Made by a program: the position numbers and the translations under genes. Source: a virus (Duplodnaviria > Caudoviricetes). From it: a stretch of 64,000 nucleotides of DNA. The DNA lies in the IMG/VR virus record IMGVR_UViG_2871760914_000003, positions 3,131 to 67,130 of that record. The stretch is one strand, 5' to 3'. Under the pieces are notes generated by a model. That model did no database searches and was not told where the DNA came from. It saw only the letters and a program-made list of their open reading frames with translations. This document shows positions 1 through 64,000 of the stretch, piece by piece. The stretch's first letter is position 1. Every line of letters starts with the position of its first letter.

Positions 1-1245
1 CTTAAGCAGCGTCATGCCTTCCTGAAAGCGCTTGCCCTGCATGGTGGCAATCGACAGCTCGCGCACCATTGCGTTAGCCGAACTCGCCGCAATCTCAGAG
101 GTGGCACCGAGTGAAAGGAACGTTGAACCCAGCGCCGCCGCCTTGCGAAAGTCCAGCCGGTCGGCGTTGCCGCCCATGCGCTGCAGCACGTCGATAATGT
201 CCGCGCCTTTTGACATGGCGTTATCGTCTAAATAGTTCAGCGCATCGCCCAGCTGCTCAATATTGCGGGTCGGTATCTTGTAAAGCTGGCTGATTTTACC
301 CAGCCCCTCGGCCAGCTGGTCGGCGGGCAGCTCAAACGCCGTTGACGCCTTGGCCGCCGTGGTGGCAAAGGCCAGTAAGTCGCGCTTCTGGTCGGCGTAA
401 GAGTCATTCTGGTTGGTGACGCCCATGCGCGCGCCGCCCTCAACCAGCGCGGCATAGTCAACCGCGCCGTGCTCCATAGGCAGTTGCTCACTGGCGGCTT
501 TGATGGCGGCCTGCATGTCGTAAAACTGTGCGGTGCGGTTGCCCTTGTCATCGCGCAGGCCGTTGACCTGCTTAGCCACGCCCTTCATGGCGTCTTCCAT
601 ATCCGCCGACGCTTTGATAGCCGCCGCAAACGGTACGCCCATTGCCATGCCCGCCGCCGTGGCTGTCGCTCCTGCCCCGGCCACCCTGTCGCGGGCCTCC
701 AGCGTTTTGCCGTAGCGCTCACGCACCGCGCGCATTTTTGCCTGGCGCTCGCCCAGCTTTTTAAGCTCACGCTGCTGGCGCTCAATGGCGTCACTCGCTG
801 CGCTGGCGTCGGTTTTCAGTCGGCGCTGTGCCGCGCTCAGCTGCTTTGTGTCGATACCGGCGGCGGTCAGCGCGCCGCGCTGCTGCTGTACCGAGCGCAG
901 CAGGCCGTTGTAACTCTGCTGCAGGTCATTAACGCGGTTTTTTGCCTGTTCAAGCAAGCGGGCCTGTTGCGCCGTGGGGCGGTTGGTGGCGGCAAACTGC
1001 GTCGCCAGCGCGGCGGCCTCCTGTCGGGCAGAGGCGAGATTTTTTTCTGTGATGGCAAGCTGCTGGCGCGTTTTGCGAAAGCCGTCAATGCGCCCGGCCT
1101 GATCGTTCAGGCTTTTCAGGCTGTCTTTGCTGGCTTTAAGGGCGGCGGACAGCTCTCTGGAGCCGTCGCGCGCACTGCGGAAAGGGCGGGTGATTTTGTC
1201 CACCGCCTTAAGCACCACCTGCAGGCGCAGGTCTCTGTCACTCAT
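1..1245 (-). CDS. T: Tail tape measure protein (runs off the window edge)
   Basis: Read manually: ATG at 1245 gives MSDRDLRLQVVLKAVDKITRP, typical P2 gpT N-terminus; start overlaps the E' stop; absent from ORF track because no stop in window. Confidence 0.93.
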   Translation of the reverse strand, partial: MSDRDLRLQVVLKAVDKITRPFRSARDGSRELSAALKASKDSLKSLNDQAGRIDGFRKTRQQLAITEKNLASARQEAAALATQFAATNRPTAQQARLLEQAKNRVNDLQQSYNGLLRSVQQQRGALTAAGIDTKQLSAAQRRLKTDASAASDAIERQQRELKKLGERQAKMRAVRERYGKTLEARDRVAGAGATATAAGMAMGVPFAAAIKASADMEDAMKGVAKQVNGLRDDKGNRTAQFYDMQAAIKAASEQLPMEHGAVDYAALVEGGARMGVTNQNDSYADQKRDLLAFATTAAKASTAFELPADQLAEGLGKISQLYKIPTRNIEQLGDALNYLDDNAMSKGADIIDVLQRMGGNADRLDFRKAAALGSTFLSLGATSEIAASSANAMVRELSIATMQGKRFQEGMTLLK

Positions 1246-1360
1246 CGTCACCGGCTCCGTTACGCAGGATCGCTTTGTGCCGCCACATCAGCACGTCCGC
1301 CAGTGACTCCGCGAACATGACCGGCGGCGGCCAGTGAAACACGGTGGCGATGTCTGCCAC
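1238..1360 (-). CDS. gpE' tail assembly chaperone extension (-1 frameshift product)
   Basis: VADIATVFHWPPPVMFAESLADVLMWRHKAILRNGAGDDE*, P2 E' family, between E and T. Confidence 0.88.
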   Translation of the reverse strand: MADIATVFHWPPPVMFAESLADVLMWRHKAILRNGAGDDE

Positions 1361-1374
1361 CAGATCGTCAACCG

Positions 1375-1677
1375 TCAGGCCGTCAGGAAACCCGACGTCG
1401 CCGACTTCGGTAACAAAAAAGTGACCACCTCCACCGACAGCGCCACCAGATCGGCGGGGTCCATTTCGTTGATTTCCTGTACAGTCAGCGCAGGCGTTGA
1501 CACGCGCGGCAGTACGGCCATCACCGCATTGACGTCCATTTCCATCAACGCCTGCAGACGCACGCCGCGCAGCGCGCCGGACTGCGGTTTGCGCAGAACA
1601 ATGGTTTTGATTTCTGTTTTACCGCGCTTGATTGGGGTGTCCAGGGTGACGGTTTTTTCGCTGATGATTTCGCTCAT
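1375..1677 (-). CDS. E: Tail assembly chaperone gpE
   Basis: VTLDTPIKRG...LRKPQSGALRGV...MDPADL motif, downstream of FII. Confidence 0.93.
   Translation of the reverse strand: MSEIISEKTVTLDTPIKRGKTEIKTIVLRKPQSGALRGVRLQALMEMDVNAVMAVLPRVSTPALTVQEINEMDPADLVALSVEVVTFLLPKSATSGFLTA
1414..1420 (-). other. Programmed -1 frameshift slippery site TTTTTTG (E/E')
   Basis: Plus strand caaaaaa near the 3' end of E; same heptamer as P2 and as at 47362-47368. Confidence 0.85.
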
Positions 1678-1735
1678 GTTTTTAATCCACTGAATAAAAT
1701 TGATAAAAGCAGCAGGCCAGCGCCTGCCGCCGTGA

Positions 1736-2251
1736 TTACAGGCCCAGCGCGCTGCGGTGCTTTTCCATCATGTCCTTGCCGTCCACGATGTGAACCATGT
1801 TGACCAGATCCACCTCAAGCAGCACTTCGCCGTTAATGGTCAGCTTGGCGTAGCTGTTGGTTGCGGAAACCTTGGTCGTATTGGCGTCACCGGTTTTCCA
1901 CTCGCCGGAATCCAGCTCCTTGTAGCGCCCGCGCGTGACCAGCTCCACCGCCTGCACCTCGCCGGTGTCGTCACGCTGGATTGAGCCGGTAAAGCGCAGC
2001 TGCACCGCGTCTACGGTTTCCGCGCCCAGCTGCTTAAACAGCAGCGCCTCAGTGCCGCCGACGGTAAATTCCGTGTCCAGCGCGCCATCGTCCAGGCCCA
2101 TATCTATATCGACGGCACCGGCCATGCCGCCGCCGCGGTACTTTTCAAACTTGCGGGTAAGCTTTGGCAGCGTCAGGGACTCAACCAGCCCCTGCCAGTT
2201 GTTGCCTGCGTTGAACAGGTTCAGGTGTTTTAACTTACGGGGTAAGGCCAT
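1736..2251 (-). CDS. FII: Tail tube protein
   Basis: MALPRKLKHLNLF...YRGGGM, P2 FII family. Confidence 0.96.
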   Translation of the reverse strand: MALPRKLKHLNLFNAGNNWQGLVESLTLPKLTRKFEKYRGGGMAGAVDIDMGLDDGALDTEFTVGGTEALLFKQLGAETVDAVQLRFTGSIQRDDTGEVQAVELVTRGRYKELDSGEWKTGDANTTKVSATNSYAKLTINGEVLLEVDLVNMVHIVDGKDMMEKHRSALGL

Positions 2252-2263
2252 GTATTCAGCTCC

Positions 2264-3436
2264 TTATGCTTTAACGCTGGCGGCGAAGTTGACCAGATAC
2301 TGGTCAGTAATGCGCTGGCGCAGCATCAGGTTTTCCAGCGGCGGGACCGGCGTGTAGTCGTAGTCAATAAACAGCTGTCCTGCCTTGAGCGTCTCTTTGG
2401 TGTTCACCGAGTCATCCAGCCAGCAGCTGGCGCCGATGAGATAGCCCTGATTCACCAGGCTGCGCAGCTTCGCGTTGATGCCTTCGATAATGTCGCGGGC
2501 AAGCGACGGATTAAGCGGCCCGTCAACGGCCCACATCTGCGCCTCGGCCATCGTGTCGGCCAGCACCTGCGCCGTGCGGGTGTAGGTTTCGAACTGAAAG
2601 AGCGGGTCATCACTCAGGCAGCGTGAACCCCAAAAACGGAAGCCGTCTTTACGGATCAGCGTGGTGACGTCGTTCTGGTTCAGCAGGCCCGCATCGGTTG
2701 CCGGATCCTGCAAGTCCCACGACACGTCTTTAGAAATGCCGGTGACGCCATTGACACCGACGTTTGACAGGGACTTGTGCCAGCCGGTTGTTTCGTCAAT
2801 TCTGGCGCGCAGGCCGAGCGCACGGGCGGTGGCATACGCCGCCGCATCGGCTTTCAGCACGGTGTCAAAGCTGATGAAGTCAGGCCAGATGAGCATCCCT
2901 TCGCGCTGGCTGAAATTGGCGCGGTAGGCGATGACCTCGGACACGGTTTTGCAGCCGTAAGCCGCAATATACGCAAAGGCTTTCAGGCTCTGCGCCACGC
3001 TCAGCAGCTCGGTTGCCACGGCCTTGGTGTCATGCCCCGGCACGCCGAGGATGCGCGGCTTCACGCCGCAAACGGTCTGCGCGGCCAGCAGGGCTTTCAT
3101 GCCGGTGCGCATCCCGTCTGCGGTCACGCCGCCGATGATGTTGGATGTGGTTTCCGCCTCGGTTTCGCCCTGCGCCACGCGCACGACGACGACGAGCGGT
3201 TTTGCCTGGTCGGCGATGGCGTCCAGTGAGGCGGCCAGCGTACCGGTTTTACCGGCCTTGCCGATGGCGGTTGTGACATCAGTGAGTAAAACGGGACGGT
3301 TGAGCGGGAACGTTGCCGCGTCTGCGTCGTCGCCGGTGCAGACCATCCCGATGATGGCCGTGCTGACGGTGGTAATGGTTCGGGTGCCTTCGTTAACTTC
3401 AATAACGCGCACGCCGTGATGATAGTCCTGTGCCAT
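2264..3436 (-). CDS. FI: Tail sheath protein
   Basis: [15 protein letters not shown]...GFRFWGSR...[14 protein letters not shown]2 FI family. Confidence 0.97.
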
Positions 3437-3506
3437 GTAACGGATCTCCGGTTAAGGGGTTCCGCTATGGTGTAAGGGATGAGGCGCAGGCGCACCCTGC
3501 GGCCAT

Positions 3507-3524
3507 TGTCTGGCGAATGACACA
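3507..3524 (-). promoter_or_regulatory. Ogr/B-type late activator site (pF)
   Basis: TGT-N12-ACA (TGTCTGGCGAATGACACA) ~70 nt upstream of the FI start; established P2 late-promoter consensus. Confidence 0.75.
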
Positions 3525-3553
3525 AAGGAAAAAGGCCCGAAACGGGCCTCTTA

Positions 3554-4156
3554 TTATGACGCGGGCTTTTCCGGCCAGCTGATGTCCGGCGCGCTGGCCG
3601 TGTCGGTAGCCTGCACCTGCTGGATGTAGCGCATCCATGCCGTAAGCTGCGCTTTGTCGTCCGCGCTGATGATGCCGAGCGCCAGCTGCGTCTGCCAGAC
3701 CTGCGTCACGCTGCCCGCCTCGCTGATGCGGCTGCTTTTCTCAGCCTCTGCCGTTGCCACGGCGGCGCGCTGCTGTGCGGCGGTGTCCGTCACCCATGCC
3801 ACGCCGCCCCATGTGTCAAAGGGCGTCTGCGGTTTAAGCAGCGTCGTGTCTGCCGGGTAATCACCGGGCAGCGTGACCAGCACCGGCGCGCCGGTCGCGG
3901 TGCTGTAGACGGTTTCGCCGCGATGGTCGTCTACCTGCTGCCATTTGCCGCCCCTGAACACGCACACTTTACCGATGGGCGCATCGGGCGGCGCAGTATC
4001 GGTGGAATGTGCCGGAATACCCAGCCCCTGCGCCAGATACTCATCTGCCCCACCGGAAAACTCGCCCGTTTCGGGATGAAAGCTGTAAACGGTCAGTGTG
4101 CCAGCCGTCACAGCCAGCCCGCTGTCGTCCAGGGTAACGCGCTTTTTTGCGGCCAT
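3554..4156 (-). CDS. G: Tail fibre assembly chaperone (Tfa/gpG)
   Basis: DHRGETVYST...WMRYIQQVQATDT..PDISWPEKP, Tfa family; follows H. Confidence 0.92.
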   Translation of the reverse strand: MAAKKRVTLDDSGLAVTAGTLTVYSFHPETGEFSGGADEYLAQGLGIPAHSTDTAPPDAPIGKVCVFRGGKWQQVDDHRGETVYSTATGAPVLVTLPGDYPADTTLLKPQTPFDTWGGVAWVTDTAAQQRAAVATAEAEKSSRISEAGSVTQVWQTQLALGIISADDKAQLTAWMRYIQQVQATDTASAPDISWPEKPAS

Positions 4157-5457
4157 TATGCAGCCCTCACGATGTAGTTAAATGCAATGTTGCGGGGGCG
4201 GGAATATCCCAGATACTGCATACCGGTGCCGCCCCTGGCGGTGGCGTTCCACGTCGAAATGCCGCTGTCGGCGGTACTCCTTGCGCGGGGTGCGTCGCCG
4301 TTATTCTCTGTTGCGTCCCATCCCAGCAGGCCGATGTCGTTTACAGAAAACTGCACCACGCGGTCCACATTGGCGAGTGCCTCCTGCAACAGGTAAGAGC
4401 CTTTCTGCCATGACAGCAGCTCACGCCCTGCGTCTACGTTGCGTCCGCCGTCCCAGCCGCGAATAAACTCGCCGCGCAGATCAGGCAGTTTCAGCGACGG
4501 ATAGGCTTTCGCCAGTTGCGGATAGGCGGTTGCGCTGAATGTCGCACCGTTGCACCGGAACCAGCCTACCGGCGGCGTCGCCAGCGGCCACGGCACCGGC
4601 ACCCCGACCGGCAGCGCGGAGCCGCTCCCCAGCCCGAGGTTGTTGAGAAAATCGGGCACGCTGGCGATGTCGCTGCCGTTTTTAGCGATGTCCATTTTAC
4701 CGGCCAGCCTGTTAAGCACCGTGGTGGAAAAATTCGCATCACCGCCCAGCGCGTCGGCCAGCTCTTTGAGCGTGTCGAGGGCTTCGGGCGCACCGCCTGC
4801 CAGCGCCGCCAGCGCCGCCTGCACAAAGGCCGTGTTTGCCATCTGCGTGTTGTTCGTGCCGGGGGCAGCCGTGGGCGCTTTCGGGGTGCCGGTCAGCACC
4901 GGGCTGTTAACCGGAGCATACTGCGGGTGCGGGTTGGTCGCTTTCAGGTGCGCGTCCATCAGGCCATCGGCGTACTGGCGCACCTCCAGCGCTTTGTCAT
5001 CCACGTACTGGCGGGTCGCCAGCACCACCGACGGATCGATTTTCAGCGTAATGGCGTCCGTGCTGTTCACAATCAGGATCATGCGCACGGTCTGCGTGCG
5101 CCCGCTGCCCTCCTGCAGGGCGGGCTTGTAGGTTTCCGGCGTGTTGCAGACCGCAATCAGCGTGCCGTCAGCATCAAACAGGCCCATTTCCCTGATCCAG
5201 AAACCACCCTCGGTTTCGGGGATGACCTGCTCGGCAATCACCTGGCTGGTATTGGTCGAGTCGATGCTCAGCGTGTTAATGGCCGCCCGACGTGTTTCGT
5301 TAATCAGCCGGGTCTGGCTGGCGTTCGGCGTCGGCAGCGTGCCGCCCCCGTCGCCCACGGCCATCTGTGTGATGTTCAGTTTAGTGCCGAGCGCGGCAGC
5401 GTTGGCAATCTTCGCCGCGCCGAGGTTGGTCACTATGGCGTAATATTTCTGGCTCAT
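4156..5457 (-). CDS. H: Tail fibre protein with collar domain
   Basis: P2 H N-terminus (KYYAIVTNLGAAKIANAAALG); collar motif LPVGVPVPWP...PDLRGEFIRGWD; C-terminus RPRNIAFNYIVRAA. Confidence 0.95.
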   Translation of the reverse strand: MSQKYYAIVTNLGAAKIANAAALGTKLNITQMAVGDGGGTLPTPNASQTRLINETRRAAINTLSIDSTNTSQVIAEQVIPETEGGFWIREMGLFDADGTLIAVCNTPETYKPALQEGSGRTQTVRMILIVNSTDAITLKIDPSVVLATRQYVDDKALEVRQYADGLMDAHLKATNPHPQYAPVNSPVLTGTPKAPTAAPGTNNTQMANTAFVQAALAALAGGAPEALDTLKELADALGGDANFSTTVLNRLAGKMDIAKNGSDIASVPDFLNNLGLGSGSALPVGVPVPWPLATPPVGWFRCNGATFSATAYPQLAKAYPSLKLPDLRGEFIRGWDGGRNVDAGRELLSWQKGSYLLQEALANVDRVVQFSVNDIGLLGWDATENNGDAPRARSTADSGISTWNATARGGTGMQYLGYSRPRNIAFNYIVRAA

Positions 5458-6065
5458 GGTCTGATTTCCATCATGTCAGTAACGTAAACCGCCGCGCCGC
5501 TGTAAAGCTGGCCCGCGACGGAAATGTTTTCGGGGGTGTAGGGGTAGACGGTCATCGCGTCACCGTCGTAGCTACCTGCCGCAATGCGGGTTTCGCCCGT
5601 CACCTGCAGGTTTATCGACATCCCCAGCAGGTGACGGCTGCAGGGTCTGGCATCGCTGATAAGGCGTTCAAGCTCTAAATAGGTTTGCTCGGTAATGCCC
5701 TGGTCCTGCACGCCAATATCCAGGCGAAACGTGCCAGGCGCTTCGCCGGTTTTCCACCACTCCAGCACGCGGATCAGAAAGCCGAACGGCTCCACCACGC
5801 GGCGCACGGCGCTGATGGTGCCTTTATGCTGATGGACGTAAAACGCATCCATCACCACGCGGCGTTTAACGGTTTCTGTCCAGGCTTCGTCCCAGCGGTC
5901 CACCGAAAATGACCAGGCAAGGTAAGGCAGAAACCGCACCGGACAGGTGGCAGGGTTCCACAGGTCGCGCAGCGGAACGTCCAGCCCGCTGATGCTGCTG
6001 CACGCCTGCGCCAGCCTGCGCTCAAGCGCCGAGGACGCGGGCGGTAACAGGCTCTGACTCATCAT
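5454..6065 (-). CDS. I: Baseplate/tail protein I
   Basis: LLPPASSALERRLA...LPYLAWSFSVDRWD. Confidence 0.95.
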   Translation of the reverse strand: MMSQSLLPPASSALERRLAQACSSISGLDVPLRDLWNPATCPVRFLPYLAWSFSVDRWDEAWTETVKRRVVMDAFYVHQHKGTISAVRRVVEPFGFLIRVLEWWKTGEAPGTFRLDIGVQDQGITEQTYLELERLISDARPCSRHLLGMSINLQVTGETRIAAGSYDGDAMTVYPYTPENISVAGQLYSGAAVYVTDMMEIRP

Positions 6066-6976
6066 TTCCCCCCGTTATCGCTGGCAACCGTCACGGCCAC
6101 CGCCGTGCAGTTGCCCGCCTGCGTGCGGTCCAGAATGATGTCCTTAGCCGGTTCGCTGATGTCCACCCAGTCCACGCCCGCCACACGCAGCACCGCCCCG
6201 TAAGACTCGCGCCGCACACTGCGGCCCAGCTTTTTCTGGTCGGTCAGGTAAGCGGTCATTGCGGCCTGTGCTGCCTCCAGACACGGGGCGGCGGCCACGC
6301 CGTCAAACAGGTGCAGCGTGGCTTTAACCTGATAGTCGAATATCGTTGCGGCCTGCACCGTCACGCGGTCAGCCACCGGGCGCACGGTTTCGGCGTTTAG
6401 CGCGGCGTTCACTGCATTCAGTAAATCGTCCGTTGCCGCGCCGCTGTTTTCACGGTTCAGCACGGTAATCAGCACTTCCGCCGGGGCCGGACTCGTTGCC
6501 GACACGTCGGATACGCGCCCGTCGGCGCTTTTGGCGTAATACTCATACGCCGCCGTCGGCCCGGCCACGCTCAGCCCCTCAAACGCCCCCGGCACGCGCA
6601 GGCGTAAATCGTCGTCGGACTCCATGACTGCGGCCACGGGCGGCACGGCGTCAGGATTGGCCGGGGTAATGGTCAGGCGCTTAACGTTGTTGTTGGCCGC
6701 CAGCTGATCCAGATCGGTGCCTAGCGCATAGGCCACCATAACCGCCTGCGCGGCCTCGTTGATGCGCTGGCGCAACAGGATTTCGCGGTAGACGTTTTCC
6801 TGCAGACACTTGACCAGCGGATCGGATTCCAGCGCCAGCACGCTGCGCATGGCGGCCTGTTCATCTGCCGGATACAGCGCAATCAGATTTTCTTTACGCT
6901 CTGCCAGCAGCGTTTCAAAGTCCGGCACCTCAATGACTTCCGGCGCGGGAAGCTGCGATAGGTCAATCACTGCCAC
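6062..6976 (-). CDS. J: Baseplate J protein
   Basis: IDLSQLPAPEVIE...SVAGPTAAYEY...VRPVADRVTV. Confidence 0.96.
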   Translation of the reverse strand: MAVIDLSQLPAPEVIEVPDFETLLAERKENLIALYPADEQAAMRSVLALESDPLVKCLQENVYREILLRQRINEAAQAVMVAYALGTDLDQLAANNNVKRLTITPANPDAVPPVAAVMESDDDLRLRVPGAFEGLSVAGPTAAYEYYAKSADGRVSDVSATSPAPAEVLITVLNRENSGAATDDLLNAVNAALNAETVRPVADRVTVQAATIFDYQVKATLHLFDGVAAAPCLEAAQAAMTAYLTDQKKLGRSVRRESYGAVLRVAGVDWVDISEPAKDIILDRTQAGNCTAVAVTVASDNGGK

Positions 6977-7319
6977 GGTTCACCCCCGTTGGTATGGTCA
7001 TTGCCAGCGGCGAGCCGTCGGCACGCTGTGCGTTAATCTCAACGGCCATTGAACCGTCATAAGCCGTAGTGAAATTCACTGAAATCAGCCGGATGCGCGG
7101 CTCCCAGCGGCTCAGTGCGGTGTAAGCTGCCGCCATGACCTGCATACGGGTGACGCCGTTCTGCGGCTGGTCGATGAGCGCGGAAAGCATGGAGCCGTAT
7201 TCGCGGCGCGCCAGGCGGCTGCCCTCCGGGGTCAGCAGGATATCGCTGACGCTCTGGCGAATGTGATCGATATCGGTAAGCGCTTTGCCGGTGTCGCGGT
7301 TCATGCCGAGATACATCAC
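6963..7319 (-). CDS. W: Baseplate wedge W (gp25-like)
   Basis: HIRQSVSDILLTPEGSR...RREYGS...WEPRI. Confidence 0.95.
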   Translation of the reverse strand: MMYLGMNRDTGKALTDIDHIRQSVSDILLTPEGSRLARREYGSMLSALIDQPQNGVTRMQVMAAAYTALSRWEPRIRLISVNFTTAYDGSMAVEINAQRADGSPLAMTIPTGVNRGSD

Positions 7320-7894
7320 GCCGGGCCTCCTGATGTGTCAGTGCCAAACTTAACGCCGCCGTGCTGATGCGTATGCACCACGACGCCGTTAGAACTCATA
7401 TCACCGCCGCTCTGTGTGACTGCGCCGTTAATGGCCGTTTCACTGTTGAGGGTTGTTTTACTGGCATCAACGCCGAAAGCCTCAGTAAACAGCTGAATGC
7501 CGTCCGCCGCTTCGATGCGCAGGCTTTTGATGTTCTTTATCAGCAGCTGGCCGGTTGCCGGTTCGTACTGAAAAAAACCGCCGTCGCTGAACTGCGTGGT
7601 ACTGCCGTTCTCTGAATAATCCGGTGGCGGGAATGTATCGGAATAGATGGCGGGCAGCGCAAAGGCGGTTTCTAGATTGCCGCCCATACTCAGCAACATG
7701 ACCTGTTCGCCAACGGTAGGCTGCCACCATGTGCGCGTGTTACCGGCGCGCAGGGTGAGCCAGTTAATCCAGTTGGTTTCGAGGTCGCCCGTTTTCACCC
7801 GGCACAGCCAGTTAACCGGATCGACGTCGGACACGGTGCCGGTGCGGATCATATTGGTGATGAGGCGCATGATTTCGGTAAGTTTTTCGTTCAT
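7316..7894 (-). CDS. V: Baseplate spike V
   Basis: IRTGTVSDVD...RAGNTRTWWQPTVGEQV...HTHQHGGV (iron-binding HxH tip). Confidence 0.95.
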   Translation of the reverse strand: MNEKLTEIMRLITNMIRTGTVSDVDPVNWLCRVKTGDLETNWINWLTLRAGNTRTWWQPTVGEQVMLLSMGGNLETAFALPAIYSDTFPPPDYSENGSTTQFSDGGFFQYEPATGQLLIKNIKSLRIEAADGIQLFTEAFGVDASKTTLNSETAINGAVTQSGGDMSSNGVVVHTHQHGGVKFGTDTSGGPA

Positions 7895-7941
7895 AACGCG
7901 AGACTGACACTTGCGCAGAAAGGTGGCATCAAAATGCCGTT

Positions 7942-7959
7942 GTTTGATTAATGGTACAA
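7942..7959 (-). promoter_or_regulatory. Ogr/B-type late activator site (pV)
   Basis: TGTTTGATTAATGGTACA = TGT-N12-ACA, 48 nt upstream of V. Confidence 0.75.
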
Positions 7960-7984
7960 TGCGGATTCAACCCGTCAGGAGAAT

Positions 7985-8245
7985 GTGAAAATGCCTACAT
8001 ATCGAATTGATATACCCGCAAGCGGAAAGGTTCTTGCTCAAGCGCTTGAGCATGACTCAGACGACGTGACGCTTCTATTTGACAAAGATGGTGCGCGCCT
8101 TGTGGATGGTGTCTCTAAACAAGGGGTAAGCGCTTTATCTGATAATGCTGATTTTGCACACGTTATGGATCTCATTGTCGGAAAATCCTTAACAGGCATT
8201 TACCCCAACCACCAACCAGGAAGGCACGCACTTGTGTTTAGTTGA
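7985..8245 (+). CDS. Hypothetical moron protein between S and V
   Basis: 86-aa ORF antisense to the tail operon, lower GC, RBS-like AGGAGAA upstream; no family recognised. Confidence 0.6.
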   Translation: MKMPTYRIDIPASGKVLAQALEHDSDDVTLLFDKDGARLVDGVSKQGVSALSDNADFAHVMDLIVGKSLTGIYPNHQPGRHALVFS

Positions 8246-8254
8246 ATAAAAAAT

Positions 8255-8701
8255 TCATTCATCTAACCATCTGTAAAGTATGTCCTTTACCAAAGTCTCC
8301 GTTTCTCCGTTCACGCCCAGCAATGGGCGCTCTGCGTATTTCACCGTAATGCCTCTCCTGCTAACCCGGTCACGCAGGCCGTAATGGTGAACGCGGGCCA
8401 GACGCTGCACGGCAGGAATGAAAGCCACTTCTGCACTGTCGCCGGTTGCCTTTGTCTTGAGATACTTTGCTGTCTTTAGCTTCACAAACATCTTGCGCTT
8501 GATGCGCCCCGGCTTTGTCCTGGCGGATATGCGGCGCGGTTCCCATGCGCTGCCATCCGGCGCACGCTGTGCCGTCATGCTGGCCTGCTGAATCCGCCGC
8601 ACATCGCATGCCACCTCGCGCAGCATCTTTTTGCGCTCTGCCGGTTCCAGCTTAGCCAGCAGCGCATCCAGCCAGGCGTCAACCTCGTGCAGATTATCCA
8701 C
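8255..8701 (-). CDS. S: Tail completion protein S
   Basis: QRAPDGSAWEPRR...RLARVHHYGLRDRV...YAERPLLG. Confidence 0.93.
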   Translation of the reverse strand: MDNLHEVDAWLDALLAKLEPAERKKMLREVACDVRRIQQASMTAQRAPDGSAWEPRRISARTKPGRIKRKMFVKLKTAKYLKTKATGDSAEVAFIPAVQRLARVHHYGLRDRVSRRGITVKYAERPLLGVNGETETLVKDILYRWLDE

Positions 8702-9134
8702 GGCTCACCGTCCAGGCTTCGTCCGTTTCAAAAGGGTTACCCGGCTCCGGCACGGCTCTGACCTCTGTCACGCCGTTGACTTCCTCGGCGATAACCCGTT
8801 CTGTCAGCTTTAAATTAATGCTGATGTCGCAGGCACCGTTACCGAGAATGTCCACCTCAAACGTGCAAAGCTGTTCGCGCTCATTGGGATTCTGCAGCGC
8901 GTCGGGCTGGTTGGTGCGCAGCCAGTACATTACCGCCGCCATCAGCAGGTTTTGGTCGCCGGTGAAGTCCGTAATCACCACATTCAGCGTGTAGCGGTAT
9001 TCCCACGACAGCGAGGCGGCAGCAGTCCCGACTGATGTCCCTTTGTCCACAAACAGGTGAAACCGGTCAGGGTTTTGCTGCAGGTAAGGGATGGCGCTGT
9101 TAAGGGCTTCGCGTAAGGACTGCGGCTTGTTCAT
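8694..9134 (-). CDS. R: Tail completion/terminator protein R
   Basis: MNKPQSLREAL...WEYRYTLNVVITDF...WLRTNQPD...LKLTERV. Confidence 0.94.
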   Translation of the reverse strand: MNKPQSLREALNSAIPYLQQNPDRFHLFVDKGTSVGTAAASLSWEYRYTLNVVITDFTGDQNLLMAAVMYWLRTNQPDALQNPNEREQLCTFEVDILGNGACDISINLKLTERVIAEEVNGVTEVRAVPEPGNPFETDEAWTVSRG

Positions 9135-9381
9135 CGTCTTTTTCCTGGCAGGTTACTATGGTGTCCACCTTGTCGGCGCAGGCCGCCCAGGCGGTTTCTG
9201 TTTCATCCAGCAGGGTCAGCAGATCGCCGTTAGTGCGCGCCGCCGACGGCCCCAGCTGGCAGCGGGTTATTTTGGGACAGCCACTGACGGTAAGATTCAC
9301 CTCCGGTGATGGCCGGTCGCTGGCGCAGCCGGACAGCAGCATCAGGCAGAGGGGTATCAGACCAGCGGCGAAGGGCGTCAT
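9100..9381 (-). CDS. lysC: Outer-membrane spanin lipoprotein
   Basis: Lipobox LLSGC, overlaps LysB, CPKITRC...NGDL motif. Confidence 0.85.
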   Translation of the reverse strand: MTPFAAGLIPLCLMLLSGCASDRPSPEVNLTVSGCPKITRCQLGPSAARTNGDLLTLLDETETAWAACADKVDTIVTCQEKDDEQAAVLTRSP

Positions 9382-9661
9382 TTTCACGTTTCAGATCCTC
9401 AGTCTGGCGCTGCCGCTGGCGCAGCAGTGCGTTGTTTTTTTCAGCCGCCGCATACAGCTGCGTCTGTGCATGGTTGCTGCTCTGCGCCAGGATGTTGACC
9501 GCCATCAGCTGGCTGTTTTTCTGGCTCAGCTTTTTATCCTTTGCGGCCAGCTCTGCCGCCTGCGTGCCGATAGTCCTGTTTGCGCTGTGCAGCTGCCACG
9601 ACAGCAGCCCGGCAGTCACCAGCAGCACGACAAAGCAGGTCACCACAACGGCGCGCATCAT
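9230..9661 (-). CDS. lysB: Inner-membrane spanin
   Basis: N-terminal TM helix, coiled coil, WSDTPLPDAAVRL motif. Confidence 0.88.
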   Translation of the reverse strand: MMRAVVVTCFVVLLVTAGLLSWQLHSANRTIGTQAAELAAKDKKLSQKNSQLMAVNILAQSSNHAQTQLYAAAEKNNALLRQRQRQTEDLKRENDALRRWSDTPLPDAAVRLRQRPAITGGESYRQWLSQNNPLPAGAVGGAH

Positions 9662-10173
9662 GCTGACGCCCCTTTCAGGCACCAGCTCAGCTCGCGCCCG
9701 CGCCGGTTATCCAGACCCTGATTAAACACGCCTTTCACGTACACCCATCGCGGCAGCTGATTACAGGCATCGCGCCACCGGTTGGCCCTGATGAGTTTCA
9801 CCATCGTTGATGCGCACACGTTGCCGGTGCCGACGTTAAACGCCAGCGACACCAGCGCGTCATAAACCTGCTGCGGCATGGAAACCGCCACGCAGCGCGC
9901 CAGTGCCGCCTCAACGCGCAACACGTTGGTGATAAACGTCCCGGCGGCCTGCCGCTCGGTGATGCTTTTGCCGGGAACAACGCCCTGCGTGTTGCCGATC
10001 CCGTCTGTCCACACCCCCGCATCGCAGAGGTAAGGTTTAAGGCGGCAGCCCTCGTAATCGGCAATCAGTTTCAGCCCCTCAACCGAGGTGTGCAGCTGCT
10101 GAAAGCCCGGCAGTGTGGCGGCGATGGCCAGCACCGCGCCGACGGCGCAGCGTTTAACGGTTTGCAGATTCAT
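9658..10173 (-). CDS. GH24 (T4-like) SAR-type endolysin
   Basis: Hydrophobic N-terminus; EGCRLKPYLCDAGVWT catalytic E/D/T pattern; GLDNRR. Confidence 0.93.
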   Translation of the reverse strand: MNLQTVKRCAVGAVLAIAATLPGFQQLHTSVEGLKLIADYEGCRLKPYLCDAGVWTDGIGNTQGVVPGKSITERQAAGTFITNVLRVEAALARCVAVSMPQQVYDALVSLAFNVGTGNVCASTMVKLIRANRWRDACNQLPRWVYVKGVFNQGLDNRRGRELSWCLKGASA

Positions 10174-10366
10174 AATCCTCCCGTGTGATGCGCCCGCTTG
10201 CCAGTAACTGGTAGGTTTTGTGCTTGTAGTACCAGCTGATTAGCGCCATGCCGATGCCGATAATCAGCCCGGCCCACGTTGAAACGTCTTTAACCGATAA
10301 GTCGCCCAGCCAGGCCATAAAAACGGCTATCGACCAGGTGATAAACGTGCTGATTCTTTCCCACAT
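10154..10366 (-). CDS. Holin (HP1-like)
   Basis: 70 aa, two hydrophobic segments, basic C-terminus WYYKHK, precedes endolysin. Confidence 0.85.
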   Translation of the reverse strand: MWERISTFITWSIAVFMAWLGDLSVKDVSTWAGLIIGIGMALISWYYKHKTYQLLASGRITREDYESANR

Positions 10367-10369
10367 GAT

Positions 10370-10573
10370 TCAGTCCCATAGCTGCACGGTCTGCGCCGTG
10401 GCTGCGGGCGCAACGTCCGGCAGCTCGACCTCTAAACCGTGGGGTAAGGTGGGGCCGTAGTCCGCCAGCCCCGGATTGGCCTGTAACACCAGCTCAGAAA
10501 GCCCCTGCGTGCGCCCGTAGTGACGCCAGCAAAGTGCGTCCACCGTGTCATACTGCTGCGCACGCACTTTCAT
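10370..10573 (-). CDS. X: Tail protein X
   Basis: MKVRAQQYDTVDALCWRHYGRTQG...ANPGLA; true start 10573, ORF track over-extends. Confidence 0.93.
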   Translation of the reverse strand: MKVRAQQYDTVDALCWRHYGRTQGLSELVLQANPGLADYGPTLPHGLEVELPDVAPAATAQTVQLWD

Positions 10574-11058
10574 TAAATAAGCTCTATTACGGAGTGCGGC
10601 AGATCCTGCACGCGGCTGATGGCCCAGCGCGCATCCCGCCACAGTTCGGCGCTGGCATCTTCCAGCACCTCACCGCGTTTCACGCCGGATGCGGTGGCGT
10701 CAAAGTCGCTGTAACGCTCGTTGAGTACCGCCCGCGTCCAGCACCAGACGGCGCTTTCATAGTGGTGCAGGCGCACGCTCTGCCCTGCCAGCTTCTCGGC
10801 GGGTACGTCGGCCAGCGCGTTATAGCCTTTCATTTCCTGCCGCTCACGCCACGGGTAAAGCTCAGCGTTAATTTCAGCAATGGCGGTCAGCACCACCTGT
10901 TTAAGCCGGTCGGGCGTCACGGTGCCGTCAACGCGCATCGCGCTGCGGAATTTTTGCAAATCCATGTCCGGCCAGAATGAGTTATTCGGGATAATCACCG
11001 GCGCAACGGGCCACTGCACTGCCGCAACCTTCGGCTGTTCGGGTGCTACAAATTCCAT
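10573..11058 (-). CDS. L: Head completion protein L
   Basis: NNSFWPDMDL...RVDGTVT..RL...SDFDAT...ARWAISR; start MEFVAPE. Confidence 0.92.
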   Translation of the reverse strand: MEFVAPEQPKVAAVQWPVAPVIIPNNSFWPDMDLQKFRSAMRVDGTVTPDRLKQVVLTAIAEINAELYPWRERQEMKGYNALADVPAEKLAGQSVRLHHYESAVWCWTRAVLNERYSDFDATASGVKRGEVLEDASAELWRDARWAISRVQDLPHSVIELI

Positions 11059-11155
11059 CGTTACTGCTCCTGAATAGGTGGGCGGTGGACGGGGTTTTGA
11101 TGCGGCGCTGCCTGTCGCCACCCCGTGCCGCCCCGCGCGTGGGCACGTTCGGTTA

Positions 11156-11806
11156 TCAGCTGTCTTTGCGGATTTTCCGCTCCAGCTGCTCAATGTCTTT
11201 TTTCACCCCGCACTTTTCATCCAGCTGCAGGGCCTGCTTAAGGTGATTCAGCGCCAGCTCAGGCTCGTTTTCGGTGAGTACCCAGCCAGTGGATTTATGC
11301 AGGCGCGCGCGTGACTGATCCGGCATGTCCTGCCCGTTTACGGCGTCAAGCGTCTGCAGCAGCAGGTCAGCATCAAACGGTGTTTCTGCCAGAATGGCGG
11401 CTTTGGCGGCGTCGGCCATTTCCTCGGCAAGCAGCGCCTGCACGTTACGACTGAATCCCTGCGGCATTACCCAGCCGTGTTTAAGGGCATGGCGGCCAAT
11501 GGTCAGCGCACCGGCATAATCACCGGCATCAATGCGCCACAGCATCACATACATCACCACGTCATCCTGATTCGGGCTGTCGGCGCTCAGGATGCCATCG
11601 ACCCAGGCGGCATATTTCGGCAGGACTTCGGCTTTAATTTCGGCTTTTTTGGCATTTGACTGAACGCCCTTAAGGCGTCGGCGGTCTTCGGTCAGTTGCA
11701 GCAGCATCAGCTCGTAGCCGCTGGCGTGGCGAACACTGCCGCCCTCAAGGGCGGCCTGTTCAGCCTGAACACGCAAACGGTGCTGCCGTGCGGGACTCAG
11801 GCTCAT
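11156..11806 (-). CDS. M: Terminase small (endonuclease) subunit
   Basis: MSLSPARQHR...WRIDAGDY...DMPDQSRARLHK...GVKKDIEQLER. Confidence 0.95.
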   Translation of the reverse strand: MSLSPARQHRLRVQAEQAALEGGSVRHASGYELMLLQLTEDRRRLKGVQSNAKKAEIKAEVLPKYAAWVDGILSADSPNQDDVVMYVMLWRIDAGDYAGALTIGRHALKHGWVMPQGFSRNVQALLAEEMADAAKAAILAETPFDADLLLQTLDAVNGQDMPDQSRARLHKSTGWVLTENEPELALNHLKQALQLDEKCGVKKDIEQLERKIRKDS

Positions 11807-11809
11807 GGA

Positions 11810-12871
11810 TTACGCCTCCGTTCCGGCGGCAGCCGGTGCCGTGAAGTCACCCATTTCGATATTTTCAACCAGCGCGGCACAACGGTAGTCTTCGATCACA
11901 TACGCCTCGTTGACCGATTCGAAGTTTTCGATACGGTCACGCTTCGGATTGTCGATGACCGAGCGGCGGCGGGTGTCTTCCTGCCAGTAAATCGACAGGT
12001 TATCAAGGCGGGTAATCATCACCGCATTGGCGGGGAAGTAAGGCGCACGCACCGCCTGCAGGCCGCCCATGCGTTTCTGACTGATAATCAGATCGGCGGC
12101 CAGCTTGTTAACGTTGTCCTGCCCGTTGTTGACCAGCGGGAAATATTTGTCGGCCAGCAGCTCGCGGCCACAGATAACCACCAGTTCGTCATCGTCCTGG
12201 AAGATAGGATCGATAAGCTCATTGACGGCATCCATCACCAGTGCGTCAAGGTTGGCATAGGTGCCTTTGATGCCGACCTTGACCGCTTTAGCCGTGGTTA
12301 CGCCGTCTTTGGTTTCGCTGCCCATGACGTTATCAGGCGCATCTTCGCGCAGCTTCTGCAGCCAGCCCTTGTTAACGTCCTGCAGCACCGGATTTTTGAC
12401 GCGATCAGATGTCTTTTCGCGCTTGATGCCGTTAAAACCGATCATGATACGGTCCAGCGCCTGGCGCTTCACGATGGCGTCACGGATACGCACCTGGAAA
12501 TCCTGGAATTTCGCCCACAGGTCCAGCTTCGCGTAGGTAATGGCCGTATCAAAGTTGGTCTGCGCGCACGTGTATTCGGTTTCGGTCATTGCACTCGGAT
12601 CGGTTGGCTCGCGCTCTTTGGTGCTGGTATCTGTCGTGCCTGCGATAGAGCTACCGACGCCGAGGCCGAGCAGCTGGCCGGACTGCTCCTGCACACCGAT
12701 AACGTTGATCAGCGTCAGGAATGCGGCTGACTGCTGAATGGTGTCTTCCAGCTTCTGCGCCACGGACGGCTCTACGGCAAACTTGGTGGACAGCTCGGCA
12801 ACCGGCACGCTGTAGATGTTCGCCAGTTGGGTTAAATAGGCGTTGTAAGCAAAACGGGTAGTCGTTTTCAT
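11810..12871 (-). CDS. N: Major capsid protein
   Basis: KFAVEPSVAQKLE...QTNFDT...ALDRIMIGFNG...NESVNEAYVIEDY. Confidence 0.97.
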   Translation of the reverse strand: MKTTTRFAYNAYLTQLANIYSVPVAELSTKFAVEPSVAQKLEDTIQQSAAFLTLINVIGVQEQSGQLLGLGVGSSIAGTTDTSTKEREPTDPSAMTETEYTCAQTNFDTAITYAKLDLWAKFQDFQVRIRDAIVKRQALDRIMIGFNGIKREKTSDRVKNPVLQDVNKGWLQKLREDAPDNVMGSETKDGVTTAKAVKVGIKGTYANLDALVMDAVNELIDPIFQDDDELVVICGRELLADKYFPLVNNGQDNVNKLAADLIISQKRMGGLQAVRAPYFPANAVMITRLDNLSIYWQEDTRRRSVIDNPKRDRIENFESVNEAYVIEDYRCAALVENIEMGDFTAPAAAGTEA

Positions 12872-12887
12872 GGGGTTTGCTGCTCCT

Positions 12888-13742
12888 TTAGCAGTTGGTC
12901 AGGGTGGCAGCGGGTGCAGTACCGCCCGGTGCGCGCTGGCGAAAGTCTTTGCGGCCGTCTTCCTGGCTCAGCTGCGCTTTCAGTTCGTTAAATTCGGTCT
13001 GCTGTACGGCAAACGCGGACTGTGTTTCCTGCAACTGCGATTCCAGAGCAACAATGCGCTCTGCCTGCTCGCTGACGGCCTTGTCATTGGCTGCACTGTA
13101 GCTCTGCTGTTCGCTGGCAATCAGCTCGACGGCCTGATGAACATCACTGAAACGCGCGTCGTCGGTCTGCTGCTGCCTGCTGAACATGTGTTGAATGCGC
13201 TTAAACAGAGCGGGCTTTGCCTCCGGCACGTCTTCCAGCTCGATCACGGTCTCAGCGGCGGCGGTAAAGAGATTTTCCGGGTGCTGCTTGCGGTTTGCCA
13301 GGGGGTTTCTGGCAGCGCTGGCGCTGAACTGCAGCATCTCGGTGCCGAGGCTTGCCGGGTCGTCGGTTGCGGCCAGACCGACCAGATACGCCTTGCCGGT
13401 GTCGGCAAACTTGGTATTCACCTCCATTGAAGTGAAAAGTTTCTGGCCTTTTTTAACCAGTTCGACAAGTGAGCCTGTCGGCAGGATGTCGGCATACAGG
13501 GCCATTTTTCCGGCCAGCGGACCGTCTTTGATTTCTTCCGCAACCAGCGCACTTACGGTGCCGTAGCGGTTAAAGGTGCTGTCTGGTGCGTATGACTTTA
13601 AGTGCTCCAGATTAATCGTGGCGGTGTAAACCGACGGGTTGTAGGCGTCGGCCATCTGTACCAGCCATTCGCGGGAAATTTCGCGCCCGTCGGTAGTGGC
13701 ACCTTCCACCCCGATTCGGAAACGCTTTGCAGCTACTGTCAT
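12888..13742 (-). CDS. O: Capsid scaffolding/protease protein
   Basis: KRFRIGVEGATTDGREI...YLVGLAATDDPASLGTE; start MTVAAK at 13742. Confidence 0.95.
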   Translation of the reverse strand: MTVAAKRFRIGVEGATTDGREISREWLVQMADAYNPSVYTATINLEHLKSYAPDSTFNRYGTVSALVAEEIKDGPLAGKMALYADILPTGSLVELVKKGQKLFTSMEVNTKFADTGKAYLVGLAATDDPASLGTEMLQFSASAARNPLANRKQHPENLFTAAAETVIELEDVPEAKPALFKRIQHMFSRQQQTDDARFSDVHQAVELIASEQQSYSAANDKAVSEQAERIVALESQLQETQSAFAVQQTEFNELKAQLSQEDGRKDFRQRAPGGTAPAATLTNC

Positions 13743-13820
13743 GTGCCAGGCTCCGGTTTGAAAAACTCTGTGAGTCCCTATGTTTGCGGCGAGAGGGGTA
13801 CTGAAACAACGCGGCGGCGT

Positions 13821-13838
13821 TGTACCGTAATTCACACA
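13821..13838. promoter_or_regulatory. Late activator site between divergent O and P
   Basis: TGTACCGTAATTCACACA = TGT-N12-ACA. Confidence 0.75.
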
Positions 13839-13884
13839 ATCACGGGCGGCGGAAAAGGAAACGGGCGGGCCGTATTTTGGGGCC

Positions 13885-15651
13885 ATGACAACGACAATCG
13901 CCCCCGCAGACCTCGATCCCCGCAGACAGGCTTTGCTGCTGTTCTTTCAGGGATACCGTATCGCCCGCATTGCTGAAATGCTGGGAGAGAAACCCGCAAC
14001 CGTTCACAGCTGGAAAAAACGCGACAGGTGGGGCGACTATGGCCCGCTTGACCAGATGCAGCTCACCACTGCCGCGCGCTACACACAGCTGGTCATGAAA
14101 GAGGACAAAGAAGGGAAGGATTACAAGGAAATTGACCTGTTAAGCCGTCAGGCTGTGCAGCAGGCGCGCATTGGCAAATTTAACAACGGCGGCAATGAGG
14201 CCGATCTCAATCCTAAAGTGGCGAACCGCAACAAAGGGCCGCGCACGCCACCGGAAAAGAACGTTTTCAGCGACGAGCAGATCGAAAAATTACAGGAAAT
14301 TTTTCACGCTTCGATGTTCGGCTATCAGCGCAACTGGTGGGAAGCCGGAAACAAGCACCGTATCAGGAACGTGCTCAAGTCGCGCCAGATTGGTGCGACA
14401 TTCTATTTTGCCCGCGAGGCGCTGATCGATGCGCTGACCACCGGACGTAACCAGATATTTTTATCCGCCAGTAAGGCGCAGGCGCACGTTTTCAAACAGT
14501 ACATCATTGAGTTTGCCCGCGAGGCTGACGTAGACCTGAAAGGCGACCCGATGACGCTGGCTAACGGCGCATGTCTGTATTTCCTCGGCACCAACGCCCG
14601 CACCGCGCAGAGTTATCACGGCAACCTCTACCTGGATGAATATTTCTGGATACCGAGATTTCAGGAACTGCGCAAAGTGGCGTCGGGTATGGCGCTGCAT
14701 AAAAAATGGCGACAGACCTACTTTTCCACACCGTCCAGCCTTACGCACAGCGCTTATCCGTTCTGGTCTGGCGCCCTGTTTAACCGTGGGCGCGCCAAAG
14801 CCGAGCGCGTTGACATCGATCTGACGCACGGCAACCTTTCGCGGGGCCGGTACTGCGACGACGGCCAGTATCGCCAGATTGTCACGATTGAAGATGCGGT
14901 AAGCGGTGGCTGTAACCTCTTTGACCTCGACCAGCTGCGCCTTGAGTACAGTCCGCCGGAATACCAGAACCTGCTGATGTGTGAGTTTGTGGACGATCTG
15001 GCGTCGGTGTTCCCGCTGACCATACTGCAGTCGTGCATGGTAGACAGCTGGGAGGTGTGGAAGGACTTCGAAGCCTTTGCCCTGCGCCCCTTTGCCTATA
15101 ACGAAGTATGGATCGGTTATGACCCGGCCAAAGGCACGCAAAACGGCGACAGTGCGGGGTGTGTGGTTATCGCGCCGCCTGCCGTGTCGGGCGGTAAGTT
15201 CCGCATCCTTGAGCGGCATCAGTGGCGCGGAATGGACTTCCGCGCGCAGGCCGACGCCATTAAGGCGCTGACAAAACAGTACAACGTGACCTACATCGGC
15301 ATTGACTCGACCGGCGTCGGTCTCGGCGTCTATGAAAACGTGAAGGCATTTTTCCCGCAGGTTAAAGAGTTTGTTTATAACCCCAACGTCAAAAACGCCC
15401 TGGTGCTCAAGGCTTACGACATCATCAGCCATCAGCGCCTGGAGTTTGACGCCGGACACCTCGACATTGCGCAGTCATTCATGGCAATCCGACGCGCCAC
15501 CACGGCCAGCGGCAACCGCCCAACCTACGAAGCCAGCCGCAGCGAAGAAGCCAGCCACGCGGATTTAGCCTGGGCGGTTATGCACGCACTGGCTAACGAA
15601 CCGCTGCAGGGCGAGGCGGCAGGTAAACGCAACATTATGGAGATGTTTTAA
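13885..15651 (+). CDS. P: Terminase large (ATPase) subunit
   Basis: LKSRQIGATFYFA Walker A region, YLDEYFW Walker B, C-terminal nuclease HADLAWA. Confidence 0.97.
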   Translation: MTTTIAPADLDPRRQALLLFFQGYRIARIAEMLGEKPATVHSWKKRDRWGDYGPLDQMQLTTAARYTQLVMKEDKEGKDYKEIDLLSRQAVQQARIGKFNNGGNEADLNPKVANRNKGPRTPPEKNVFSDEQIEKLQEIFHASMFGYQRNWWEAGNKHRIRNVLKSRQIGATFYFAREALIDALTTGRNQIFLSASKAQAHVFKQYIIEFAREADVDLKGDPMTLANGACLYFLGTNARTAQSYHGNLYLDEYFWIPRFQELRKVASGMALHKKWRQTYFSTPSSLTHSAYPFWSGALFNRGRAKAERVDIDLTHGNLSRGRYCDDGQYRQIVTIEDAVSGGCNLFDLDQLRLEYSPPEYQNLLMCEFVDDLASVFPLTILQSCMVDSWEVWKDFEAFALRPFAYNEVWIGYDPAKGTQNGDSAGCVVIAPPAVSGGKFRILERHQWRGMDFRAQADAIKALTKQYNVTYIGIDSTGVGLGVYENVKAFFPQVKEFVYNPNVKNALVLKAYDIISHQRLEFDAGHLDIAQSFMAIRRATTASGNRPTYEASRSEEASHADLAWAVMHALANEPLQGEAAGKRNIMEMF

Positions 15652-16700
15652 TGAGCAAACGCAGAAACCGCGCACGCACGCAGCCCGTGCCGCGACAGGA
15701 CAACATGACGGGCGCACCGGCGGCAGAGGCGTTTACCTTTGGCGACCCGATCCCGGTGCTGGATCGCCGCGAAATACTGGACTACGTGGAGTGCGTCATC
15801 AATGACCGCTGGTATGAGCCGCCCGTCAGTTTTGAAGGACTTGCGCGCACGTTCCGCGCGGCTGTTCACCACAGCTCAGCGCTCAGCGTGAAATGTAACA
15901 TTCTGGCGAGTACCTTTGTCCCTCACCCGCTGTTAAGTCAGCAGGCTTTTACCCGGTTTGCGCAGGATTATCTGGTATTTGGTAATGCCTACCTGGAGCG
16001 ACGCACGTCACGCCTCGGCAATACCTTAAGCCTTGAGCCATCACTGGCAAAATACACGCGACGCGGCACGGATTTGGACGCTTACTGGTTTGTGCAGTAC
16101 GGCCTCAACACGCAGCCCTATGAATTTACGGCTGGTAGCGTATTTCACCTGATGGAGCCGGACTTCAATCAGGAAGTTTACGGTCTGCCCGGTTACCTGT
16201 CGGCCATCCCGTCCGTGCTGCTGAACGAGTCGGCCACACTGTTTCGCCGTAAGTATTACCTGAACGGCAGTCACGCCGGTTTCATTATGTACGTGACAGA
16301 TCCGGCGCAGAATCAGGAAGACGTAGACGCTATGCGTAAGGCAATGAAAAGCGCTAAAGGCCCTGGCAATTTCCGCAATCTGTTTATGTATTCACCGACC
16401 GGCAAAAAAGACGGCATTCAGATCATCCCGCTGTCTGAGGTGGCGGCCAAAGATGAGTTTCTGAATATCAAAAACGTGTCGCGGGATGACATGCTGGCCG
16501 TGCATCGTGTGCCGCCGCAGCTGATGGGAATCATCCCTAACAATACAGGCGGATTCGGTGACGTTGAGAAGGCAAGCCGGGTATTTGTACGAAACGAACT
16601 CATCCCGCTGCAGGCTCGCATGAAAGAGTTAAATGAGTGGCTTGGCGAGGAGGTTATCAGGTTCGCGCCTTACAACCTCGTTCTGGATGATGAAAGTTAA
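15651..16700 (+). CDS. Q: Portal protein
   Basis: FTFGDPIPVLD...YYLNGSHAGFI...GGFGDVEKA. Confidence 0.97.
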   Translation: MSKRRNRARTQPVPRQDNMTGAPAAEAFTFGDPIPVLDRREILDYVECVINDRWYEPPVSFEGLARTFRAAVHHSSALSVKCNILASTFVPHPLLSQQAFTRFAQDYLVFGNAYLERRTSRLGNTLSLEPSLAKYTRRGTDLDAYWFVQYGLNTQPYEFTAGSVFHLMEPDFNQEVYGLPGYLSAIPSVLLNESATLFRRKYYLNGSHAGFIMYVTDPAQNQEDVDAMRKAMKSAKGPGNFRNLFMYSPTGKKDGIQIIPLSEVAAKDEFLNIKNVSRDDMLAVHRVPPQLMGIIPNNTGGFGDVEKASRVFVRNELIPLQARMKELNEWLGEEVIRFAPYNLVLDDES

Positions 16701-16715
16701 GATACATCGAAAAGC

Positions 16716-16738
16716 AAAGCGCCTGCGGGCGCTTTTTT
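16716..16738. terminator. Bidirectional intrinsic terminator
   Basis: AAAGCGCC-TGC-GGGCGCTTTTTT between convergent Q and 16737 ORF. Confidence 0.75.
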
Positions 16739-17036
16739 ATTTATCGGCCCACTGACCGGCGCGGGCTGAATCAATCAACAGCTGAATGGTCAGCGGCTTT
16801 TCCGCCTTGCCGTTATCTGCCGGAAAATAACGACCAAAGTTTATTTCTTTCGGGTTGACAGAAAATCGCTCCGCGAAAGTTTCCAGCAGCTCGGCGGCAT
16901 CTTCCGGTGCCATCCTGAAATCTTTATTCAGATCCGTTGTATGTGTCAGCGGAAAGCGCTTGCGCAGCCAAAACCAATGACCGTTATACTCTTCAACAAG
17001 TGCGAATACAGCTTTTTCAGTATCATCAATCACCAT
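16737..17036 (-). CDS. DUF1493-like protein
   Basis: TDLNKDFRM..EDAAELLETFAERFSV...NFGRYFP...PLTIQLLIDSARAGQW, recalled DUF1493 pattern. Confidence 0.7.
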   Translation of the reverse strand: MVIDDTEKAVFALVEEYNGHWFWLRKRFPLTHTTDLNKDFRMAPEDAAELLETFAERFSVNPKEINFGRYFPADNGKAEKPLTIQLLIDSARAGQWADK

Positions 17037-17491
17037 ATTCTGTCCTCCGCACGGGCTATCGTGTTGTAACGGTTTACCGACTTCCAGCCTATGATTGCCA
17101 CGTCTGATGCCACTATGGCCCAGCCAATAACCGGCACTGTCCTGCCAACAAACGTGCCTAGCTTTTTTGTCATTATTATTTTCATTTTAAACGGATTTCC
17201 AACTATGGTCGGTAGCGGGAAAGGCAGCCTGTATTTTTGCAACAGCCTGCGCGACTGAACAGAAGCCCATGAAGTGCCAGGCGTAGCGTTTGCGAGTTTG
17301 CCGGACACGGCGACGTTATTACGCCCGGCATAAATCGCAGCTGCTGCCATAACGTTACCTGTTGCCGCTGTCGCCCCCGTGAAATGCTCGGCAGTTACAT
17401 CAACCATAATCCAGAAAAAAAGCTCACCGGCATTGAGATTTGAAAGGCCGCCGTAAAAATAGGTTCCGTTAAGCTGTTCGGTTGTATCCAT
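17030..17491 (-). CDS. STM2901-like protein
   Basis: MDTTEQLNGTYFYGG...ATPGTSWAS...LGTFVGRTVPVIGW; usual partner of DUF1493. Confidence 0.65.
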   Translation of the reverse strand: MDTTEQLNGTYFYGGLSNLNAGELFFWIMVDVTAEHFTGATAATGNVMAAAAIYAGRNNVAVSGKLANATPGTSWASVQSRRLLQKYRLPFPLPTIVGNPFKMKIIMTKKLGTFVGRTVPVIGWAIVASDVAIIGWKSVNRYNTIARAEDRIW

Positions 17492-17689
17492 CACCAGACC
17501 TCGCAATAAAAAGCGTGATTAAACTTTAACCGCAACGACTTTCAATTTCCAGCCCCCTACCACAGGGCCTGTAACGCATCCTGTCGCACCTGCGCCCTCG
17601 CCCGTCGCAGGGGGCATCCGAAACCACATCACACGGCAGCGGGCCGGAAATTGGGCCGCATGGTCATGACCTAAACGTCGTGGCGCGCG

Positions 17690-17708
17690 CTCGTAGCCCC
17701 GCCACGCC
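17690..17708 (-). other. cos (19-nt cohesive end) of prophage 1
   Basis: Minus strand GGCGTGGCGGGGCTACGAG resembles 186/P2 cos GGCG(T/A)GGCGGGGAAAGCA(T/C); expected position after Q. Confidence 0.8.
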
Positions 17709-17893
17709 TGCGCGCTTTATGTAATAGTTTTCATGCACCTGCATGACTTAAGCAAAAGCCCGCCATTCCTGGCGGGCCTCAGCGAAAACGATCTTCAAAC
17801 GATCATGCGGATTCATGCGCATAATGGCGTTTTTACAGCATAATTCGGTATGGTATTCTGATCCGATTCATCACTCTCGTTAAAGGACTGAAA

Positions 17894-19036
17894 ATGGACA
17901 TTATTGAGTTAAAATCTGAGCTAAAAAAAGAAGAAGATGCCAAGAAAAGAGCATATCTATTGGCCCAGTTGGAAGTGTTCAAACAGGACGCGGAAGAACA
18001 AGTCCGTACAGAGCAAAAAGATGTTGATTTCGAAACTAAAGAATTCACGGTTGAGCTTTTAGTAAATAAATATCATAGTGGTTTGGAAGACGATACTAAC
18101 GAGCTGTTTGTACCTGACTACCAAAGGGACTTTGTCTGGAGTGAAAAAAGACAATCTCGCTTGATTGAGTCTTTAATTTTAGGGTTTCCTATCCCTTATA
18201 TTTTCACAGCAGATGTTCTTTCAGAAGACCCTGAGTTAGATGGAAGAATTGAAATTGTTGATGGTTCGCAACGTGTCAGAACCATTCACGCATTCATTCA
18301 TAATCAATTAATTTTGCAGGACCTGAAATCATTAAGCTCTCTTAATGGATTTAGCTTCCAAGATTTACCACTCTCTAGACAACGCCGTTTTATGCGTATT
18401 CCTGTCCGTGTTATTGAGTTAAGTTCGAAATGCAATGAAGAAACTCGACGTGACCTTTTCGAAAGAATTAACTCCGGTAGTGACATACTGAAGGATATGG
18501 AGGTTCGTAAAGGTTCAGAACTTGGTTCAACATCTTTGTATACCCAAGTAATTAAACCTTGCTCCGCGATCCCATCCTTTAAGAAATTGGCACCATTATC
18601 AGAGGCTAAAGAGAAACGTGATGAACGATTAGAGTTCACTTTACGATTCTTCGCATATTTAGAAAACTATCAAAACTTTGATCACTCCGTACGTGACTTC
18701 CTAAATGAATATATGCATGCAAATGGCGCGATAGATGCTCAGAAGCAAAATGCTATGAAAGCTGAATTTGCCACCATGCTTGATTTTGTCGCTCAATACT
18801 TCCCTGCTGGATTCAAAAAAACTGTGACCGCAAAATCAACACCACGCGTTAGATTTGAATCTTTAGCTGTTGGTGTAGCATTAGCATTACGTGAAGATCC
18901 TTCACTAGCGCCACAAGATTTAGACTGGATTAGTTCTGATAAATTCAAAGTACTAACTACCTCAGATGGTGCTAATAGCCGTGTCAAAGTTATTGAGAGA
19001 ATTGAGTACGTTCGCGATAGATTATTAGAGGCTTAA
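17894..19036 (+). CDS. DUF262 (ParB-like/GmrS-like) domain protein
   Basis: Motifs PDYQRDFVW, IVDGSQR and FERINSG. Confidence 0.88.
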   Translation: MDIIELKSELKKEEDAKKRAYLLAQLEVFKQDAEEQVRTEQKDVDFETKEFTVELLVNKYHSGLEDDTNELFVPDYQRDFVWSEKRQSRLIESLILGFPIPYIFTADVLSEDPELDGRIEIVDGSQRVRTIHAFIHNQLILQDLKSLSSLNGFSFQDLPLSRQRRFMRIPVRVIELSSKCNEETRRDLFERINSGSDILKDMEVRKGSELGSTSLYTQVIKPCSAIPSFKKLAPLSEAKEKRDERLEFTLRFFAYLENYQNFDHSVRDFLNEYMHANGAIDAQKQNAMKAEFATMLDFVAQYFPAGFKKTVTAKSTPRVRFESLAVGVALALREDPSLAPQDLDWISSDKFKVLTTSDGANSRVKVIERIEYVRDRLLEA

Positions 19037-19037
19037 A

Positions 19038-19718
19038 ATGGACAGTTTCCGTGAGGATTTTGATATTAGGTCCGGAGAAATTCTGGCCTATTTGGACCTA
19101 TTAAAGTTCATTGAAAATGCTGGAGCGGAACTACTCTCATCTGACGATCATGCTAATAAATTTAATGTTACTGCTGAATCACGTAAAACGCTGAAAGGGA
19201 CAGTATACATACTTTTATACAATCTAATTGAATCAACGATGAGAGAAGCAATATGTTTCATTCATGAGACTATCTATGACAGAAACATTCAATTCGACAA
19301 TCTTAAGAAAAACCTAAAGTCTGAAATTCTTAAAAGACTTAAAAATGATTCTGTAAGTATTGAGAATTTTGTCAATGGGCTTACAAAAGGTATATCCTGT
19401 GGTATTTCTTATGGCACATTTAATAAGAAAAAATTATTCTCAGGGAATATCGATCGCGAGGAAATAAAAGAAAAATCTCAAGTATATGGTTTTTCTATAT
19501 CATCAGATTACACTCACACAAAACATGGCGAAAAACTCTCAACAGTCAAACAACATCGTAATGATCTTGCACACGGCAATGTATCTTTTTCTGAAATTGG
19601 TAAGAATGTTTCCTATCAAGATTTAGAAAATGTTTCATTAGAGGTGATCGCGTATCTTGATGCAATTGCGACAAACATTGAGCATTATATCCATACTGAT
19701 GGATATTTATCTTCCTAA
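19038..19718 (+). CDS. HEPN-domain protein (MAE_28990/MAE_18760-like)
   Basis: LKGTVYILLYNLIEST; LFSGNID; Rx4H motif RNDLAH followed by GNVSFSEIG. Confidence 0.82.
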   Translation: MDSFREDFDIRSGEILAYLDLLKFIENAGAELLSSDDHANKFNVTAESRKTLKGTVYILLYNLIESTMREAICFIHETIYDRNIQFDNLKKNLKSEILKRLKNDSVSIENFVNGLTKGISCGISYGTFNKKKLFSGNIDREEIKEKSQVYGFSISSDYTHTKHGEKLSTVKQHRNDLAHGNVSFSEIGKNVSYQDLENVSLEVIAYLDAIATNIEHYIHTDGYLSS

Positions 19719-19746
19719 AAAAAAGCCTGCTGAGCAGGCTTTTTTT
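19718..19746. terminator. Bidirectional intrinsic terminator
   Basis: A-tract AGCCTGCT-G-AGCAGGCT T-tract between convergent HEPN and MTase genes. Confidence 0.8.
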
Positions 19747-20770
19747 AATTCAAGTGATTCTGAATCGATAGGCCAATAATACGACCTAGTTCAACCGGAA
19801 CAGCGTTCCCTATCATTCTACCAATATTCCTCATCACAAAATCCGCTTCATCTTCAACAAAAGAATAATCCACAGGGAATGTTTGTAACAAGGCGGCCTC
19901 TCTTAGCGAGATCGCTCGGTGCTGTTCAGGATGTCCAAATCGGCCATTCCCAAAACCATAACAAAGCGTTGTAATTGTAGGACTAGGCTTGTCCCAAGAC
20001 ATGCGACCATAAACACTCGCATAACCTTTCCCGCTAGATTTCAAATGACAAGCGGCAACCAACTCTTCAGGCCAATCCTTCCATGTTCCGCCAGGGACAG
20101 AGTGCATAATACGTTGCTTATTAATTGGACTTAATTTGCTCGCCCTATGTAAAACATCATGTGGATCTGCTCCACCTGATTCTAAAGGAGGCAAAGTTCC
20201 AATGGCATCTTTAACAGTTTTATAAACAAAATCATCGCGTTTTACTAACTCAATACTTCCAAGTTTGGACGCCAATAATACGTGCCGGGAACGACTCTGC
20301 GGAATACCATATTCAACACAATCAACCCTAGAAGCCCATACTTTATAACCTAAACTTACTAATGAATTATAAAAGTCATCGTAAACTTTATGTTTTGTAA
20401 CATCAGGAACATTCTCCATTGTTACAACTTCTGGCGAAACTTCGCGAATTAATCTTTCAAATTCATAGAGTAAAGGCCATTTTTTATCTTGCGCTTTATC
20501 TTTACCTTGAGTGTATTTAGAGAACGGTTGACAAGGTGCACAGCCTGCCAATACTTTGATGGAAGCATCGCCATAAAGCTCAAGGAGCTCCTCTTTTGTG
20601 ACCTTGACTATGTCTTTTTCAATGAATGTTGATTTATTGTTCTTCTCATATGGGAATCGACACTCTCCCTCAAGATCAATACCAGCAACAACATCAAGAC
20701 CTGCAAGTTGCAAGCCATGAGTCAAACCACCAGCACCACAAAAAAGGTCTATCACCTTAACAGTCATCAT
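19745..20770 (-). CDS. DNA cytosine-5 methyltransferase
   Basis: DLFCGAGG (motif I), GCAPCQPFS (IV), MENVP (VI), QSRSR (VIII), ISLREAALLQTFP, IGNAVP (X). Confidence 0.95.
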   Translation of the reverse strand: MMTVKVIDLFCGAGGLTHGLQLAGLDVVAGIDLEGECRFPYEKNNKSTFIEKDIVKVTKEELLELYGDASIKVLAGCAPCQPFSKYTQGKDKAQDKKWPLLYEFERLIREVSPEVVTMENVPDVTKHKVYDDFYNSLVSLGYKVWASRVDCVEYGIPQSRSRHVLLASKLGSIELVKRDDFVYKTVKDAIGTLPPLESGGADPHDVLHRASKLSPINKQRIMHSVPGGTWKDWPEELVAACHLKSSGKGYASVYGRMSWDKPSPTITTLCYGFGNGRFGHPEQHRAISLREAALLQTFPVDYSFVEDEADFVMRNIGRMIGNAVPVELGRIIGLSIQNHLN

Positions 20771-20877
20771 ACACTCCAAATCTAAACTGCAATCAGTATA
20801 CAGCCCTTTCCAAAAAATCTCGAGGCCTTAGACCAAATTAGCTGTACAGCAACTTAAACATTAACCAAAACAGCCCC

Positions 20878-21111
20878 TTAGTTCAGCCAGCTGTCGTCTT
20901 CCCAGACGGCTTGTAAAATTTCCATCACGCTTTTTTTATCTTCATCCAGCTTTAAACCTGACAGCTCGACGCCGTTCGCACTGCCTTTGCGGATTCGGAT
21001 AGCTATTTTTGGATATTGAGGCTGCAAATTTTTTATGATTTCTGATCCAAGCGCCTCAATAGTTTCCTGGCTAACCTTTTGCTGTTTGTCGATCATTATT
21101 TCAATACGCAT
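20878..21111 (-). CDS. DinI-like protein (186 Orf97/TumB-like)
   Basis: MRIEIMIDK...IRIRKGSANGVELSG...LQAVWEDDSW; downstream of tum. Confidence 0.8.
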   Translation of the reverse strand: MRIEIMIDKQQKVSQETIEALGSEIIKNLQPQYPKIAIRIRKGSANGVELSGLKLDEDKKSVMEILQAVWEDDSWLN

Positions 21112-21125
21112 CCCCTCCCCCTTTC

Positions 21126-21314
21126 TTACTCTGAAACTTCAATTGAACGGGCGTATTCGTGACTCCTGACCTTTTTCATTAACTCGTCGGTCAGCTCAGA
21201 CACCCACTGGATCGCCAAGCTCTTTTCATCTTCACCGCAATCACTTGATGCAACCAATTTAAGAAAAAAATCAATACGTTGCAATTTCAAAGACTCAAAA
21301 AAATAATCCTGCAT
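21126..21314 (-). CDS. Tum-like SOS antirepressor
   Basis: MQDYFFESLKLQRIDFFLKLVASSDC...AIQWVSELTD; directly after a LexA box and A. Confidence 0.75.
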   Translation of the reverse strand: MQDYFFESLKLQRIDFFLKLVASSDCGEDEKSLAIQWVSELTDELMKKVRSHEYARSIEVSE

Positions 21315-21335
21315 AACATTTACCCCTTCAAACAA

Positions 21336-21351
21336 CTGTACATAAACACAG
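21336..21351. promoter_or_regulatory. LexA box
   Basis: CTGTACATAAACACAG (CTG-N10-CAG) 22 nt upstream of the tum-like start. Confidence 0.88.
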
Positions 21352-21396
21352 TATATTAGGAGAATCCGAAAGTGAAATGTTTTTTTACTTTTAGCC

Positions 21397-23700
21397 TTAC
21401 TTTTTGTGCGCTTCGCTTTCCGCTTTATGTAAATTGGCCGCCTTAGCCCTTTCAGCAAGGCTGTTGAAACGGCTAAGTATTTCGTCTTTGCGTGAATTGT
21501 CATCTTTGCTACTGAATGGCCGCACTAAGTCGCCGTAACAGGTGCTGCGGAACATTTTCCCTGCGATTTCTGTCTGTGTGCCACCTATCAGGCGCACGGC
21601 CAGACCGCGACTGATGATTTCGCCGCTTAAATCTCTGACCTGGCCGATCACGTTGTCGCAAGCTGTCTCAATTTTGTCTGGCCGCCGCAGCACTAAGTGT
21701 TTTTTATTTGGTTTTTCCCCCCTCAGTCGGGCCAGCAGCCGTCGCCGTTCTTTACGGCTCATCCCTTTAAGGTCGATCTCTTCCACACTTTCCGGCGGGG
21801 TTGAATCCTCAGATCTCAAACGCCCCGTACAGTTATTGACAGAACTCCGAGAGGGCGCGGGCGCGCCCTGAAGGTCAAAACCAAAATCAACGGCACGTTT
21901 CGGAACAATCTTCCACTGTGCCAGACGGGTTAAAATCGGAGTATCTGCGCCAACCTCAGTTGCGTAGACGCCCTTAATACGCACGGTTTCCTCACCGTAT
22001 TCATTCAGCTCATCGCCCGGCTGATACCAGGTGCGCACGGCCAGCTCATCACGACGCACGAACGGGCCGCCCTGCGCGTTGACGTATGCCGCCCAGTCGC
22101 CCACGTCGGCCGCGTCATGCGCAGCGGCAAACTCCACACTCAGGCCGTGGGCGGTTTCGGTGTCATCCATGCGGCGCAGCTCGCGGTAAACCGTGACCGG
22201 CGCACCTCCTACAAACTGAAACTGTCGGATATGCCAGCGTGCCGCCCAGGCAGAAACGGCGGGCGCGGTTTCCTTAAGCTCTTTACCGCTTTCGTCGTCC
22301 AGCTCGCCATCCAGCGCGTAGCCGTCGATATTCTTAGAGATATATTTAGCCACGTAACCCGTAGCGCTGCCTTTTTCCGGATCGATGGCCTCCGCATGAA
22401 AACGCGCTTTACGGGCTTTATCCGTGGTCAGCTCGTTGCTGTCCTGCTGAAAGGCATAGTCACGGATTGTCTGGCGCACCTGATCCGCATCTTCGGGACG
22501 CATAAACATCAGCATGTGCCAGTGTGGCGTTGCGTCGTGGTGAGGTTCGGCAACGCGAATGCCAAAGATTCGAATGTCATCACGGTGCAGCTTTGCGCGG
22601 ATGCGCTGCCAGACGCTGCAAAGGTAACGCTGCGTGTCTGCGGGGCTGGCACCATTCCATTTGCGGTTACGATGGCCGGTTTTGATTGTGGCGTGATAGC
22701 TTGACGGCGCGGTCAGCGTGTAAAACTCGCCGACATAGCCCAGATCATTACAGATATTTTCAAAGCCGCGAATGCGGGTCATCAGCTCACAGCGACGGAT
22801 TGCCGGATTTGCCACACTGCCGTCGTATTTCTCAATCAGGCTTATGCGGTTGCCTTCCTCGTCTTCCAGTTCCATGCCTTTTAAGAACTCACGGGTACGG
22901 CGTTTCTGCTCCCGCCATTCTGAAACCGTCATTCTGCTGGCGTAAGGCGTGTGTTTTTTGCTTACGTTAGCCAGGGCAATCTGCAGGTGTTCACGCCATG
23001 ACGCAGCCACGCGGCGCAGTCTCCCCGTCCACCATTTTTCTGTCTGCATACGCAGCACGGCGGGTGTAACTTCTTCGGGATCAAAGAAACGGGACGTCAC
23101 CTTATCCCACAGTGGCGGCGTCTGATTAAATTCACGGGTGATAGCCGCCGCTGTCATGTAGACGCGGTGCGTGTATTTATAATCTGACTCATCAGCTGCC
23201 TGCGCGTGTGCCTGTACCAGCTCGGCCAGAATGAAACTGGCAATATCACCGGCCAGCAAATCCACATCGGCACGCGACATATCGGCCAGGCGGTTAAAAC
23301 GCTTCATCAGTTCCCACAGCTGGCCTCCGGCAAGCGCTGCGCCATTCTCTTTCGGGGCGTTCTGCGCCAGCAGGTTAAAGGTGCTGGCGTCCATAGTCTT
23401 AACCCGATACTGCTCGTTAACGCATTCAACACGCGGCAATGTGCGCTCAACGAAGGTTTTCGTTAAGTACGCATTGGCGCGGGCAATGCCCTGTGATTTT
23501 TCCAGCTCGTTGACGCGACGTTTGACGTCGATTTGAATCAACGTTGGCTGCTGCTCTAGCAGCTCCTGCGCACGCACTAAAGCCGCAATCATCTGACTGC
23601 GGCTGTGCATTTCCTCATAAGTGGGATAAGGGCTTGAAATCGCCCGGCGGGGCTTGTTCCACTCATACGCCCACTCGCTAACCTTATCCTGATGGCTCAT
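21397..23700 (-). CDS. A: Rolling-circle replication initiator gpA
   Basis: HUH region EPHHDATPHWH, catalytic tyrosines YVAKYISKN, 767 aa. Confidence 0.96.
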   Translation of the reverse strand: MSHQDKVSEWAYEWNKPRRAISSPYPTYEEMHSRSQMIAALVRAQELLEQQPTLIQIDVKRRVNELEKSQGIARANAYLTKTFVERTLPRVECVNEQYRVKTMDASTFNLLAQNAPKENGAALAGGQLWELMKRFNRLADMSRADVDLLAGDIASFILAELVQAHAQAADESDYKYTHRVYMTAAAITREFNQTPPLWDKVTSRFFDPEEVTPAVLRMQTEKWWTGRLRRVAASWREHLQIALANVSKKHTPYASRMTVSEWREQKRRTREFLKGMELEDEEGNRISLIEKYDGSVANPAIRRCELMTRIRGFENICNDLGYVGEFYTLTAPSSYHATIKTGHRNRKWNGASPADTQRYLCSVWQRIRAKLHRDDIRIFGIRVAEPHHDATPHWHMLMFMRPEDADQVRQTIRDYAFQQDSNELTTDKARKARFHAEAIDPEKGSATGYVAKYISKNIDGYALDGELDDESGKELKETAPAVSAWAARWHIRQFQFVGGAPVTVYRELRRMDDTETAHGLSVEFAAAHDAADVGDWAAYVNAQGGPFVRRDELAVRTWYQPGDELNEYGEETVRIKGVYATEVGADTPILTRLAQWKIVPKRAVDFGFDLQGAPAPSRSSVNNCTGRLRSEDSTPPESVEEIDLKGMSRKERRRLLARLRGEKPNKKHLVLRRPDKIETACDNVIGQVRDLSGEIISRGLAVRLIGGTQTEIAGKMFRSTCYGDLVRPFSSKDDNSRKDEILSRFNSLAERAKAANLHKAESEAHKK
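21827..21858 (-). other. gpA origin/nick site within A (prophage 1)
   Basis: Minus strand GCGCCCTCTCG^GAGTTCTGTCAATAACTGTAC vs P2 ori GCGCCTCG^GAGTCCTGTCAATAACTGT. Confidence 0.85.
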
Positions 23701-24449
23701 ACTTCAAAAGCCAGTTGCGGCGTAAATAAATCCTTTTCCGCATCGTAGTTAAGGGAGCTGGCGCTGTTCACTGACTCAATGCGCTCTACAAGTACAGAGG
23801 CCCTTGTTTCTTTACTGGCAGGCGCATATGGGCTTTTATTCCAGTATTTATCTATGCCGATATTGCGCGCCACGTTTGTACTGTCAGCAGATGAGAGTGG
23901 GATACGTTTAAACAGGTCTTTGTTGAGCATACGCAGACCGTGCAACTTCGTTATCGGGTAGCCGTTTTCGTCAACAACATGGCGAATGAGATCACGGAGT
24001 CGCGCGGCACAGTCTTTCGGCCTGCGGGCGTCATACTCACCCATCGTACCAATAGCAACCCTTGGATATTCATGGCAGAGGCGGATAAAACGATCATCTG
24101 GTTCGTTCATGTGCCAGACCGGAACGCCCGTGACTTTGCCATGAGGCCATTCGGCTATAAGCGCGTCGTTCTCTGCGCTGTTTCCTCCAATTACGTCGGG
24201 AATAATGGCAAATGAAAACCGTGGATGATTCGCCCAACGAGAAACGAAGTCATAATATTGACTCCAACTCACTACACGCTTTTTTGTCCAGAAGCTGAAT
24301 GCGCCATTATCAAGTGCAAAGCTTTGGCAGATCTCGCTGGCTAGCGGTAACTGTCCAGGGTTAGCAAAGCTGATAAAAGCATGGCGTGATTTCCATGCTT
24401 TCAGGGCGCACGTATCAGGCGTTATTGGCCCGCCGTGGAAATGAATCAT
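23697..24449 (-). CDS. tRNA-guanine transglycosylase (TGT)/DpdA-like protein
   Basis: Motifs FALDNGAFS, IIPDVIGG, VPVWH, KLHGLRM and SSADSTN resemble the TGT/DpdA TIM barrel; translationally coupled to dam and A. Confidence 0.6.
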   Translation of the reverse strand: MIHFHGGPITPDTCALKAWKSRHAFISFANPGQLPLASEICQSFALDNGAFSFWTKKRVVSWSQYYDFVSRWANHPRFSFAIIPDVIGGNSAENDALIAEWPHGKVTGVPVWHMNEPDDRFIRLCHEYPRVAIGTMGEYDARRPKDCAARLRDLIRHVVDENGYPITKLHGLRMLNKDLFKRIPLSSADSTNVARNIGIDKYWNKSPYAPASKETRASVLVERIESVNSASSLNYDAEKDLFTPQLAFEV

Positions 24450-25279
24450 GCCATCACCTCACCAGCTGCAGGATCGAAACCAATCCAGAAAGCAGGACGG
24501 CGAACCGCGATAATTTCTGCTGCGCTTTTCCCGTCACCGGCAGCCACACCAACCGCGCGGGCAGCTCTTACACTCGTTAGCTCGTAGGCATTAAAAAGCG
24601 CGCGTGTAAAGTCGGTATCGCTGTTTGAAGCGATGACCGGGCAGCGCTCTGACACGCTGGTTAACATGCTGGCTAAGTCCTGCTGCGCGCCCTTATCAAA
24701 TCCGCCTGCGTGGTAGTCGCTAAACGTACCGTCATAAGGCGGATCGCAGTAAACGACGTCGCCGGTCTGAATCATGCGGAGTGTTTCGCGGAAATCGGCG
24801 CAGATAAACGTTGCACGGTGGGCTTTGGCTGCGAAAGTTTCGATTTCTTCCAGGGGGAAATAAGGTTCAGAATAGTTTCCGTAGGGGATGTTAAATTCAC
24901 TCTTGCGGTTGTAACGGCAAATGCCACGGTAGCCGTGGCGGTTCAGGTAAAGGAAATGTGCGGCTCGCTCAAGCAGCGGCAGGGCGGGGTCATGATTAAA
25001 CGCCTCACGAACTCGGTAATAATCCTCTGCCGTTTTGTTTTGTGAATAAAGACTCAGTGCCACCACAATAAAGGGGCGGGTGTGGTCTTTAATCTGGCGA
25101 TAAAGATTAATCAGGTCAGGATTAACATCAGCCACTAAATAAGCCGGGTAATCCGTCGCCATCATGACCGCGCAGGAACCGGCAAACGGCTCAACGAGAC
25201 GCAGCCCCTGCGGCAGATGATTAAGCAGCTCAGGCATGAGGCGGGTTTTGTTGCCCGCCCATTTGAGGATCGTACTCAT
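24446..25279 (-). CDS. dam: DNA adenine methyltransferase
   Basis: LKWAGNK, LVEPFAGS, YCDPPY. Confidence 0.95.
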   Translation of the reverse strand: MSTILKWAGNKTRLMPELLNHLPQGLRLVEPFAGSCAVMMATDYPAYLVADVNPDLINLYRQIKDHTRPFIVVALSLYSQNKTAEDYYRVREAFNHDPALPLLERAAHFLYLNRHGYRGICRYNRKSEFNIPYGNYSEPYFPLEEIETFAAKAHRATFICADFRETLRMIQTGDVVYCDPPYDGTFSDYHAGGFDKGAQQDLASMLTSVSERCPVIASNSDTDFTRALFNAYELTSVRAARAVGVAAGDGKSAAEIIAVRRPAFWIGFDPAAGEVMA

Positions 25280-25503
25280 ACGGCACCGCCTTTGTAATGG
25301 GCGCTTTTCAGCTCGATAATTTCCTGACAGGTTACGCAGTGAGTAACGCCCTGCACGGCGCGGCGACGGGCAACCGGTATCGCCTCATCGCAGGCCAGGC
25401 AAAAGAACTCACCAGCCCCGGCGGGCTGGCGACGTGCGTTAGCGAGATTGCGCTGCAGTTCTTCCTCAACGCGCGCCTGGACTAAATCCATTGAATCGGC
25501 CAT
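25276..25503 (-). CDS. DksA/TraR C4 zinc-finger protein
   Basis: CLAC...IPVARR...HCVTCQ. Confidence 0.9.
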   Translation of the reverse strand: MADSMDLVQARVEEELQRNLANARRQPAGAGEFFCLACDEAIPVARRRAVQGVTHCVTCQEIIELKSAHYKGGAV

Positions 25504-25730
25504 TAGTGCAGCTCCCGCGCCTGATGCTCAAAACGCTCTGCCTCTTTATCCAGCAGCTCAATGATTTCCGGTGCGGTCATTTCGTGCTTGCGGGCATGAA
25601 TAATAAGCTTGGCAATACGGACTGACACGGCCAGCGCATCATCGCTGCGCTGTTCTGTTTTGGCCTTGCTCAGCAGTGCATTTAGCGCGTCTGCGTCGGC
25701 TTCAAAATTACGGGTTTCGGTATTTCTCAT
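25503..25730 (-). CDS. DUF2732-like P2 early protein
   Basis: LNALLSKAKTEQR...EIIELLDKEAERFE. Confidence 0.8.
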   Translation of the reverse strand: MRNTETRNFEADADALNALLSKAKTEQRSDDALAVSVRIAKLIIHARKHEMTAPEIIELLDKEAERFEHQARELH

Positions 25731-25800
25731 TTTTTAAATCTCCAGATTCAGGTCAAAGGAATGCCCGGCGGGTTTACGCCATTAATTTTTTGAGTCTTAT

Positions 25801-26184
25801 TTACTCAGGTAAAAAACAGTCTGCGGTAGAAAACTGTCGGGGTAATATCTTTCCCCAGCGCGCCATTTTGTTCATCGCCATGATGATTAGTTCGCGGCGG
25901 TATTCGTCGAAATATTCAAACGGCTTTCCAATTTCCTCCTGTGAAAATGTTTTGGGATTTTCGCGGTTAGCCAGGGTTAACACGCAAAATTTAAACTCGT
26001 CATTCTGATGGTTGAAATAGCGCAGTGACGGGTTTGCGTTATTGTCGCGCTGCTGCCGCCAGCTTTTCCGAAACTCATCAAACGACATTTTGTTAACAGC
26101 ATCAGCACGATTGCCCGTTGAATGAGTTTTGGCAAAAGATGCCGGGCCTTGCTGTGCGGTTGTGTTACCTGTTACTCGCTGCAT
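25801..26184 (-). CDS. DUF5347-like early protein
   Basis: NPSLRYFN...FKFCVLTLANRE...FSTADCFLPE; homologues at 36161 and 62623. Confidence 0.78.
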   Translation of the reverse strand: MQRVTGNTTAQQGPASFAKTHSTGNRADAVNKMSFDEFRKSWRQQRDNNANPSLRYFNHQNDEFKFCVLTLANRENPKTFSQEEIGKPFEYFDEYRRELIIMAMNKMARWGKILPRQFSTADCFLPE

Positions 26185-26185
26185 G

Positions 26186-26365
26186 TTACCCCCTGAATAA
26201 ATGCGCCATGAAACCGGCGGGTTTGCGTTTGCTGGTCAGCCCCTGCAGCAGTTGCTTTTGGCTGTTGCACGGATGCCATGGTTTGCCGTTCTCACCCATG
26301 ATCCAGCCGTTGCCGTAGGCTACTGACGGGCTTTGACGCTTAAGACGTGATGCCAGTGAAATCAT
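26186..26365 (-). CDS. Fil-like cell-division inhibitor
   Basis: Read manually: MISLASRLKRQSPSVAYGNGWIMGENGKPWHPC (59 aa), 186 Fil/DUF2724-type pattern; absent from ORF track. Confidence 0.75.
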   Translation of the reverse strand: MISLASRLKRQSPSVAYGNGWIMGENGKPWHPCNSQKQLLQGLTSKRKPAGFMAHLFRG

Positions 26366-26375
26366 TATCAGTCCC

Positions 26376-26885
26376 TCAGCTCAGGCCAATGGATGCGCCG
26401 AGGCCGCTGATCGCGTCTACGGTTGATGCCATAGTGGGATTGGAATGAATGCGGGCCTGTACAGCGATTGCCGCAAGAGTCAGACAGCGAATGCCAGTGT
26501 TGACGCTCTGCAAAAGGCTGCGGCGGCAGGAAGTACTCAACGCATCCTGATTCATTGCGCCGGCTGCCAGTTGCCCTACTTCTGCTGTTGCCTTCAACAC
26601 ATAGGCTGATAGCTTTTCTTCGGCGTGTTCGTTCATCGGTACACAAGGCAAACAATGTAGTTGAGCGAGTGCGCCATCCATTAAAATTGAATCTTCGGTA
26701 AGGTCAGTAAGTGAGAGCATTTCCTTAACGGTCAGTTCGTGCGGCTGCTCAGGGTTCAACTTGTTGCGCAGGGTCTGCGCGTTCATGCCCGCTGAAAGTG
26801 CCAGCTCTTTCATATTGTGAGACAGGGCAAACCGTCGGCAGGCCTCGTCAAAATGGTTATGTGTGGAAACGCGAAAATCAAACAT
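26376..26885 (-). CDS. cII: CII lysogeny establishment activator
   Basis: MFDFRVSTHNHFDEACRRFA...TLRNKLNPEQPHELT, 186 CII family. Confidence 0.92.
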   Translation of the reverse strand: MFDFRVSTHNHFDEACRRFALSHNMKELALSAGMNAQTLRNKLNPEQPHELTVKEMLSLTDLTEDSILMDGALAQLHCLPCVPMNEHAEEKLSAYVLKATAEVGQLAAGAMNQDALSTSCRRSLLQSVNTGIRCLTLAAIAVQARIHSNPTMASTVDAISGLGASIGLS

Positions 26886-26915
26886 GTGGATTTCTCCAAA
26901 TTCACATACTGTGAA

Positions 26916-27179
26916 TTAAGCGCCGATGATGAGTTGAAAACGGGAATGTCCCAGCGATTTACGTAACTGCTCTTCTTTCCAGCGTGCGTAGTAGATTCGA
27001 ACGGGGCCGCCAGCTTTTTTACATCCTTTACGGATTTTGCGCGGTTCAATTGGTACACAAGGATTTTCGCCGGTAGTCCAGCGATAGGCGGTACGCTCAG
27101 ATACCCCTTCCAACTCTGCGAACTGCTGCAGAGATACCATAGGGGCTGGTATTTTGAAGATTGCGATCTCAGAAGCCAT
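26916..27179 (-). CDS. apl: Apl/Cox excisionase-repressor
   Basis: IPAPMVSLQQFAELEGVSERTAYRW...RIYYARWKEEQ, 186 Apl-like. Confidence 0.88.
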   Translation of the reverse strand: MASEIAIFKIPAPMVSLQQFAELEGVSERTAYRWTTGENPCVPIEPRKIRKGCKKAGGPVRIYYARWKEEQLRKSLGHSRFQLIIGA

Positions 27180-27196
27180 GTTGCATCATTCCCTAT

Positions 27197-27253
27197 TTGC
27201 CAATATTTGCCATCTGGTTGCCAACGTTTGCCAACGTTTGCCACTAATTGCCA
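27197..27253. repeat. Six TTGCCA direct repeats at 10-11 bp period (Apl sites at pR/pL)
   Basis: TTGCCA at 27197, 27207, 27218, 27228, 27238, 27248 between divergent apl and cI. Confidence 0.85.
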
Positions 27254-27309
27254 ACACAGTTGTGTACATTACTCAACAAATGGGTACTGGTCAACACGGA
27301 ATACACTAA

Positions 27310-27891
27310 ATGAAAATCAAAGAATACACTTTCGAAGCCACCGAGATTCTTGACCGTGTATGCGAAACATACGGATTTCACCAAAAAGCCCAGCTCGCGG
27401 AGTATTTCAAAATTTCGCCTAGTTCCTTATCAAACAGATACATGCGTGGAACTATTTCATATGACTTTGCAGCTATCTGCGCCTTAGAAACCGGTGCAAA
27501 TTTGCAATGGCTTCTTTTGGGTGAGGGTGAAAAATTCTCAACAGAACAACCTAAAAGTGAAGATAAAACTTTCGACTTATTCACTCTTAGTGAAAACCGC
27601 TTATCTGAAAAGTCACAATTACGGATTAGCGTAGGTTTCTTCGCGAAACAGCCTAGCAATGGCTTTGCGGTTAGGTTTTCTGGTGACCTGTATTTCATTG
27701 ATAAGGATGCAAAAATTTCTGACGGCTCATGGCTTATAGGTATTGATGACTCAATAAGTATCAGAAAGCTTACAAAGCTTCCCGGAAATAAAATCCATGT
27801 TTCTGGTGGCGCAGTTGATTTCGAATGCACGCCAGACGACCTGGAGATAATGGGCCGTGTCGTTGGGATCTATAGCGAGATGGATCAGTGA
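27310..27891 (+). CDS. cI: CI immunity repressor (186-type)
   Basis: HTH AQLAEYFKISPSSLSNRYMRG; NLQWLLLGEG; C-terminal 186 CI assembly domain. Confidence 0.92.
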   Translation: MKIKEYTFEATEILDRVCETYGFHQKAQLAEYFKISPSSLSNRYMRGTISYDFAAICALETGANLQWLLLGEGEKFSTEQPKSEDKTFDLFTLSENRLSEKSQLRISVGFFAKQPSNGFAVRFSGDLYFIDKDAKISDGSWLIGIDDSISIRKLTKLPGNKIHVSGGAVDFECTPDDLEIMGRVVGIYSEMDQ

Positions 27892-28904
27892 CAGTACGTA
27901 AAAACCCTGCCGGTGGATGGATATGTGAACTTTACCCCAACGGGGCTAAGGGCAAACGCATCAGGAAAAAATTCGCTTCAAAAGGTGAGGCTCTAGCTTT
28001 TGAACAATACACCGTACAAAACCCGTGGCAGGAAGAGCAGGAAGACAGGCGAACTTTAAAAGAGTTAGTTGACGCATGGTTCAGCGCTCATGGAATTACT
28101 TTAAAGGACGGCTTAAAGCGCCAATTGGCAATGCACCATGCATTTGATTGTATGGGCGAGCCTTTAGCGCGCGATTTTGATGCACAAATGTTTTCACGCT
28201 ATAGAGAAAGGCGTCTTAAAGGTCAGTTTGCTCGATCCAACAGGGTTAAGGAAGTTTCACCCCGTACACTCAATCTCGAATTAGCTTATTTTCGTGCGAT
28301 GTTCAACGAGCTGAATCGCCTTGGGGAATGGACCGGAGAAAACCCCTTAAAAAATATGCGCCCTTTCCGAACTACTGAAATGGAAATGGCCTGGCTGACT
28401 CATGATCAAATTTCGCTACTATTGGATGAGTGCAATCGCCATGAACATCCAGATTTAGAAAAAGTGGTCAGGATTTGCCTATCTACTGGCGCACGATGGT
28501 CTGAGGCTGAGAGCCTAAAAAAAAGCCAGATAAACAAATATAAAATAACTTATATCAATACTAAGGGTCGAAAAAATCGCACTGTTCCAATCAGCGTGGA
28601 ACTCTATGAAGCGCTCCCAGATGTTAAAAGTGGCCGACTCTTTAGTGAATGCTATGGCGCTTTCCGTTCCGCGATGGAAAGAACCGGAATTGAATTGCCA
28701 GCAGGCCAGTTAACTCATGTTTTGCGCCATACCTTTGCAAGTCACTTTATGATGAACGGCGGAAATATTTTAGTTTTGCAGCGCGTGCTTGGTCACACCG
28801 ACATTAAAATGACAATGCGTTACGCGCATTTTGCGCCCGAACATTTAGAGGATGCTGTAAAACTTAATCCACTGGCGGTAAGTGGCGATAAAGTGGCGAT
28901 GTAA
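27888..28904 (+). CDS. int: Phage tyrosine integrase (186/HP1-like)
   Basis: STGARWSE, HVLRHTFASHFMMNGG, LGHTDIKMTMRYAH. Confidence 0.97.
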   Translation: MTVRKNPAGGWICELYPNGAKGKRIRKKFASKGEALAFEQYTVQNPWQEEQEDRRTLKELVDAWFSAHGITLKDGLKRQLAMHHAFDCMGEPLARDFDAQMFSRYRERRLKGQFARSNRVKEVSPRTLNLELAYFRAMFNELNRLGEWTGENPLKNMRPFRTTEMEMAWLTHDQISLLLDECNRHEHPDLEKVVRICLSTGARWSEAESLKKSQINKYKITYINTKGRKNRTVPISVELYEALPDVKSGRLFSECYGAFRSAMERTGIELPAGQLTHVLRHTFASHFMMNGGNILVLQRVLGHTDIKMTMRYAHFAPEHLEDAVKLNPLAVSGDKVAM

Positions 28905-28905
28905 A

Positions 28906-28952
28906 TGGCAAATATTGGCAAGGTTTTGGCAAATAGTGGCAAACTATGTCAA
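28906..28952. repeat. TGGCAA repeats at ~10 bp period in the att arm (Apl sites)
   Basis: TGGCAA at 28906, 28916, 28927, 28937 and TGTCAA at 28947; same hexamer as the pR/pL array, opposite strand. Confidence 0.8.
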
Positions 28953-28996
28953 TGATTAATAAGCTAAAGCATTGATTTACCGTTCTATCTCTAGGA

Positions 28997-29042
28997 ACTC
29001 ATAATCGCTTGGTCGCTGGTTCAAACCCAGCAGGGGCCACCA
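28997..29042 (+). repeat. att core: 3' fragment of tRNA-Ile(CAT)
   Basis: ACTCATAATCGCTTGGTCGCTGGTTCAAACCCAGCAGGGGCCACCA; anticodon loop, T arm and CCA present, 5' half absent. Confidence 0.93.
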
Positions 29043-29089
29043 AATTTATCAATAAGTTAGCATCAACTCTGCGCCACTCCAAAATATTC

Positions 29090-29108
29090 GGGGATACCTC
29101 GGGGATAC
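29090..29108 (+). repeat. Integrase arm-type repeats GGGGATAC x2
   Basis: Same motif recurs at 38918-38955 at the other end of the island. Confidence 0.7.
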
Positions 29109-29182
29109 ACCAAAATACTCACATTCTCGCTTGGCCCCTGCTTTCTATATGAATCTTGGCAGTCGATGACCGTTAAAAAAAT

Positions 29183-29629
29183 TTAAAATCGGTCAAATTC
29201 ATTGTATTCATCACTCTTGTTACTCGAACCGCCACGGAGAGAACTAAGAGGATCAAGGCCAAGCATTGAACCTGCGCGAATGAGTTGGCTAAAAGCAATA
29301 TTCCTAGCAGCGAAGACTGGGTTAGTTTTCTCGCCACCATTTCCGCCCTCACCAGCAAGCCCACGGCTCGCCGTCATCGTTTTAGCTTTCTCCGTGATAG
29401 AGCTATCGGCCTCTACAATGTAATGCCAAGCATTGCAGTACAGAATCAGTAGTAAATGATGTTCAGGCTCGAACGTACCACGTTCAAAGAGAATTTTGGC
29501 ATTCTTGCTCCAAACCTCTTCCGCAACCGGACTGAGTAATCCAAAGGGAGGCTGAATTTGTGATGCTCGCTTGTTAGCGATTGGAACGACATTTTTCTTA
29601 CGCCCTGCCCCACTTGCTCGAATAGACAT
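29183..29629 (-). CDS. P27-family terminase small subunit
   Basis: ASGAGRK...PPFGLLSPVAEEVW...LFERGTFE..LILYCNAW...NPVFAARN..FSQL...LGLDPLS. Confidence 0.82.
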   Translation of the reverse strand: MSIRASGAGRKKNVVPIANKRASQIQPPFGLLSPVAEEVWSKNAKILFERGTFEPEHHLLLILYCNAWHYIVEADSSITEKAKTMTASRGLAGEGGNGGEKTNPVFAARNIAFSQLIRAGSMLGLDPLSSLRGGSSNKSDEYNEFDRF

Positions 29630-29703
29630 ATAACCTCCAATCGATAGGTAGAACTTAAGAATTGATCATGATTAAGAGGAGAAAGCTGGGAGAAAAATTT
29701 GAT

Positions 29704-29780
29704 CCTTAATTCGTGTGCATAAAAATACGATGAGGCGGGCAGTACAATGAATTCTAGGTCAAAAACTCTCACCCTACCCT
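29704..29780 (-). other. Putative HK97/P27-type cos region upstream of terS
   Basis: Minus strand AGGGTAGGG...ACTGCCCGCCTC..ATTTTTATGCACACGAA, resembling from memory the motif preceding terS in P27/SfV-type phages; not verified by search. Confidence 0.5.
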
Positions 29781-29969
29781 ACAACGTCAATACTCATAGC
29801 AAATCGTTCACAAACTTTATAGGTTAATTATAAATAGCTTTGTAGAAAACATGTCTAGATTTGAGAATAACTAACAAATCAAAATAATAATAACAAATAA
29901 CATTTCATAATTTATCCGAGCCGTTCCTCAACTTGAACGGCTCAAGAAAACGTTACTATAAATATTAAT

Positions 29970-31997
29970 TTATAATTTTCTTATTAGCTTCCCTTCATCT
30001 TTATTAAAGGAAACAATTGTATACTCATAACCATCTAAAGCATTCACAAGAACACTTTCGTCTTCTGATGTAGCAAAAATAATTTGCCCATTGATTTTTG
30101 TAGATTCAGCAGCATCTTTAAGCAATTCTGCGAAGCTAACCTTGTTTGCCTCTTGTTGCCTTGGCTCATCAAATATAATAATTCCAGGGTGATTTGTATT
30201 GAATGCCTGACCTAAAGAAAACAAACTAATCAAATATCCCCAAATAATTCGAATGCCATCACTTGCAGAGGTATCAAAACCGATATCATAACCTTCTCTA
30301 TTAGGTAAGTAGTTATCTTCTGAGATACCAATTAACTCCGAGTCAAAACTAGTGAAGTTGTATTTCTTCAACCGTTCAACGACACCATTTTTCAAATGAA
30401 GTAATTTCTTTGCATCTTCTGCTGAAAGAATTCGCTCAGGAAATGAACGTCTTTCCGATGTCAGCTTTTTATATTTCTTATGTAGTGAATCTAATTCCAA
30501 CCGAATATCCGTGATATCTCTTACCGCATCATCAATATCATTGATTGAATTTTCTAAATTTATTTTATGTCTTAAATACTCTTCTTGCATTGCTAAAGAT
30601 GGGTAGTCTGTATTTTTTAATTTATTTATCTCACTTTTAAGCGTTGCAATTTTTGACTCGGTTCGTCTTTGCTCTGCTTCCTTAAACTTCAATTGACCAT
30701 TACAATCCGACAATACAAAGTCAAACGCTTTTATCTGCTCTTTAATAAATACCAAACTACTTTCGTATGTCATAAGATTTTCTTGAGATGAGAAATCCAA
30801 GAGATTATCATTATATTGCCCTCCACAAGTAGGGCATTCGTTTGATAGTAATTTAGTGGACTCATACACTGATGAATCTGAGATTTTCTTTAAGTCTTCA
30901 TATTTCTTCTTATCATCTAAAAGATTTTCCAGTCTCTTTTTTGTAGAAATTATCTGATAATTAATATAGCTTTTATGATCACTAATATCTTGTAAAACTT
31001 GCTCTAAAGCGTGAACCTCATCAACTTTAGAACTAATTTTTCTTTGCACTGACAATTGCAAAGCTTCATCATCAAAATTGCTCAATGCATTAGTTTCTAA
31101 GAGATTTAATTCAATAGAAAATTCCGTTCTCAATTCAACTAACGACTTTATTTTGTCACCTTCTTTGATGACAAGATCAATCTTATAATTATCAAATTTT
31201 GATTCGGGTTGTTCAGGTATTCCAGTAACTACTGCTGATACTTTTGAAGCAACTAATTCAGCATTACGCCGAATCAGTTTCCAATGATTTGATATCTCAT
31301 CAATACTATTTTTTAATGCACTTCTCTTCAAAATATTTTCATTTACATTTAGAGCCATCAAAAATTCTAGCGCTCTTTTTTTAGCCTCCTTAATACCAAA
31401 CTGTGTTGGTATTGTAGCCATTATCGATGCCCATCCTTTTTTCTGCTCTACATACCACGCAGGGAAAAGTACAGAGGGGTAAAGGATGGTATCTTTGCCA
31501 CTATGATTGGGCACCAGAGGAAGCACCCAACCAATAAATTTAGAAAGCCACTTATAAAACCCCATATCACGGTCAGTATCTCCTTCACGATGAAGGAAAT
31601 ATGAGCCACTCTTCATGGAATTGTCGTCCTCATTAACTTCCTCAATGTAGACTATATTGTCACTTTCAAACCCTATTATGTTCCGCTTTAGAGAGGCGTT
31701 ATTACCATCATGATTTTTTATTTTTAACAACACATATGATGATATTACTTTTACTTCTTTTCCATCAGCTGTAGTTAAAGCTCTTGTAAGTGAGGGAGGA
31801 AATGGAATTTTCGCAGCACCGACTCCTAAAGCTTTTTCCATACCTAATGCGTAGGCTATAGCGTTCATGCAAGTGGATTTACCATGAGAGTTTTCCACTC
31901 TCAGTAAAAATAAACCCTTCGAAAATGGGATGGATACGCCGTAACGTCCATCGGTAGTATTTGCAACAATTTCTAATGAAATTATCTCTAATGACAT
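29970..31997 (-). CDS. Lamassu/ABC-3C SMC-like ATPase (LmuB-like)
   Basis: Walker A ENSHGKST, coiled coils with central CPTC, signature SASDG, Walker B IIIFDEPRQ. Confidence 0.88.
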   Translation of the reverse strand: MSLEIISLEIVANTTDGRYGVSIPFSKGLFLLRVENSHGKSTCMNAIAYALGMEKALGVGAAKIPFPPSLTRALTTADGKEVKVISSYVLLKIKNHDGNNASLKRNIIGFESDNIVYIEEVNEDDNSMKSGSYFLHREGDTDRDMGFYKWLSKFIGWVLPLVPNHSGKDTILYPSVLFPAWYVEQKKGWASIMATIPTQFGIKEAKKRALEFLMALNVNENILKRSALKNSIDEISNHWKLIRRNAELVASKVSAVVTGIPEQPESKFDNYKIDLVIKEGDKIKSLVELRTEFSIELNLLETNALSNFDDEALQLSVQRKISSKVDEVHALEQVLQDISDHKSYINYQIISTKKRLENLLDDKKKYEDLKKISDSSVYESTKLLSNECPTCGGQYNDNLLDFSSQENLMTYESSLVFIKEQIKAFDFVLSDCNGQLKFKEAEQRRTESKIATLKSEINKLKNTDYPSLAMQEEYLRHKINLENSINDIDDAVRDITDIRLELDSLHKKYKKLTSERRSFPERILSAEDAKKLLHLKNGVVERLKKYNFTSFDSELIGISEDNYLPNREGYDIGFDTSASDGIRIIWGYLISLFSLGQAFNTNHPGIIIFDEPRQQEANKVSFAELLKDAAESTKINGQIIFATSEDESVLVNALDGYEYTIVSFNKDEGKLIRKL

Positions 31998-31998
31998 A

Positions 31999-32463
31999 TC
32001 ATCCTACCTGAAATATTTTATTAATGTTAGTTTCGGATAACTCTTTTTTATACTTTATTAGTTTAAAACGTTCATCCTTGAATACCTCAAGTGCGATAAG
32101 TTTAGCTACGCACAATTCACCCTTCTCGGAGATTTTGAACTTATCATTATCTCTTATAATAAAACCTTCATCCAATAATAATTCAATTGCCCTATCAAGA
32201 GTTGGATCCATACGAACTTCAGGCCTAATACTTTCTTTATTGAACGTCCAAACCTCATAGCTTGTACTATTATGATCGGATTTTAAAACCCAATTAACCA
32301 CATGAAGTTTCTTCAAAGAGCAGCAACCAGAACGTCCAACCAGAGAAAAAACTATCAATACTAGACTACAACGCCATAATGGTCTCATGTCACAAGGCAG
32401 AAGCTCTGGTCTTTTTGTAAAAGTAAAAGGTTTATTGATAACTTCTTCAATTGTAATGTTCAT
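31999..32463 (-). CDS. Lamassu/ABC-3C middle component (LmuC-like)
   Basis: 154 aa between effector and ATPase; SLKKLHVVNW...RMDPTLDRAIELL winged-helix-like pattern. Confidence 0.75.
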   Translation of the reverse strand: MNITIEEVINKPFTFTKRPELLPCDMRPLWRCSLVLIVFSLVGRSGCCSLKKLHVVNWVLKSDHNSTSYEVWTFNKESIRPEVRMDPTLDRAIELLLDEGFIIRDNDKFKISEKGELCVAKLIALEVFKDERFKLIKYKKELSETNINKIFQVG

Positions 32464-32476
32464 ATGATTATCTACC

Positions 32477-33397
32477 TTAAAAATCTAATGGGCAACGTAT
32501 CAGCCAGTCAGAAATAACGCCCCATGTGATTTTTTCAAGATCTGCCTGTTTGAAAGTTGGAACTTCTTCTTCAATGCATCTCTTCAGCGATTCAATATGT
32601 TCAGTCATAATTCCAGATGGTTGTGCATCTGAAGGCGCAAGCATGAACGTACCAACTAAGTTATTCTCTCGTTGCTGTATGCACTTATAAACTACTTCAT
32701 AGATATCAACCCAATTTGTCTTGAGCGTGTCTAATAAATTTTGATAATCGAGAAACTTTTGAATTAAAAAATTCCTGATCTGTTCTTGCCTTGAAAGTGA
32801 ATCATTTATTTTTGGTAGTTTTAAATTTAACTTTTCAAGAAAAGAACTATTACTACTGATGAAATCAATTGCACCTTCAATTGTCGTATCATTGAGTTCT
32901 AAACTCAGTTGATAAGACTCTTTACGTAAAGCAAATGACTCTTGAATGTAATTCTTCTCGGTTTGAACAATAATTTGAAAATCATCACTTACATATGAAA
33001 GTCCTAAATCTCGAACTTTTAATGATTTAGTAGTGCAATACTGACTGAGCTTAGATGATTTATTGAACGGTGTGGCCAAAATCCAGCGACTGATTTTTAG
33101 GCTGCCAAAAAGTTCTTTAAGTTCTTTAACATTAGTTTTAGAGAACTTTTCAATATCGTTATAGATTTTCTTTCGTTGAGCTTTATAAAGCTTATCAATA
33201 TCACTCGATTGCTCAGGTAAATAACATTGAAAAACGTGTCCTTCCAAAGTGTAGCATTCAAGACCAAAATCTCCGCCATGCGAGTCGGGTAGGTCGCAAC
33301 AGTTTGCGGGTTTATAGTGAAGCCAGATAATGCTTTTGAAATATGATTCCCATGCTTTGGGGTCGCTGTGAGGGTCAGTTCGCATTTCCAAGTCCAT
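32477..33397 (-). CDS. Lamassu/ABC-3C effector, PD-(D/E)xK-type nuclease plus CTD (LmuA-like)
   Basis: HGGDFGLE..VFQCY nuclease motif; C-terminal WGVISDWLIRCPLDF typical of ABC-3C CTDs; start likely MDLEMR at 33397. Confidence 0.8.
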   Translation of the reverse strand: MDLEMRTDPHSDPKAWESYFKSIIWLHYKPANCCDLPDSHGGDFGLECYTLEGHVFQCYLPEQSSDIDKLYKAQRKKIYNDIEKFSKTNVKELKELFGSLKISRWILATPFNKSSKLSQYCTTKSLKVRDLGLSYVSDDFQIIVQTEKNYIQESFALRKESYQLSLELNDTTIEGAIDFISSNSSFLEKLNLKLPKINDSLSRQEQIRNFLIQKFLDYQNLLDTLKTNWVDIYEVVYKCIQQRENNLVGTFMLAPSDAQPSGIMTEHIESLKRCIEEEVPTFKQADLEKITWGVISDWLIRCPLDF

Positions 33398-33741
33398 TGA
33401 AAAAATTTTACGCCAGTATAACCCCTTGTTCTTAAGGGCGTAAATAAAACTGGCTATAAATCCGACACCTACTGGAAAAGATTTTAAAGCACTAAATGAG
33501 CTGAACTGCTCATCAAAAGCATCAATTTGGCTTACTAAAAATCCCTGGTGCAGCATAAAACTTACCCCAACTGGTTGGTCAGCGGCATTTATGGCACTTG
33601 ATAGATTAACGATCAATCTCATGCTACTCATCTGTCTAAACCTAGCGGATTGCTCTCACCAATCATTTAAATCAAAGAGATTTTTCACAGCAGATTTAAG
33701 TATCAAGTCACCACATCGAATGCCTCTCATCATAGCAAGCA

Positions 33742-33757
33742 CTGTATATAAATACAG
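33742..33757. promoter_or_regulatory. LexA box
   Basis: CTGTATATAAATACAG, near-perfect consensus, between gpA and the Lamassu operon. Confidence 0.88.
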
Positions 33758-34054
33758 CTTAAATTTTAATTACATAGTCTGAGAAAATTGACGAAAAGAA
33801 CTCATGTCTATGATATTAAAGTTTAATTTTATGATTAACGTCCATCATACCTCCCATGGTCTTTGAAAGTTTGTGAGTTATCTCTGACAAAAGGTTGGTT
33901 CTAAGGTCAAATCTGAGATGTAAAAGCGACCAATTAAGTCTTGAAAATTTTCGACTAACCAAACAAAAGTTCACAAGCCATTTGTGCAATATGTAAGCAC
34001 TAAAACCGCTTTCATTTCGTTGATTGAAGGCCGGTAGTTCTAAATTCTCTAACA

Positions 34055-36139
34055 TTAGGAGCTATTCCAATGGTCGATTTCGCCGCTTGGAAGAACAGGA
34101 TTTAGATTACATTTAAGTGGATCCGTACAGTTATTGTCAGAACTCCAAGAGGCCGCATTCGCGTCCTGAAGGTCAACCGCCAAGCCAACCACCTGCTTTG
34201 GCACCAGCTTCCACTGACTTACACGAGTGAGGATGTGGGAATCACCACCAGCGGTTAAAGTCTGCAACCCCTTTAGACGCACAACCTCTTCACGATATTC
34301 ATTCAGGTAATCATCAGGCTGATACCAAGGCCGCACCACCAGCCCATCACGATGCACAAACGGGCCACCTTGCGCTTTGATGTAGCCCGCCCAATCGCCT
34401 GCATCAGCCGCATCATGTGCCTTAGCAAATTCAGGGCTTATACGTTGAGCGGCGGCGCTATCAGCCATTCGCCGTAGCTCACGATAAACAGTAACCGGCG
34501 CACCACCGATGAACTGAAACTGCCGGATATGCCAAAGCGAAGCCCATGCCGAAACCGCTGATGCTGTGCCCTTCAACGGTTTCCCGCTTTCATCGTCCAG
34601 CTCTTCATCAAGCGCATAGCCATCAATGTTTTTGGCGATGTATTTAGCGATGTAGCCCGTTGCACTTCCTTTGTTGGGATCGATGTTCTCAGCATGAAAG
34701 CGAGCCTTGCGAGCTTTGTCCGTTACTAACTCCTCGGCGTGCTCCTGATATGCGTATTCACGCATGATCATGCGCAAGCGTTCTACATCAGTTGGCAGCA
34801 TGAACAGCAGCAAGTGCCAATGCGGCGTTGCATCGTGATGAGGTTCAGCAACGCGAATGCCGAAAACACGGATTTTTTCGCGCTGTAGTTTGGCGCGAAT
34901 CTTCTGCCAAAGCTTGCAGAGATAAAGCTGGGTTTCAGTGGGGCTAGACCCGATCCATTTGGGATTAAAATGCCCAGTGTTGATGGTTGCGTGGTAACAA
35001 GAAGGGGCCGTTAGTGTGCAGAACAGGCCAACATAGCCCATCTCATTACTGATATTTTCAAAGCCACGGATTCGCGTCATTAGTTCGCAACGACGAATAG
35101 CTGGATTAGCAACACTGCTTTCGTAAGCATCAATCAGATTGATGCGGTTGCCCTCCTCGTCTTCTAGCTCCATGCGTTCAAGGTAATCGCGCTCACGCCG
35201 TTTTTTTTCATACCAATCAGACACTGCCATGCTGCTGGCGTAGGCATTGTGTTTTTTGCTAACGGTGCCAAGTGCGATTTGCAAATGTTCTTGCCATGAT
35301 TCCGCGATGTGCCGTAATCGCCCACTCCACCATTTAGGTGAGAGCATGTGTAGGATTGCGGATTCGACTTCACTGGGTTCGAAGCGTTTTTGAGTGACCA
35401 GATCCCACTTGCAAGGGACCTGTTTTAACTCCCGTGTGATAGCCGCCACCGCCATGTAGTTATGATGTAACTGGTGATATTCCGAGCAAGCTAAGCGACT
35501 GCCTAGCCCCATCACCTCATTCACATAACATGCGATGTCATTAGCTAGCCGTTCAATGTCCGCACGGCTCATCTCATGAAGGCGATTAATACGACGCTTC
35601 AGATCTACCAGTCGACCAAGCAAATGTGCAGCAGCCGTTGCACTCTGAGCGATGGTAAAACACTGCATGCGAACTGCTTCGCTGACGTCATCTAAGCGAT
35701 AACTCACGTTCACGCTTTCTATACGCGGCAACAGACTTTTTTTGACGTTATCGATCAAGTAAGCAGCAGCGCTGGCAATACCGTTCGCGCTTTCTCGCGC
35801 AGAGAGACGGCGTTCGATCTCAGTGCGAACGAATTTTGGAAGCTTGCCAAGAACCTCACGCTTCTGAGATGAGAACGTATTTCGTGCCACAGCATCTAGA
35901 ACGAACTGATGGTTACGGCGATAGATCTCAACATACGTTGGATATGGGCTGGCGATTGCCTTTCGCGGATAATTCCATGGGTATGCATACGTCTCATGGC
36001 ACACGCTCCCAACCCCATTATATGGGGTGCTCGTATGTACCAGGTTATCGACGTTCAAGCCATCATGATTCGGCTTGATATATACATTGCGCATTGCAGT
36101 GATCCTATTTTTGGGCAAAGGGAAACCCGGCGGGTTCAC
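34055..36139 (-). CDS. P2 gpA-type rolling-circle initiator (C-terminally short)
   Basis: YPWNYPRKAIASPY, EPHHDATPHWH, YIAKYIAKN; ends ~25 codons after the ori; start uncertain (36094 or 36139). Confidence 0.9.
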   Translation of the reverse strand: MNPPGFPLPKNRITAMRNVYIKPNHDGLNVDNLVHTSTPYNGVGSVCHETYAYPWNYPRKAIASPYPTYVEIYRRNHQFVLDAVARNTFSSQKREVLGKLPKFVRTEIERRLSARESANGIASAAAYLIDNVKKSLLPRIESVNVSYRLDDVSEAVRMQCFTIAQSATAAAHLLGRLVDLKRRINRLHEMSRADIERLANDIACYVNEVMGLGSRLACSEYHQLHHNYMAVAAITRELKQVPCKWDLVTQKRFEPSEVESAILHMLSPKWWSGRLRHIAESWQEHLQIALGTVSKKHNAYASSMAVSDWYEKKRRERDYLERMELEDEEGNRINLIDAYESSVANPAIRRCELMTRIRGFENISNEMGYVGLFCTLTAPSCYHATINTGHFNPKWIGSSPTETQLYLCKLWQKIRAKLQREKIRVFGIRVAEPHHDATPHWHLLLFMLPTDVERLRMIMREYAYQEHAEELVTDKARKARFHAENIDPNKGSATGYIAKYIAKNIDGYALDEELDDESGKPLKGTASAVSAWASLWHIRQFQFIGGAPVTVYRELRRMADSAAAQRISPEFAKAHDAADAGDWAGYIKAQGGPFVHRDGLVVRPWYQPDDYLNEYREEVVRLKGLQTLTAGGDSHILTRVSQWKLVPKQVVGLAVDLQDANAASWSSDNNCTDPLKCNLNPVLPSGEIDHWNSS
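34125..34150 (-). other. gpA origin/nick site (island)
   Basis: Minus strand TCTTG^GAGTTCTGACAATAACTGTAC. Confidence 0.8.
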
Positions 36140-36160
36140 GCCATAATTTTGTTAAATCGG

Positions 36161-36448
36161 TTACTCGTTAATGAATCGGTCTGCCGTCGAGAAGTACGGA
36201 GGCATCGCTTTGCCCATCTGCGACAACTCGTTCATTGCCTGAATCAGCAGCCATCGCTGTTGCTCGCTGAAACGCTCAAACGGCAAGCCAATGTCAGAGA
36301 TTTTAAAGGTGCCACGAGCTATCAGATTTGCTTGGCTAATCACTGATAACTGACAATGAGCATCAAGACTGTCGTAATAACGCATTGAGTGGTTTTTGTT
36401 GCGAATGGTCTGATCACGGTAAGTTCTCTGAAACTCAGCATGATTCAT
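36161..36448 (-). CDS. DUF5347-like early protein
   Basis: IGLPFERFSEQQRWLLIQAMNELSQMG...YFSTADRFINE, similar to 25801 and 62623 ORFs. Confidence 0.7.
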   Translation of the reverse strand: MNHAEFQRTYRDQTIRNKNHSMRYYDSLDAHCQLSVISQANLIARGTFKISDIGLPFERFSEQQRWLLIQAMNELSQMGKAMPPYFSTADRFINE

Positions 36449-36586
36449 CGCCGTTGCACCCAACAAGTGACCGTGAACCGGACTGCCCCACGGATCAGGC
36501 TGTAGCTTGTGATGTTTGCTAGCAGAATGATTGCGCATACATTCTCCTCACCTGAATTCACTGGGTTGATCTGATTGTTAGAGCCG

Positions 36587-36835
36587 TTAGAAGGGCTGGC
36601 GAACAGAGTCCAGGAAGGCATCAAGATCGGACTGGCGGTAGATGGTTTTTTTCTTGCCGACTTTGTAGAAGGGAATTTTGACGCGGCCCGAACTGTGCCA
36701 GTTGGCAAGGGTGCGGGTGGCGACGCCGATATACTCAGCGGCCTCTGGGCGGGTGAACTTGCGTTCGTTGAGAATGGAGTTGTTCATGAATGCACCTTGA
36801 TGATCATTAATTAACGCAATGTCACTATGGTGCAT
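36587..36835 (-). CDS. AlpA/excisionase-like HTH protein
   Basis: TRPEAAEYIGVATRTLANW...FYKVG...YRQSDLDAFL. Confidence 0.85.
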   Translation of the reverse strand: MHHSDIALINDHQGAFMNNSILNERKFTRPEAAEYIGVATRTLANWHSSGRVKIPFYKVGKKKTIYRQSDLDAFLDSVRQPF

Positions 36836-36869
36836 CTGAAATAATCTAAAAAGGGGTGAAAGTGTACTT

Positions 36870-37499
36870 TCACCCCTGATTTCTTCTTGGAAAAACTAAT
36901 TTGAAATCCTTGCTTGGGCCTTTCCCTGCCACATTTTTATCTGGACCCAATTCGTGTAGAGCAATCCAATCTTTCAAAGCCGATTTACTTACAGATGGTC
37001 CAAACTCATCCTTTAACTTTTTAATCATTTGCCTCTTAGAGGCATGCTTATTTTTATCCCAAGTTGCTATCATTATATCTAAGATCTCAGGGTAAAGTTT
37101 ATGTTTGGGACCACTTGCATTTTTCCTTCGCTTATCACTATCTTCAGCCTTGTAATTTTCATCCATAAATTCAATAAAATGTGACTGAAGGAGATTTAAC
37201 TTCAACTCAATCAAAGATAGCTTTTCCGCCATTAGTTCATAACCTAATAGTGCAAAGCAGTGACTAGCATGTGATAACGTTTTTACGTCTTCGGATGGAG
37301 TCTGAGAATATTTAAGCTTGTCCGAAAATGTCGCAAGCATGTCGACCAACTCTTTTACTCCCTCCTCATTCAAATTAGGACCAGCAATACTAAAAACCTT
37401 CCGCATTTTTCTTTTCTTAATTTCAGCATTTAAAGCATCAAAGTAATTCTTAAAACGCGGATCTACCTCATTTTCTTCTTGCACCTTTAGCTTCCTCAT
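36870..37499 (-). CDS. Hypothetical protein
   Basis: 209-aa low-GC ORF overlapping the integrase stop; possible C-terminal HTH. Confidence 0.65.
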   Translation of the reverse strand: MRKLKVQEENEVDPRFKNYFDALNAEIKKRKMRKVFSIAGPNLNEEGVKELVDMLATFSDKLKYSQTPSEDVKTLSHASHCFALLGYELMAEKLSLIELKLNLLQSHFIEFMDENYKAEDSDKRRKNASGPKHKLYPEILDIMIATWDKNKHASKRQMIKKLKDEFGPSVSKSALKDWIALHELGPDKNVAGKGPSKDFKLVFPRRNQG

Positions 37500-38892
37500 T
37501 TGGATTCAGAATTGAAAACAGAAGCTCTCGTTTCATGTCATCACTCATGGAACCGAAAGCCGCTGATAGCTGAGCATCCAGCCCACCAGCCTTCTCAACC
37601 AGCCCCGCATGCTCCAAAATCGTCTGCTCGATCTTCTTCGCTGGCTCTTGCAGTTCATCAGCGGAGAAATGCAGATAACCCTGCGTTACATCAGCGCTAC
37701 GCAATGTGCGGTGGTTCATTAGCCGCTTGAGTATGTATGAACCAACCCCGGTTAACTCAGCAACGCTACCAAAGGTGCGGCGGGCATCATGACAGGTGAA
37801 TTCGATGGGATGTTCGGTGCCATCTTTCCCCGTTTCAGCCGTGATCAGGTTGATGATGCGGCGTGGCTCTTGAATCATCCCGCCCTTGGCTCCTGCGAAT
37901 ACATAGCGCTCATTGCCTTTGCGCTGCTTCTTGCGGCGGTCAAAAATTTGGTAGAGCGTATTGGTTATTGGTAGCTCAAGCGGATCACCGTTCTTAGTCT
38001 CATCGATCCAGAAATAGCGACCGCTTAGATTGACGCGCGACCACTCCAAACCGAAGACTTCTGAACGACGTAAGCCTGTAAACAGAGCCACATCCAGCGC
38101 ATCGCATACCGCAACAGCAAAAACGTCTTTGATAGAAAGCGAATACTGTCGAACTACATCGACGGAGGAGAGCCAGCGGGCAAGCTCGTTGTTACGAATG
38201 CGGCTAGTGCGGCGATGGGTGCCATGCCATTTGCGTTTGCTGCTAAATACCATTGTGGGCGGATCAGGCAGTAAGCATTTGCCCTCAGCATCGCGGTAGT
38301 GATCGTGTGAATAGCGATAAACAGCGCGCAGCGCTCGCGCCCATAAATCAGCTTGGGCTTTGCTTCCGCTTGCTACGCGAGAACGACTTGGTGTGTCTCC
38401 AAACCAAACACTCCCTTCTGTTATCGCTTTATGGCGGGTTTCAACTCGAGTCCTGTCGATTGAAGCCAACGGCTTACCGAACCAGTCCTTTGAGAAGTTT
38501 TGGAGAATGGATTTGTACTGCTTCGCCGTGGTGGCTTTCAGCCGATCACCACGAGATTTGATGTATTGATCGAATGCCTCAGAAAGCGTTACAACCGCTC
38601 TTGCGCTTTCTCGCCGCCCTTCGTTTGGATTCTTGCGCGTAGAGGCAACTTCACCGATGGCATGTGATGCTAGGTCACGGGCTTGATCAACAGTTAGGTC
38701 GGGAAACTTACCAAGGGTTACTCGGAAGAACTTACCGTCACGTTTTCGGGTAACGCAGAAGCTTTTAGCACCCGCAGCCGTAACACGCAGACGAAGGCCA
38801 TTAACAACGCTATCGGCATACTCTTCGCGCTTGCCTTCTGGAGCAGGCAATAATTGCCCGATTGCGGCTTTGGTAAATCTAAAAGTTTTCAC
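37468..38892 (-). CDS. P4-type tyrosine integrase with arm-binding domain
   Basis: GLRLRVTAAGAKSF..VTLGKFPDLTVDQAR arm domain; TGLRRSE, HDARRTFGS, LMNH, TQGY. Confidence 0.95.
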   Translation of the reverse strand: MKTFRFTKAAIGQLLPAPEGKREEYADSVVNGLRLRVTAAGAKSFCVTRKRDGKFFRVTLGKFPDLTVDQARDLASHAIGEVASTRKNPNEGRRESARAVVTLSEAFDQYIKSRGDRLKATTAKQYKSILQNFSKDWFGKPLASIDRTRVETRHKAITEGSVWFGDTPSRSRVASGSKAQADLWARALRAVYRYSHDHYRDAEGKCLLPDPPTMVFSSKRKWHGTHRRTSRIRNNELARWLSSVDVVRQYSLSIKDVFAVAVCDALDVALFTGLRRSEVFGLEWSRVNLSGRYFWIDETKNGDPLELPITNTLYQIFDRRKKQRKGNERYVFAGAKGGMIQEPRRIINLITAETGKDGTEHPIEFTCHDARRTFGSVAELTGVGSYILKRLMNHRTLRSADVTQGYLHFSADELQEPAKKIEQTILEHAGLVEKAGGLDAQLSAAFGSMSDDMKRELLFSILNPNEEAKGARRK

Positions 38893-38917
38893 GTCGTTAC
38901 CTGAAAAATTGCTCTGT

Positions 38918-38955
38918 GGGGATACTCTGGGGATTCCGGGATACCCCGGGGATTC
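38918..38955 (+). repeat. GGGGAT(A/T)C arm-type repeats x4, ~10 bp period
   Basis: Copies at 38918, 38929, 38938, 38948 between integrase start and att. Confidence 0.72.
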
Positions 38956-39064
38956 CGTAAATAGGTCATTTTGGGTAAGTATAGTGATATACCAACACCC
39001 GTCAAACTCCCGCCATTACTGACTTCTCCATAAACGTGACACATAGGTAATTATTGGATCTGAA

Positions 39065-39110
39065 ACTCATAATCGCTTGGTCGCTGGTTCAAACCCAGCA
39101 GGGACCACCA
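39065..39110 (+). repeat. Second att core (tRNA-Ile 3' fragment)
   Basis: 45/46 identical to 28997-29042. Confidence 0.93.
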
Positions 39111-39136
39111 GATTTAGTGATGAAAATCATTCAGTT

Positions 39137-39162
39137 AAGCCACCTCGCAAGGGTGGCTTTTT
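39137..39162 (+). terminator. Intrinsic terminator-like hairpin after att
   Basis: AAGCCACC-TCGCAAG-GGTGGCTTTTT. Confidence 0.7.
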
Positions 39163-39209
39163 CGTTTTTAGAATTCGTCATTGGTCGTAAAATACCAGAT
39201 ATAGATCTT

Positions 39210-40101
39210 CTCAAACGGCCGAGACGGCAGAAGGATTCGCCGCCAGTTTGCGATGAAGGGCGGAGCACAATCCTATGAGAAATTCATAAAAGAACAGGCT
39301 CAAGATAAGCCCTGGTTGGGAGATAAAGCAGATAAGCGGCGAACCATAATGGCTTTTGCCTGCGAGGCAATGGGAAACCCACTCGCAACCGATTTTAACG
39401 CAAAAATTTTTGCTTCTTATCGTGAGCAGCGATTACGCGGCAAAATTACCTGCTCCAACCGAGTGAAGACGGTTACGCCGCGCACAGTAAATTGAGAACT
39501 GGCGTATTTCAGAGCAATTTTTAACGAGTTGCGCCGGTTAGATGAATGGACCACGCCAAATCCGCTTGAGAACGTACGAGTGTTTAAGATTAGTGAATCA
39601 GAGATGGCGTATCTCACTATTGAGGAAATTAGAACCCTCCTCGCCGAATGTGAGAACAGCCGATCTAAAGATCTGACGACCATTGTGAAAATCTGCCTGG
39701 CAACTGGCGCACGATGGAGTGAAGCTGAAGGCTTGAAGGGGAACCAAATCCGCGCCGGTCAGATCATCTACGTTAAAACTAAAGGCAAGAAAAACCGAGC
39801 GGTGCCGATAACTGAAAAATTACAGGCTGAACTGCCATCGAGCAGGAAAGCGCAGTTGCTCTTTAAACCATGCTATTCAGCCTTTAGAAAGGCTATGCAA
39901 CGCGCCGGCATCGAGACACCTGCTGGGCAGCTGACGCATGTTTTACGACACACCTTCGCGTCTCATTTCATGATGAACGTCTCGTACTTCAGCGGATATT
40001 GGGGCATACAGATATTAAGGTGACGATGCGATATGCGCACTTGGCACCGGATCATTTGTCTGAGGCCTTGAGGCTTAATCCCTTGAGTATAATGGACTAA
40101 A
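39210..40101 (+). pseudogene. P2-family integrase pseudogene
   Basis: NGRDGRRIRRQFA N-terminal remnant; in-frame TGA at 39493; frameshift after HFMMN; LGHTDIKVTMRYAH continues in another frame. Confidence 0.9.
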
Positions 40102-40105
40102 GAAG

Positions 40106-40726
40106 ATGTTAATGGACAACAAAAAATATCAATACAACTTGTACGAAATTCTTTGCCTAATGACATATGGTGAAGCATTTGAAGCTTATCGTGTTGATGA
40201 CTACGACAAAGAGATTACTGAATGGGCTGAGAGGGAAATCATAGCAGGAAATGATTCAGAAACCGTTTTAATTCTCGCCTCTCTAAACTTAGATAAAAAA
40301 CCTGATCAGTATGAGGTAAAATATTACCTTTCAGCTTATATGCGCCAAGAAAGTATTTTCATGCCGAATCTTAGCGAAAGCTCTGTTGTATGGTTAAGAA
40401 TTAAAACTTGGTTTTTACTCCATGTTGAATCTGTCGCCGAAATCGGACTCAGATTACACCAAATTCCTGCGTTCCCACTGAGTTCTAATTCTCTTTTATC
40501 TAGCAAAATCACTTGGCAATACTATCATTTATACGAAGAATTGTTTGAAGACTGGGGACCAGATTATCCTGCAAAAGCGTCTAAAATGAGCGAGCCAGAA
40601 ATAATTAACTACATAAAGGACAGATTAAAACCGTTTTATCGAATCCTTACCAATAAAGATTGGGTTGACTTATTATCTGGAAACTATCGCAATTCTCCTA
40701 AGGTACGTAAACAGGAAATAAATTGA
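40106..40726 (+). CDS. Hypothetical cargo protein
   Basis: 206-aa low-GC ORF, coupled to next gene; no family recognised. Confidence 0.7.
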   Translation: MLMDNKKYQYNLYEILCLMTYGEAFEAYRVDDYDKEITEWAEREIIAGNDSETVLILASLNLDKKPDQYEVKYYLSAYMRQESIFMPNLSESSVVWLRIKTWFLLHVESVAEIGLRLHQIPAFPLSSNSLLSSKITWQYYHLYEELFEDWGPDYPAKASKMSEPEIINYIKDRLKPFYRILTNKDWVDLLSGNYRNSPKVRKQEIN

Positions 40727-41163
40727 TGGGCGTTGAATTTCATATAACAAGAGCAGAGTTTTGGGCTGAAAACCATGATAATCAAATCAGTTCTGATGAA
40801 TGGTTAAATATCATAAATAACGATCCCGAACTTAGTCTTTCCCCAAGAAATGGAGAGTTTAACGCCATATGGAATGGGGATGGTTCGGACAGAGAAGACT
40901 GGCTTGATTGGTCTAAAGGTAACATTTATACCAAATGGCCACCAACTCCTCTCTATCGGAAAATGCTCCAAATTTCTCAGGAGCTGAACGCGAAGGTGAT
41001 GGATGATGATGGCACGTTATACGAGACTCCAAACGCTTGGCAATTCGATCCAGAAAACAGGGAAACCACGGCTTCTGCTAACTCTCAAAATGGCAGCAAA
41101 GTGGCAGCAGAGCGCAACGCTATTCAACGCTTTCTGTTGCTATTCGGTCTAAAGAAAAGATAA
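40723..41163 (+). CDS. Hypothetical cargo protein
   Basis: 146 aa, Trp/acid-rich (HITRAEFWAEN...ISSDEWL...WSKGNIYTK...LNAKVMDDDG). Confidence 0.7.
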   Translation: MMGVEFHITRAEFWAENHDNQISSDEWLNIINNDPELSLSPRNGEFNAIWNGDGSDREDWLDWSKGNIYTKWPPTPLYRKMLQISQELNAKVMDDDGTLYETPNAWQFDPENRETTASANSQNGSKVAAERNAIQRFLLLFGLKKR

Positions 41164-41201
41164 AGATCAGTAAGTTACTGATTTCACTCACTTCAAATTG
41201 G

Positions 41202-41236
41202 GACTCATAATCACTTGCTCACTGACTTAAGTCTAA
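41202..41236 (+). repeat. Third, degenerate att fragment
   Basis: GACTCATAATCACTTGCTCACTGACTTAAGTCTAAC aligns without gaps to the tRNA-Ile anticodon-T-arm sequence. Confidence 0.75.
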
Positions 41237-41700
41237 CGAAAATGAAGCTTGTAAGGTTAGCCAAAATTTCAAAATGACTTGCTGGGGTAACATTCAATTT
41301 TTTTCGATTACATCGATAAACAGGTTGCAGCAAAATACGATATTACTGTGAGGAATTTAAAATGATAGATATAAACCCTGTATTTAGAATTAAACCCACT
41401 TACTATATCTTACATAAAGATAAGCAACGATACTGACCCAGGCAAAGAAAAACCCCATAGGATAAAATGGAACAAATCACACAATAAAATAAGCGCCAAC
41501 AGCACTGGCTATAATCGGTACAAGATAGAAAAATGATTGCATTAACCATACAGTAAAAAGCTTCATTTACTCACAACTCCATCAAAGCCTCTACTATTTA
41601 ATCAAACTCGTAATGGCCACATTAAAAACTTCACAATATCGAAATTTGGTTTTTTTTCATTTACCACACATATAATTAACTCAACATTTCACCCACAAAT

Positions 41701-41892
41701 TTATCCCTTCGGCTCAATTCCCCTTGCCTTTAATGCCTCCCTCGCCAGATTCTTTAACCAGCTTGCCAGACTAATTCCTTCTTCAGTTGCAACCGCATCG
41801 AGCTGTTTTTTCAAGGCGGGATCAATGCGCATTTTAAATTGTGGGGACTTGCCTCCACCTTTTGGTTTTTTTTCACGCATTATTATTGACAT
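41701..41892 (-). CDS. Ribbon-helix-helix (Arc/HicB-like) DNA-binding protein
   Basis: SPQFKMRIDPALKKQLDAVATEEGISLASWLKNLAREAL. Confidence 0.8.
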   Translation of the reverse strand: MSIIMREKKPKGGGKSPQFKMRIDPALKKQLDAVATEEGISLASWLKNLAREALKARGIEPKG

Positions 41893-42029
41893 GTGGCTAC
41901 CTACTCCTTCAATTTAGCCTTATAAAAGACCACACTAACACGAGGCCTTTTATGAGAGCAACGCCCCGGCAGTGATGCAACACATACCGGAGCGTTTAAC
42001 CACAACGTTCAGTGTTAAGGAACAACGCT

Positions 42030-42560
42030 ATGGCTAATACCGATAGTAACACAACCGCCCATCATCAAATCGTGGACATTCAGCCAGTTATCGAATCTGC
42101 GATCTCAAACCTCTTGAAAACGCCGCTCGGCACCACGCACGATCTCTTTCAGGTGCTGGATACGTGCGTGCGCTATGTCGATGCCCTGGTGGAATGTAAC
42201 GAGCTCGCAGCTCGCATGGCGCTATGCGGTCGCCTGCTTGCTGCACTGGAAGTCCTGAGGGTTCTGTTGGACCAGCCACTGCCAGAACACCTGATTGAGC
42301 GCCTCACAGTGGATAAAGTTGAGCATAAAGCCTGTCGAAGCGGCGGTTCGATTGATTCAGAAGAGATGCGGCAATATTGCAGCGCGTTAACGTTAGTATT
42401 GCTGAATCAGCAGGCCCCGGCAGACTTGCAAAAACATATCACGGGCTTGTTATTCCAGATGGTTAACATCATGGCTGATGACTTAACCGCGCCGCGCTTT
42501 TTGCGAACAGAGTCGGGGCTGGTGATGATAGAGAGCAAATTTACACATATCGTTCACTGA
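42030..42560 (+). CDS. Hypothetical alpha-helical protein
   Basis: AAGGA RBS then ATG GCT AAT; divergent from the RHH gene; followed by hairpin CCCTTCTTCC..GGAAGAAGGG. Confidence 0.75.
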   Translation: MANTDSNTTAHHQIVDIQPVIESAISNLLKTPLGTTHDLFQVLDTCVRYVDALVECNELAARMALCGRLLAALEVLRVLLDQPLPEHLIERLTVDKVEHKACRSGGSIDSEEMRQYCSALTLVLLNQQAPADLQKHITGLLFQMVNIMADDLTAPRFLRTESGLVMIESKFTHIVH

Positions 42561-42757
42561 TTTTGGCCCCTTCCCTTCTTCCGCAGGGAAGAAGGGAATT
42601 CTCATGCAAAATTTAAAATATCACTGTTGACTCACTCTCAGTGCCAAAATGCTTTATAACCCTGAGTTTTCTTCTGCCGAAAATACCGCCACAATTCATC
42701 TCCATTCACTGGACATATATTTTGTCGTGCTGACACTCCTGAAATCTTTTCATTCCC

Positions 42758-42889
42758 GTACAGTTATTGCCATTGTCCCCCAAGGGCCCGCGCCCTACCC
42801 GCCGTACAGTTATTAACAGAACTCCAAGGGCCCGCGCCCTACCCGCCGTACAGTTATTAACAGAACTCCCAGAGGCCGCTGTCGCGCCC
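42758..42889 (-). repeat. Three tandem copies (46/44-bp period) of the P2 gpA nick-site/ori sequence, outside any A gene
   Basis: GTACAGTTATT starts at 42758, 42804 and 42848; copies 2 and 3 contain GTACAGTTATTAACAGAACTCC; copy 1 degenerate. Confidence 0.9.
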
Positions 42890-42955
42890 TTAAACATCAA
42901 CGGCGCGCGGGCCTTCAGCCTCATCTCTCAGCGATCCTATCCAGGCCGCAGCCAT

Positions 42956-42978
42956 AAAAAAACCCGCTTTCGCGGGTT
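42956..42978 (-). terminator. ogr terminator
   Basis: AACCCGC-TTTC-GCGGGTT preceded on the plus strand by an A-tract. Confidence 0.75.
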
Positions 42979-42982
42979 GGGC

Positions 42983-43204
42983 TTACAGCAGCTGCGGTGA
43001 GGGGTTATTGCTGCCTTTTGCCATCATCGGCACCGTATTGATCTGCGCCGGTTCGACGATAATCCCGGACACGCTCTCCAGGGTTTTAAAGGTACAACTG
43101 CAGTTAATGTTCTGGCACTGGTGATAACGTTCTTTCGTCTCTTTCGAAACGTAGCGACTGCTTTTCGTATGGGCGGCGGTCTGACATTTTGGGCAATGCA
43201 TCAT
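42983..43204 (-). CDS. ogr: Late transcription activator (Ogr/Delta zinc finger)
   Basis: MMHCPKC...KERYHQCQNINCSCTF. Confidence 0.95.
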   Translation of the reverse strand: MMHCPKCQTAAHTKSSRYVSKETKERYHQCQNINCSCTFKTLESVSGIIVEPAQINTVPMMAKGSNNPSPQLL

Positions 43205-43266
43205 GGTGGTTCTCCTCTCTGGCATACAACAACATTAGCCAAAGACTAAACAAAAAGCAACTTAAA

Positions 43267-43281
43267 TTAGACTTAATCTAA
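43267..43281. promoter_or_regulatory. Putative CI operator upstream of ogr
   Basis: Palindrome TTAGA-CTTAA-TCTAA; same arms at 63389-63403 upstream of cI. Confidence 0.6.
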
Positions 43282-44435
43282 CCAGCCTGTTTTTCCACTA
43301 AGACGTAATCCACGTTTTCAACCATCAGCTCCAGGTTCAACAAGGTGGTAAATCCACTTTTATCGATGGTATGCACGATATTGGTAATCAGCCATTTTTG
43401 ATTATCGATGACCGATTTAAAACCCTGGGCTTTGACCGGCGTTTCAGGAATCAGCTTTGCAGCGCCCAGTGCCAGTAGGATCTTCAACGTAGCCCGGTTA
43501 CGTTGCAGATCCTGCCACTTCGCTTTAGCCGCCTCCTCTGCTTCCTCCTGGCTACTGAAGTGCGTATTCAGTAAGAACAGCTTCTTATTGCTGCCAAAAA
43601 CATAGGTTTTTCCCGGGTCTTGTTGCCCGATTGTGGGGATATTTTTGGCCGCCGGATGGACAGGGTTCACCGCCGGTGTTGCTGGCGGTATCGTGTTGAC
43701 GGTTATCCCTTTCTGCTGCGCCTTTTTCTGATCGTACCATTTTGCTTCAACGCCACTGTAATCGTCGCGCTTAAACAATTTGTACTCATACTTATCGCCA
43801 TCCTGTCGGTTCAGATTCAGGAGTGGAATCGGCTTTCCGCTCACGGTCACGCCCTGCCCGGGGGGAAAGAACAGTAGCGTCTTATCTTTTATTGCCGCCA
43901 CCGCGCCAACCAGCATAGCCAGCCGGGTAATGAACGTGCCGTCCGTTTCCTGCGTCTGATCGATATGCTTAATCTTTTTTTTGGCTATCTCCGGCCGCAC
44001 GTCGGAGGTAAGTCCGTTACGTTTCGCGATTTTGTCCACAACCTCGCCAACCGTCATGTCTGGATACGAATCAGTGATTTTAACATCGAGCGAACCGCTA
44101 AAATCGGCGCTTCGGGCGACAACCGTTATCGTGTCCGGCGCGCCCTGGTAGGTGACCTGATCAATGATGTAGGAGCCTTTATCTGCAAGCGGCTGCCCCT
44201 TCCAGCCTATCTCTAAGACCACTTTCGCGCCAAAGGGCGGCATGACCAACTGGCCGTCACTGTCGTCGAGCACCAGGTCCAGCTGATCGACCTCCAGGCC
44301 GCGGTTATCCGTTAACTTCAGAGAAATCAGCCGTGGGCGAATATCTTCCGTTTTATCCTTCGTCTCAATTTTGATAGTAAAGTCCGGCGTAGGCGCAACG
44401 CGCAGGGGCACCGGAATCGGGACGATATCGCTCAT
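43278..44435 (-). CDS. D: Late control/baseplate hub protein D
   Basis: RLISLKLTDNRGLEVDQLDL...HIDQTQETD..F...LIPETPV..QGFK. Confidence 0.93.
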   Translation of the reverse strand: MSDIVPIPVPLRVAPTPDFTIKIETKDKTEDIRPRLISLKLTDNRGLEVDQLDLVLDDSDGQLVMPPFGAKVVLEIGWKGQPLADKGSYIIDQVTYQGAPDTITVVARSADFSGSLDVKITDSYPDMTVGEVVDKIAKRNGLTSDVRPEIAKKKIKHIDQTQETDGTFITRLAMLVGAVAAIKDKTLLFFPPGQGVTVSGKPIPLLNLNRQDGDKYEYKLFKRDDYSGVEAKWYDQKKAQQKGITVNTIPPATPAVNPVHPAAKNIPTIGQQDPGKTYVFGSNKKLFLLNTHFSSQEEAEEAAKAKWQDLQRNRATLKILLALGAAKLIPETPVKAQGFKSVIDNQKWLITNIVHTIDKSGFTTLLNLELMVENVDYVLVEKQAG

Positions 44436-44436
44436 C

Positions 44437-44940
44437 TCAGCGCCCTCCATTCAGCGCAGAAGTGGCGCTGTTGATGACAGAGCCGACCCGTTGCGCTGCG
44501 TCACTGGCCCGGTTTTGCAGTTCTTCCGCCTGCCTTTTTAAGTCCCCGAACATACTGGTTAGTGAATCGTCTACCCGCATCAGGTTCAGGGTAAAGCCTA
44601 TCTTGCGCGCGCTGCCGTCGCTGTAGAACTCCGTATGCGTCGCCGAGAAATCCGTCACAACAAACATGCCGTAAATAATGCCATTGCCGCCAATCAGCGG
44701 CCACGCCAGCCCTTCATCGGCCATAGTCTTCAGCGCCAGCAGTGTGACATTGCCGCCGGTGATTTCAGGCCGGAGTTCGCCAGACAGCTTGATTTTATCG
44801 TCGCCGCCGCCCAAAAACTGGGTCGACTCACGACGCCCCACGCGGCTGTTTTTCGCCCAGCGATAGGTAATGTCATGCTGCAAATTGTCGAAGGGAAGGG
44901 TTTGCCGTACAAACGGCATCATGCCTAATATCATCATCAT
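44437..44940 (-). CDS. U: Tail protein U
   Basis: MMMILGMMPF...RVGRR...QFLG..DDKIKLSGELRPEITGG. Confidence 0.93.
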   Translation of the reverse strand: MMMILGMMPFVRQTLPFDNLQHDITYRWAKNSRVGRRESTQFLGGGDDKIKLSGELRPEITGGNVTLLALKTMADEGLAWPLIGGNGIIYGMFVVTDFSATHTEFYSDGSARKIGFTLNLMRVDDSLTSMFGDLKRQAEELQNRASDAAQRVGSVINSATSALNGGR

Positions 44941-44946
44941 GGTTAA

Positions 44947-47193
44947 TTAATCCAGACTAAACATGGAGTTATAGCTATGGTCAGACGTGGACCATGGCGA
45001 TGCAGTGGAATACTGCGCAACGGCCTGTCCAATCGCCTGAGGCTCACCTGTCGCATAGATATTGTTGGTGACCGTGTGCTGACGGTTATCCACGTTTGAA
45101 TTGTTAACCGAGGGCAAAGGCTGATTGAGCGTGCTGTTCAGGCTGGCGCGCGATGCGGCCGGACGGGTATCCGCGTTATCCTCATCCTCTTCATCCTGCT
45201 CACGCATTTTGGGCGGAGGCAGCTTGTCTTTCACCTTGTCAGATTTCTCATCGATGATGCCAAGCTTGCCCAGCACCCAGTCAATGCCGCCTCGCAGCTG
45301 ATTCAGGGCTTCACCGGGTAATTTGAGTGCCGTCGCCAGCATATTGCCGAAGCGCTGTCCCATCTCACCTGCCGAGGCCAGTTCCTGCTGAGAAAACTTC
45401 ACGGGTTCCAGCAGCTTTGAGAACCAGGCCCCCAGCTCGGACACTTTATTGCTGAACCACTCAAATACTGGCTTCAGCGGCGCGAACGCGTCGCTTATCG
45501 GCCCCATCGCCGCACTGAAGCCCTGAGCGATGCCGCTGATAAAGGCGCTAATCGGTTCCCAGTACTGATAAACCAGCATGGCCCCCGCCGCGATAGCGGC
45601 ACCAAGCACCACCACCGGCAGCGTGATCGCTCCCAGCGTGGCCGTAATGGCGCCGCCGATGATGGCAAATGCACCGCCCAGCAGCTCCACGCCCGCCATG
45701 ATGGTGCTCAGCCCGCTAATGACCGGCCAGGCAATGTTCCCGACGCTGGCCAGGGAATCCACCAAGGTCAGCCCACCGGCCGCCAGCGTCAGCAGGCTGT
45801 CAGAAAGTTGAGGATTGAGATTCATGACGCCGGTCAGAACAGACTGAACGGATAAGCCGTCCTGACTGATAGCTTGCAAGTTAGTATCCACAGAGGCATC
45901 TGCTGCAGGCGGCTGGGCAGCGGGCGCCTGAGACAGCTGATCCAGCCGGCCACTGGCCGCGCCCTTCATCAATGCTGCGGCAGGTGCGGCGCCCTGTTCA
46001 CCAAATATTGCCTGCAGATAAGTGGCCTGCTGGGCAGCGTCGAGCTTGTTTTTCTCAAACGCCGCCTGCACCTGGCTGAGCACCGCGAAAATGGGCTGAC
46101 TGTTGCCCTGGTCGTCAGCAGTTTGCACATTCAACGCTTTAAGCGCGCTGTCTGCGCTGGCATCAGGCGCCTGAACGTGCGTTAACATCGCACTGGCGCC
46201 GGCGCCTGCCTGGCTGCCCGTTATACCGTTTTCCGCCAGCACGCCCATCATGGCCGCGGTCTGGCCAACGCTTACACCGGCGTCCTTCGCGGCTGGCCCT
46301 ACGGCGACCATCGCCGTCTTAAGTGCGGCAAAATCGGGTGTTTTATTGGCAAAGGTCGATGAGAGCACGTCGCCTAACTGACCAACCTGGTCATCTGCAA
46401 TGCCGAACGCGTTTTTAATATTGAGCACCAAAGACGCGCTTTCTTGCATGCTACGTTGCGTCGCGTTTGCAAGGTTAGCTACTGCCGGTGCTGCAGCTTT
46501 TGCCTCACCCGATGAGCCACCCGATTGCGTAATCGCCGCGCGGGCTTGCACAACCTCATTTGCAGGTGACAGATAATCGATAACTTTGCGACCCTTCTCG
46601 ACAAAGTCTTTGGCTTTCGAACTGGCGCTTTGTACGTTATCTGCCAGCGCCATGCCCGCACGGTAACGTTCACGGGTGCGGTTGAGTTTGTCCTGACGCT
46701 GATTTAGCAGATTCATGGACTCACCCTGCGCATTGAGGGTGGATGTCGTGCGCTCTGTTTGTTGATTTAGCTTCTGGCGCTCGCTGCTCAACCGGCGCGT
46801 GGAAATTCCCGCCTCGTTCAGGGACTGGCGCTGATCCTGTACTGACTGACGCAGTTGAAGGTTTTTTTGCTGCAGCGCGTTAGCCGACTGACGCAGCTTA
46901 TCCAGCGCCTGGGTTTGTTCCGCGGTAGGGTTTTGAGTGTTTTTAAGTTGAATGGCAAGTGCCGCTGCTTCTGCCCGGGTATTTTTAAGATTTTGTTGGG
47001 TCAGCGTCAGTTCTTTGCGGGTTTCACGGAACCCTTCAATCTGCGCGGATTTGGCGTTGAGCTCGTCCAGGCGATCCTGCGTTTCCTGGATATCCGCAGA
47101 CAGCTTTTCGGTTTCTTTACGTACGGCATTGAACGGGCGCGTAGCCCGATCAACCGCTTCCAGCAGCACTTGCAGCTTGAGCGTGTTACTCAT
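44947..47193 (-). CDS. T: Tail tape measure protein
   Basis: LKLQVLLEAVDRATRP N-terminus, coiled coil, TP901-like core, WEPISAF; 748 aa, open. Confidence 0.93.
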   Translation of the reverse strand: MSNTLKLQVLLEAVDRATRPFNAVRKETEKLSADIQETQDRLDELNAKSAQIEGFRETRKELTLTQQNLKNTRAEAAALAIQLKNTQNPTAEQTQALDKLRQSANALQQKNLQLRQSVQDQRQSLNEAGISTRRLSSERQKLNQQTERTTSTLNAQGESMNLLNQRQDKLNRTRERYRAGMALADNVQSASSKAKDFVEKGRKVIDYLSPANEVVQARAAITQSGGSSGEAKAAAPAVANLANATQRSMQESASLVLNIKNAFGIADDQVGQLGDVLSSTFANKTPDFAALKTAMVAVGPAAKDAGVSVGQTAAMMGVLAENGITGSQAGAGASAMLTHVQAPDASADSALKALNVQTADDQGNSQPIFAVLSQVQAAFEKNKLDAAQQATYLQAIFGEQGAAPAAALMKGAASGRLDQLSQAPAAQPPAADASVDTNLQAISQDGLSVQSVLTGVMNLNPQLSDSLLTLAAGGLTLVDSLASVGNIAWPVISGLSTIMAGVELLGGAFAIIGGAITATLGAITLPVVVLGAAIAAGAMLVYQYWEPISAFISGIAQGFSAAMGPISDAFAPLKPVFEWFSNKVSELGAWFSKLLEPVKFSQQELASAGEMGQRFGNMLATALKLPGEALNQLRGGIDWVLGKLGIIDEKSDKVKDKLPPPKMREQDEEDEDNADTRPAASRASLNSTLNQPLPSVNNSNVDNRQHTVTNNIYATGEPQAIGQAVAQYSTASPWSTSDHSYNSMFSLD

Positions 47194-47308
47194 CTGAGGT
47201 TACTCCACTGCGGATCATCACTCTATGCCGCCAGTCGAGTAACTCTTCCAGCGACATGGGATACATTTCTGAGGGTGGCCAGTGAAAAACGCTGGCAATA
47301 TCGGCCAT
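47186..47308 (-). CDS. gpE' extension
   Basis: MADIASVFHWPPSEMYPMSLEELLDWRHRVMIRSG; slippery TTTTTTG at 47362-47368. Confidence 0.88.
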   Translation of the reverse strand: MADIASVFHWPPSEMYPMSLEELLDWRHRVMIRSGVTSDE

Positions 47309-47340
47309 CAGGTCATTGACCGTCAGATCGCGGGGCCAGC

Positions 47341-47637
47341 TTACGCGGCCGATTTCGCTGACAAAAAACCAATCACCTTGCCGCCCAGGGCAATCAGGTC
47401 AACTGGGTCCAGTGCGTTGCACTCTGCTTTGGTCAGCGATGGCATGGTGATGCGGGGCAGCACCATCAACAGGGCATCCACATCGGACGAGGCCAGATCA
47501 GCCAGCCGCACACCGCGCAGCGCGCCGGCGGTCGGTTTCACCAGCTCAACCTGAGCGATCACCACATCGCCACGTGAAATCGGGCTTTCCAGCACCACCA
47601 GGTTTTCTTTCAGTTCTGGCTTATCAAGCTGTTCCAT
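47341..47637 (-). CDS. E: Tail assembly chaperone gpE
   Basis: KPTAGALRGVRL...LPRIT.PSL...LDPVDL. Confidence 0.93.
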   Translation of the reverse strand: MEQLDKPELKENLVVLESPISRGDVVIAQVELVKPTAGALRGVRLADLASSDVDALLMVLPRITMPSLTKAECNALDPVDLIALGGKVIGFLSAKSAA

Positions 47638-47691
47638 TTTTTCTCCATCCCAATCAAGAGGGGCCAGCGCAGGACGCGCCGGCCGTTGTTA

Positions 47692-48204
47692 TTACACCAG
47701 GCCGAGGTTTTTACGGCGCTGTTCCAGACGATCGACGCCGTTGACCTTCTCCACCATGTTGACGGTGTCGATTTCAATCAGCTCTTTGCCATTCCAGGTC
47801 AGTTTGAAATAGGTGTTTTTACTGGTGATTTTGGTTTCGGTGTTTTCGCCCTGTTTGGCTTCACCGAAGTCAAAGGACTGGTGCTTACCGCGTACTTCGA
47901 TTTCCACGGCGATTTCTTCGCCGGTGTCATCACGCTGATAAGAACCGGTGAAACGCAACGGTACGTTCGCCATCGCGCCCCACTGGCTTAATACCAGCTC
48001 ATCCATCCCGCCCAGCGTCCACTCCATATCGAGTGCCGCATCGTCCAGGCCGTTATCAATGAATGCCGCACCGTTCATACCGCCAGCGCGGTAGGTATCC
48101 AGCTTGCGAGACAGCTTCGGCAGCGTAACTGCGGTGACGATGCCCTGATAGCTGTTTGAATCGTTGAAGAGGTTCAACCCCTTGAGTTTACGTGGCAGTG
48201 CCAT
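47692..48204 (-). CDS. FII: Tail tube protein
   Basis: MALPRKLKGLNLF...YRAGGM. Confidence 0.96.
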   Translation of the reverse strand: MALPRKLKGLNLFNDSNSYQGIVTAVTLPKLSRKLDTYRAGGMNGAAFIDNGLDDAALDMEWTLGGMDELVLSQWGAMANVPLRFTGSYQRDDTGEEIAVEIEVRGKHQSFDFGEAKQGENTETKITSKNTYFKLTWNGKELIEIDTVNMVEKVNGVDRLEQRRKNLGLV

Positions 48205-48216
48205 TTATCCGGCTCC

Positions 48217-49386
48217 TTAGCTGTTTACGGATGCGGCGAAGTTCGCCAGATAGGTATCGGTGATGCGCTGACGCAGGGTCAGATCTTCCAGCGGCGGCAC
48301 CGGCGTGTAGTCGTAATCGATAAACAGTTTGCCCGCCTTCAGGCTCTCTTTATCGTTGGCGCTTTCGTCGTACCAGCAGTTGGCGCCCAGCAGATAACCG
48401 GCGCTGACCAGCTCACGGAACTTGGCATTGATACCGGCGATGATTTCGCGTACCAGTACTGGCGTCAGCGGTTTGTCGTTGGCCCACATGTGCGCTTCCG
48501 CCATGGTATCGGCCAGAACCTGTGCTGAACGGGTGTAGTTTTCAAAGGCAAAAAGTGGATCGTCACTGCAGGTGCGGTTGCCCCAGAAACGGAAACCGTC
48601 CTTGCGAATCAGCGTGGTAACACATTTTTCGTTCAGCAGATCGGCATCGGTGCCGGTCTGTTGCAGATCCCAGAAAACATCTGCAGAGATACCCGTCACG
48701 CCATTGACGCCCACGTTAGACAGGGTTTTATGCCAGCCGGTGTCGTTGTCAATTTTGGCGCGCAGGCCCAACGCACGTGCGGTGGCATAAGCCATTTCAG
48801 ATTTATTGGTTGCCGTGTTCCAGGCAATAAAATCTGGCCAGATCACCATCAGCTCGCGCTGGCTGAAGTTTTCGCGGTACTTCATGGCGTCAGAAATGGT
48901 TTTGCTGTTCCAGGCAGAGACGTAGGCAAAGCCACGCAGCTGCTGGGCAATGCTGGCCAGCGCTGTCGCCACTTCCAGCGAATCCAGACCCGGCACGCCA
49001 AGAATGCGCGGTTTAACACCCAGCTGCGTTTGCGCGCTGAGCAGCGCCTTCATGCCGGTGTATTTACCGTTCGCATCCGTCGAGCCAATCAGGTTAGAGG
49101 TGGTTTCAGCCTGGCTCGCGCCTTCTGCAACGCGAACCACGACGGTTACCGGCTTCGCCTGGTCAGCAATCGCCTGCAGCGCGGCCGCTAAGGTGCCTTT
49201 GGTACCGGCTTTACCGATAGCTGCCTGCACGTTGGTCAGCAGAACAGGTGTGTTAAGAGGAAATGCCGTTGCATCAGCATCTTCTGCGGTGCAGATCATG
49301 CCAACAATGGCGGTTGAAACTGTTGAAATGGTGCGTGTACCGTCATTGACTTCGACGACGCGGACACCGTGATGAAAATCAGACAT
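48217..49386 (-). CDS. FI: Tail sheath protein
   Basis: [13 protein letters not shown]...GFRFWGNR...[11 protein letters not shown]. Confidence 0.97.
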
Positions 49387-49455
49387 CTGTAGCACTCCGT
49401 GTTGTGGGTGTGCTCAGAGTGTCAGGTCAGTAAAAAGGATGCATGCGATTGCGGT

Positions 49456-49473
49456 TTGCTGATCGTTCAGTAA
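49456..49473 (-). promoter_or_regulatory. Variant late activator site (pF), TTG-N12-TAA
   Basis: 70 nt upstream of FI, the position occupied by TGT-N12-ACA in prophage 1 (71 nt). Confidence 0.5.
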
Positions 49474-50045
49474 GAAGAACCGCGTAAATGGTGCTGTTTT
49501 GGCGCTGGAATATAACGATAAATGGTTTTGGTTGAAACATCTAATACGAGTGCAACCTGATGAAGCGTGGCGCCATTCGCCATCATGCGTTCCGCTCTGG
49601 CAACGACTTCCGGTGTCATAATGCGCCGGCGGCCACCAATGCGTCCTTTCTCACGCGCAGCGGTCAGGCCGGCACGCGTTCGCTCGACAATCAATTCGCG
49701 CTCCATCTCCGCCAGTGCGCCCATCACATGAAAGAAAAAACGGCCCATCGGTGTGCTGGTATCGATGCTGTCCGTGAGGCTACGAAAGTTTACCCCGCGT
49801 TCGCGCAGCTCTTCGGTGAGCATGACCAGGTGACGCATGCTGCGGCCCAGTCGATCGAGCTTCCATACCACCAAAGTATCGCCCTCTTTTAACGTCCGCA
49901 GCGCCCGCTTTAAACCAGGCCGTTCACTGGTCTTACCGCTGATTTTATCCTCAAAAATCTGTTCACAATTTGCGCTCTGCAGCGCATTCCGTTGCAAATC
50001 GGTGTTTTGGTCATTTGTTGACACCCTGACATAGCCAATCAGCAT
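49467..50045 (-). CDS. Serine DNA invertase (Gin/Hin/Pin family)
   Basis: MLIGYVRVSTNDQNTDLQ...VVWKLDRLGRS...ELIVERTRAGL..AR..GRIGGR, C-terminal HTH. Confidence 0.97.
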   Translation of the reverse strand: MLIGYVRVSTNDQNTDLQRNALQSANCEQIFEDKISGKTSERPGLKRALRTLKEGDTLVVWKLDRLGRSMRHLVMLTEELRERGVNFRSLTDSIDTSTPMGRFFFHVMGALAEMERELIVERTRAGLTAAREKGRIGGRRRIMTPEVVARAERMMANGATLHQVALVLDVSTKTIYRYIPAPKQHHLRGSSY

Positions 50046-50110
50046 CGTTTTTTCTCCGGTAAAAGGTGAGGAGTTTGCCATTGTGCAGGTGAGGCGGGCT
50101 AGGGGTTTGT

Positions 50111-50136
50111 TTCATCAAAACCTCGGTTTGGGAGAA
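50111..50136 (+). repeat. Invertase crossover site A (gix/pix-like)
   Basis: TTCATCAAAACCTCGGTTTGGGAGAA, inverted relative to sites at 52344 and 53858. Confidence 0.9.
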
Positions 50137-50640
50137 GGCTCTGCTTTGCCGGTTGGGGTGCCTGTTCCATGGCCGTCTGAAATACCACCATCAGGCTGGT
50201 TAACCTGTAATGGTGACGCTTTTAGTGCAACTGATTTCCCGCTCCTGGCGAAAGCTTATCCATCGCTTAGATTACCGGATTTGCGTGGGGAGTTTATTCG
50301 TGGTTGGGATGCTGGGCGTGGTGTCGATATCAGCAGAGGAATTTTAACATCGCAGCAGTCAACGACCCTAAGAACCGCGATGCTTGATTACTATAACCAA
50401 GACGCAACGGGGGCGAATGGTGTAGTCGGTTTAGGATTCAAAAATGAAGATTCATTATTTGATATGCAGCAATATGATTTCAAAATGCCAGATGGAACTA
50501 ATCCAAATAATTATGAAGGCGCGATCTCAGACAATGGTATGAATGCAACCATTATTACCAGTATAAAATCTGGAATATCGAAAGGTATAAGTTTCAGACC
50601 ACGTAACTTAGCATTCAATTATATAGTGAGGGCTAAGTAA
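50137..50640 (+). CDS. Silent tail fibre C-terminal cassette (collar type)
   Basis: In frame from site A: NLGLGEGSALPVGVPVPWP...PDLRGEFIRGWD...RPRNLAFNYIVRAK; no own start. Confidence 0.88.
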   Translation, partial: GSALPVGVPVPWPSEIPPSGWLTCNGDAFSATDFPLLAKAYPSLRLPDLRGEFIRGWDAGRGVDISRGILTSQQSTTLRTAMLDYYNQDATGANGVVGLGFKNEDSLFDMQQYDFKMPDGTNPNNYEGAISDNGMNATIITSIKSGISKGISFRPRNLAFNYIVRAK

Positions 50641-51288
50641 TGTCTTATGCAGCCTGTTTCAGCATTCTGGGTGAGACAGCACAGGCTGTATGAGTAACTG
50701 GTGGAAATATTAAACCATAATGTAAGATATCTGGGGGCATTGAATAGATGTTTTGAAAATCGTCAATGGCACTATCTCGAACTGAAAGATTGTACTTTTG
50801 TTTTGTGACATTAACGATCATGGTAAAGAGAAATTATTAGCTTGGATGGCATATGCGAATTCAGTAGCCGTCGAAGTACCGACGGCTACTAGCATATACC
50901 ATCTTTTGATGCTTAGATTGATGTCGAAAGAATTGCTAGGGTAAATAAATTTAATGCCTCTGGCATTTATTTAGGGCTGATTTTAATCGCCCCATCCTAT
51001 GAAATAACAAGGTCAATCTTTTTACAGGGAAAGCCCTAACCAGTTTCTATTTTGAAAAAGATATATTATTTATTGATATAAGGTAGCCAAGTTTTCGAGT
51101 CGGGGAAACCCCCTTGGAAAATATAAATTTATAATGGAGAGAGATTCTTGTATATGTGGAGTCTCAATGATTTAAAAAGAGAATCGATCGCTATATTTAC
51201 CTCTCCAGATAATGAAGGGACGATTCTAAATAAAGTGATTTAACAGATAGCGACCTTCGCTATCTGTCATTCCAAAGAAAAACTGAAA

Positions 51289-51885
51289 TTATTCTGGTTT
51301 TTGCGGCCATAACACTTCAGGTGCTGTCGATACATCGACGGCTCTAACTGAAGCTTTATACATCATCCATGCTGAAAGTCTTTCCTTGTCACTATCGCTT
51401 ATATCCCCAAGTAAAAGTTCAATCTTCCAGTCCGATATTATTTTATCAATGCCATTCAAAATCTCTTCTCGATATTTCTCTGCACTTATTTTATCGGCCT
51501 CACGTTTAAGCAATATATCCTCAACCCACTTCTCACCATCCCATTTACAGAAGTCTGAAGCTGGAACTATTGAAGTGGTATTGGTCGGATAATCACCCAA
51601 TTTAGTTATAATAAATGGCTTTGCTGTTTCAATGTCATAAACAGTTTCACCACGATGATCGTTGATATACTCCCACGCAGAAAGGTCTTTAGTTCTACAA
51701 ACCACCATGCCCTCTTTTTTCTCTAAAGGAGCATCGATACACGAATTAGCAGGAAGGCCTACTCCTTTAGCAAGAATTTCAGTGATGGTTGAAAGGTATT
51801 CACGTGAAACACCATCATAATTACAAACGCTAATTTCCCCAGCGTTAATAGCGACGAAATCTTTATCTAACTGAGCTTTTAACAT
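51289..51885 (-). CDS. Tail fibre assembly chaperone (Tfa)
   Basis: GVGLPANSCIDAP...DHRGETVYD...WMMYKASVRAVD..TAPEVLWPQKP. Confidence 0.9.
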   Translation of the reverse strand: MLKAQLDKDFVAINAGEISVCNYDGVSREYLSTITEILAKGVGLPANSCIDAPLEKKEGMVVCRTKDLSAWEYINDHRGETVYDIETAKPFIITKLGDYPTNTTSIVPASDFCKWDGEKWVEDILLKREADKISAEKYREEILNGIDKIISDWKIELLLGDISDSDKERLSAWMMYKASVRAVDVSTAPEVLWPQKPE

Positions 51886-52343
51886 TACGCAGCCCTCAAA
51901 ATATAATTGAATGCAATATTGCGTGGTCTGGTTTCATTGCCACCAGTTTTCTCCATGAAAATGTACGTCCAGGCCCGTAAACCACTTACATTATTTGCCT
52001 CAGCGTTTTCGTTATTTTCATCCGTGTACGCGATTATCCGGTCCGTAGGTGTACCATATTCGTTTACAAATCTGTGGTTATGGGACTTAAACATATCTTC
52101 TTGGGATGAAAGCAAGTTGCGCGAGCTATCGATACCTCGACCATCATCCCAGCCACGAATAAATTCGCCGCGTAAGTCCGGCAATTTCAACCCCGGATAA
52201 AGTACAGCCAGTTTAGGGTAGGTTGTACTGGAGAATGAAGCACCATTAGCTTTGACAAAAACCATTCCAGCCATTGATGCAAACAGCTCATTGGGCATTT
52301 TTGAATGCGGCCATGCAAAAGGAGAACCGATGAGTGGAGCACC
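51885..52343 (-). CDS. Silent tail fibre C-terminal cassette (collar type)
   Basis: In frame from site B: KNLGLGEGAPLIGSP...PDLRGEFIRGWDDGRG...ETRPRNIAFNYILRAA. Confidence 0.88.
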   Translation of the reverse strand, partial: GAPLIGSPFAWPHSKMPNELFASMAGMVFVKANGASFSSTTYPKLAVLYPGLKLPDLRGEFIRGWDDGRGIDSSRNLLSSQEDMFKSHNHRFVNEYGTPTDRIIAYTDENNENAEANNVSGLRAWTYIFMEKTGGNETRPRNIAFNYILRAA

Positions 52344-52369
52344 TTCTCCCAAACCGAGGTTTTTAGGAT
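52344..52369 (-). repeat. Invertase crossover site B
   Basis: Plus strand TTCTCCCAAACCGAGGTTTTTAGGAT; 20-bp perfect inverted match to site A. Confidence 0.9.
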
Positions 52370-52398
52370 GCTCTAAGCTTTTTATCAACAATTGCGTT

Positions 52399-52424
52399 TG
52401 GATAAAAACCTCGGGCTATGAGAG
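52399..52424 (+). repeat. Degenerate crossover site D
   Basis: TGGATAAAAACCTCGGGCTATGAGAG keeps the AAAACCTCGG core; fibre frame reads KNLGL then stop. Confidence 0.55.
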
Positions 52425-52608
52425 TGGAGGCGGCGGTGCATCGTATTTTTGTGCGGGAGGGAATCCCATGGCTGCCGGCTCAGCTTTTTCCGGTGATCCA
52501 GGCGCATTAGGTTCAGGAGGAGGCGGAGGATTTTCCGTTAGTAATTCATCTGCTCAAACTGGTGGGAATGGGGGCGATGGGTTGATTATCATTGAGGAAT
52601 ATGCATGA
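52425..52608 (+). pseudogene. Remnant of a glycine-rich fibre tip cassette
   Basis: GGGGASYF..GG...GALGSGGGGG...GGNGGDGLIIIEEY resembles the expressed fibre end (GQPGILIVEW); out of frame with site D. Confidence 0.7.
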
Positions 52609-52793
52609 AAACGTATGCAAGAATTGAAAAAAATATAGTTAAAGAACTATTTTCCACTGAGGAAAAAATCACAAAGCTTTTCCATCCCGATATGCATTGG
52701 GTGGATATTACAGCAAGCGGGGTGAAAATATCTGAAGGTTGGAATTATATAAACAACACATTCATTCCGGAAAAAAAGACTAACATCCTATAA
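52605..52793 (+). CDS. Small partner of Gly-rich fibre tip (putative chaperone)
   Basis: MKTYARIEKNIVKEL...EGWNY, coupled to the remnant; positional analogue of 52958-53176. Confidence 0.6.
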   Translation: MKTYARIEKNIVKELFSTEEKITKLFHPDMHWVDITASGVKISEGWNYINNTFIPEKKTNIL

Positions 52794-52957
52794 TTAAAAA
52801 CCCGCATACGCGGGTTTTTTTAAAAGCCAAGCACTATTAATCGCTTAAAAAATGCATAAAAAAATCATGAAGCCGCAGGCAAACTAAATACTTACATTAA
52901 ACCAGCTTAGGGCAAATAGATCGAGAGCTATAACTCATTGTTAAGAAATGATTTTAA

Positions 52958-53176
52958 CTAATAAATTATTTTTTCTTTCGCTGATGGATAGATCATACTA
53001 AACCCTTTGTCTTGATAAAATAAACCATCAGCTTTATTTAAAAACATACCCGGCTGGCAAAAAACACCACTTTCTATTTTCACCATGGTGAAGCCGGATA
53101 TGTCAAATTCATTGTCCCTGATAATGATATTTTCGACATAATTACTACCTGTTTGAATAAGTGCGAAATTAGTCAT
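52958..53176 (-). CDS. Small partner of the expressed Gly-rich fibre (putative chaperone)
   Basis: MTNFALIQTGSNYVENIII...PGMF, directly after H. Confidence 0.65.
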   Translation of the reverse strand: MTNFALIQTGSNYVENIIIRDNEFDISGFTMVKIESGVFCQPGMFLNKADGLFYQDKGFSMIYPSAKEKIIY

Positions 53177-53179
53177 CTG

Positions 53180-54478
53180 TTACCACTCCACTATGAGGAT
53201 ACCGGGCTGACCTACAGCACCGTTACCATTAATGCCAGTAGATCCCCCTGCGCCGCCAGAACCAAAACCGTCTCCAATGTAACCATTTTGGCCGCCGGCA
53301 CTGCCATTACCAGAAGATCGCACTGCTCCCCCGCCGCCACCGAATGGGCAAGATGCGCCTGCACCGCTATTTCCCGTTCCAATGACTAAGAGAGTTTTGC
53401 CACTATCACCCGCACCATCTCCGCCGGAGCTTCCCCGAGGATATCCTCCTCCGCCAGCCCCGCCATACTGCGCTGAACCTCCGCCACCAGGGTCTCCACC
53501 CTGACCGGCGATAAGGGTCAAATAACTGCCAAAAACAGTATTGCCACCAGTACCCCCAGCCTTACCATCTGAGTTTACTGACGTGGTTCCACCGACACCA
53601 CCCGCCCCGATAATCACATCAACTATCTCTCCAGATTTAACGGTTATAGCGCGCTTGATAACTGACTGCCCAGCACCACCACCTCCAGCACCACCGCCAA
53701 ATTCACTGGTGTTGGTTCGGCAACCGCCGCCACCGCCACCGCCGCCGCCAGCACATCCGGATAGATAAATAGTCGTTACACCATCAGGCACCTGGAACTT
53801 ACCGCTACTGATGAATTGTTTAACGCCTCGAGAGCGCGAAATTTCATTTTGGACCGCTTCTACAAAACCGAGGTTTTTAAGAACCTCCGCCACCAGCCCC
53901 GCGTCTTTAATTTCTGCCAGCGCTTTAGCCGTTTGCAGATACTGACTATGGGGATTGGCCGCATCAACGTGCTTCTTCATCACATCGTCGGTGTAGGCTT
54001 TCACCTCGATGACTTTGTCATCCACATACTGGCGCGTGGCGAGCACAACTGAAGGGTCAATTTTCAACGTGACGGCACTGGTGCTGTTCACGATCAGGAT
54101 CATACGCACGGTCTGAGTACGACCGCTGCCCTCCTGCAGTTGCGGCTTGTAGGTTTCCGCGCAGTTCGCGACGGCAATCAGCACGCCGTCGGCGTCATAC
54201 AGGCCAATCTCACGGATCCAGAAGCCGCCTTCGCCTTCAGGGATAATCTGTTCAGCGATAATCTGGCTGCTGTTCGCGGCATCCACCTTCAGCGAATTCA
54301 GCCCGGCACGGCGCTTTTCGCCCACCAGTTTGGTCTGCGCAGGATCGGGCGTAGGTAAAACACCGCCGCCGTCACCCACCGCCATCTGGGTAATCTGCAG
54401 TTGGGTTCCCAGGGCCGCGGCATTGGCCAGCTTTGCCGCGCCCTGATTGGTCAGTAGGGCAAAATATTTCGTTGTCAT
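53180..54478 (-). CDS. H: Tail fibre, currently with glycine-rich tip
   Basis: P2 H N-terminus TKYFALLTNQGAAKLANAAALG; crossover site C at KNLGF; Gly-rich C-terminal domain. Confidence 0.93.
   Translation of the reverse strand: MTTKYFALLTNQGAAKLANAAALGTQLQITQMAVGDGGGVLPTPDPAQTKLVGEKRRAGLNSLKVDAANSSQIIAEQIIPEGEGGFWIREIGLYDADGVLIAVANCAETYKPQLQEGSGRTQTVRMILIVNSTSAVTLKIDPSVVLATRQYVDDKVIEVKAYTDDVMKKHVDAANPHSQYLQTAKALAEIKDAGLVAEVLKNLGFVEAVQNEISRSRGVKQFISSGKFQVPDGVTTIYLSGCAGGGGGGGGGCRTNTSEFGGGAGGGGAGQSVIKRAITVKSGEIVDVIIGAGGVGGTTSVNSDGKAGGTGGNTVFGSYLTLIAGQGGDPGGGGSAQYGGAGGGGYPRGSSGGDGAGDSGKTLLVIGTGNSGAGASCPFGGGGGAVRSSGNGSAGGQNGYIGDGFGSGGAGGSTGINGNGAVGQPGILIVEW
53858..53883 (-). repeat. Invertase crossover site C, inside H
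   Basis: Plus strand TTCTACAAAACCGAGGTTTTTAAGAA. Confidence 0.88.
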
Positions 54479-55083
54479 GCTCTCACTTCCGTCAGGTCAA
54501 TAAGATGGACCGCTGCGCCGGTGTAACCGGAACCGCCTGCGGTGATAACTTCAGGTGTATAGGGGTAAACAGTAAGCTCATCGCCACTGTAACTGGCGGC
54601 CGCAACAGGAACGGTGCCGGTGCTGTCCAGGTTGATGGATAACCCAGTCAGGTGGCGACTCACCGGCTTGGCATCGGCAATCAGCCGCTCCAGCTCGTTG
54701 TACATCGCTTCGGTAATACCGGTTTCCAGTACGCCGACATCAAGGCGAAAGGTGCCGGGCGCTTCATTGGTTTGCCACCATTCCTTAATGCGAATCAGGT
54801 AGCCCAGTGGCTCCACCACACGGCGCAGAGAGCCAATCGTCCCTTTGTGTTTATGGATATATTCCGATGCAGCAACCACGCTGCGTTTCGTGCTTTCGCT
54901 CCAGCCCGAATCCCAACGATCCACCGACCAGGCCCAGGCCAGGTAAGGCAGTAGCTCCACCGGACAGGTCTGCGAATTCCATAACTGGCGCAAAGGAACA
55001 GGAATGGATTCCAGCGCTGCGCAGGCTTCAGCCGCGGCAACTTCCAGGGCTGATGAACCCGTTGGCAGCAGGCGTTTACTCAT
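54475..55083 (-). CDS. I: Tail protein I
   Basis: LLPTGSSALE...LPYLAWAWSVDRWD. Confidence 0.95.
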   Translation of the reverse strand: MSKRLLPTGSSALEVAAAEACAALESIPVPLRQLWNSQTCPVELLPYLAWAWSVDRWDSGWSESTKRSVVAASEYIHKHKGTIGSLRRVVEPLGYLIRIKEWWQTNEAPGTFRLDVGVLETGITEAMYNELERLIADAKPVSRHLTGLSINLDSTGTVPVAAASYSGDELTVYPYTPEVITAGGSGYTGAAVHLIDLTEVRA

Positions 55084-55984
55084 CGGAACCTCCTACCGTG
55101 ATCTGGTAGCCGGTGCAGAACGCCGCCTGGGTTTTATCCAGCACCACATCGGCCACCGGCTGGGCCAGTTCGACGCGCTGTACACCTTCTACATGTAGCG
55201 CGGCATACAGCGCAGACTTGCGAATATCGCGGCCTAAACGTGCCTGGGTGTTTACAAATGCCTTGAGCTTCGCCTCGGATGCGGCACGGATGGGCTCCGC
55301 CTCGGGACCGGGATACAAATACAGCGTGGCGTCAACGCGGTAATCCACAATCTGAGCCGACTGGACGGTAACCCGGTCAGCAACCGGACGGACATCTTCG
55401 TCATTTAGCGCGGCATTCACGATCGCCAGCAGGTCGCTGCCCGCCGCACCGTTGCCTTCGCGGGACAGCACGGTAATCGTGACGCTGGCGGGAGAGGGGC
55501 TGATAGCCGAGGCATCGGCTACGCGGCCATCGGCGCTGCGAGCATGAAATTCGTAAGCACCGGACGGCCCCGCAACACTCAGCCCTTCAAACGCGGCGGC
55601 AATGCGGGCGCGGAAGTCTTCATCCCGCTCCATTACCGCCTCAACGGGCGGCGTAGCGGTATTATCCGCCGGCGTCAGCACCAGCCGTGTCACGCCGTTG
55701 TTGGCGCCCAGTTGATCCAGATCGCTGCCGTTGGCCCAGGCCACCATCACCGCCTTGGCCGCCTCGTTGATGCGCTGACGCAGAATGACTTCCCGGTAGG
55801 CGTTCTCCTGCAGGAGTTTCACCAGCGGGTCGGACTCCAGCGCCAGAACCCGGGCAACCGATGCCTGCTCATCTGCAGGATAGAGCGAAATCAAGGTGGC
55901 TTTGCGTTCGGCAAGCAGCGTTTCATAGTCCAGCGTTTCCACCACGTTTGGCGCAGGCAACTGGCTCAGGTCGATAGTAGGCAT
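55076..55984 (-). CDS. J: Baseplate J
   Basis: IDLSQLPAPNVVE...SVAGPSGAYEF...VRPVADRVTV. Confidence 0.96.
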   Translation of the reverse strand: MPTIDLSQLPAPNVVETLDYETLLAERKATLISLYPADEQASVARVLALESDPLVKLLQENAYREVILRQRINEAAKAVMVAWANGSDLDQLGANNGVTRLVLTPADNTATPPVEAVMERDEDFRARIAAAFEGLSVAGPSGAYEFHARSADGRVADASAISPSPASVTITVLSREGNGAAGSDLLAIVNAALNDEDVRPVADRVTVQSAQIVDYRVDATLYLYPGPEAEPIRAASEAKLKAFVNTQARLGRDIRKSALYAALHVEGVQRVELAQPVADVVLDKTQAAFCTGYQITVGGSDE

Positions 55985-55987
55985 GAT

Positions 55988-56338
55988 TCAACTCACAGGG
56001 ACGGTTAACGAAAAATCCTGCGCGGTGTCCGCACGGTTGCCGGTGATTTCCACCACCATCCCGCCGTCAAACGCAGATTCAAAATTAATGGCAGTCAGGC
56101 TGATGCGCGGCTCCCACTGCAGGATCGCCATATAACAGGCTGACATGATTTGCAGGCGCAACCTGTCGTTCTGCGGCTGGTCGATTAGCGCCGACAACAG
56201 TGAACCGTAGTTACGGCGCATCACCCGCGATCCCAGCGGCGTCGTCAGAATGTCACGGACGGACTGGCGGATATGCTCCAGCTCAACGAGGGTTACGCCT
56301 GTTTCGCGGCTCATGCCGGTGTAGCGTGCTGTTGTCAT
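55988..56338 (-). CDS. W: Baseplate W
   Basis: HIRQSVRDILTTPLGSRVMRRNYGS...WEPRI; start MTTARY. Confidence 0.94.
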   Translation of the reverse strand: MTTARYTGMSRETGVTLVELEHIRQSVRDILTTPLGSRVMRRNYGSLLSALIDQPQNDRLRLQIMSACYMAILQWEPRISLTAINFESAFDGGMVVEITGNRADTAQDFSLTVPVS

Positions 56339-56919
56339 AATGGTGCTCCTGTGGTGCCACCGCTGTCGCCCGGATGCTGGTGCGTATGCAGCACTTTGCC
56401 GTTGGAGGCGAAGCTGCCGCCGCTGTGCGACACATCGCCCTTCATGGTGCCGCCCTGGGTCACTTCCAGCGTGGCGGTTTTCAGTAACGTGGTGCACTCC
56501 ACTTCTGGCGTATCCAGCAGGATTTTGACAGCCGCCTTGATCGTCGCCGTCTGAATCCCTTCGGCTTTCAGCGCGCCGGTTGCAGGCTCGTATTCAATGA
56601 CCGCACCATCGGGAAAAGAGTAGTGCAGCGCATCGGCAGAGGCCGAGGGCGCCGGGCTGGCGTCAGAGAACACGCCGGGTAACACGAAGCCGCTGTTCAG
56701 CTCACCGCCCAGGCTTATGATCAGCACCTGCTCGCCTGGCGACGGCGCATTCCATGAACGGGTTCTTCCCGCCCGGGCACTTAGCCAGTGCAGCCAGTCA
56801 GTGGTGTTATCGCCAGTTTTTACCCGGCAGGTTCCCGCCTCCAGATTGATGGCGGCAACGGTGCCAATGCGGACCATGTTGCGCAGCAAGCGCTTGATTT
56901 CTAATATTTGCTCGTTCAT
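56335..56919 (-). CDS. V: Baseplate spike V
   Basis: MVRIGTV...RAGRTRSWNAPSPGEQV...HTHQH. Confidence 0.95.
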   Translation of the reverse strand: MNEQILEIKRLLRNMVRIGTVAAINLEAGTCRVKTGDNTTDWLHWLSARAGRTRSWNAPSPGEQVLIISLGGELNSGFVLPGVFSDASPAPSASADALHYSFPDGAVIEYEPATGALKAEGIQTATIKAAVKILLDTPEVECTTLLKTATLEVTQGGTMKGDVSHSGGSFASNGKVLHTHQHPGDSGGTTGAPL

Positions 56920-56965
56920 GGCATTAGTTTCTCGTTGCAGGAGAAAAGCGGCAATCGAATGCCGT

Positions 56966-56983
56966 TTACCCAGGGATGGCTAA
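56966..56983 (-). promoter_or_regulatory. Variant late activator site (pV), TTA-N12-TAA
   Basis: 47 nt upstream of V (TGT-N12-ACA is 48 nt upstream in prophage 1). Confidence 0.5.
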
Positions 56984-57011
56984 ACAGCGCGTCAGCGGAT
57001 AAGGGTTATCG

Positions 57012-57482
57012 TTATGTTTTCCATTCGCTGACCAGCTTGCCTTTGATGTACAACTGCCAGGGGCGCTCAACATTTTCCGGCATAGCCGGTTCTGGCAGAT
57101 GCGTGATGTGTAATGCGCCGTTCTGCTGCTCAACCCAGACGCGTTCGGTCAGTTGCAGAGTGATATTCACCTTACTGCGCCCATCGCCGCTTGCCTCAAG
57201 GGTGAAGGTAAAGCCGGTGCGACGTTTCTCATCCGAAACCATGATGTCGGGCTGGTTTTCCCGAAGCCATGTCAGCAGGGGAACCATGATCAGATCGATA
57301 TCCTCTGCGTAGTCAGTAATCGTGACGGCCAGCTGGAAGTGGTATTCAAACGACAGCGAGCTGGCCAGCGTGGAAACCAGGTTTCCGGACTGAATCGCTA
57401 TCGTCAGGTTGTCAGGATTTTGCTGAAGCAGCGGAACGCTGTTTATCAGCACCTGGCGTAGTTGGGTCGCTTTCAACATCAT
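57012..57482 (-). CDS. R: Tail completion/terminator protein R
   Basis: MLKATQLRQVL...FEYHFQL...WLRENQPD...LQLTERV; no S gene follows. Confidence 0.9.
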   Translation of the reverse strand: MMLKATQLRQVLINSVPLLQQNPDNLTIAIQSGNLVSTLASSLSFEYHFQLAVTITDYAEDIDLIMVPLLTWLRENQPDIMVSDEKRRTGFTFTLEASGDGRSKVNITLQLTERVWVEQQNGALHITHLPEPAMPENVERPWQLYIKGKLVSEWKT

Positions 57483-57732
57483 GCTGCTCCTGGCACGCTT
57501 TAATCATCTCAATCTGCAACCCGCACGATGCGAGCGCAGCCTCTAACTGGCGGTTATCCGCCGCCAAATCACCCTGCGTCTGCAGGTTGTTTTCCGGAAT
57601 GGGGCAACTTGTCACGCGTGGACAACCAGTCCAGATAATCTCGGGCATTGCTGAAGGCCGGACGGCTGTGCAGCCGGATAACGTCAGCAGGCAAAGCAGC
57701 AGCGCTCCAGACACGTAAAGCGGGATTGGCAT
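57412..57732 (-). CDS. lysC: Outer-membrane spanin lipoprotein
   Basis: Lipobox TLSGC; CPRVTSC...QGDL. Confidence 0.83.
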   Translation of the reverse strand: MPIPLYVSGALLLCLLTLSGCTAVRPSAMPEIIWTGCPRVTSCPIPENNLQTQGDLAADNRQLEAALASCGLQIEMIKACQEQHDVESDPTTPGADKQRSAASAKS

Positions 57733-58003
57733 CGGTTTCTCTTCTGATAATGGTTTCACGATGGAGCGCCTGCGCGCTGGCCTGGTTCTGAAGCAGCCGC
57801 AGCGCCGCCTCACGTTTTCGGCTAGCCTGGATATCCGCATCGAGTTGGGCCAGCGCCTTGTCCCGGCTGCTGACGTCAGCCGTCAGCGTACTCACCCTGC
57901 GCTGTGCCTCATCCCGTTGATGAGTCATCACGCTAAGGCGCCAGCCGGTTAAGCCCAGGGCAATAAGCAAAATGGCGATCGCCAGTGCAACCAGTCGCAT
58001 CAT
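57569..58003 (-). CDS. lysB: Inner-membrane spanin
   Basis: TM helix, coiled coil, WSAAALPADVIRL. Confidence 0.86.
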   Translation of the reverse strand: MMRLVALAIAILLIALGLTGWRLSVMTHQRDEAQRRVSTLTADVSSRDKALAQLDADIQASRKREAALRLLQNQASAQALHRETIIRRETDANPALRVWSAAALPADVIRLHSRPAFSNARDYLDWLSTRDKLPHSGKQPADAG

Positions 58004-58509
58004 GCCGCTCCTTTTAAACACCACGCCATTTCGCGCTGGCGACGGTTATCCAGGCCCGGGTTGTAGGTGCCTTTGACATATACCCAGCGCTTAAGCTGCA
58101 GGCAGGCATCGTGCCAGCGGCCGCTGTTGATCAATCCCGCCAGCGTTGAGTGACAGGCGGCGTGCACGCCAACGTTAAAACCGAATGACACCACCGCGTC
58201 ATAAACCTGGAACGGCATTTCACGTGGCATGCACTGGTCGATCCCGCGTTCAACGCGCATCACGTCGTAAACCAGGTTTACCGCGGCCTGGCGCTCGTTC
58301 ACCACGCTGGTCGTGGTAACACCTTGCGTGTGACCAATGCCGTTGGTCCAGACGCCGGCGCTGCACTGATAGGGCGAGGTGCGGCAGCCTTCTGCATCGG
58401 CAATCAGCTTCAGGCCGGCTTCAGAGGTTTTCAGCATGTTGATTTGCGGTAGCAACGCGGCCAGGGCCAGTACGGCCGCCACGGCGCAACGTTTAGCGGT
58501 CTGGCTCAA
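58000..58509 (-). CDS. GH24 SAR-type endolysin
   Basis: TTG start aligned with prophage 1 lysozyme (QTAKRCAV); EGCRTSPYQCSAGVWT; GLDNRR. Confidence 0.9.
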   Translation of the reverse strand: MSQTAKRCAVAAVLALAALLPQINMLKTSEAGLKLIADAEGCRTSPYQCSAGVWTNGIGHTQGVTTTSVVNERQAAVNLVYDVMRVERGIDQCMPREMPFQVYDAVVSFGFNVGVHAACHSTLAGLINSGRWHDACLQLKRWVYVKGTYNPGLDNRRQREMAWCLKGAA

Positions 58510-58717
58510 AGTTAAGCCCCTGTAAGTTGCGCTGCTGTAGCTCGTAAGTTTTGCGACGGTAGTGCCAGTTGATAAAAAACGTCGCAACGTTGGTGCACAT
58601 GGTCAAAACGGCGACGCCAGAGCCAACCATAAAGGCGATATCCTGCGGTGTGTGACGTCCAAACCACATCAGGACGATCCCGATGAGGTAATTAATCAGA
58701 GAACTGATTTTTTCCAT
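58493..58717 (-). CDS. Holin
   Basis: MEKISSLINY..., two hydrophobic segments, WHYRRKTY; homologous to 10154-10366. Confidence 0.83.
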   Translation of the reverse strand: MEKISSLINYLIGIVLMWFGRHTPQDIAFMVGSGVAVLTMCTNVATFFINWHYRRKTYELQQRNLQGLNFEPDR

Positions 58718-58722
58718 TGGCG

Positions 58723-58926
58723 CTAATCCCACAGATTGAGGGTTTCACCCGTGGCCGCCTGAGGCAGCTCCGGTAACACCACTCTGCATCCGTGCGGTAA
58801 TGTTGGGCCTTGTTCTGCCAGGCCAGGATTGGCGGCATAAACCTGTTCAACCGCCTGCTGCGTGCGTCCGTAGTAACGCCAGCAGATCTCATCAACGGTT
58901 TCTTCCTGTTGTGCGTAAATCAGCAT
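58723..58926 (-). CDS. X: Tail protein X
   Basis: MLIYAQQEETVDEICWRYYGRTQ...ANPGLA. Confidence 0.92.
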   Translation of the reverse strand: MLIYAQQEETVDEICWRYYGRTQQAVEQVYAANPGLAEQGPTLPHGCRVVLPELPQAATGETLNLWD

Positions 58927-59618
58927 TGATTGGCCCCTTATGAGCGTAAAAGCCATGGTCGAGTAGGCGATAAGTTGAGAACATCCGCTGTCGTGGTGAC
59001 AGGCAATAAAGGCCCCGTTGGCCAACAGAAACCTGTTCAGAGAATTGCACCGTCGGGCCACCAAACCGCCCTGAAGCCGAATCCGGATAACCCGGATACG
59101 CGATGTGCATTGGCCTTCGCGCAGAGCGATCCAGAGATTGCTGTGCCTGCCGCTTGTCAGAAGTAGTGTGTGCCTCAGCAGGCGCTTGCTCAACGCAAGG
59201 CCGTCCGCTCAAGGCTGGGCGGGCAGAGGGTTACACCCTGGATGCGGGCGCCGATGGAAGGGTCGCGAAAGCGCTGGGATGACGTGAGCGTATTTGCTTT
59301 CACAGCGACGACCGGGAGAGGTCGTAAGCCAGCAACAGGAAAGGGGCAGTAACCAAAAGATTGCCGCGAACGCTGACAGGAAAGCGGCCGGGATAACGTT
59401 ATTCAGTAAAGGTGGGGGAAGACTACGCCTGGCGAACAGGGGTTGCTGCAAACGCCTGCAGGCAGCAGATGCCCCGCGTTTTCGGTCGGTCATGACGCAA
59501 TGTCAGCGATAAAACGCACTGGCGCGGTTTTGCTGTTGCCCGCACCTGAACCCTCTCATCCGTTAAGATGGCTCAGGCAACGGACAACCGTCCTGATGTC
59601 ACAGTGAACGCGTCGCCA

Positions 59619-59813
59619 TCATGATTTTTTTAAAGGCGTCGCCGCAAAGACAACAGAAAAGTGGTTATCGGAAAGGGTGTAGTTCGCAGCGATTTCAGCG
59701 ATCAAATTTAACGCGATTTCCCTGTCACGCTCCCGGCAGGCTCCTTCACTGGTAAGCCTGGCGATAAGTTCGACGCGTTCAAGCATGACTCGCTCATGTA
59801 ATTCATTTCCCAC
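59619..59813 (-). CDS. Tum-like SOS-controlled small protein
   Basis: ERVELIARLTSEGACRERDREIALNLIAEIA; GTG start 23 nt after LexA box; same position as tum in prophage 1. Confidence 0.72.
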   Translation of the reverse strand: MGNELHERVMLERVELIARLTSEGACRERDREIALNLIAEIAANYTLSDNHFSVVFAATPLKKS

Positions 59814-59835
59814 AATTCCCTCCCCCAAATAAATA

Positions 59836-59851
59836 CTGTACATACATACAG
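59836..59851. promoter_or_regulatory. LexA box
   Basis: CTGTACATACATACAG. Confidence 0.9.
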
Positions 59852-60050
59852 TAGCATAGCATTCGTTAACTGTGGAAGCGTTTTAAGATAGTTCGTAAAA
59901 AATTATATCATGTTGATAGGCATCAACTTTTGTTGTACTGCCTGCCAGACAGGTGAAGGCACACTTACGCCAGAAGCGTAAGAAAAATCAATAGATTTTC
60001 TTCATTTACCTATCCAAAACAGCAGGTTTTCACTCCGCCTTTTCGTCACG

Positions 60051-62114
60051 TCAGGGCGAAAAAGAAATCCTCATCGTTGGCTGGGCCGCAGGAGAAGCAT
60101 CGCCTCTGTCGTCGCCTGAAACAGGGCCAGGAATGCGTAAAGGCGAAGCCCGGCAGATAAACCTGGAAGCCCTTTCGCCTTGGTGACCTCTGCGCCACGG
60201 ATCTGTGCGCAGATCGCCAGATACCTCACTTCCGGCATAAAAACGGCTTACGGGATCCGTACAGTTATTAACAGAACTCCAAGACAACGAAGCGGACTGG
60301 CTTTTTTCGTCGCCCGCATCTTCAGCACGTTTGGGCACCAGCTTCCATAGCTTTAACCGCGTCAGGACTGGCGTATCAGCACCAACGGCAGTGGCGTAAA
60401 CGCCTTTAATTGACTGGATTTCCTCACTAAACGCATTACAGCTTTCGGCGGGCTGGTACCAGGTGCGCACCACAAGCGCGTCGCGTTTAACGAACGGGCC
60501 GCCCTGGGCATTGATGTAGTCGGCCCATTGACCGGCATCGGCCGCATCGTGCACCGCGGCGAATTCCACGCTCAGGCCATGCGCGGTTTCGGTGTCCGCC
60601 ATGCGGCGAAGTTCGCGATAAACTGTTACGGGCGCACCTCCAATAAACTGAAACTGGCGGATGTGCCAGCGAGCTGCCCATGCCGACACCGCCATCGCCG
60701 TCTCCCTTAGCGGTTTACCGCTCTCGTTATCCCGCTCGCCCTCTAGCGCATAGCCGTCAATGTTTTTAGAAACATATTTGGCAACATAGCCGGTCGCGCT
60801 GCCTTTCGCCGGATCGATCGCTTCGACGTGAAAACGGGCTTTGCGCGCCTTTGCGCTGTCTAGTTCCTCACTGTCCTGCTGGCAGGCGTAATGGCGCAGG
60901 ATCTCGTCTACGCGGTTAACGTCTTCAGGGCGCATAAACATCAGCAAATGCCAGTGGGGCGTGCCATCATGATGCGGCTCCGCAACCCGTAAACCAAAAA
61001 TGCTGATCTTTTCACGGTGCAGTTTGGCCCGCACTTTTTGCCAGAGTGAGCAGAGATAGCGCTGTGTTTCGGCCGGGCTGGCCCCCGTCCATTTAGCGTT
61101 ACGGTGACCACTCTGCAAGGTCGCGTGATAGCGTGACGGCGCGGTTAACGTGTAGAAGCAGGCCCGGAAGCCCATATCCTGACAGATGGTTTCGAAGCCA
61201 CGGATACGCGTCATCAGTTCAGCACGACGAATAGCCGGATTGGCTACGCTGCCGTCGTATTTTTCAATCAGGCTGATGCGGTTGCCCTCTTCATCCTCCA
61301 GATCCATTCCCTGAAGGAAATCACGGGTACGTCGGCGTTGCTCACGCCATTCCGCTACGGCCATAAGGCTGGCATAAGGGGAATGCGTTTTATTGACGTT
61401 CGCCAGGGCGATATGCAGATGTTCACGCCAGAAGGCACTGATACGACGCAGCTGACCTTTCCACCATTTTTCCGCCTGCATACGCAGAATGGCCGAGGTC
61501 ACCGCTTCAGGGCAGAATACGCGGGCGCTGACGGTTTCCCATAAAGGCGGCGTCTGACCCAGCTCATGGGTGATCACCGCCGCGGTCATATACAGTCTGT
61601 GGGTATAACGGTAGTCCGTATCGGTTTGGGCGTGAGTGTGCAGTTGCACCAGCTCCGCGTGAATGAAATGCGCGATATCCCCTGCCAGCACATCAGTGTC
61701 GGCACGGGACATATCCGGAAGGCGGTTAAAGCGTTTCATCAGTTCCCACAGCGTGCCAGCGGCTCTGGCTGCCCCCTGCGGGCAGGACATGCTGCGGGTC
61801 AGCTGTGCGACAACGCCCGTGCGCATATCATGCAGTTGATAACGTCGGTTAACAGCGTCAACACGTGGCAATGTGCGCTCAACAAAGGTTTTTGCTAAGT
61901 AGGCATTGGCCCGGGCTGTTCCCTGCTGCTGCTCCAGACTGGCAAGACGACGCTTCACGTCCATCTGGACAATGCTGGGCTGGGCACGAAGAATTTTCTG
62001 TCCGTGCAACCACGCCGCAATCTGTCGATGACGGTGCTGCTGCTGGTCATGGGTCAGATACGGGCTGGCTATCGCCAGCCGCGGGGCGTTCCACGGGTAA
62101 GCGAACGACATCAT
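60051..62114 (-). CDS. A: Rolling-circle replication initiator gpA (open, divergent short C-terminus)
   Basis: FAYPWNAPR, EPHHDGTPHWH, YVAKYVSKN all intact; 687 aa. Confidence 0.93.
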   Translation of the reverse strand: MMSFAYPWNAPRLAIASPYLTHDQQQHRHRQIAAWLHGQKILRAQPSIVQMDVKRRLASLEQQQGTARANAYLAKTFVERTLPRVDAVNRRYQLHDMRTGVVAQLTRSMSCPQGAARAAGTLWELMKRFNRLPDMSRADTDVLAGDIAHFIHAELVQLHTHAQTDTDYRYTHRLYMTAAVITHELGQTPPLWETVSARVFCPEAVTSAILRMQAEKWWKGQLRRISAFWREHLHIALANVNKTHSPYASLMAVAEWREQRRRTRDFLQGMDLEDEEGNRISLIEKYDGSVANPAIRRAELMTRIRGFETICQDMGFRACFYTLTAPSRYHATLQSGHRNAKWTGASPAETQRYLCSLWQKVRAKLHREKISIFGLRVAEPHHDGTPHWHLLMFMRPEDVNRVDEILRHYACQQDSEELDSAKARKARFHVEAIDPAKGSATGYVAKYVSKNIDGYALEGERDNESGKPLRETAMAVSAWAARWHIRQFQFIGGAPVTVYRELRRMADTETAHGLSVEFAAVHDAADAGQWADYINAQGGPFVKRDALVVRTWYQPAESCNAFSEEIQSIKGVYATAVGADTPVLTRLKLWKLVPKRAEDAGDEKSQSASLSWSSVNNCTDPVSRFYAGSEVSGDLRTDPWRRGHQGERASRFICRASPLRIPGPVSGDDRGDASPAAQPTMRISFSP
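60257..60283 (-). other. gpA origin/nick site (headless element)
   Basis: Plus strand CCGTACAGTTATTAACAGAACTCCAAG; identical to 42802-42828. Confidence 0.88.
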
Positions 62115-62338
62115 CGCGTATTCCCGTAGTGAAGACGTGCTCTCAGCTCGCTCAACTCCTGACAGGAGAGGCAGCGGGTCACGCCCTGCAGCGCACGACG
62201 GCGCGCTTCAGGAATCGGTGCGTCGCACTCTTCACAGAGCGAGGCGCCGATCGCCACAGGACGTTGCGTAACCTGCGCGATATTTTGCGCCAGGATTTCC
62301 TCGCTGCGCTGCTGCGCAATATCGATTGCATCTGCCAT
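62111..62338 (-). CDS. DksA/TraR C4 zinc-finger protein
   Basis: CEECDAPIPEARR...RCLSCQ. Confidence 0.9.
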   Translation of the reverse strand: MADAIDIAQQRSEEILAQNIAQVTQRPVAIGASLCEECDAPIPEARRRALQGVTRCLSCQELSELRARLHYGNTR

Positions 62339-62556
62339 TAGCGCATCTCACCTGATTCGTTTTCATAACGCTCAGCTTCAGATCGCAACAGCTCTGCTGC
62401 TTCGATGCCGTTTAGCGTCTGCCGCGTAATGTGCGCTGCCATCGCACTCAGCCGCTTCGCCACGGCCAGCGCGCAGGCTTTACGCTCATTATCGAGCAGT
62501 TTATTGAGAGTAAAGGCCATGGCGTCGTTCATTGGATGTGTCTCGGTATTCATCAT
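62338..62556 (-). CDS. DUF2732-like early protein
   Basis: LNKLLDNERK...EAAELLRSEAERYE. Confidence 0.78.
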   Translation of the reverse strand: MMNTETHPMNDAMAFTLNKLLDNERKACALAVAKRLSAMAAHITRQTLNGIEAAELLRSEAERYENESGEMR

Positions 62557-62622
62557 TTCTCTCCAGATTTTGGGCAAAGGCATGCCCGACGGGTTTACGT
62601 CATAACGTCAGGGGTGATTTAT

Positions 62623-62991
62623 TTATTCAGGCAGAAAGCAGTCAGCCGTTGAGAACTGACGCGGCAACATGTTTCCCCAGCGGGCCAGCTTATTCATTGC
62701 TAAAATGATGTGCTCACGGCGCGCCTGGTCAAAAAACTGGAAAGGCCTGCCAATGTCTTCCAGCCTGAACATGCCCGGGCAGTCGCGGTTAGCCAGGGTT
62801 AATACGCAAAATTTAAAGTCATCATTTTGACGATTAAAATAGCGAAGCGATGGGTTTCGGTTGTGATCGCGCAGCAAGCGCCAGTGCTGTCGAAACGCAT
62901 CAAACGTCATTTTTTCGCTGTGGCAGTCTTGCTCTGCGGTGAAACGTGGCCCGGCAGATGACTGACTGATGACCTGGACGGTGCGGTTCAT
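62623..62991 (-). CDS. DUF5347-like early protein
   Basis: NPSLRYFN..NDDFKFCVLTLANRD...FSTADCFLPE. Confidence 0.78.
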   Translation of the reverse strand: MNRTVQVISQSSAGPRFTAEQDCHSEKMTFDAFRQHWRLLRDHNRNPSLRYFNRQNDDFKFCVLTLANRDCPGMFRLEDIGRPFQFFDQARREHIILAMNKLARWGNMLPRQFSTADCFLPE

Positions 62992-63388
62992 AGGCTCCTC
63001 CGAAAAACGTTGCAGCGGGTTTTGACGAATCAATACCCTCATCGTTGTTACAGTGACGTTTTACTGGCGGCGGATTCGCGCCTGTCTCATCCATGACGCT
63101 CGTTAAGCATTAAGCGAAACGGCAGGTGCGCAGACGGTTTCCCCCCAGATTGCCCCGGACAGGGCGCGTTGCTGCGCCAGCCGCGGCCTGAGAGCGCTTT
63201 CGACCCTGAAAGCGCGCTTTTACACGCCTCTCCACGTGCGCTGACTGCATTAGCCCTGCATCTCATTGCGACAATAAGGTTCTGGCTTGATGATTGTAAA
63301 AATGAGCCTCATCAGGCAAAATCTTGAGTTATCAGATAAAGCCGCACCCTGTTGCATCATTCAAAGGCTAACTTAAACTGGAGGATAC

Positions 63389-63403
63389 TTAGACTAAATC
63401 TAA
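63389..63403. promoter_or_regulatory. Putative CI operator at cI/early switch
   Basis: TTAGA-CTAAA-TCTAA palindrome immediately before cI. Confidence 0.6.
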
Positions 63404-64000
63404 GTGTCAATAAAAATGAGCGTTTATACTAATTTCAAATTTCCGAACTCGAGCGCAGAAGCTCTGGATCGCGTTGTCGATGCCTACGGCTTTACCATGA
63501 AAATGCAGCTTGCAGATCACCTTGGAATTGCAGCAAGTAGCCTGTCTGCACGCTATAAACGTGATGTTTTTCCTTCAGATATCGTTTTACAGTGCGTGAT
63601 GGAAACGGGCGCAGACCTGCAATGGTTGATCACAGGCAAAGGCTCAAAATTCTCTGAAAGCAAACCCGACACGCCCACGCTGGTTAGAAAAAAACTAATC
63701 AGCGGCAAAATCGAGGAAGCGGGTTATGTGATGCTGGATAAAGCGTTATACGCGCCATTGAAACAGGAACCCCGCAGTGCTTTCTTACTGTTGGCGGAAA
63801 CCACCCAGTACATCATCGATACCGATTTTGAAGATATGCATGACGGCGTCTGGTTGGTCGAAATTGAAGGAACCGCCAGCGTCAGGACGCTAACGCGCAT
63901 TCCGGTCAGGAAAGTGCACGTCAGCGGCATCGGCGTAGCGTTTGATTGCGGGATTGATGATATCAGGCTGATTGGCCGCGTGGTTCTGACGATTCAATAA
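63404..64000 (+). CDS. cI: CI repressor (186-type)
   Basis: HTH QLADHLGIAASSLSARYKRD; DLQWLITGKG; C-terminal CI domain; start 63404 (GTG) or 63416 (ATG). Confidence 0.92.
   Translation: MSIKMSVYTNFKFPNSSAEALDRVVDAYGFTMKMQLADHLGIAASSLSARYKRDVFPSDIVLQCVMETGADLQWLITGKGSKFSESKPDTPTLVRKKLISGKIEEAGYVMLDKALYAPLKQEPRSAFLLLAETTQYIIDTDFEDMHDGVWLVEIEGTASVRTLTRIPVRKVHVSGIGVAFDCGIDDIRLIGRVVLTIQ

Follow-up and report, generated by a model that had tools for sequence, protein, structure and literature searches.

A PICI-like island of Pantoea with a 186/P2-like gpA replication module as a candidate phage satellite

Results

The DNA analyzed here, referred to as the window, is a stretch of 64,000 nucleotides from a provirus record. 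It contains an island bounded by two direct repeats of 53 nt (28996–29048 and 39064–39116, plus strand), which are identical at 51 of 53 positions, including all of the first 40 nt, and start 10,068 bp apart. The ends 29043 and 39110, which a first-pass annotation of the sequence had assigned to an att-bounded island, are equivalent positions in the two copies and were confirmed. The repeat corresponds to the 3′ portion of tRNA-Ile(CAU), which runs from the anticodon loop up to CCA, with 6 nt added, and is matched by the attP/ileY core of phage 186. The left att core, consisting of the 3′ 47 nt of the tRNA and the additional 6 nt, doubles as attR of an adjoining 186-like prophage; the arm sites of this prophage lie at 28880–28945, and immediately to the left of the core are repeats that conform to YAYCGCCAYTY, the consensus of 186 arm sites. 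The right att core carries 2 mismatches and is followed by the native tRNA flank, of which positions 39117–39167 are common to the window and the chromosomal flank of the carrier genome G001, and which includes a terminator hairpin (39137–39159). Neither att copy in the window qualifies as a whole tRNA, and ARAGORN detected none, either there or in the initial 3.2 kb of the record; the intact tRNA lies outside the provirus record. In the relative L005, the same island adjoins an intact tRNA.

Arm sites had been proposed for both ends, and all five occurrences of GGGGATWC in the 64-kb window indeed flank the att cores (29090 and 29101; 38918, 38929 and 38948). These words are kept in four of four aligned relatives. 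On the TerS-side arm, two GGGGATAC repeats (29090–29108, plus strand) are candidate arm-type integrase sites and are kept at the end of the relative L006. The int-side arm (38918–39005, minus strand) carries three GGGGATWC and one GGGATAC (38918–38955) as well as a promoter-like site, TTGACG-16-TATACT, at 39005–38978, and is almost invariant across five islands.

All genes of the island are encoded on the minus strand, and the order int–alpA–replication–cargo–terS was found as annotated before, with every module present and intact. The P4-type tyrosine integrase (37468–38892; Pfam Arm-DNA-bind_3 and Phage_integrase; phrog_1) shows 93–97% nucleotide identity across islands, with dN/dS of 0.05–0.14. 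The end of int is overlapped by the gene of a 209-aa protein (36870–37499), a putative regulator or recombination directionality factor, which diverges fast (19–86% identity between islands) and keeps a C-terminal three-helix HTH-like domain. Its AlphaFold model has a pLDDT of 69 overall and of 84–91 for the helices at residues 136–181, and it matched a protein of the G019 island with an hhalign probability of 98.8%. Foldseek against PDB returned no match at E ≤ 0.001, and searches of Pfam (E ≤ 10), NCBIfam and PADLOC returned nothing significant, with sub-threshold HTH matches only. A hairpin terminator with an 11-bp stem (36852–36877, minus strand) separates the int operon from the alpA operon. 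The latter begins with an AlpA-like regulator of the HTH_17/excisionase family (36587–36835; Pfam HTH_17, 2e-8; phrog_66), which, following the calls in relatives, is probably 66 aa long (36587–36787). The Pfam Phage_AlpA model itself gave no match. An ORF of 79 aa (33816–34055) without match in Pfam, PHROGs, PADLOC or NCBIfam lies in the variable cargo region, outside the conserved backbone. Among the ten main ORFs, Pfam and PHROGs recognized no TerL, capsid, portal, tail, holin or lysis genes; neither did they detect conjugation or mobilization genes in the island. No family of capsid-morphogenesis or interference genes was matched either, although the unannotated 209-aa, 125-aa and 79-aa proteins may hide one.

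The replication gene encodes a P2/186-family HUH rolling-circle initiator, gpA (34055–36139, minus strand; Pfam Phage_GPA, 4e-108; phrog_91), which scored 361.6 bits against PF05840 (cut-off 31.4). Counted from the first GTG, it is 694 aa long; in relatives, 667–703 aa are called. The HUH motif H440-W-H442 and the tyrosine pair Y496 and Y500 are intact, in agreement with the P2-type gpA described by the first-pass annotation. Identity to two other gpA genes of the window is 59% and 55%, with invariant HUH and Y...Y motifs; it amounts to 92% for gpA of the L005 island and to about 60% at most for any prophage gpA found. A candidate for the ori that had been postulated was located by sequence homology: the putative nick site CTCTTGGAGTTCTGACAATAACTGT (34127–34151, minus strand) lies inside the 3′ end of gpA, where the annotated nick sites of P2 (29892) and 186 (28576) align. 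Three islands agree in every one of the 22 nt that run from CTTGG to ACTGT, and compared with the site of prophage 1, 2 of 25 nt are exchanged. Backbone homology between islands stops 1–3 nt past this site. A second ori-like site was not found in the island, further copies being located in the tailocin flank, and no primase or helicase domain was detected in the island by Pfam or PHROGs.

Upstream of gpA, a 125-aa protein is encoded (36161–36538, minus strand; phrog_17301), which has a homologue in a 186-like early operon and is a putative replication accessory. It matched the product of a prophage 1 gene (25801–26184) with 100% hhalign probability and 38% identity, and 186-like prophages have remote homologues located between cII/fil and DUF2732. 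Pfam had no match at E ≤ 10 and NCBIfam and PADLOC none of significance, Foldseek found no PDB match for the AlphaFold model (pLDDT 78) at E ≤ 0.001, and a peptide-pattern scan of IMG/VR had no match. The earlier description of this gene as DUF5347-like (PF17282) was not upheld: besides the missing Pfam match even at E 10, the hhalign probability against a DUF5347 protein of L021 was 9%, which makes the gene a positional analogue only.

At the opposite end of the island, a small terminase subunit of the P27 family is encoded (TerS, 148 aa; 29183–29629, minus strand; Pfam Terminase_4; phrog_83). It scored 47.1 bits against Terminase_4 (cut-off 24.7) and 30.4 bits against NCBIfam TIGR01558, below the cut-off of 45.6. 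No large terminase gene follows terS, and the assignment as a P27-type TerS without TerL or capsid held. Its dN/dS is 0.09–0.17. With TerS of Yersinia phage YeP1 it shares 49% identity, and 45–49% is the best identity to the phage TerS proteins found. A TerS peptide-pattern scan had no match in IMG/VR and hit one locus in genome contigs; some islands carry tandem TerS copies. Upstream of terS lies a cos-like block (29630–29782, minus strand) made up of a G-run, then GTACTGCCCGCC (29745–29734), then ATTTTTATGC...CGAATTAAGGATC. Every island examined retains it, as do a D5-primase island and an HNH-TerS-TerL prophage of Pantoea; between the islands and this prophage, there is no difference in the 10-mer ACTGCCCGCC or its flanking motifs. 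The YeP1 record begins and ends precisely within the block, i.e., the block spans the joined ends. Since the block matches both the HNH-TerS-TerL prophage and the YeP1 termini, it points to a helper of the HK97/P27 type and not to the adjoining 186-like prophage.

The slot between the gpA origin and cos, which begins 22 nt beyond the nick site, holds a Lamassu operon (29970–33631, minus strand; PADLOC; GC content 32–37%). LmuB, an SMC-like ATPase (29970–31997; 8.8e-92), LmuC (31999–32463; 5.2e-21) and the effector LmuA (32477–33631, with a likely start at 33397; 6.6e-29) occur together in one operon. The cargo differs from island to island, with six sets including Lamassu, Hachiman, reverse-transcriptase systems and others.

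The first-pass annotation had held that absence of homologous islands with the same synteny would speak against the element, and such islands were found. At least six further Pantoea islands occupy the same tRNA with int, a gene for about 205 aa, AlpA, the 125-aa gene, gpA, differing cargo, cos and TerS in the same order. The backbone is shared with L005, L006, L007/L037, L008 and L039/L040 at 80–94% nucleotide identity and, with dN/dS of 0.05–0.39, is under purifying selection. In lineage L039/L040, gpA has an in-frame stop and the int-adjacent gene is split. Two Logan contigs span exactly from core to core; their ends stop 28–29 nt into the repeat, as a de Bruijn graph predicts, so that they do not separate a circular from an integrated form. 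The family is rare, being present in 1 of 75 Pantoea species representatives and with about 25 protein copies in 15 billion, and in E. coli genomes and phages, megablast detected nothing of the island beyond the att core and a Lamassu region of 72% identity.

The modules were traced to different relatives, which bears out the earlier view of the element as a hybrid. First, the arm of int, the ~205-aa gene and alpA resembles that of primase-type islands in IMG/VR, which carry Zn_Ribbon_Prim-Toprim_3-DUF927 or AAA_25 replicons (identities: int 56–74%; alpA 50–82% with the regulator in the corresponding position). Second, a TerS of 62% identity and the same cos block end an int-AlpA-D5 primase island of Pantoea sp. 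SOD02. Third, 186-like prophages, the adjoining one among them, have early genes homologous to the 125-aa/gpA pair. Since the arms are homologous to those of primase-type islands, the island appears to be an element of the PICI lineage in which the replicon was replaced by a 186-like 125-aa/gpA pair.

Discussion

The best explanation, to which we assign a probability of roughly 60%, is that the island belongs to a small Pantoea family of PICI-like satellites in which the primase-helicase has been replaced by a 186/P2-like module of 125-aa gene, gpA and ori. Helper dependence, AlpA control, gpA activity, packaging and transfer are what we infer from gene content and conserved sites. The P4-type integrase, with GGGGATWC sites on both arms, would insert the island into the 3′ end of tRNA-Ile(CAU), and because the adjoining 186-like prophage uses the same site, a tandem array results. 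Once a helper infects or is induced, excision and the alpA-125aa-gpA operon would be turned on by the AlpA-like regulator. GpA is then predicted to nick its own origin within the 3′ end of its gene, leading to rolling-circle replication and concatemers. The island TerS may bind the adjoining cos block and recruit TerL, probably together with the HNH protein, from a cos phage of the HK97/P27 type. Because a capsid-size gene is absent, the DNA would probably be packaged as multimers. The slot between ori and cos would serve for exchangeable anti-phage cargo, here Lamassu. Only tentatively do we extend this to a functional satellite lineage that co-opted an HUH initiator and uses its own TerS and cos to bring concatemers of about four units into unmodified HK97/P27-type heads; the weight we give to this fuller version is clearly below even odds.

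An integrative defence island that is not mobilized by phages, in which cos and TerS are a packaging decoy against HK97/P27-type phages or a leftover and gpA does no more than amplify the excised island with its defence cargo while a phage infects, is the strongest competing reading, albeit an unlikely one. The cargo is always defence-like, a capsid-size gene is absent, and the tandem TerS copies of some islands could broaden interference. Moreover, no helper was found in the carrier genome: G001, a MAG that may be incomplete, had no TerL_ATPase match and no Terminase_4-type TerS outside the island. However, the cos block and TerS are co-conserved over three replicon types and a real prophage cos region, which fits packaging in cis, since a protein decoy would have no need for cos. 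In addition, the same backbone with differing cargo occurs in different strains at one att; this requires horizontal spread, yet a conjugation or mobilization gene is missing.

It is far less probable that the island is a P4-like satellite of the adjoining P2/186-type prophage, packaged by a P2-type terminase. The tandem arrangement at the same tRNA and the homology of gpA and the 125-aa gene to genes of that prophage could be taken as signs of such a partnership, but the DNA similarity to prophage 1 and the tailocin is confined to these two genes, with no cos-type non-coding block in common. The P2 cos 19-mer does not occur anywhere in the window and cos of prophage 1 was not located, so that the absence of a P2-type cos from the island is judged by the lack of shared non-coding DNA. 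There is no TGT-N12-ACA late-promoter site near terS, the island TerS belongs to the P27 family while the prophage terminase is of gpP type, and no family match for capsid-size, late-activator or primase genes (P4 sid/psu/delta/alpha functions) was obtained. Furthermore, the L005 island sits alone at its tRNA without a P2-like neighbour.

A one-off deletion relic of two decayed prophages is hardly tenable. Such an origin would fit the mixed phage ancestry of the modules, a truncated fragment of a 186-type integrase just right of the island (39529–40023) and the nonsense codon in gpA of one related lineage. Against it, at least six further islands have the same backbone and boundaries but carry other cargo, no backbone gene is disrupted here (dN/dS 0.05–0.39), and the att arms and arm sites are conserved.

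As a PICI-like satellite, the island has its precedent in the AlpA-controlled PICIs of Gram-negative bacteria (EcCICFT073 type; Fillol-Salom et al. 2018; PMC6092414). It shares with them a size of about 10 kb, a specific att site (tRNA or other), int at one end, a co-directional AlpA-type regulator, an own replicon, a slot for accessory or defence cargo, and cos and/or terS without structural or lysis genes, the packaging role being predicted here from sequence. Unlike PICIs with pri-rep and an iteron origin 3′ of it, the island has an HUH initiator, an ori inside the gene and a 186-type 125-aa protein; a cos block accompanies its own TerS, and no capsid-morphogenesis, Rpp or Ppi-type gene was recognized in it. 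With P4, it has in common the Arm-DNA-bind_3 integrase at a tRNA, an AlpA/Vis-like regulator, a defence hotspot and an adjoining P2-like prophage, but it lacks sid, psu, delta, epsilon, alpha primase and a P2-type cos, and its TerS is of an unrelated family. In contrast to cf-PICIs, it has no capsid, portal, protease, head-tail connectors, TerL or HNH of its own. In PICMI of Vibrionaceae (PMC10803314) and marine VEIMEs (PMC9618062), concatemers are packaged without capsid remodelling. The minimal gene content, the absence of capsid remodelling and the defence or host-protective cargo are similar to these elements, and their concatemers from rolling-circle-like replication, which fill full-size heads, correspond to the model proposed for the island. 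Like PICMI, it has an int-overlapping gene. PICMI, however, reside beside fis with an int-iolg-alpA-primase core, without terS or a recognizable cos/pac, whereas the island has tRNA-Ile, gpA and terS; the hosts of PICMI and VEIMEs differ as well. The P2/186 replication module is matched in Phage_GPA, HUH and paired tyrosines, a nick-site homologue at the equivalent position and the homologue of the 125-aa early gene. It differs in that the island gpA ends just past ori, the nick site has two substitutions, and the early genes for DUF2732, a DksA-type zinc finger, DUF5405 and a methylase are absent.

Described satellites (P4-like, PICI, cf-PICI, PLE and PICMI) replicate by primase-helicases or RepA-type initiators. 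No description of a P2-type HUH or rolling-circle initiator in a satellite was found in the literature on gpA, HUH or rolling-circle satellites and on Pantoea PICIs. In this respect, the initial claim that no described family has this module combination stood, but the element fits a replicon-swap variant within the PICI lineage better than a family of its own. The SatelliteFinder PICI model would credit the island with only three of five core components, a class that its authors deem uncertain (PMC10085698), and tools keyed to primase-replicase markers would place the island there.

The tRNA site and the replication chemistry are shared with resident 186-like prophages, so that cross-talk is possible; it could take the form of att competition or of gpA of one element acting on the ori of the other. 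Given that the cargo slot starts near the nick site, gpA-mediated strand transfer could take part in cargo exchange. The island adds another defence-gene hotspot, bounded by ori and cos. Its backbone of about 5.6 kb may represent a compact natural system for packaging by rolling-circle concatemers without capsid remodelling. Satellite backbones are thus modular, as the same integrase/AlpA and cos/TerS arms occur with at least four different replicons.

Genomic setting and gene content of the island

The provirus record in IMG/VR that contains the window spans 67 kb, and all close relatives of the island came from Pantoea. The island sits between a 186/P2-like prophage (prophage 1; 1–28904) and a P2-like tail cluster, a capsid-less tailocin right of 43278. 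Besides dam, cII and a CI repressor gene, prophage 1 carries genes for a gpP-type TerL (13885–15651), gpA (21397–23700) and an Int_N-type integrase (27888–28904), together with 186-type arm repeats (28880–28945). The att cores of the island are 53-nt direct repeats (28996–29048 and 39064–39116; 51/53 identical) that lie 10,068 bp apart. The core is the 3' portion of tRNA-Ile(CAU), ileX/ileY type, and matches the attP/attB core annotated for phage 186. Since a whole tRNA is found at neither core copy in the window, the locus is read as a tandem array of intact tRNA (beyond the record), prophage 1, core, island, core and native flank. In another genome, the chromosomal DNA flanking the island contains the same 51 bp, terminator hairpin included, that follow the second core on its right. 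GGGGATWC words occur five times in 64 kb, all close to a core (no more than about 60 bp away on the left and about 150 bp on the right), and are nearly invariant among the island relatives. This placement and conservation are consistent with a role as arm-type sites of the island's own integrase. Some 400 bp past the right att core there is a fragment of a P2/186-type integrase gene (39529–40023; 164 aa), truncated to the catalytic domain. Over a 47-nt stretch it is 77% identical to prophage 1 int, and the window holds no third att core beyond it.

All island genes are located on the minus strand. The gene for the P4-type integrase (37468–38892; Arm-DNA-bind_3 and Phage_integrase) is overlapped at its end by that for a 209-aa protein without family match (36870–37499). 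A strong hairpin (36852–36877) separates this operon from the one led by the gene for the AlpA-like regulator (36587–36835; HTH_17). The genes for a 125-aa protein (36161–36538; phrog_17301) and gpA (34055–36139; Phage_GPA, 361 bits) follow, then a 79-aa ORF with no basis for assignment (33816–34055), the Lamassu genes for LmuA, LmuC and LmuB (29970–33631; PADLOC) and terS (29183–29629; Terminase_4). TerL, capsid, portal, tail and lysis genes are absent from the island. A TGT-N12-ACA palindrome, TGTCAGAGATAACTCACA (33872–33889), situated in the variable stretch from gpA to LmuA, is shaped like an activator site for P2 Ogr/Delta and may be due to chance. A 108-aa ORF in another frame (29446–29772), overlapping terS and the cos-like block, had no family match and is probably not a gene.

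A family of islands in Pantoea

The first-pass annotation had named a lack of homologous islands, or a one-off relic, among the findings that would count against a satellite; this is contradicted by an island family in Pantoea. The island of a Pantoea MAG (L005) has the same gene order and the same cores and sits directly at an intact tRNA; further members were drawn from Logan and ENA contigs. The backbone blocks are 80–94% identical among islands, with unit lengths of 8,994, ~10,013, 10,068, 10,274 and ~14,000 bp. Since inter-island homology stops 1–3 nt beyond the ori motif and restarts ~10–20 nt ahead of the G-run of the cos-like block, the cargo slot extends exactly from ori to cos. Its content is Hachiman in L005, a 1327-aa protein in L006, reverse transcriptase, AAA_15/21 ATPase and Hachiman in L007, L037 and L038, three genes without assignment in L008, and STM3845 with reverse transcriptase in L039 and L040. 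The islands also vary in a second place, the ~205-aa gene that overlaps int (19–86% identity), of which a C-terminal three-helix domain is kept.

The dN/dS values were 0.05–0.14 for int, 0.23–0.32 for gpA, 0.09–0.17 for TerS and 0.12–0.39 for the 125-aa gene. In one lineage, gpA is interrupted by an in-frame TGA (L039:5048–7072 and L040:2957–4981) at about codon 243, which is Cys elsewhere, and the int-adjacent gene is split (55 + 129 aa); both states are common to two independent samples. Several members possess two tandem Terminase_4 terS genes (L005:9495–10447, L037:9519–10447 and L039:10001–10902). The two copies of L005 are 78% and 65% identical to the single TerS of the window. Tandem terS genes may provide for a wider range of helpers or interference targets. 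The family is rare, being present in 1 of 75 Pantoea species representatives, and only one other gpA cluster was more than 61% identical to the island gpA.

Ancestry of the integrase and TerS arms

Relatives of the integrase arm with other replicons were found at eight IMG/VR loci (int 56–74%, AlpA 50–82%) and in the Pantoea genome G019 (int 59%). The ~205-aa gene was recognisable in 7/8 of the IMG/VR loci, and the replicon could be established for all of them except L032. Zn_Ribbon_Prim-Toprim_3-DUF927 primase-helicases are encoded by L027, L028, L029 and L031 (the last with DUF927 only), and an AAA_25 helicase replicon is present in L030, L033, L034 and G019, where it accompanies the int, ~205-aa gene and alpA arm (L024:11943–16924). 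Neither gpA nor the island-type TerS occurs in any of the eight loci or in G019. L027 additionally has two genes that resemble those for a tail assembly chaperone and a tape-measure/SLT protein.

Outside the family, the nearest TerS (62% identical) lies at the end of a D5-type primase-helicase island in Pantoea sp. SOD02 (CP102604; L035:3485–10447). This island, PICI-like and different from the gpA family, comprises int, a 238-aa gene, Phage_AlpA, a 122-aa gene, the D5-type primase-helicase gene, cargo (the T6SS genes Hcp and Tlde1), cos block and TerS. Since both flanking modules are shared with primase/helicase islands, the island is of PICI lineage, with its replicon exchanged.

Origin of the replication module

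Compared with the gpA proteins of prophage 1 and the tailocin, that of the island is 59% and 55% identical, respectively, with the HUH motif and the two tyrosines unchanged in all three. The putative nick site CTCTTGGAGTTCTGACAATAACTGT (34127–34151) occupies the position homologous to the nick sites annotated in P2 and 186. Within it, three islands agree at all 22 nt from CTTGG to ACTGT, and the island site differs from that of prophage 1 at two positions. Further sequences resembling gpA nick sites flank the tailocin cluster (42806–42874 and 60261–60285).

The 125-aa protein is rare: a set of 5.8 billion proteins yielded three close clusters, and one of 1.84 billion yielded eight representatives. 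Its gene had been described as DUF5347-like, and comparison showed that it is not DUF5347; a DUF5347 gene holds the same position in another Pantoea prophage. Remote homologues belong to the early operons of 186-like prophages, where they are flanked by cII/fil and DUF2732 and precede gpA; one of them is a prophage 1 gene (25801–26184; hhalign 100%, 38% identity). No fold match was obtained for the protein model. Based on the gpA and 125-aa homologies, the island replicon consists of two genes extracted from a 186-like early operon. In P2, the A protein has a preference for acting in cis, and lagging-strand synthesis needs gpB. The 125-aa protein could have a replication accessory role comparable to that of P2 gpB.

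The cos-like block and the predicted helper

Upstream of terS, all islands examined have kept a cos-like block composed of a G-run, ~30 nt, (G/T)(G/A)ACTGCCCGCC and then TCGTATTTTTAYGC...AAATAAGGATC. The D5-type island and a prophage of another Pantoea species also have this block, its 10-mer ACTGCCCGCC unchanged; in the prophage it lies between an HNH-like gene and TerS-TerL (TerL_ATPase and TerL_nuclease). The best phage match to the island TerS was that of Yersinia phage YeP1 (49% identity; 39.5 kb), which has an HK97-type protease and capsid, a tail sheath and TerS at the genome start. When the YeP1 record termini were joined, they aligned to the cos block with the junction exactly at the TGCCCGCCTC of the others, a position expected for a cohesive-end site. 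The deposited termini (MK733259; L009:1–70 and the end of L010) lack ~10 nt, TGCCCGCCTC in the relatives, as if one cohesive end had been lost on deposit.

Non-coding DNA common to the island and prophage 1 was not found, nor were a P2 cos in the island or a TGT-N12-ACA site near terS. Since the cos block is shared with YeP1 and the HNH-TerS-TerL prophage and not with prophage 1, the helper is predicted to be an HK97/P27-type cos phage rather than prophage 1. The carrier genome G001, the Pantoea MAG, yielded no phage of this type; thus, the helper would come from outside, as for PICMI.

Proposed life cycle and relation to described satellites

The P4-type integrase would insert the island at tRNA-Ile, and we infer every step past integration. 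A helper would trigger AlpA expression and the island would be excised; gpA would then nick the internal ori and initiate rolling-circle replication, and helper TerL would package island DNA as directed by TerS and cos. Since the island has no capsid-size gene and three to four units (36–42 kb) match the genome size of the phages with the nearest TerS (36–40 kb), packaging as multimers would be the simplest model. Multimer packaging has been shown for PICMI and VEIMEs (PMC10803314, PMC9618062).

The core of the SatelliteFinder PICI model consists of integrase, regulator, primase-replicase, capsid morphogenesis and TerS (n = 5; PMC10085698). Here, the island would score 3/5, i.e., 'Type C', a class set aside by the model's authors. 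It falls outside the definitions of P4-like satellites, cf-PICI and PICMI. Full-text literature searches turned up no description of a satellite that uses a Phage_GPA replicon. Both the island and the family are real and have good support at the sequence level; the family is narrowly distributed. A satellite specialist would find them moderately surprising.

Follow-up and report, generated by a model that had tools for sequence, protein, structure and literature searches.

The prevailing view is that tailocins have given up the functions needed for replication, and the mechanism by which hundreds of particles per cell arise from a single chromosomal copy has rarely been asked about. Late expression of P2-type phages depends on replication. 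In P2 and 186 the origin is situated in gene A (AF063097, rep_origin 29892; U32222, 28576), and these origins share with the sites described below the nick motif CTYG^GAGTYCTGTYAATAACTGT, a GC hairpin 3-5 nt upstream of it, and the orientation relative to A and the late genes. Such phages have one origin, inside A, whereas the element presented here carries a second, extragenic copy past ogr and has lost the hairpin of the intragenic one. R-type pyocins and carotovoricin are likewise head-less contractile tail clusters of P2 type, accompanied by a lysis cassette and induced by the SOS response; to our knowledge, their loci contain neither gpA nor an origin and use other activators, and no copy-number mechanism has been described for them.

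Mitomycin C induces the pantailocins of P. ananatis and P. stewartii, and their locus, extending from dnaG/rpoD to a nutrient-uptake operon, was described as lacking replication genes (bioRxiv 10.1101/2023.05.07.539753); particle production is known only for the strains of that study. The element analyzed here occupies the same locus and shares with the published pantailocins ENT90-related tail genes and an invertase-linked fibre switch. Unlike in the published description, an intact gene A, an early operon, cI and two origin sites lie around its structural cluster.

Gene content of the head-less element

The window (the whole 64,000-nt stretch of DNA that was analyzed) contains a head-less element composed of the following modules, of which the first four are encoded on the minus strand: (i) ogr, a B-type late activator gene (42983-43225; PF04606, E = 4.5e-19), with an intrinsic terminator (42956-42976, minus strand) identified from its sequence and conserved in all relatives; (ii) a tail, tail-fibre shufflon and lysis module (43278-59193; D ... 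FI ... J, V, R, LysC, lysozyme, X), in which no capsid, portal or terminase genes were found; (iii) a small conserved gene in the tum position (59619-59853), preceded by a perfect LexA box (TACTGTATGTATGTACAGTA, 59834-59853); (iv) gene A, encoding a HUH rolling-circle initiator (60051-62114; PF05840, E = 1e-117, 393 bits), with an origin core inside; and (v) an early operon (62111-64000, together with the divergent CI repressor gene at 63404-64000), encoding a TraR-like zinc finger protein, a DUF2732 protein and a 139-aa ORF. Neither an integrase gene after cI nor end repeats (an att pair) were found in this element, and an int fragment (39529-40023) falls outside it. Two further gpA genes of the window belong to other elements, prophage 1 and an island.

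In strain LMG 2665, dnaG and rpoD are located to the left of the element, while cI and then an aldolase/PTS operon are found to the right. The contractile tail and lysis genes, the lack of capsid, portal and terminase genes and the published chromosomal locus are those of a tailocin. Judged by its sequence, the head-less element is a Pantoea pantailocin, i.e. a prophage of 186/P2 type that became domesticated and fixed between dnaG-rpoD and a sugar operon; capsid genes, integrase and att sites have been lost, and an SOS-controlled switch, gpA and two predicted gpA target sites in direct orientation have been kept.

The A protein was assessed as a HUH initiator by its Pfam domain, the HUH metal motif and two active-site tyrosines (Y450/Y454 in P2). 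The HWH and GYVAKYVSKN (GYxAKYxSKN) motifs are kept in all elements, and the A reading frame is open in all species examined. The dN/dS ratio of gene A (0.11-0.23; dS of 0.30-0.55 among four type-2 genomes) indicates that it is under purifying selection. The original prediction that a capsid-less element keeps an intact A is borne out by these motifs and by this ratio.

Predicted target sites of gpA and their distribution

The origin core inside gene A is located at 60257-60283, and folding revealed no canonical 5' hairpin beside it. Directly past the ogr terminator, three ori-like units (42756-42872, assigned to the minus strand) are arranged with periods of 46 and 44 bp (Tandem Repeats Finder: period 44, 2.2 copies, score 180). 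Unit 2 (42802-42828) consists of a nick motif and a 3' box, and its sequence, CCGTACAGTTATTAACAGAACTCCAAG, is identical to the A-internal core (27/27); a 26/27 copy (42846-42872) is part of unit 3, and 100 shuffles produced zero matches comparable to these copies. Unit 3 (42846-42904), here designated ori2, has a hairpin, a nick motif (CTCTGG^GAG) and a 3' box (GAGTTCTGTTAATAACTGTACGG); the hairpin (42873-42890) is imperfect, with one internal mismatch in the window copy, and GCG replaces GAG beside the nick in 4/19 P. ananatis-type loci. Unit 1 (42756-42780) is partial: it has only CCGTACAGTTATT and CCAAG in common with the other units, its 3' box (TGGCAATAACTGTACGG) is present and the GAGTTCTGT nick half is absent. 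The core motif is thus matched, with at most one mismatch, by units 2 and 3 and the A-internal site. Three tandem origin copies had been claimed for this array, which is correct for units 2 and 3 and does not hold for unit 1 as a full copy.

Unit 2 arose by a recent tandem duplication of 44 bp that a minority of strains carry: the window, LMG 2665 and 1/19 IMG/VR relatives have it, and 17/19 IMG/VR relatives and P. allii lack unit 2. The 27-bp match between unit 2 and the A-internal site, confirmed as predicted, is a by-product of this duplication. Unit 1 is the outermost conserved sequence of the head-less element, with similarity between strains and species ending within about 2 nt of it, and homologous partial units are found in four genomes (G002, G005, G036 and G060). 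Sequence comparison singles out unit 3 as the sole ancestral and complete unit of the array.

Nicks were predicted by alignment to those annotated in P2 (AF063097:29892) and 186, and map to 60280/60279 (A-internal site), 42869/42868 (unit 3) and 42825/42824 (unit 2). The spacing between the A-internal site and the array is 17,411 nt (unit 3) or 17,455 nt (unit 2). The record contains five origin cores, all on the plus strand, and three A genes on the minus strand, so that all cores lie in the sense of these genes. A TTAAT variant is confined to the array (units 2 and 3) and the A gene of the head-less element, whereas prophage 1 has TCAAT and the island ACAAT. On each of these points, i.e. spacing, strand and variant, the original prediction proved accurate, as it did in stating that the sites bracket exactly the late module, composed of the SOS/tum-like gene, lysis genes, tail genes and ogr, in direct orientation.

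The ori2 site is intergenic, 0-70 nt past the ogr terminator and outside the A coding sequence. It shares 86% identity over 59 nt with the ori region of the phage 186 A gene, and its match to the A gene of its own element spans only 28 nt. As had been claimed, no A gene surrounds the array: tblastn found no remnant, and blastn likewise detected only the origin of about 60 nt. A decayed A gene was rejected on these grounds. Since the homology to the A origin is limited to about 60 nt, with no further similarity to A around it, the sequence supports ori2 as a minimal origin of gpA type, maintained by selection and predicted to be cleaved by gpA, and speaks against a gene relic, including the duplicated relic of an old A gene proposed earlier as an alternative.

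The survey of related genomes covered 75 Pantoea species genomes, 103 P2-like phages in culture and, as a sample of Enterobacterales, 400 genomes. An ogr-adjacent origin occurs in 8/75 Pantoea species genomes, and all six contiguous ori2 elements are head-less and lack int, with the two origins on the same strand and 13.7-16.9 kb apart (17.4 kb in the window). The site was not found at 20 other ogr loci in Pantoea or in two head-less int+ elements at a tRNA att site, no second origin was found in the cultured P2-like phages (103/103 have one ori place), and no other close same-strand origin pairs were found in the 400 sampled Enterobacterales genomes. An array conserved with head-less and not with intact elements had been anticipated; among the elements inspected, ori2 is indeed present only in head-less ones, but the two int+ elements show that head loss is not accompanied by it in every case. 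Comparative evidence supports the restriction of ori2 to head-less elements that also lost the integrase, an association that represents at most two independent lineages, the A tree being a polytomy for types 1 and 2. Elements with D proteins sharing only 44% identity have the site at the same position.

Comparison of phage sequences identifies a hairpin just 5' of CTYG^GAG as a canonical part of P2-family origins. Of 45 distinct phage contexts, 34-40 have the canonical GC hairpin, which ends 3-5 nt 5' of the nick; in 34/45, one of two registers allows five or more Watson-Crick pairs, against 0-2 in other registers, and the stems include at least 8 compensatory sequences. This hairpin is found in 8/8 ori2 sites and is missing from the A-internal sites of all six inspected int-less elements and of the window's own element; the A genes of int+ head-less elements, of an intact prophage, of prophage 1 and of the island have it. 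Half-site conservation was scored across four type-2 genomes: at the A-internal site, identity is 0.48 in the 5' half and 1.00 in the 3' box, while at ori2 it is 1.00 in the 5' half, 0.83 in the box and 0.26 in the sequence beyond. In several type-2 genomes the ori2 box reads AATAAGTGT or GCGATAAGTGT, as opposed to CATTAACTGT in the A site of the same element. Degeneration of the two sites is complementary: the A-internal site keeps the box, and ori2 the hairpin and the nick motif. They are not equivalent, which modifies the original prediction.

Proposed bounded rolling-circle amplification and its alternatives

The analysis shows the anatomy of the locus, its conservation, the exclusive tie to integrase loss and the fact that the two sites have decayed in a complementary fashion. 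The best reading of this two-site arrangement, with a probability of about 0.55, is bounded in situ rolling-circle amplification of the late module. Nicking, its direction, circle release and benefit are what we infer from the arrangement, the nicked strand and the direction being derived from the GenBank coordinate and by analogy with phiX174. After SOS induction, gpA would nick the A-internal core at about 60279/60280, and the fork, moving in the same direction as A transcription, would pass the tum-like gene, then the lysis and tail genes and ogr. Cleavage and rejoining by gpA at ori2 (about 42868) would then release a circle of about 17.4 kb (13.7-15.2 kb in other species) without excision. 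The likely purpose would be a higher copy number of ogr and the late genes. If the opposite strand were nicked instead, the roles of the two sites would be swapped, and the amplicon and the rebuilt origin would be unchanged.

At the circle junction, the hairpin half contributed by ori2 would be fused to the box half contributed by the A site, to read hairpin(ori2)-CTCTGG^GAGTTCTGTTAATAACTGTACGGATC. Because this junction would rebuild a complete canonical origin, we propose that the circle can be amplified further. The P2 gpA acts in cis, and the circle would have no intact A gene, so that such secondary amplification may be limited. The predicted hybrid-origin junction had 0 matches in IMG/VR and JGI metagenome contigs, which is a weak, uninformative test since assemblies drop rare forms. 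The array had also been regarded as a redundant set of fail-safe terminators that stop the fork from running off into the chromosome. The redundancy is contradicted by the units themselves, one copy being a minority duplication and another lacking the nick half; nothing supports the arrest of run-off, and no element stopping the fork after ori2 was identified.

More tentatively, at slightly less than even odds, the locus may represent a natural 'split origin': a single P2-type origin divided after integrase loss into an initiation-only part in A (nick and box) and a termination-only part past ogr (hairpin and nick), with the complete origin present only on the excision-free late-module circle.

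It is unlikely that ori2 is a gpA target with another role, serving either as a relocated main initiation site that drives leftward cargo replication or as a gpA-binding site that couples replication proteins to ogr/late transcription without circles. Such a role would agree with the full canonical architecture at ori2 and not at the A-internal site, with the variable cargo zone immediately left of the array, where similarity breaks exactly at unit 1, and with the conservation of a box-only unit devoid of the nick motif. However, A-sense initiation at ori2 would leave the element, with no downstream terminator, and LMG 2665 has only these sites; moreover, the invariant A-internal box would be left unexplained and the link to integrase loss is not predicted.

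Still less probable is a non-functional relic, i.e. an A fragment that arose from a tandem-prophage rearrangement or an aberrant gpA event and has persisted by chance and local duplication. The 5' part of type-1 ori2 is homologous to 186-type A coding sequence and was therefore copied from an A gene; the number of tandem units is polymorphic and the locus is crowded with P2-like elements. A chance survivor would not be expected to be trimmed to a functional origin at both sides, to keep its position in elements with such divergent D proteins, or to retain a hairpin and nick that do not vary next to a scrambled 3'-UTR and flanks, nor does it account for the complementary hairpin loss at the partner site.

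A role of the array in defence or interference, as a decoy or sensor of gpA from P2-like phages and satellites that enter or already share the cell, is very unlikely. Two further gpA genes are indeed provided by prophage 1 and the island, and the type-1 hairpin half is closer to their origins than to its own, but the TTAAT box variant matches the A gene of the element and not those of its neighbours, LMG 2665 carries ori2 yet no other gpA, a chromosomal nick by a foreign gpA has no evident benefit, and the retention of the element's own A and the integrase-loss link would be unexplained. Attachment-site features (Int arm sites or core) placed like the P arm of 186 attP, as the position immediately past the ogr terminator and the similarity boundary at unit 1 might suggest, were rejected: the element has no integrase and no matching repeat beyond cI, the sequence is an origin homologue, and genuine att ends (G052 and G065) look different, with ATCGCCAT arm sites and a tRNA gene.

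Significance and comparison with double-origin systems

If bounded amplification takes place, it would (i) provide a simple gene-dosage control mechanism in a tailocin under development for crop protection, (ii) explain the purifying selection on a rolling-circle initiator in a capsid-less, integrase-less element, (iii) offer a P2-family origin whose start and stop parts are naturally separated, and (iv) correct the published view of the pantailocin locus as one without replication genes. A split origin would, in addition, be a bacterial counterpart of geminiviral replicational release, and would assign to the conserved P2 origin hairpin a role in termination, or in initiation if the opposite strand is nicked.

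Release of the segment between directly repeated origins is known from double-origin constructs of the phiX174 gene A protein, f1 gene II and the pT181/pC194 Rep proteins, and from geminivirus 'replicational release' and LIR-SIR-LIR replicon vectors; in all of these, a HUH initiator that starts at one origin cleaves and rejoins at the next, which sets the intervening circle free. In double-origin rolling-circle systems, termination needs less of the origin than initiation does. The same configuration, i.e. direct-orientation origins flanking a segment with an initiator nearby, is found in the six contiguous genomes and in the window. The known double-origin systems are laboratory constructs or viral multimers, whereas the pantailocin arrangement would be a natural and chromosomal one, with function putatively split between its two sites. 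Chromosomal copying without prior excision also occurs during in situ prophage replication (lateral transduction, lambda escape replication), and IS91/Helitron elements (oriIS-terIS) use a HUH enzyme with distinct start and stop signals. However, theta-type in situ replication is unbounded and IS91/Helitron elements move, whereas the proposed product of the pantailocin would be a dead-end expression template.

The head-less element and its chromosomal place

The D protein of the P2/186-like tail cluster ('pantailocin') found in the IMG/VR provirus record shares 99% identity with that of LMG 2665 and 96% with that of P. allii, which identifies the host as Pantoea ananatis. The region 42983-64000 (minus strand) runs from ogr and D through the tail genes, a fibre shufflon, the baseplate genes V and R, LysC, lysozyme, X and a small conserved gene to gene A (60051-62114, minus strand), followed by the early genes (a TraR-like gene and a DUF2732 gene) and a divergently oriented CI repressor gene (63404-64000). 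The gene content of this region includes no capsid, portal or terminase genes, and no integrase gene follows cI. In LMG 2665 the same element is flanked by dnaG-rpoD on one side and an aldolase/PTS operon on the other, which is the published locus of the mitomycin C-induced pantailocin particles; that locus was said to be devoid of replication genes, whereas the element analyzed here contains them (bioRxiv 10.1101/2023.05.07.539753).

A perfect LexA box (TACTGTATGTATGTACAGTA; 59834-59853) directly precedes the small gene between A and X, whose true start codon is probably located at 59806 or 59813, not at 59843. In phage 186 this position is occupied by tum, and the arrangement is thus 186-tum-like. 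The A reading frames are open in all species, the encoded protein (gpA) contains an HWH motif and a GYxAKYxSKN motif with both tyrosines, and dN/dS equals 0.11-0.23, which together suggest that this capsid-less, integrase-less element retains a working initiator.

Between rpoD and an array of ori-like units placed just past the ogr terminator there is a variable cargo zone (39065-42755; also at loci L009, L012 and L021). It contains an integrase fragment (39529-40023) and an ORF of 206 aa; what comes next varies by strain, being either a pair of ORFs of 146 and 182 aa or a secreted-looking ORF of 125 aa. Its swap point is exactly unit 1 of the array. Prophage 1 and a satellite island, two other P2-like elements of the window, have origins (21826 and 34124) that share the strand of the element's two sites, so 4-5 gpA sites point the same way within 40 kb, and cross-talk among the three initiators is conceivable.

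Units of the array and their predicted nick sites

The coordinates, identities, strand and spacings of the ori copies given in the original prediction were all correct, and the matches greatly exceed chance expectation, as none was obtained in 100 shuffles. Alignment to the annotated nicks of P2 (AF063097:29892, ..CTCG^GAGTCC..) and 186 placed the predicted minus-strand nicks at 60280/60279 (the site inside gene A; 60257-60283), 42869/42868 (unit 3) and 42825/42824 (unit 2; 42802-42828), while unit 1 (42756-42780) has GGGACAATGGC in place of the nick half. Unit 3 with approximately 35 nt upstream (42846-42904) shares 86% identity over 59 nt with the ori region within gene A of 186 and about 85% with gene A of both prophage 1 and the island; its match to the element's own A gene spans 28 nt only. 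No other A similarity was found around it, and it is therefore a minimal origin that derives from an A gene by copying and not by decay of the gene.

P. allii and 17 of the 19 IMG/VR relatives have units 1 and 3 only. Unit 2 is an extra 44-bp duplication, limited to the window, LMG 2665 and one IMG/VR contig, and this duplication explains its 27-bp identity to the A-internal site. The idea of three redundant fail-safe terminators is unsupported, since unit 2 is missing from those 17 relatives and unit 1 lacks the nick half; a fork stop after the array likewise found no support. The box-only unit 1 is kept in both types of locus distinguished below, and similarity between strains and between species stops within ~2 nt of it. 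A three-unit array (period of ~42 nt, degenerate middle unit) also occurs in a diverged species (G060:C6, L085, ~4200-4340), so tandem duplication of the unit recurs.

Distribution of the second origin

A scan of ogr loci in 75 Pantoea species genomes was followed by direct inspection of the elements. Eight species carry an origin core that lies 0-70 nt past the ogr terminator and on the strand of ogr (ori2; unit 3 in the window), and they form type 1 (G001 and G002) and type 2 (G005, G016, G036, G041, G025 and G060). Type 2 shares ~68% (ogr) and 44% (D) identity with the window. The chromosomal flanks differ between the types, left-flank genes are common to type 2 and integrase-positive head-less elements, and the A tree is compatible with either one or two acquisitions of ori2.

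All six ori2 elements with contiguous sequence are head-less and lack an integrase, with origin-to-origin distances of 13.7-16.9 kb (17.4 kb in the window). Two more head-less elements (G052 and G065) are integrase-positive and lack ori2. The ends of both are formed by 186-like arm sites and a tRNA gene. These P2/186-like elements (G052:C20:374000-398000 and G065:C1:608000-633000; L080-L083) still contain int, cI and an A gene with a full origin, use a tRNA att site with 186-type arm sites, and are possibly mobile tail-only elements or satellites dependent on the capsid of a helper phage.

At the remaining 20 ogr loci no origin core lies within 1.5 kb; most of these loci are 23-31 kb away from their own A origin, as in full prophages, and the one checked (G073) carries capsid, portal, terminase and int genes. 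Cultured P2-like phages (n=103) have exactly one origin place each, inside A, and no other same-strand origin pair within 20 kb was found in a sample of 400 Enterobacterales genomes. These comparative data add that the second origin is found precisely in those elements that can no longer be excised.

Asymmetry between the sites and the proposed amplification

Of 45 distinct phage A-origin contexts, 34 have a hairpin immediately 5' of the nick, counted when five or more Watson-Crick pairs follow one another in either of two fixed registers (other registers, 0-2). The stem has at least eight different sequences, which indicates maintenance by compensatory change. This hairpin occurs at every ori2 (in type 2 as GGCGGC-agc-GCCGCC, adjoining the terminator T-run), and G052, G065, G073, prophage 1 and the island all carry it in gene A; it is absent from the A-internal site in the window and in 6/6 inspected integrase-less elements (G005 reads CGAG at this position). 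Among four type-2 genomes, with A synonymous divergence of 0.30-0.55, the mean pairwise identity of the 5' half, the 3' box and the sequence beyond is 0.48, 1.00 and 0.53 at the A-internal site, and 1.00, 0.83 and 0.26 at ori2. Each site so retains the half that the other has lost, and joining the ends of the strand displaced from the interval would bring together the ori2 hairpin and the A box to give one complete canonical origin. The comparison also adds that the second origin is under selection and that the two sites appear to have become specialised.

The gpA linker around the origin (60284-60320 and homologues) is hypervariable between species and the 23-nt box of the A-internal site is invariant, synonymous positions included, which points to constraint at the DNA rather than the protein level. 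In G016:C2 (L074), 36 nt covering the hairpin loop, the 3' arm and the box are identical between ori2 and the A-internal site, which lacks just the 5' arm. Such sharing suggests that the element duplicated its own origin or that gene conversion took place between the sites.

The array is a real, conserved and unusual feature, and bounded amplification, the core of the original prediction, is a plausible, well-motivated and the most economical reading. In this reading, gpA would start at one site and cleave and rejoin at the other, so that the SOS, lysis, tail and ogr module would be copied out as a circle, without excision, raising late-gene dosage. The nicked strand is assumed from the GenBank coordinate and the analogy with phiX174; nicking of the opposite strand would swap the start and stop roles and leave the amplicon the same. 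For the homologous A protein of phiX174, the nick-proximal decamer alone suffices for single-strand cutting, the termination step, and a downstream 'key' sequence is required for the start on duplex DNA. The asymmetry described above fits this division of labour.
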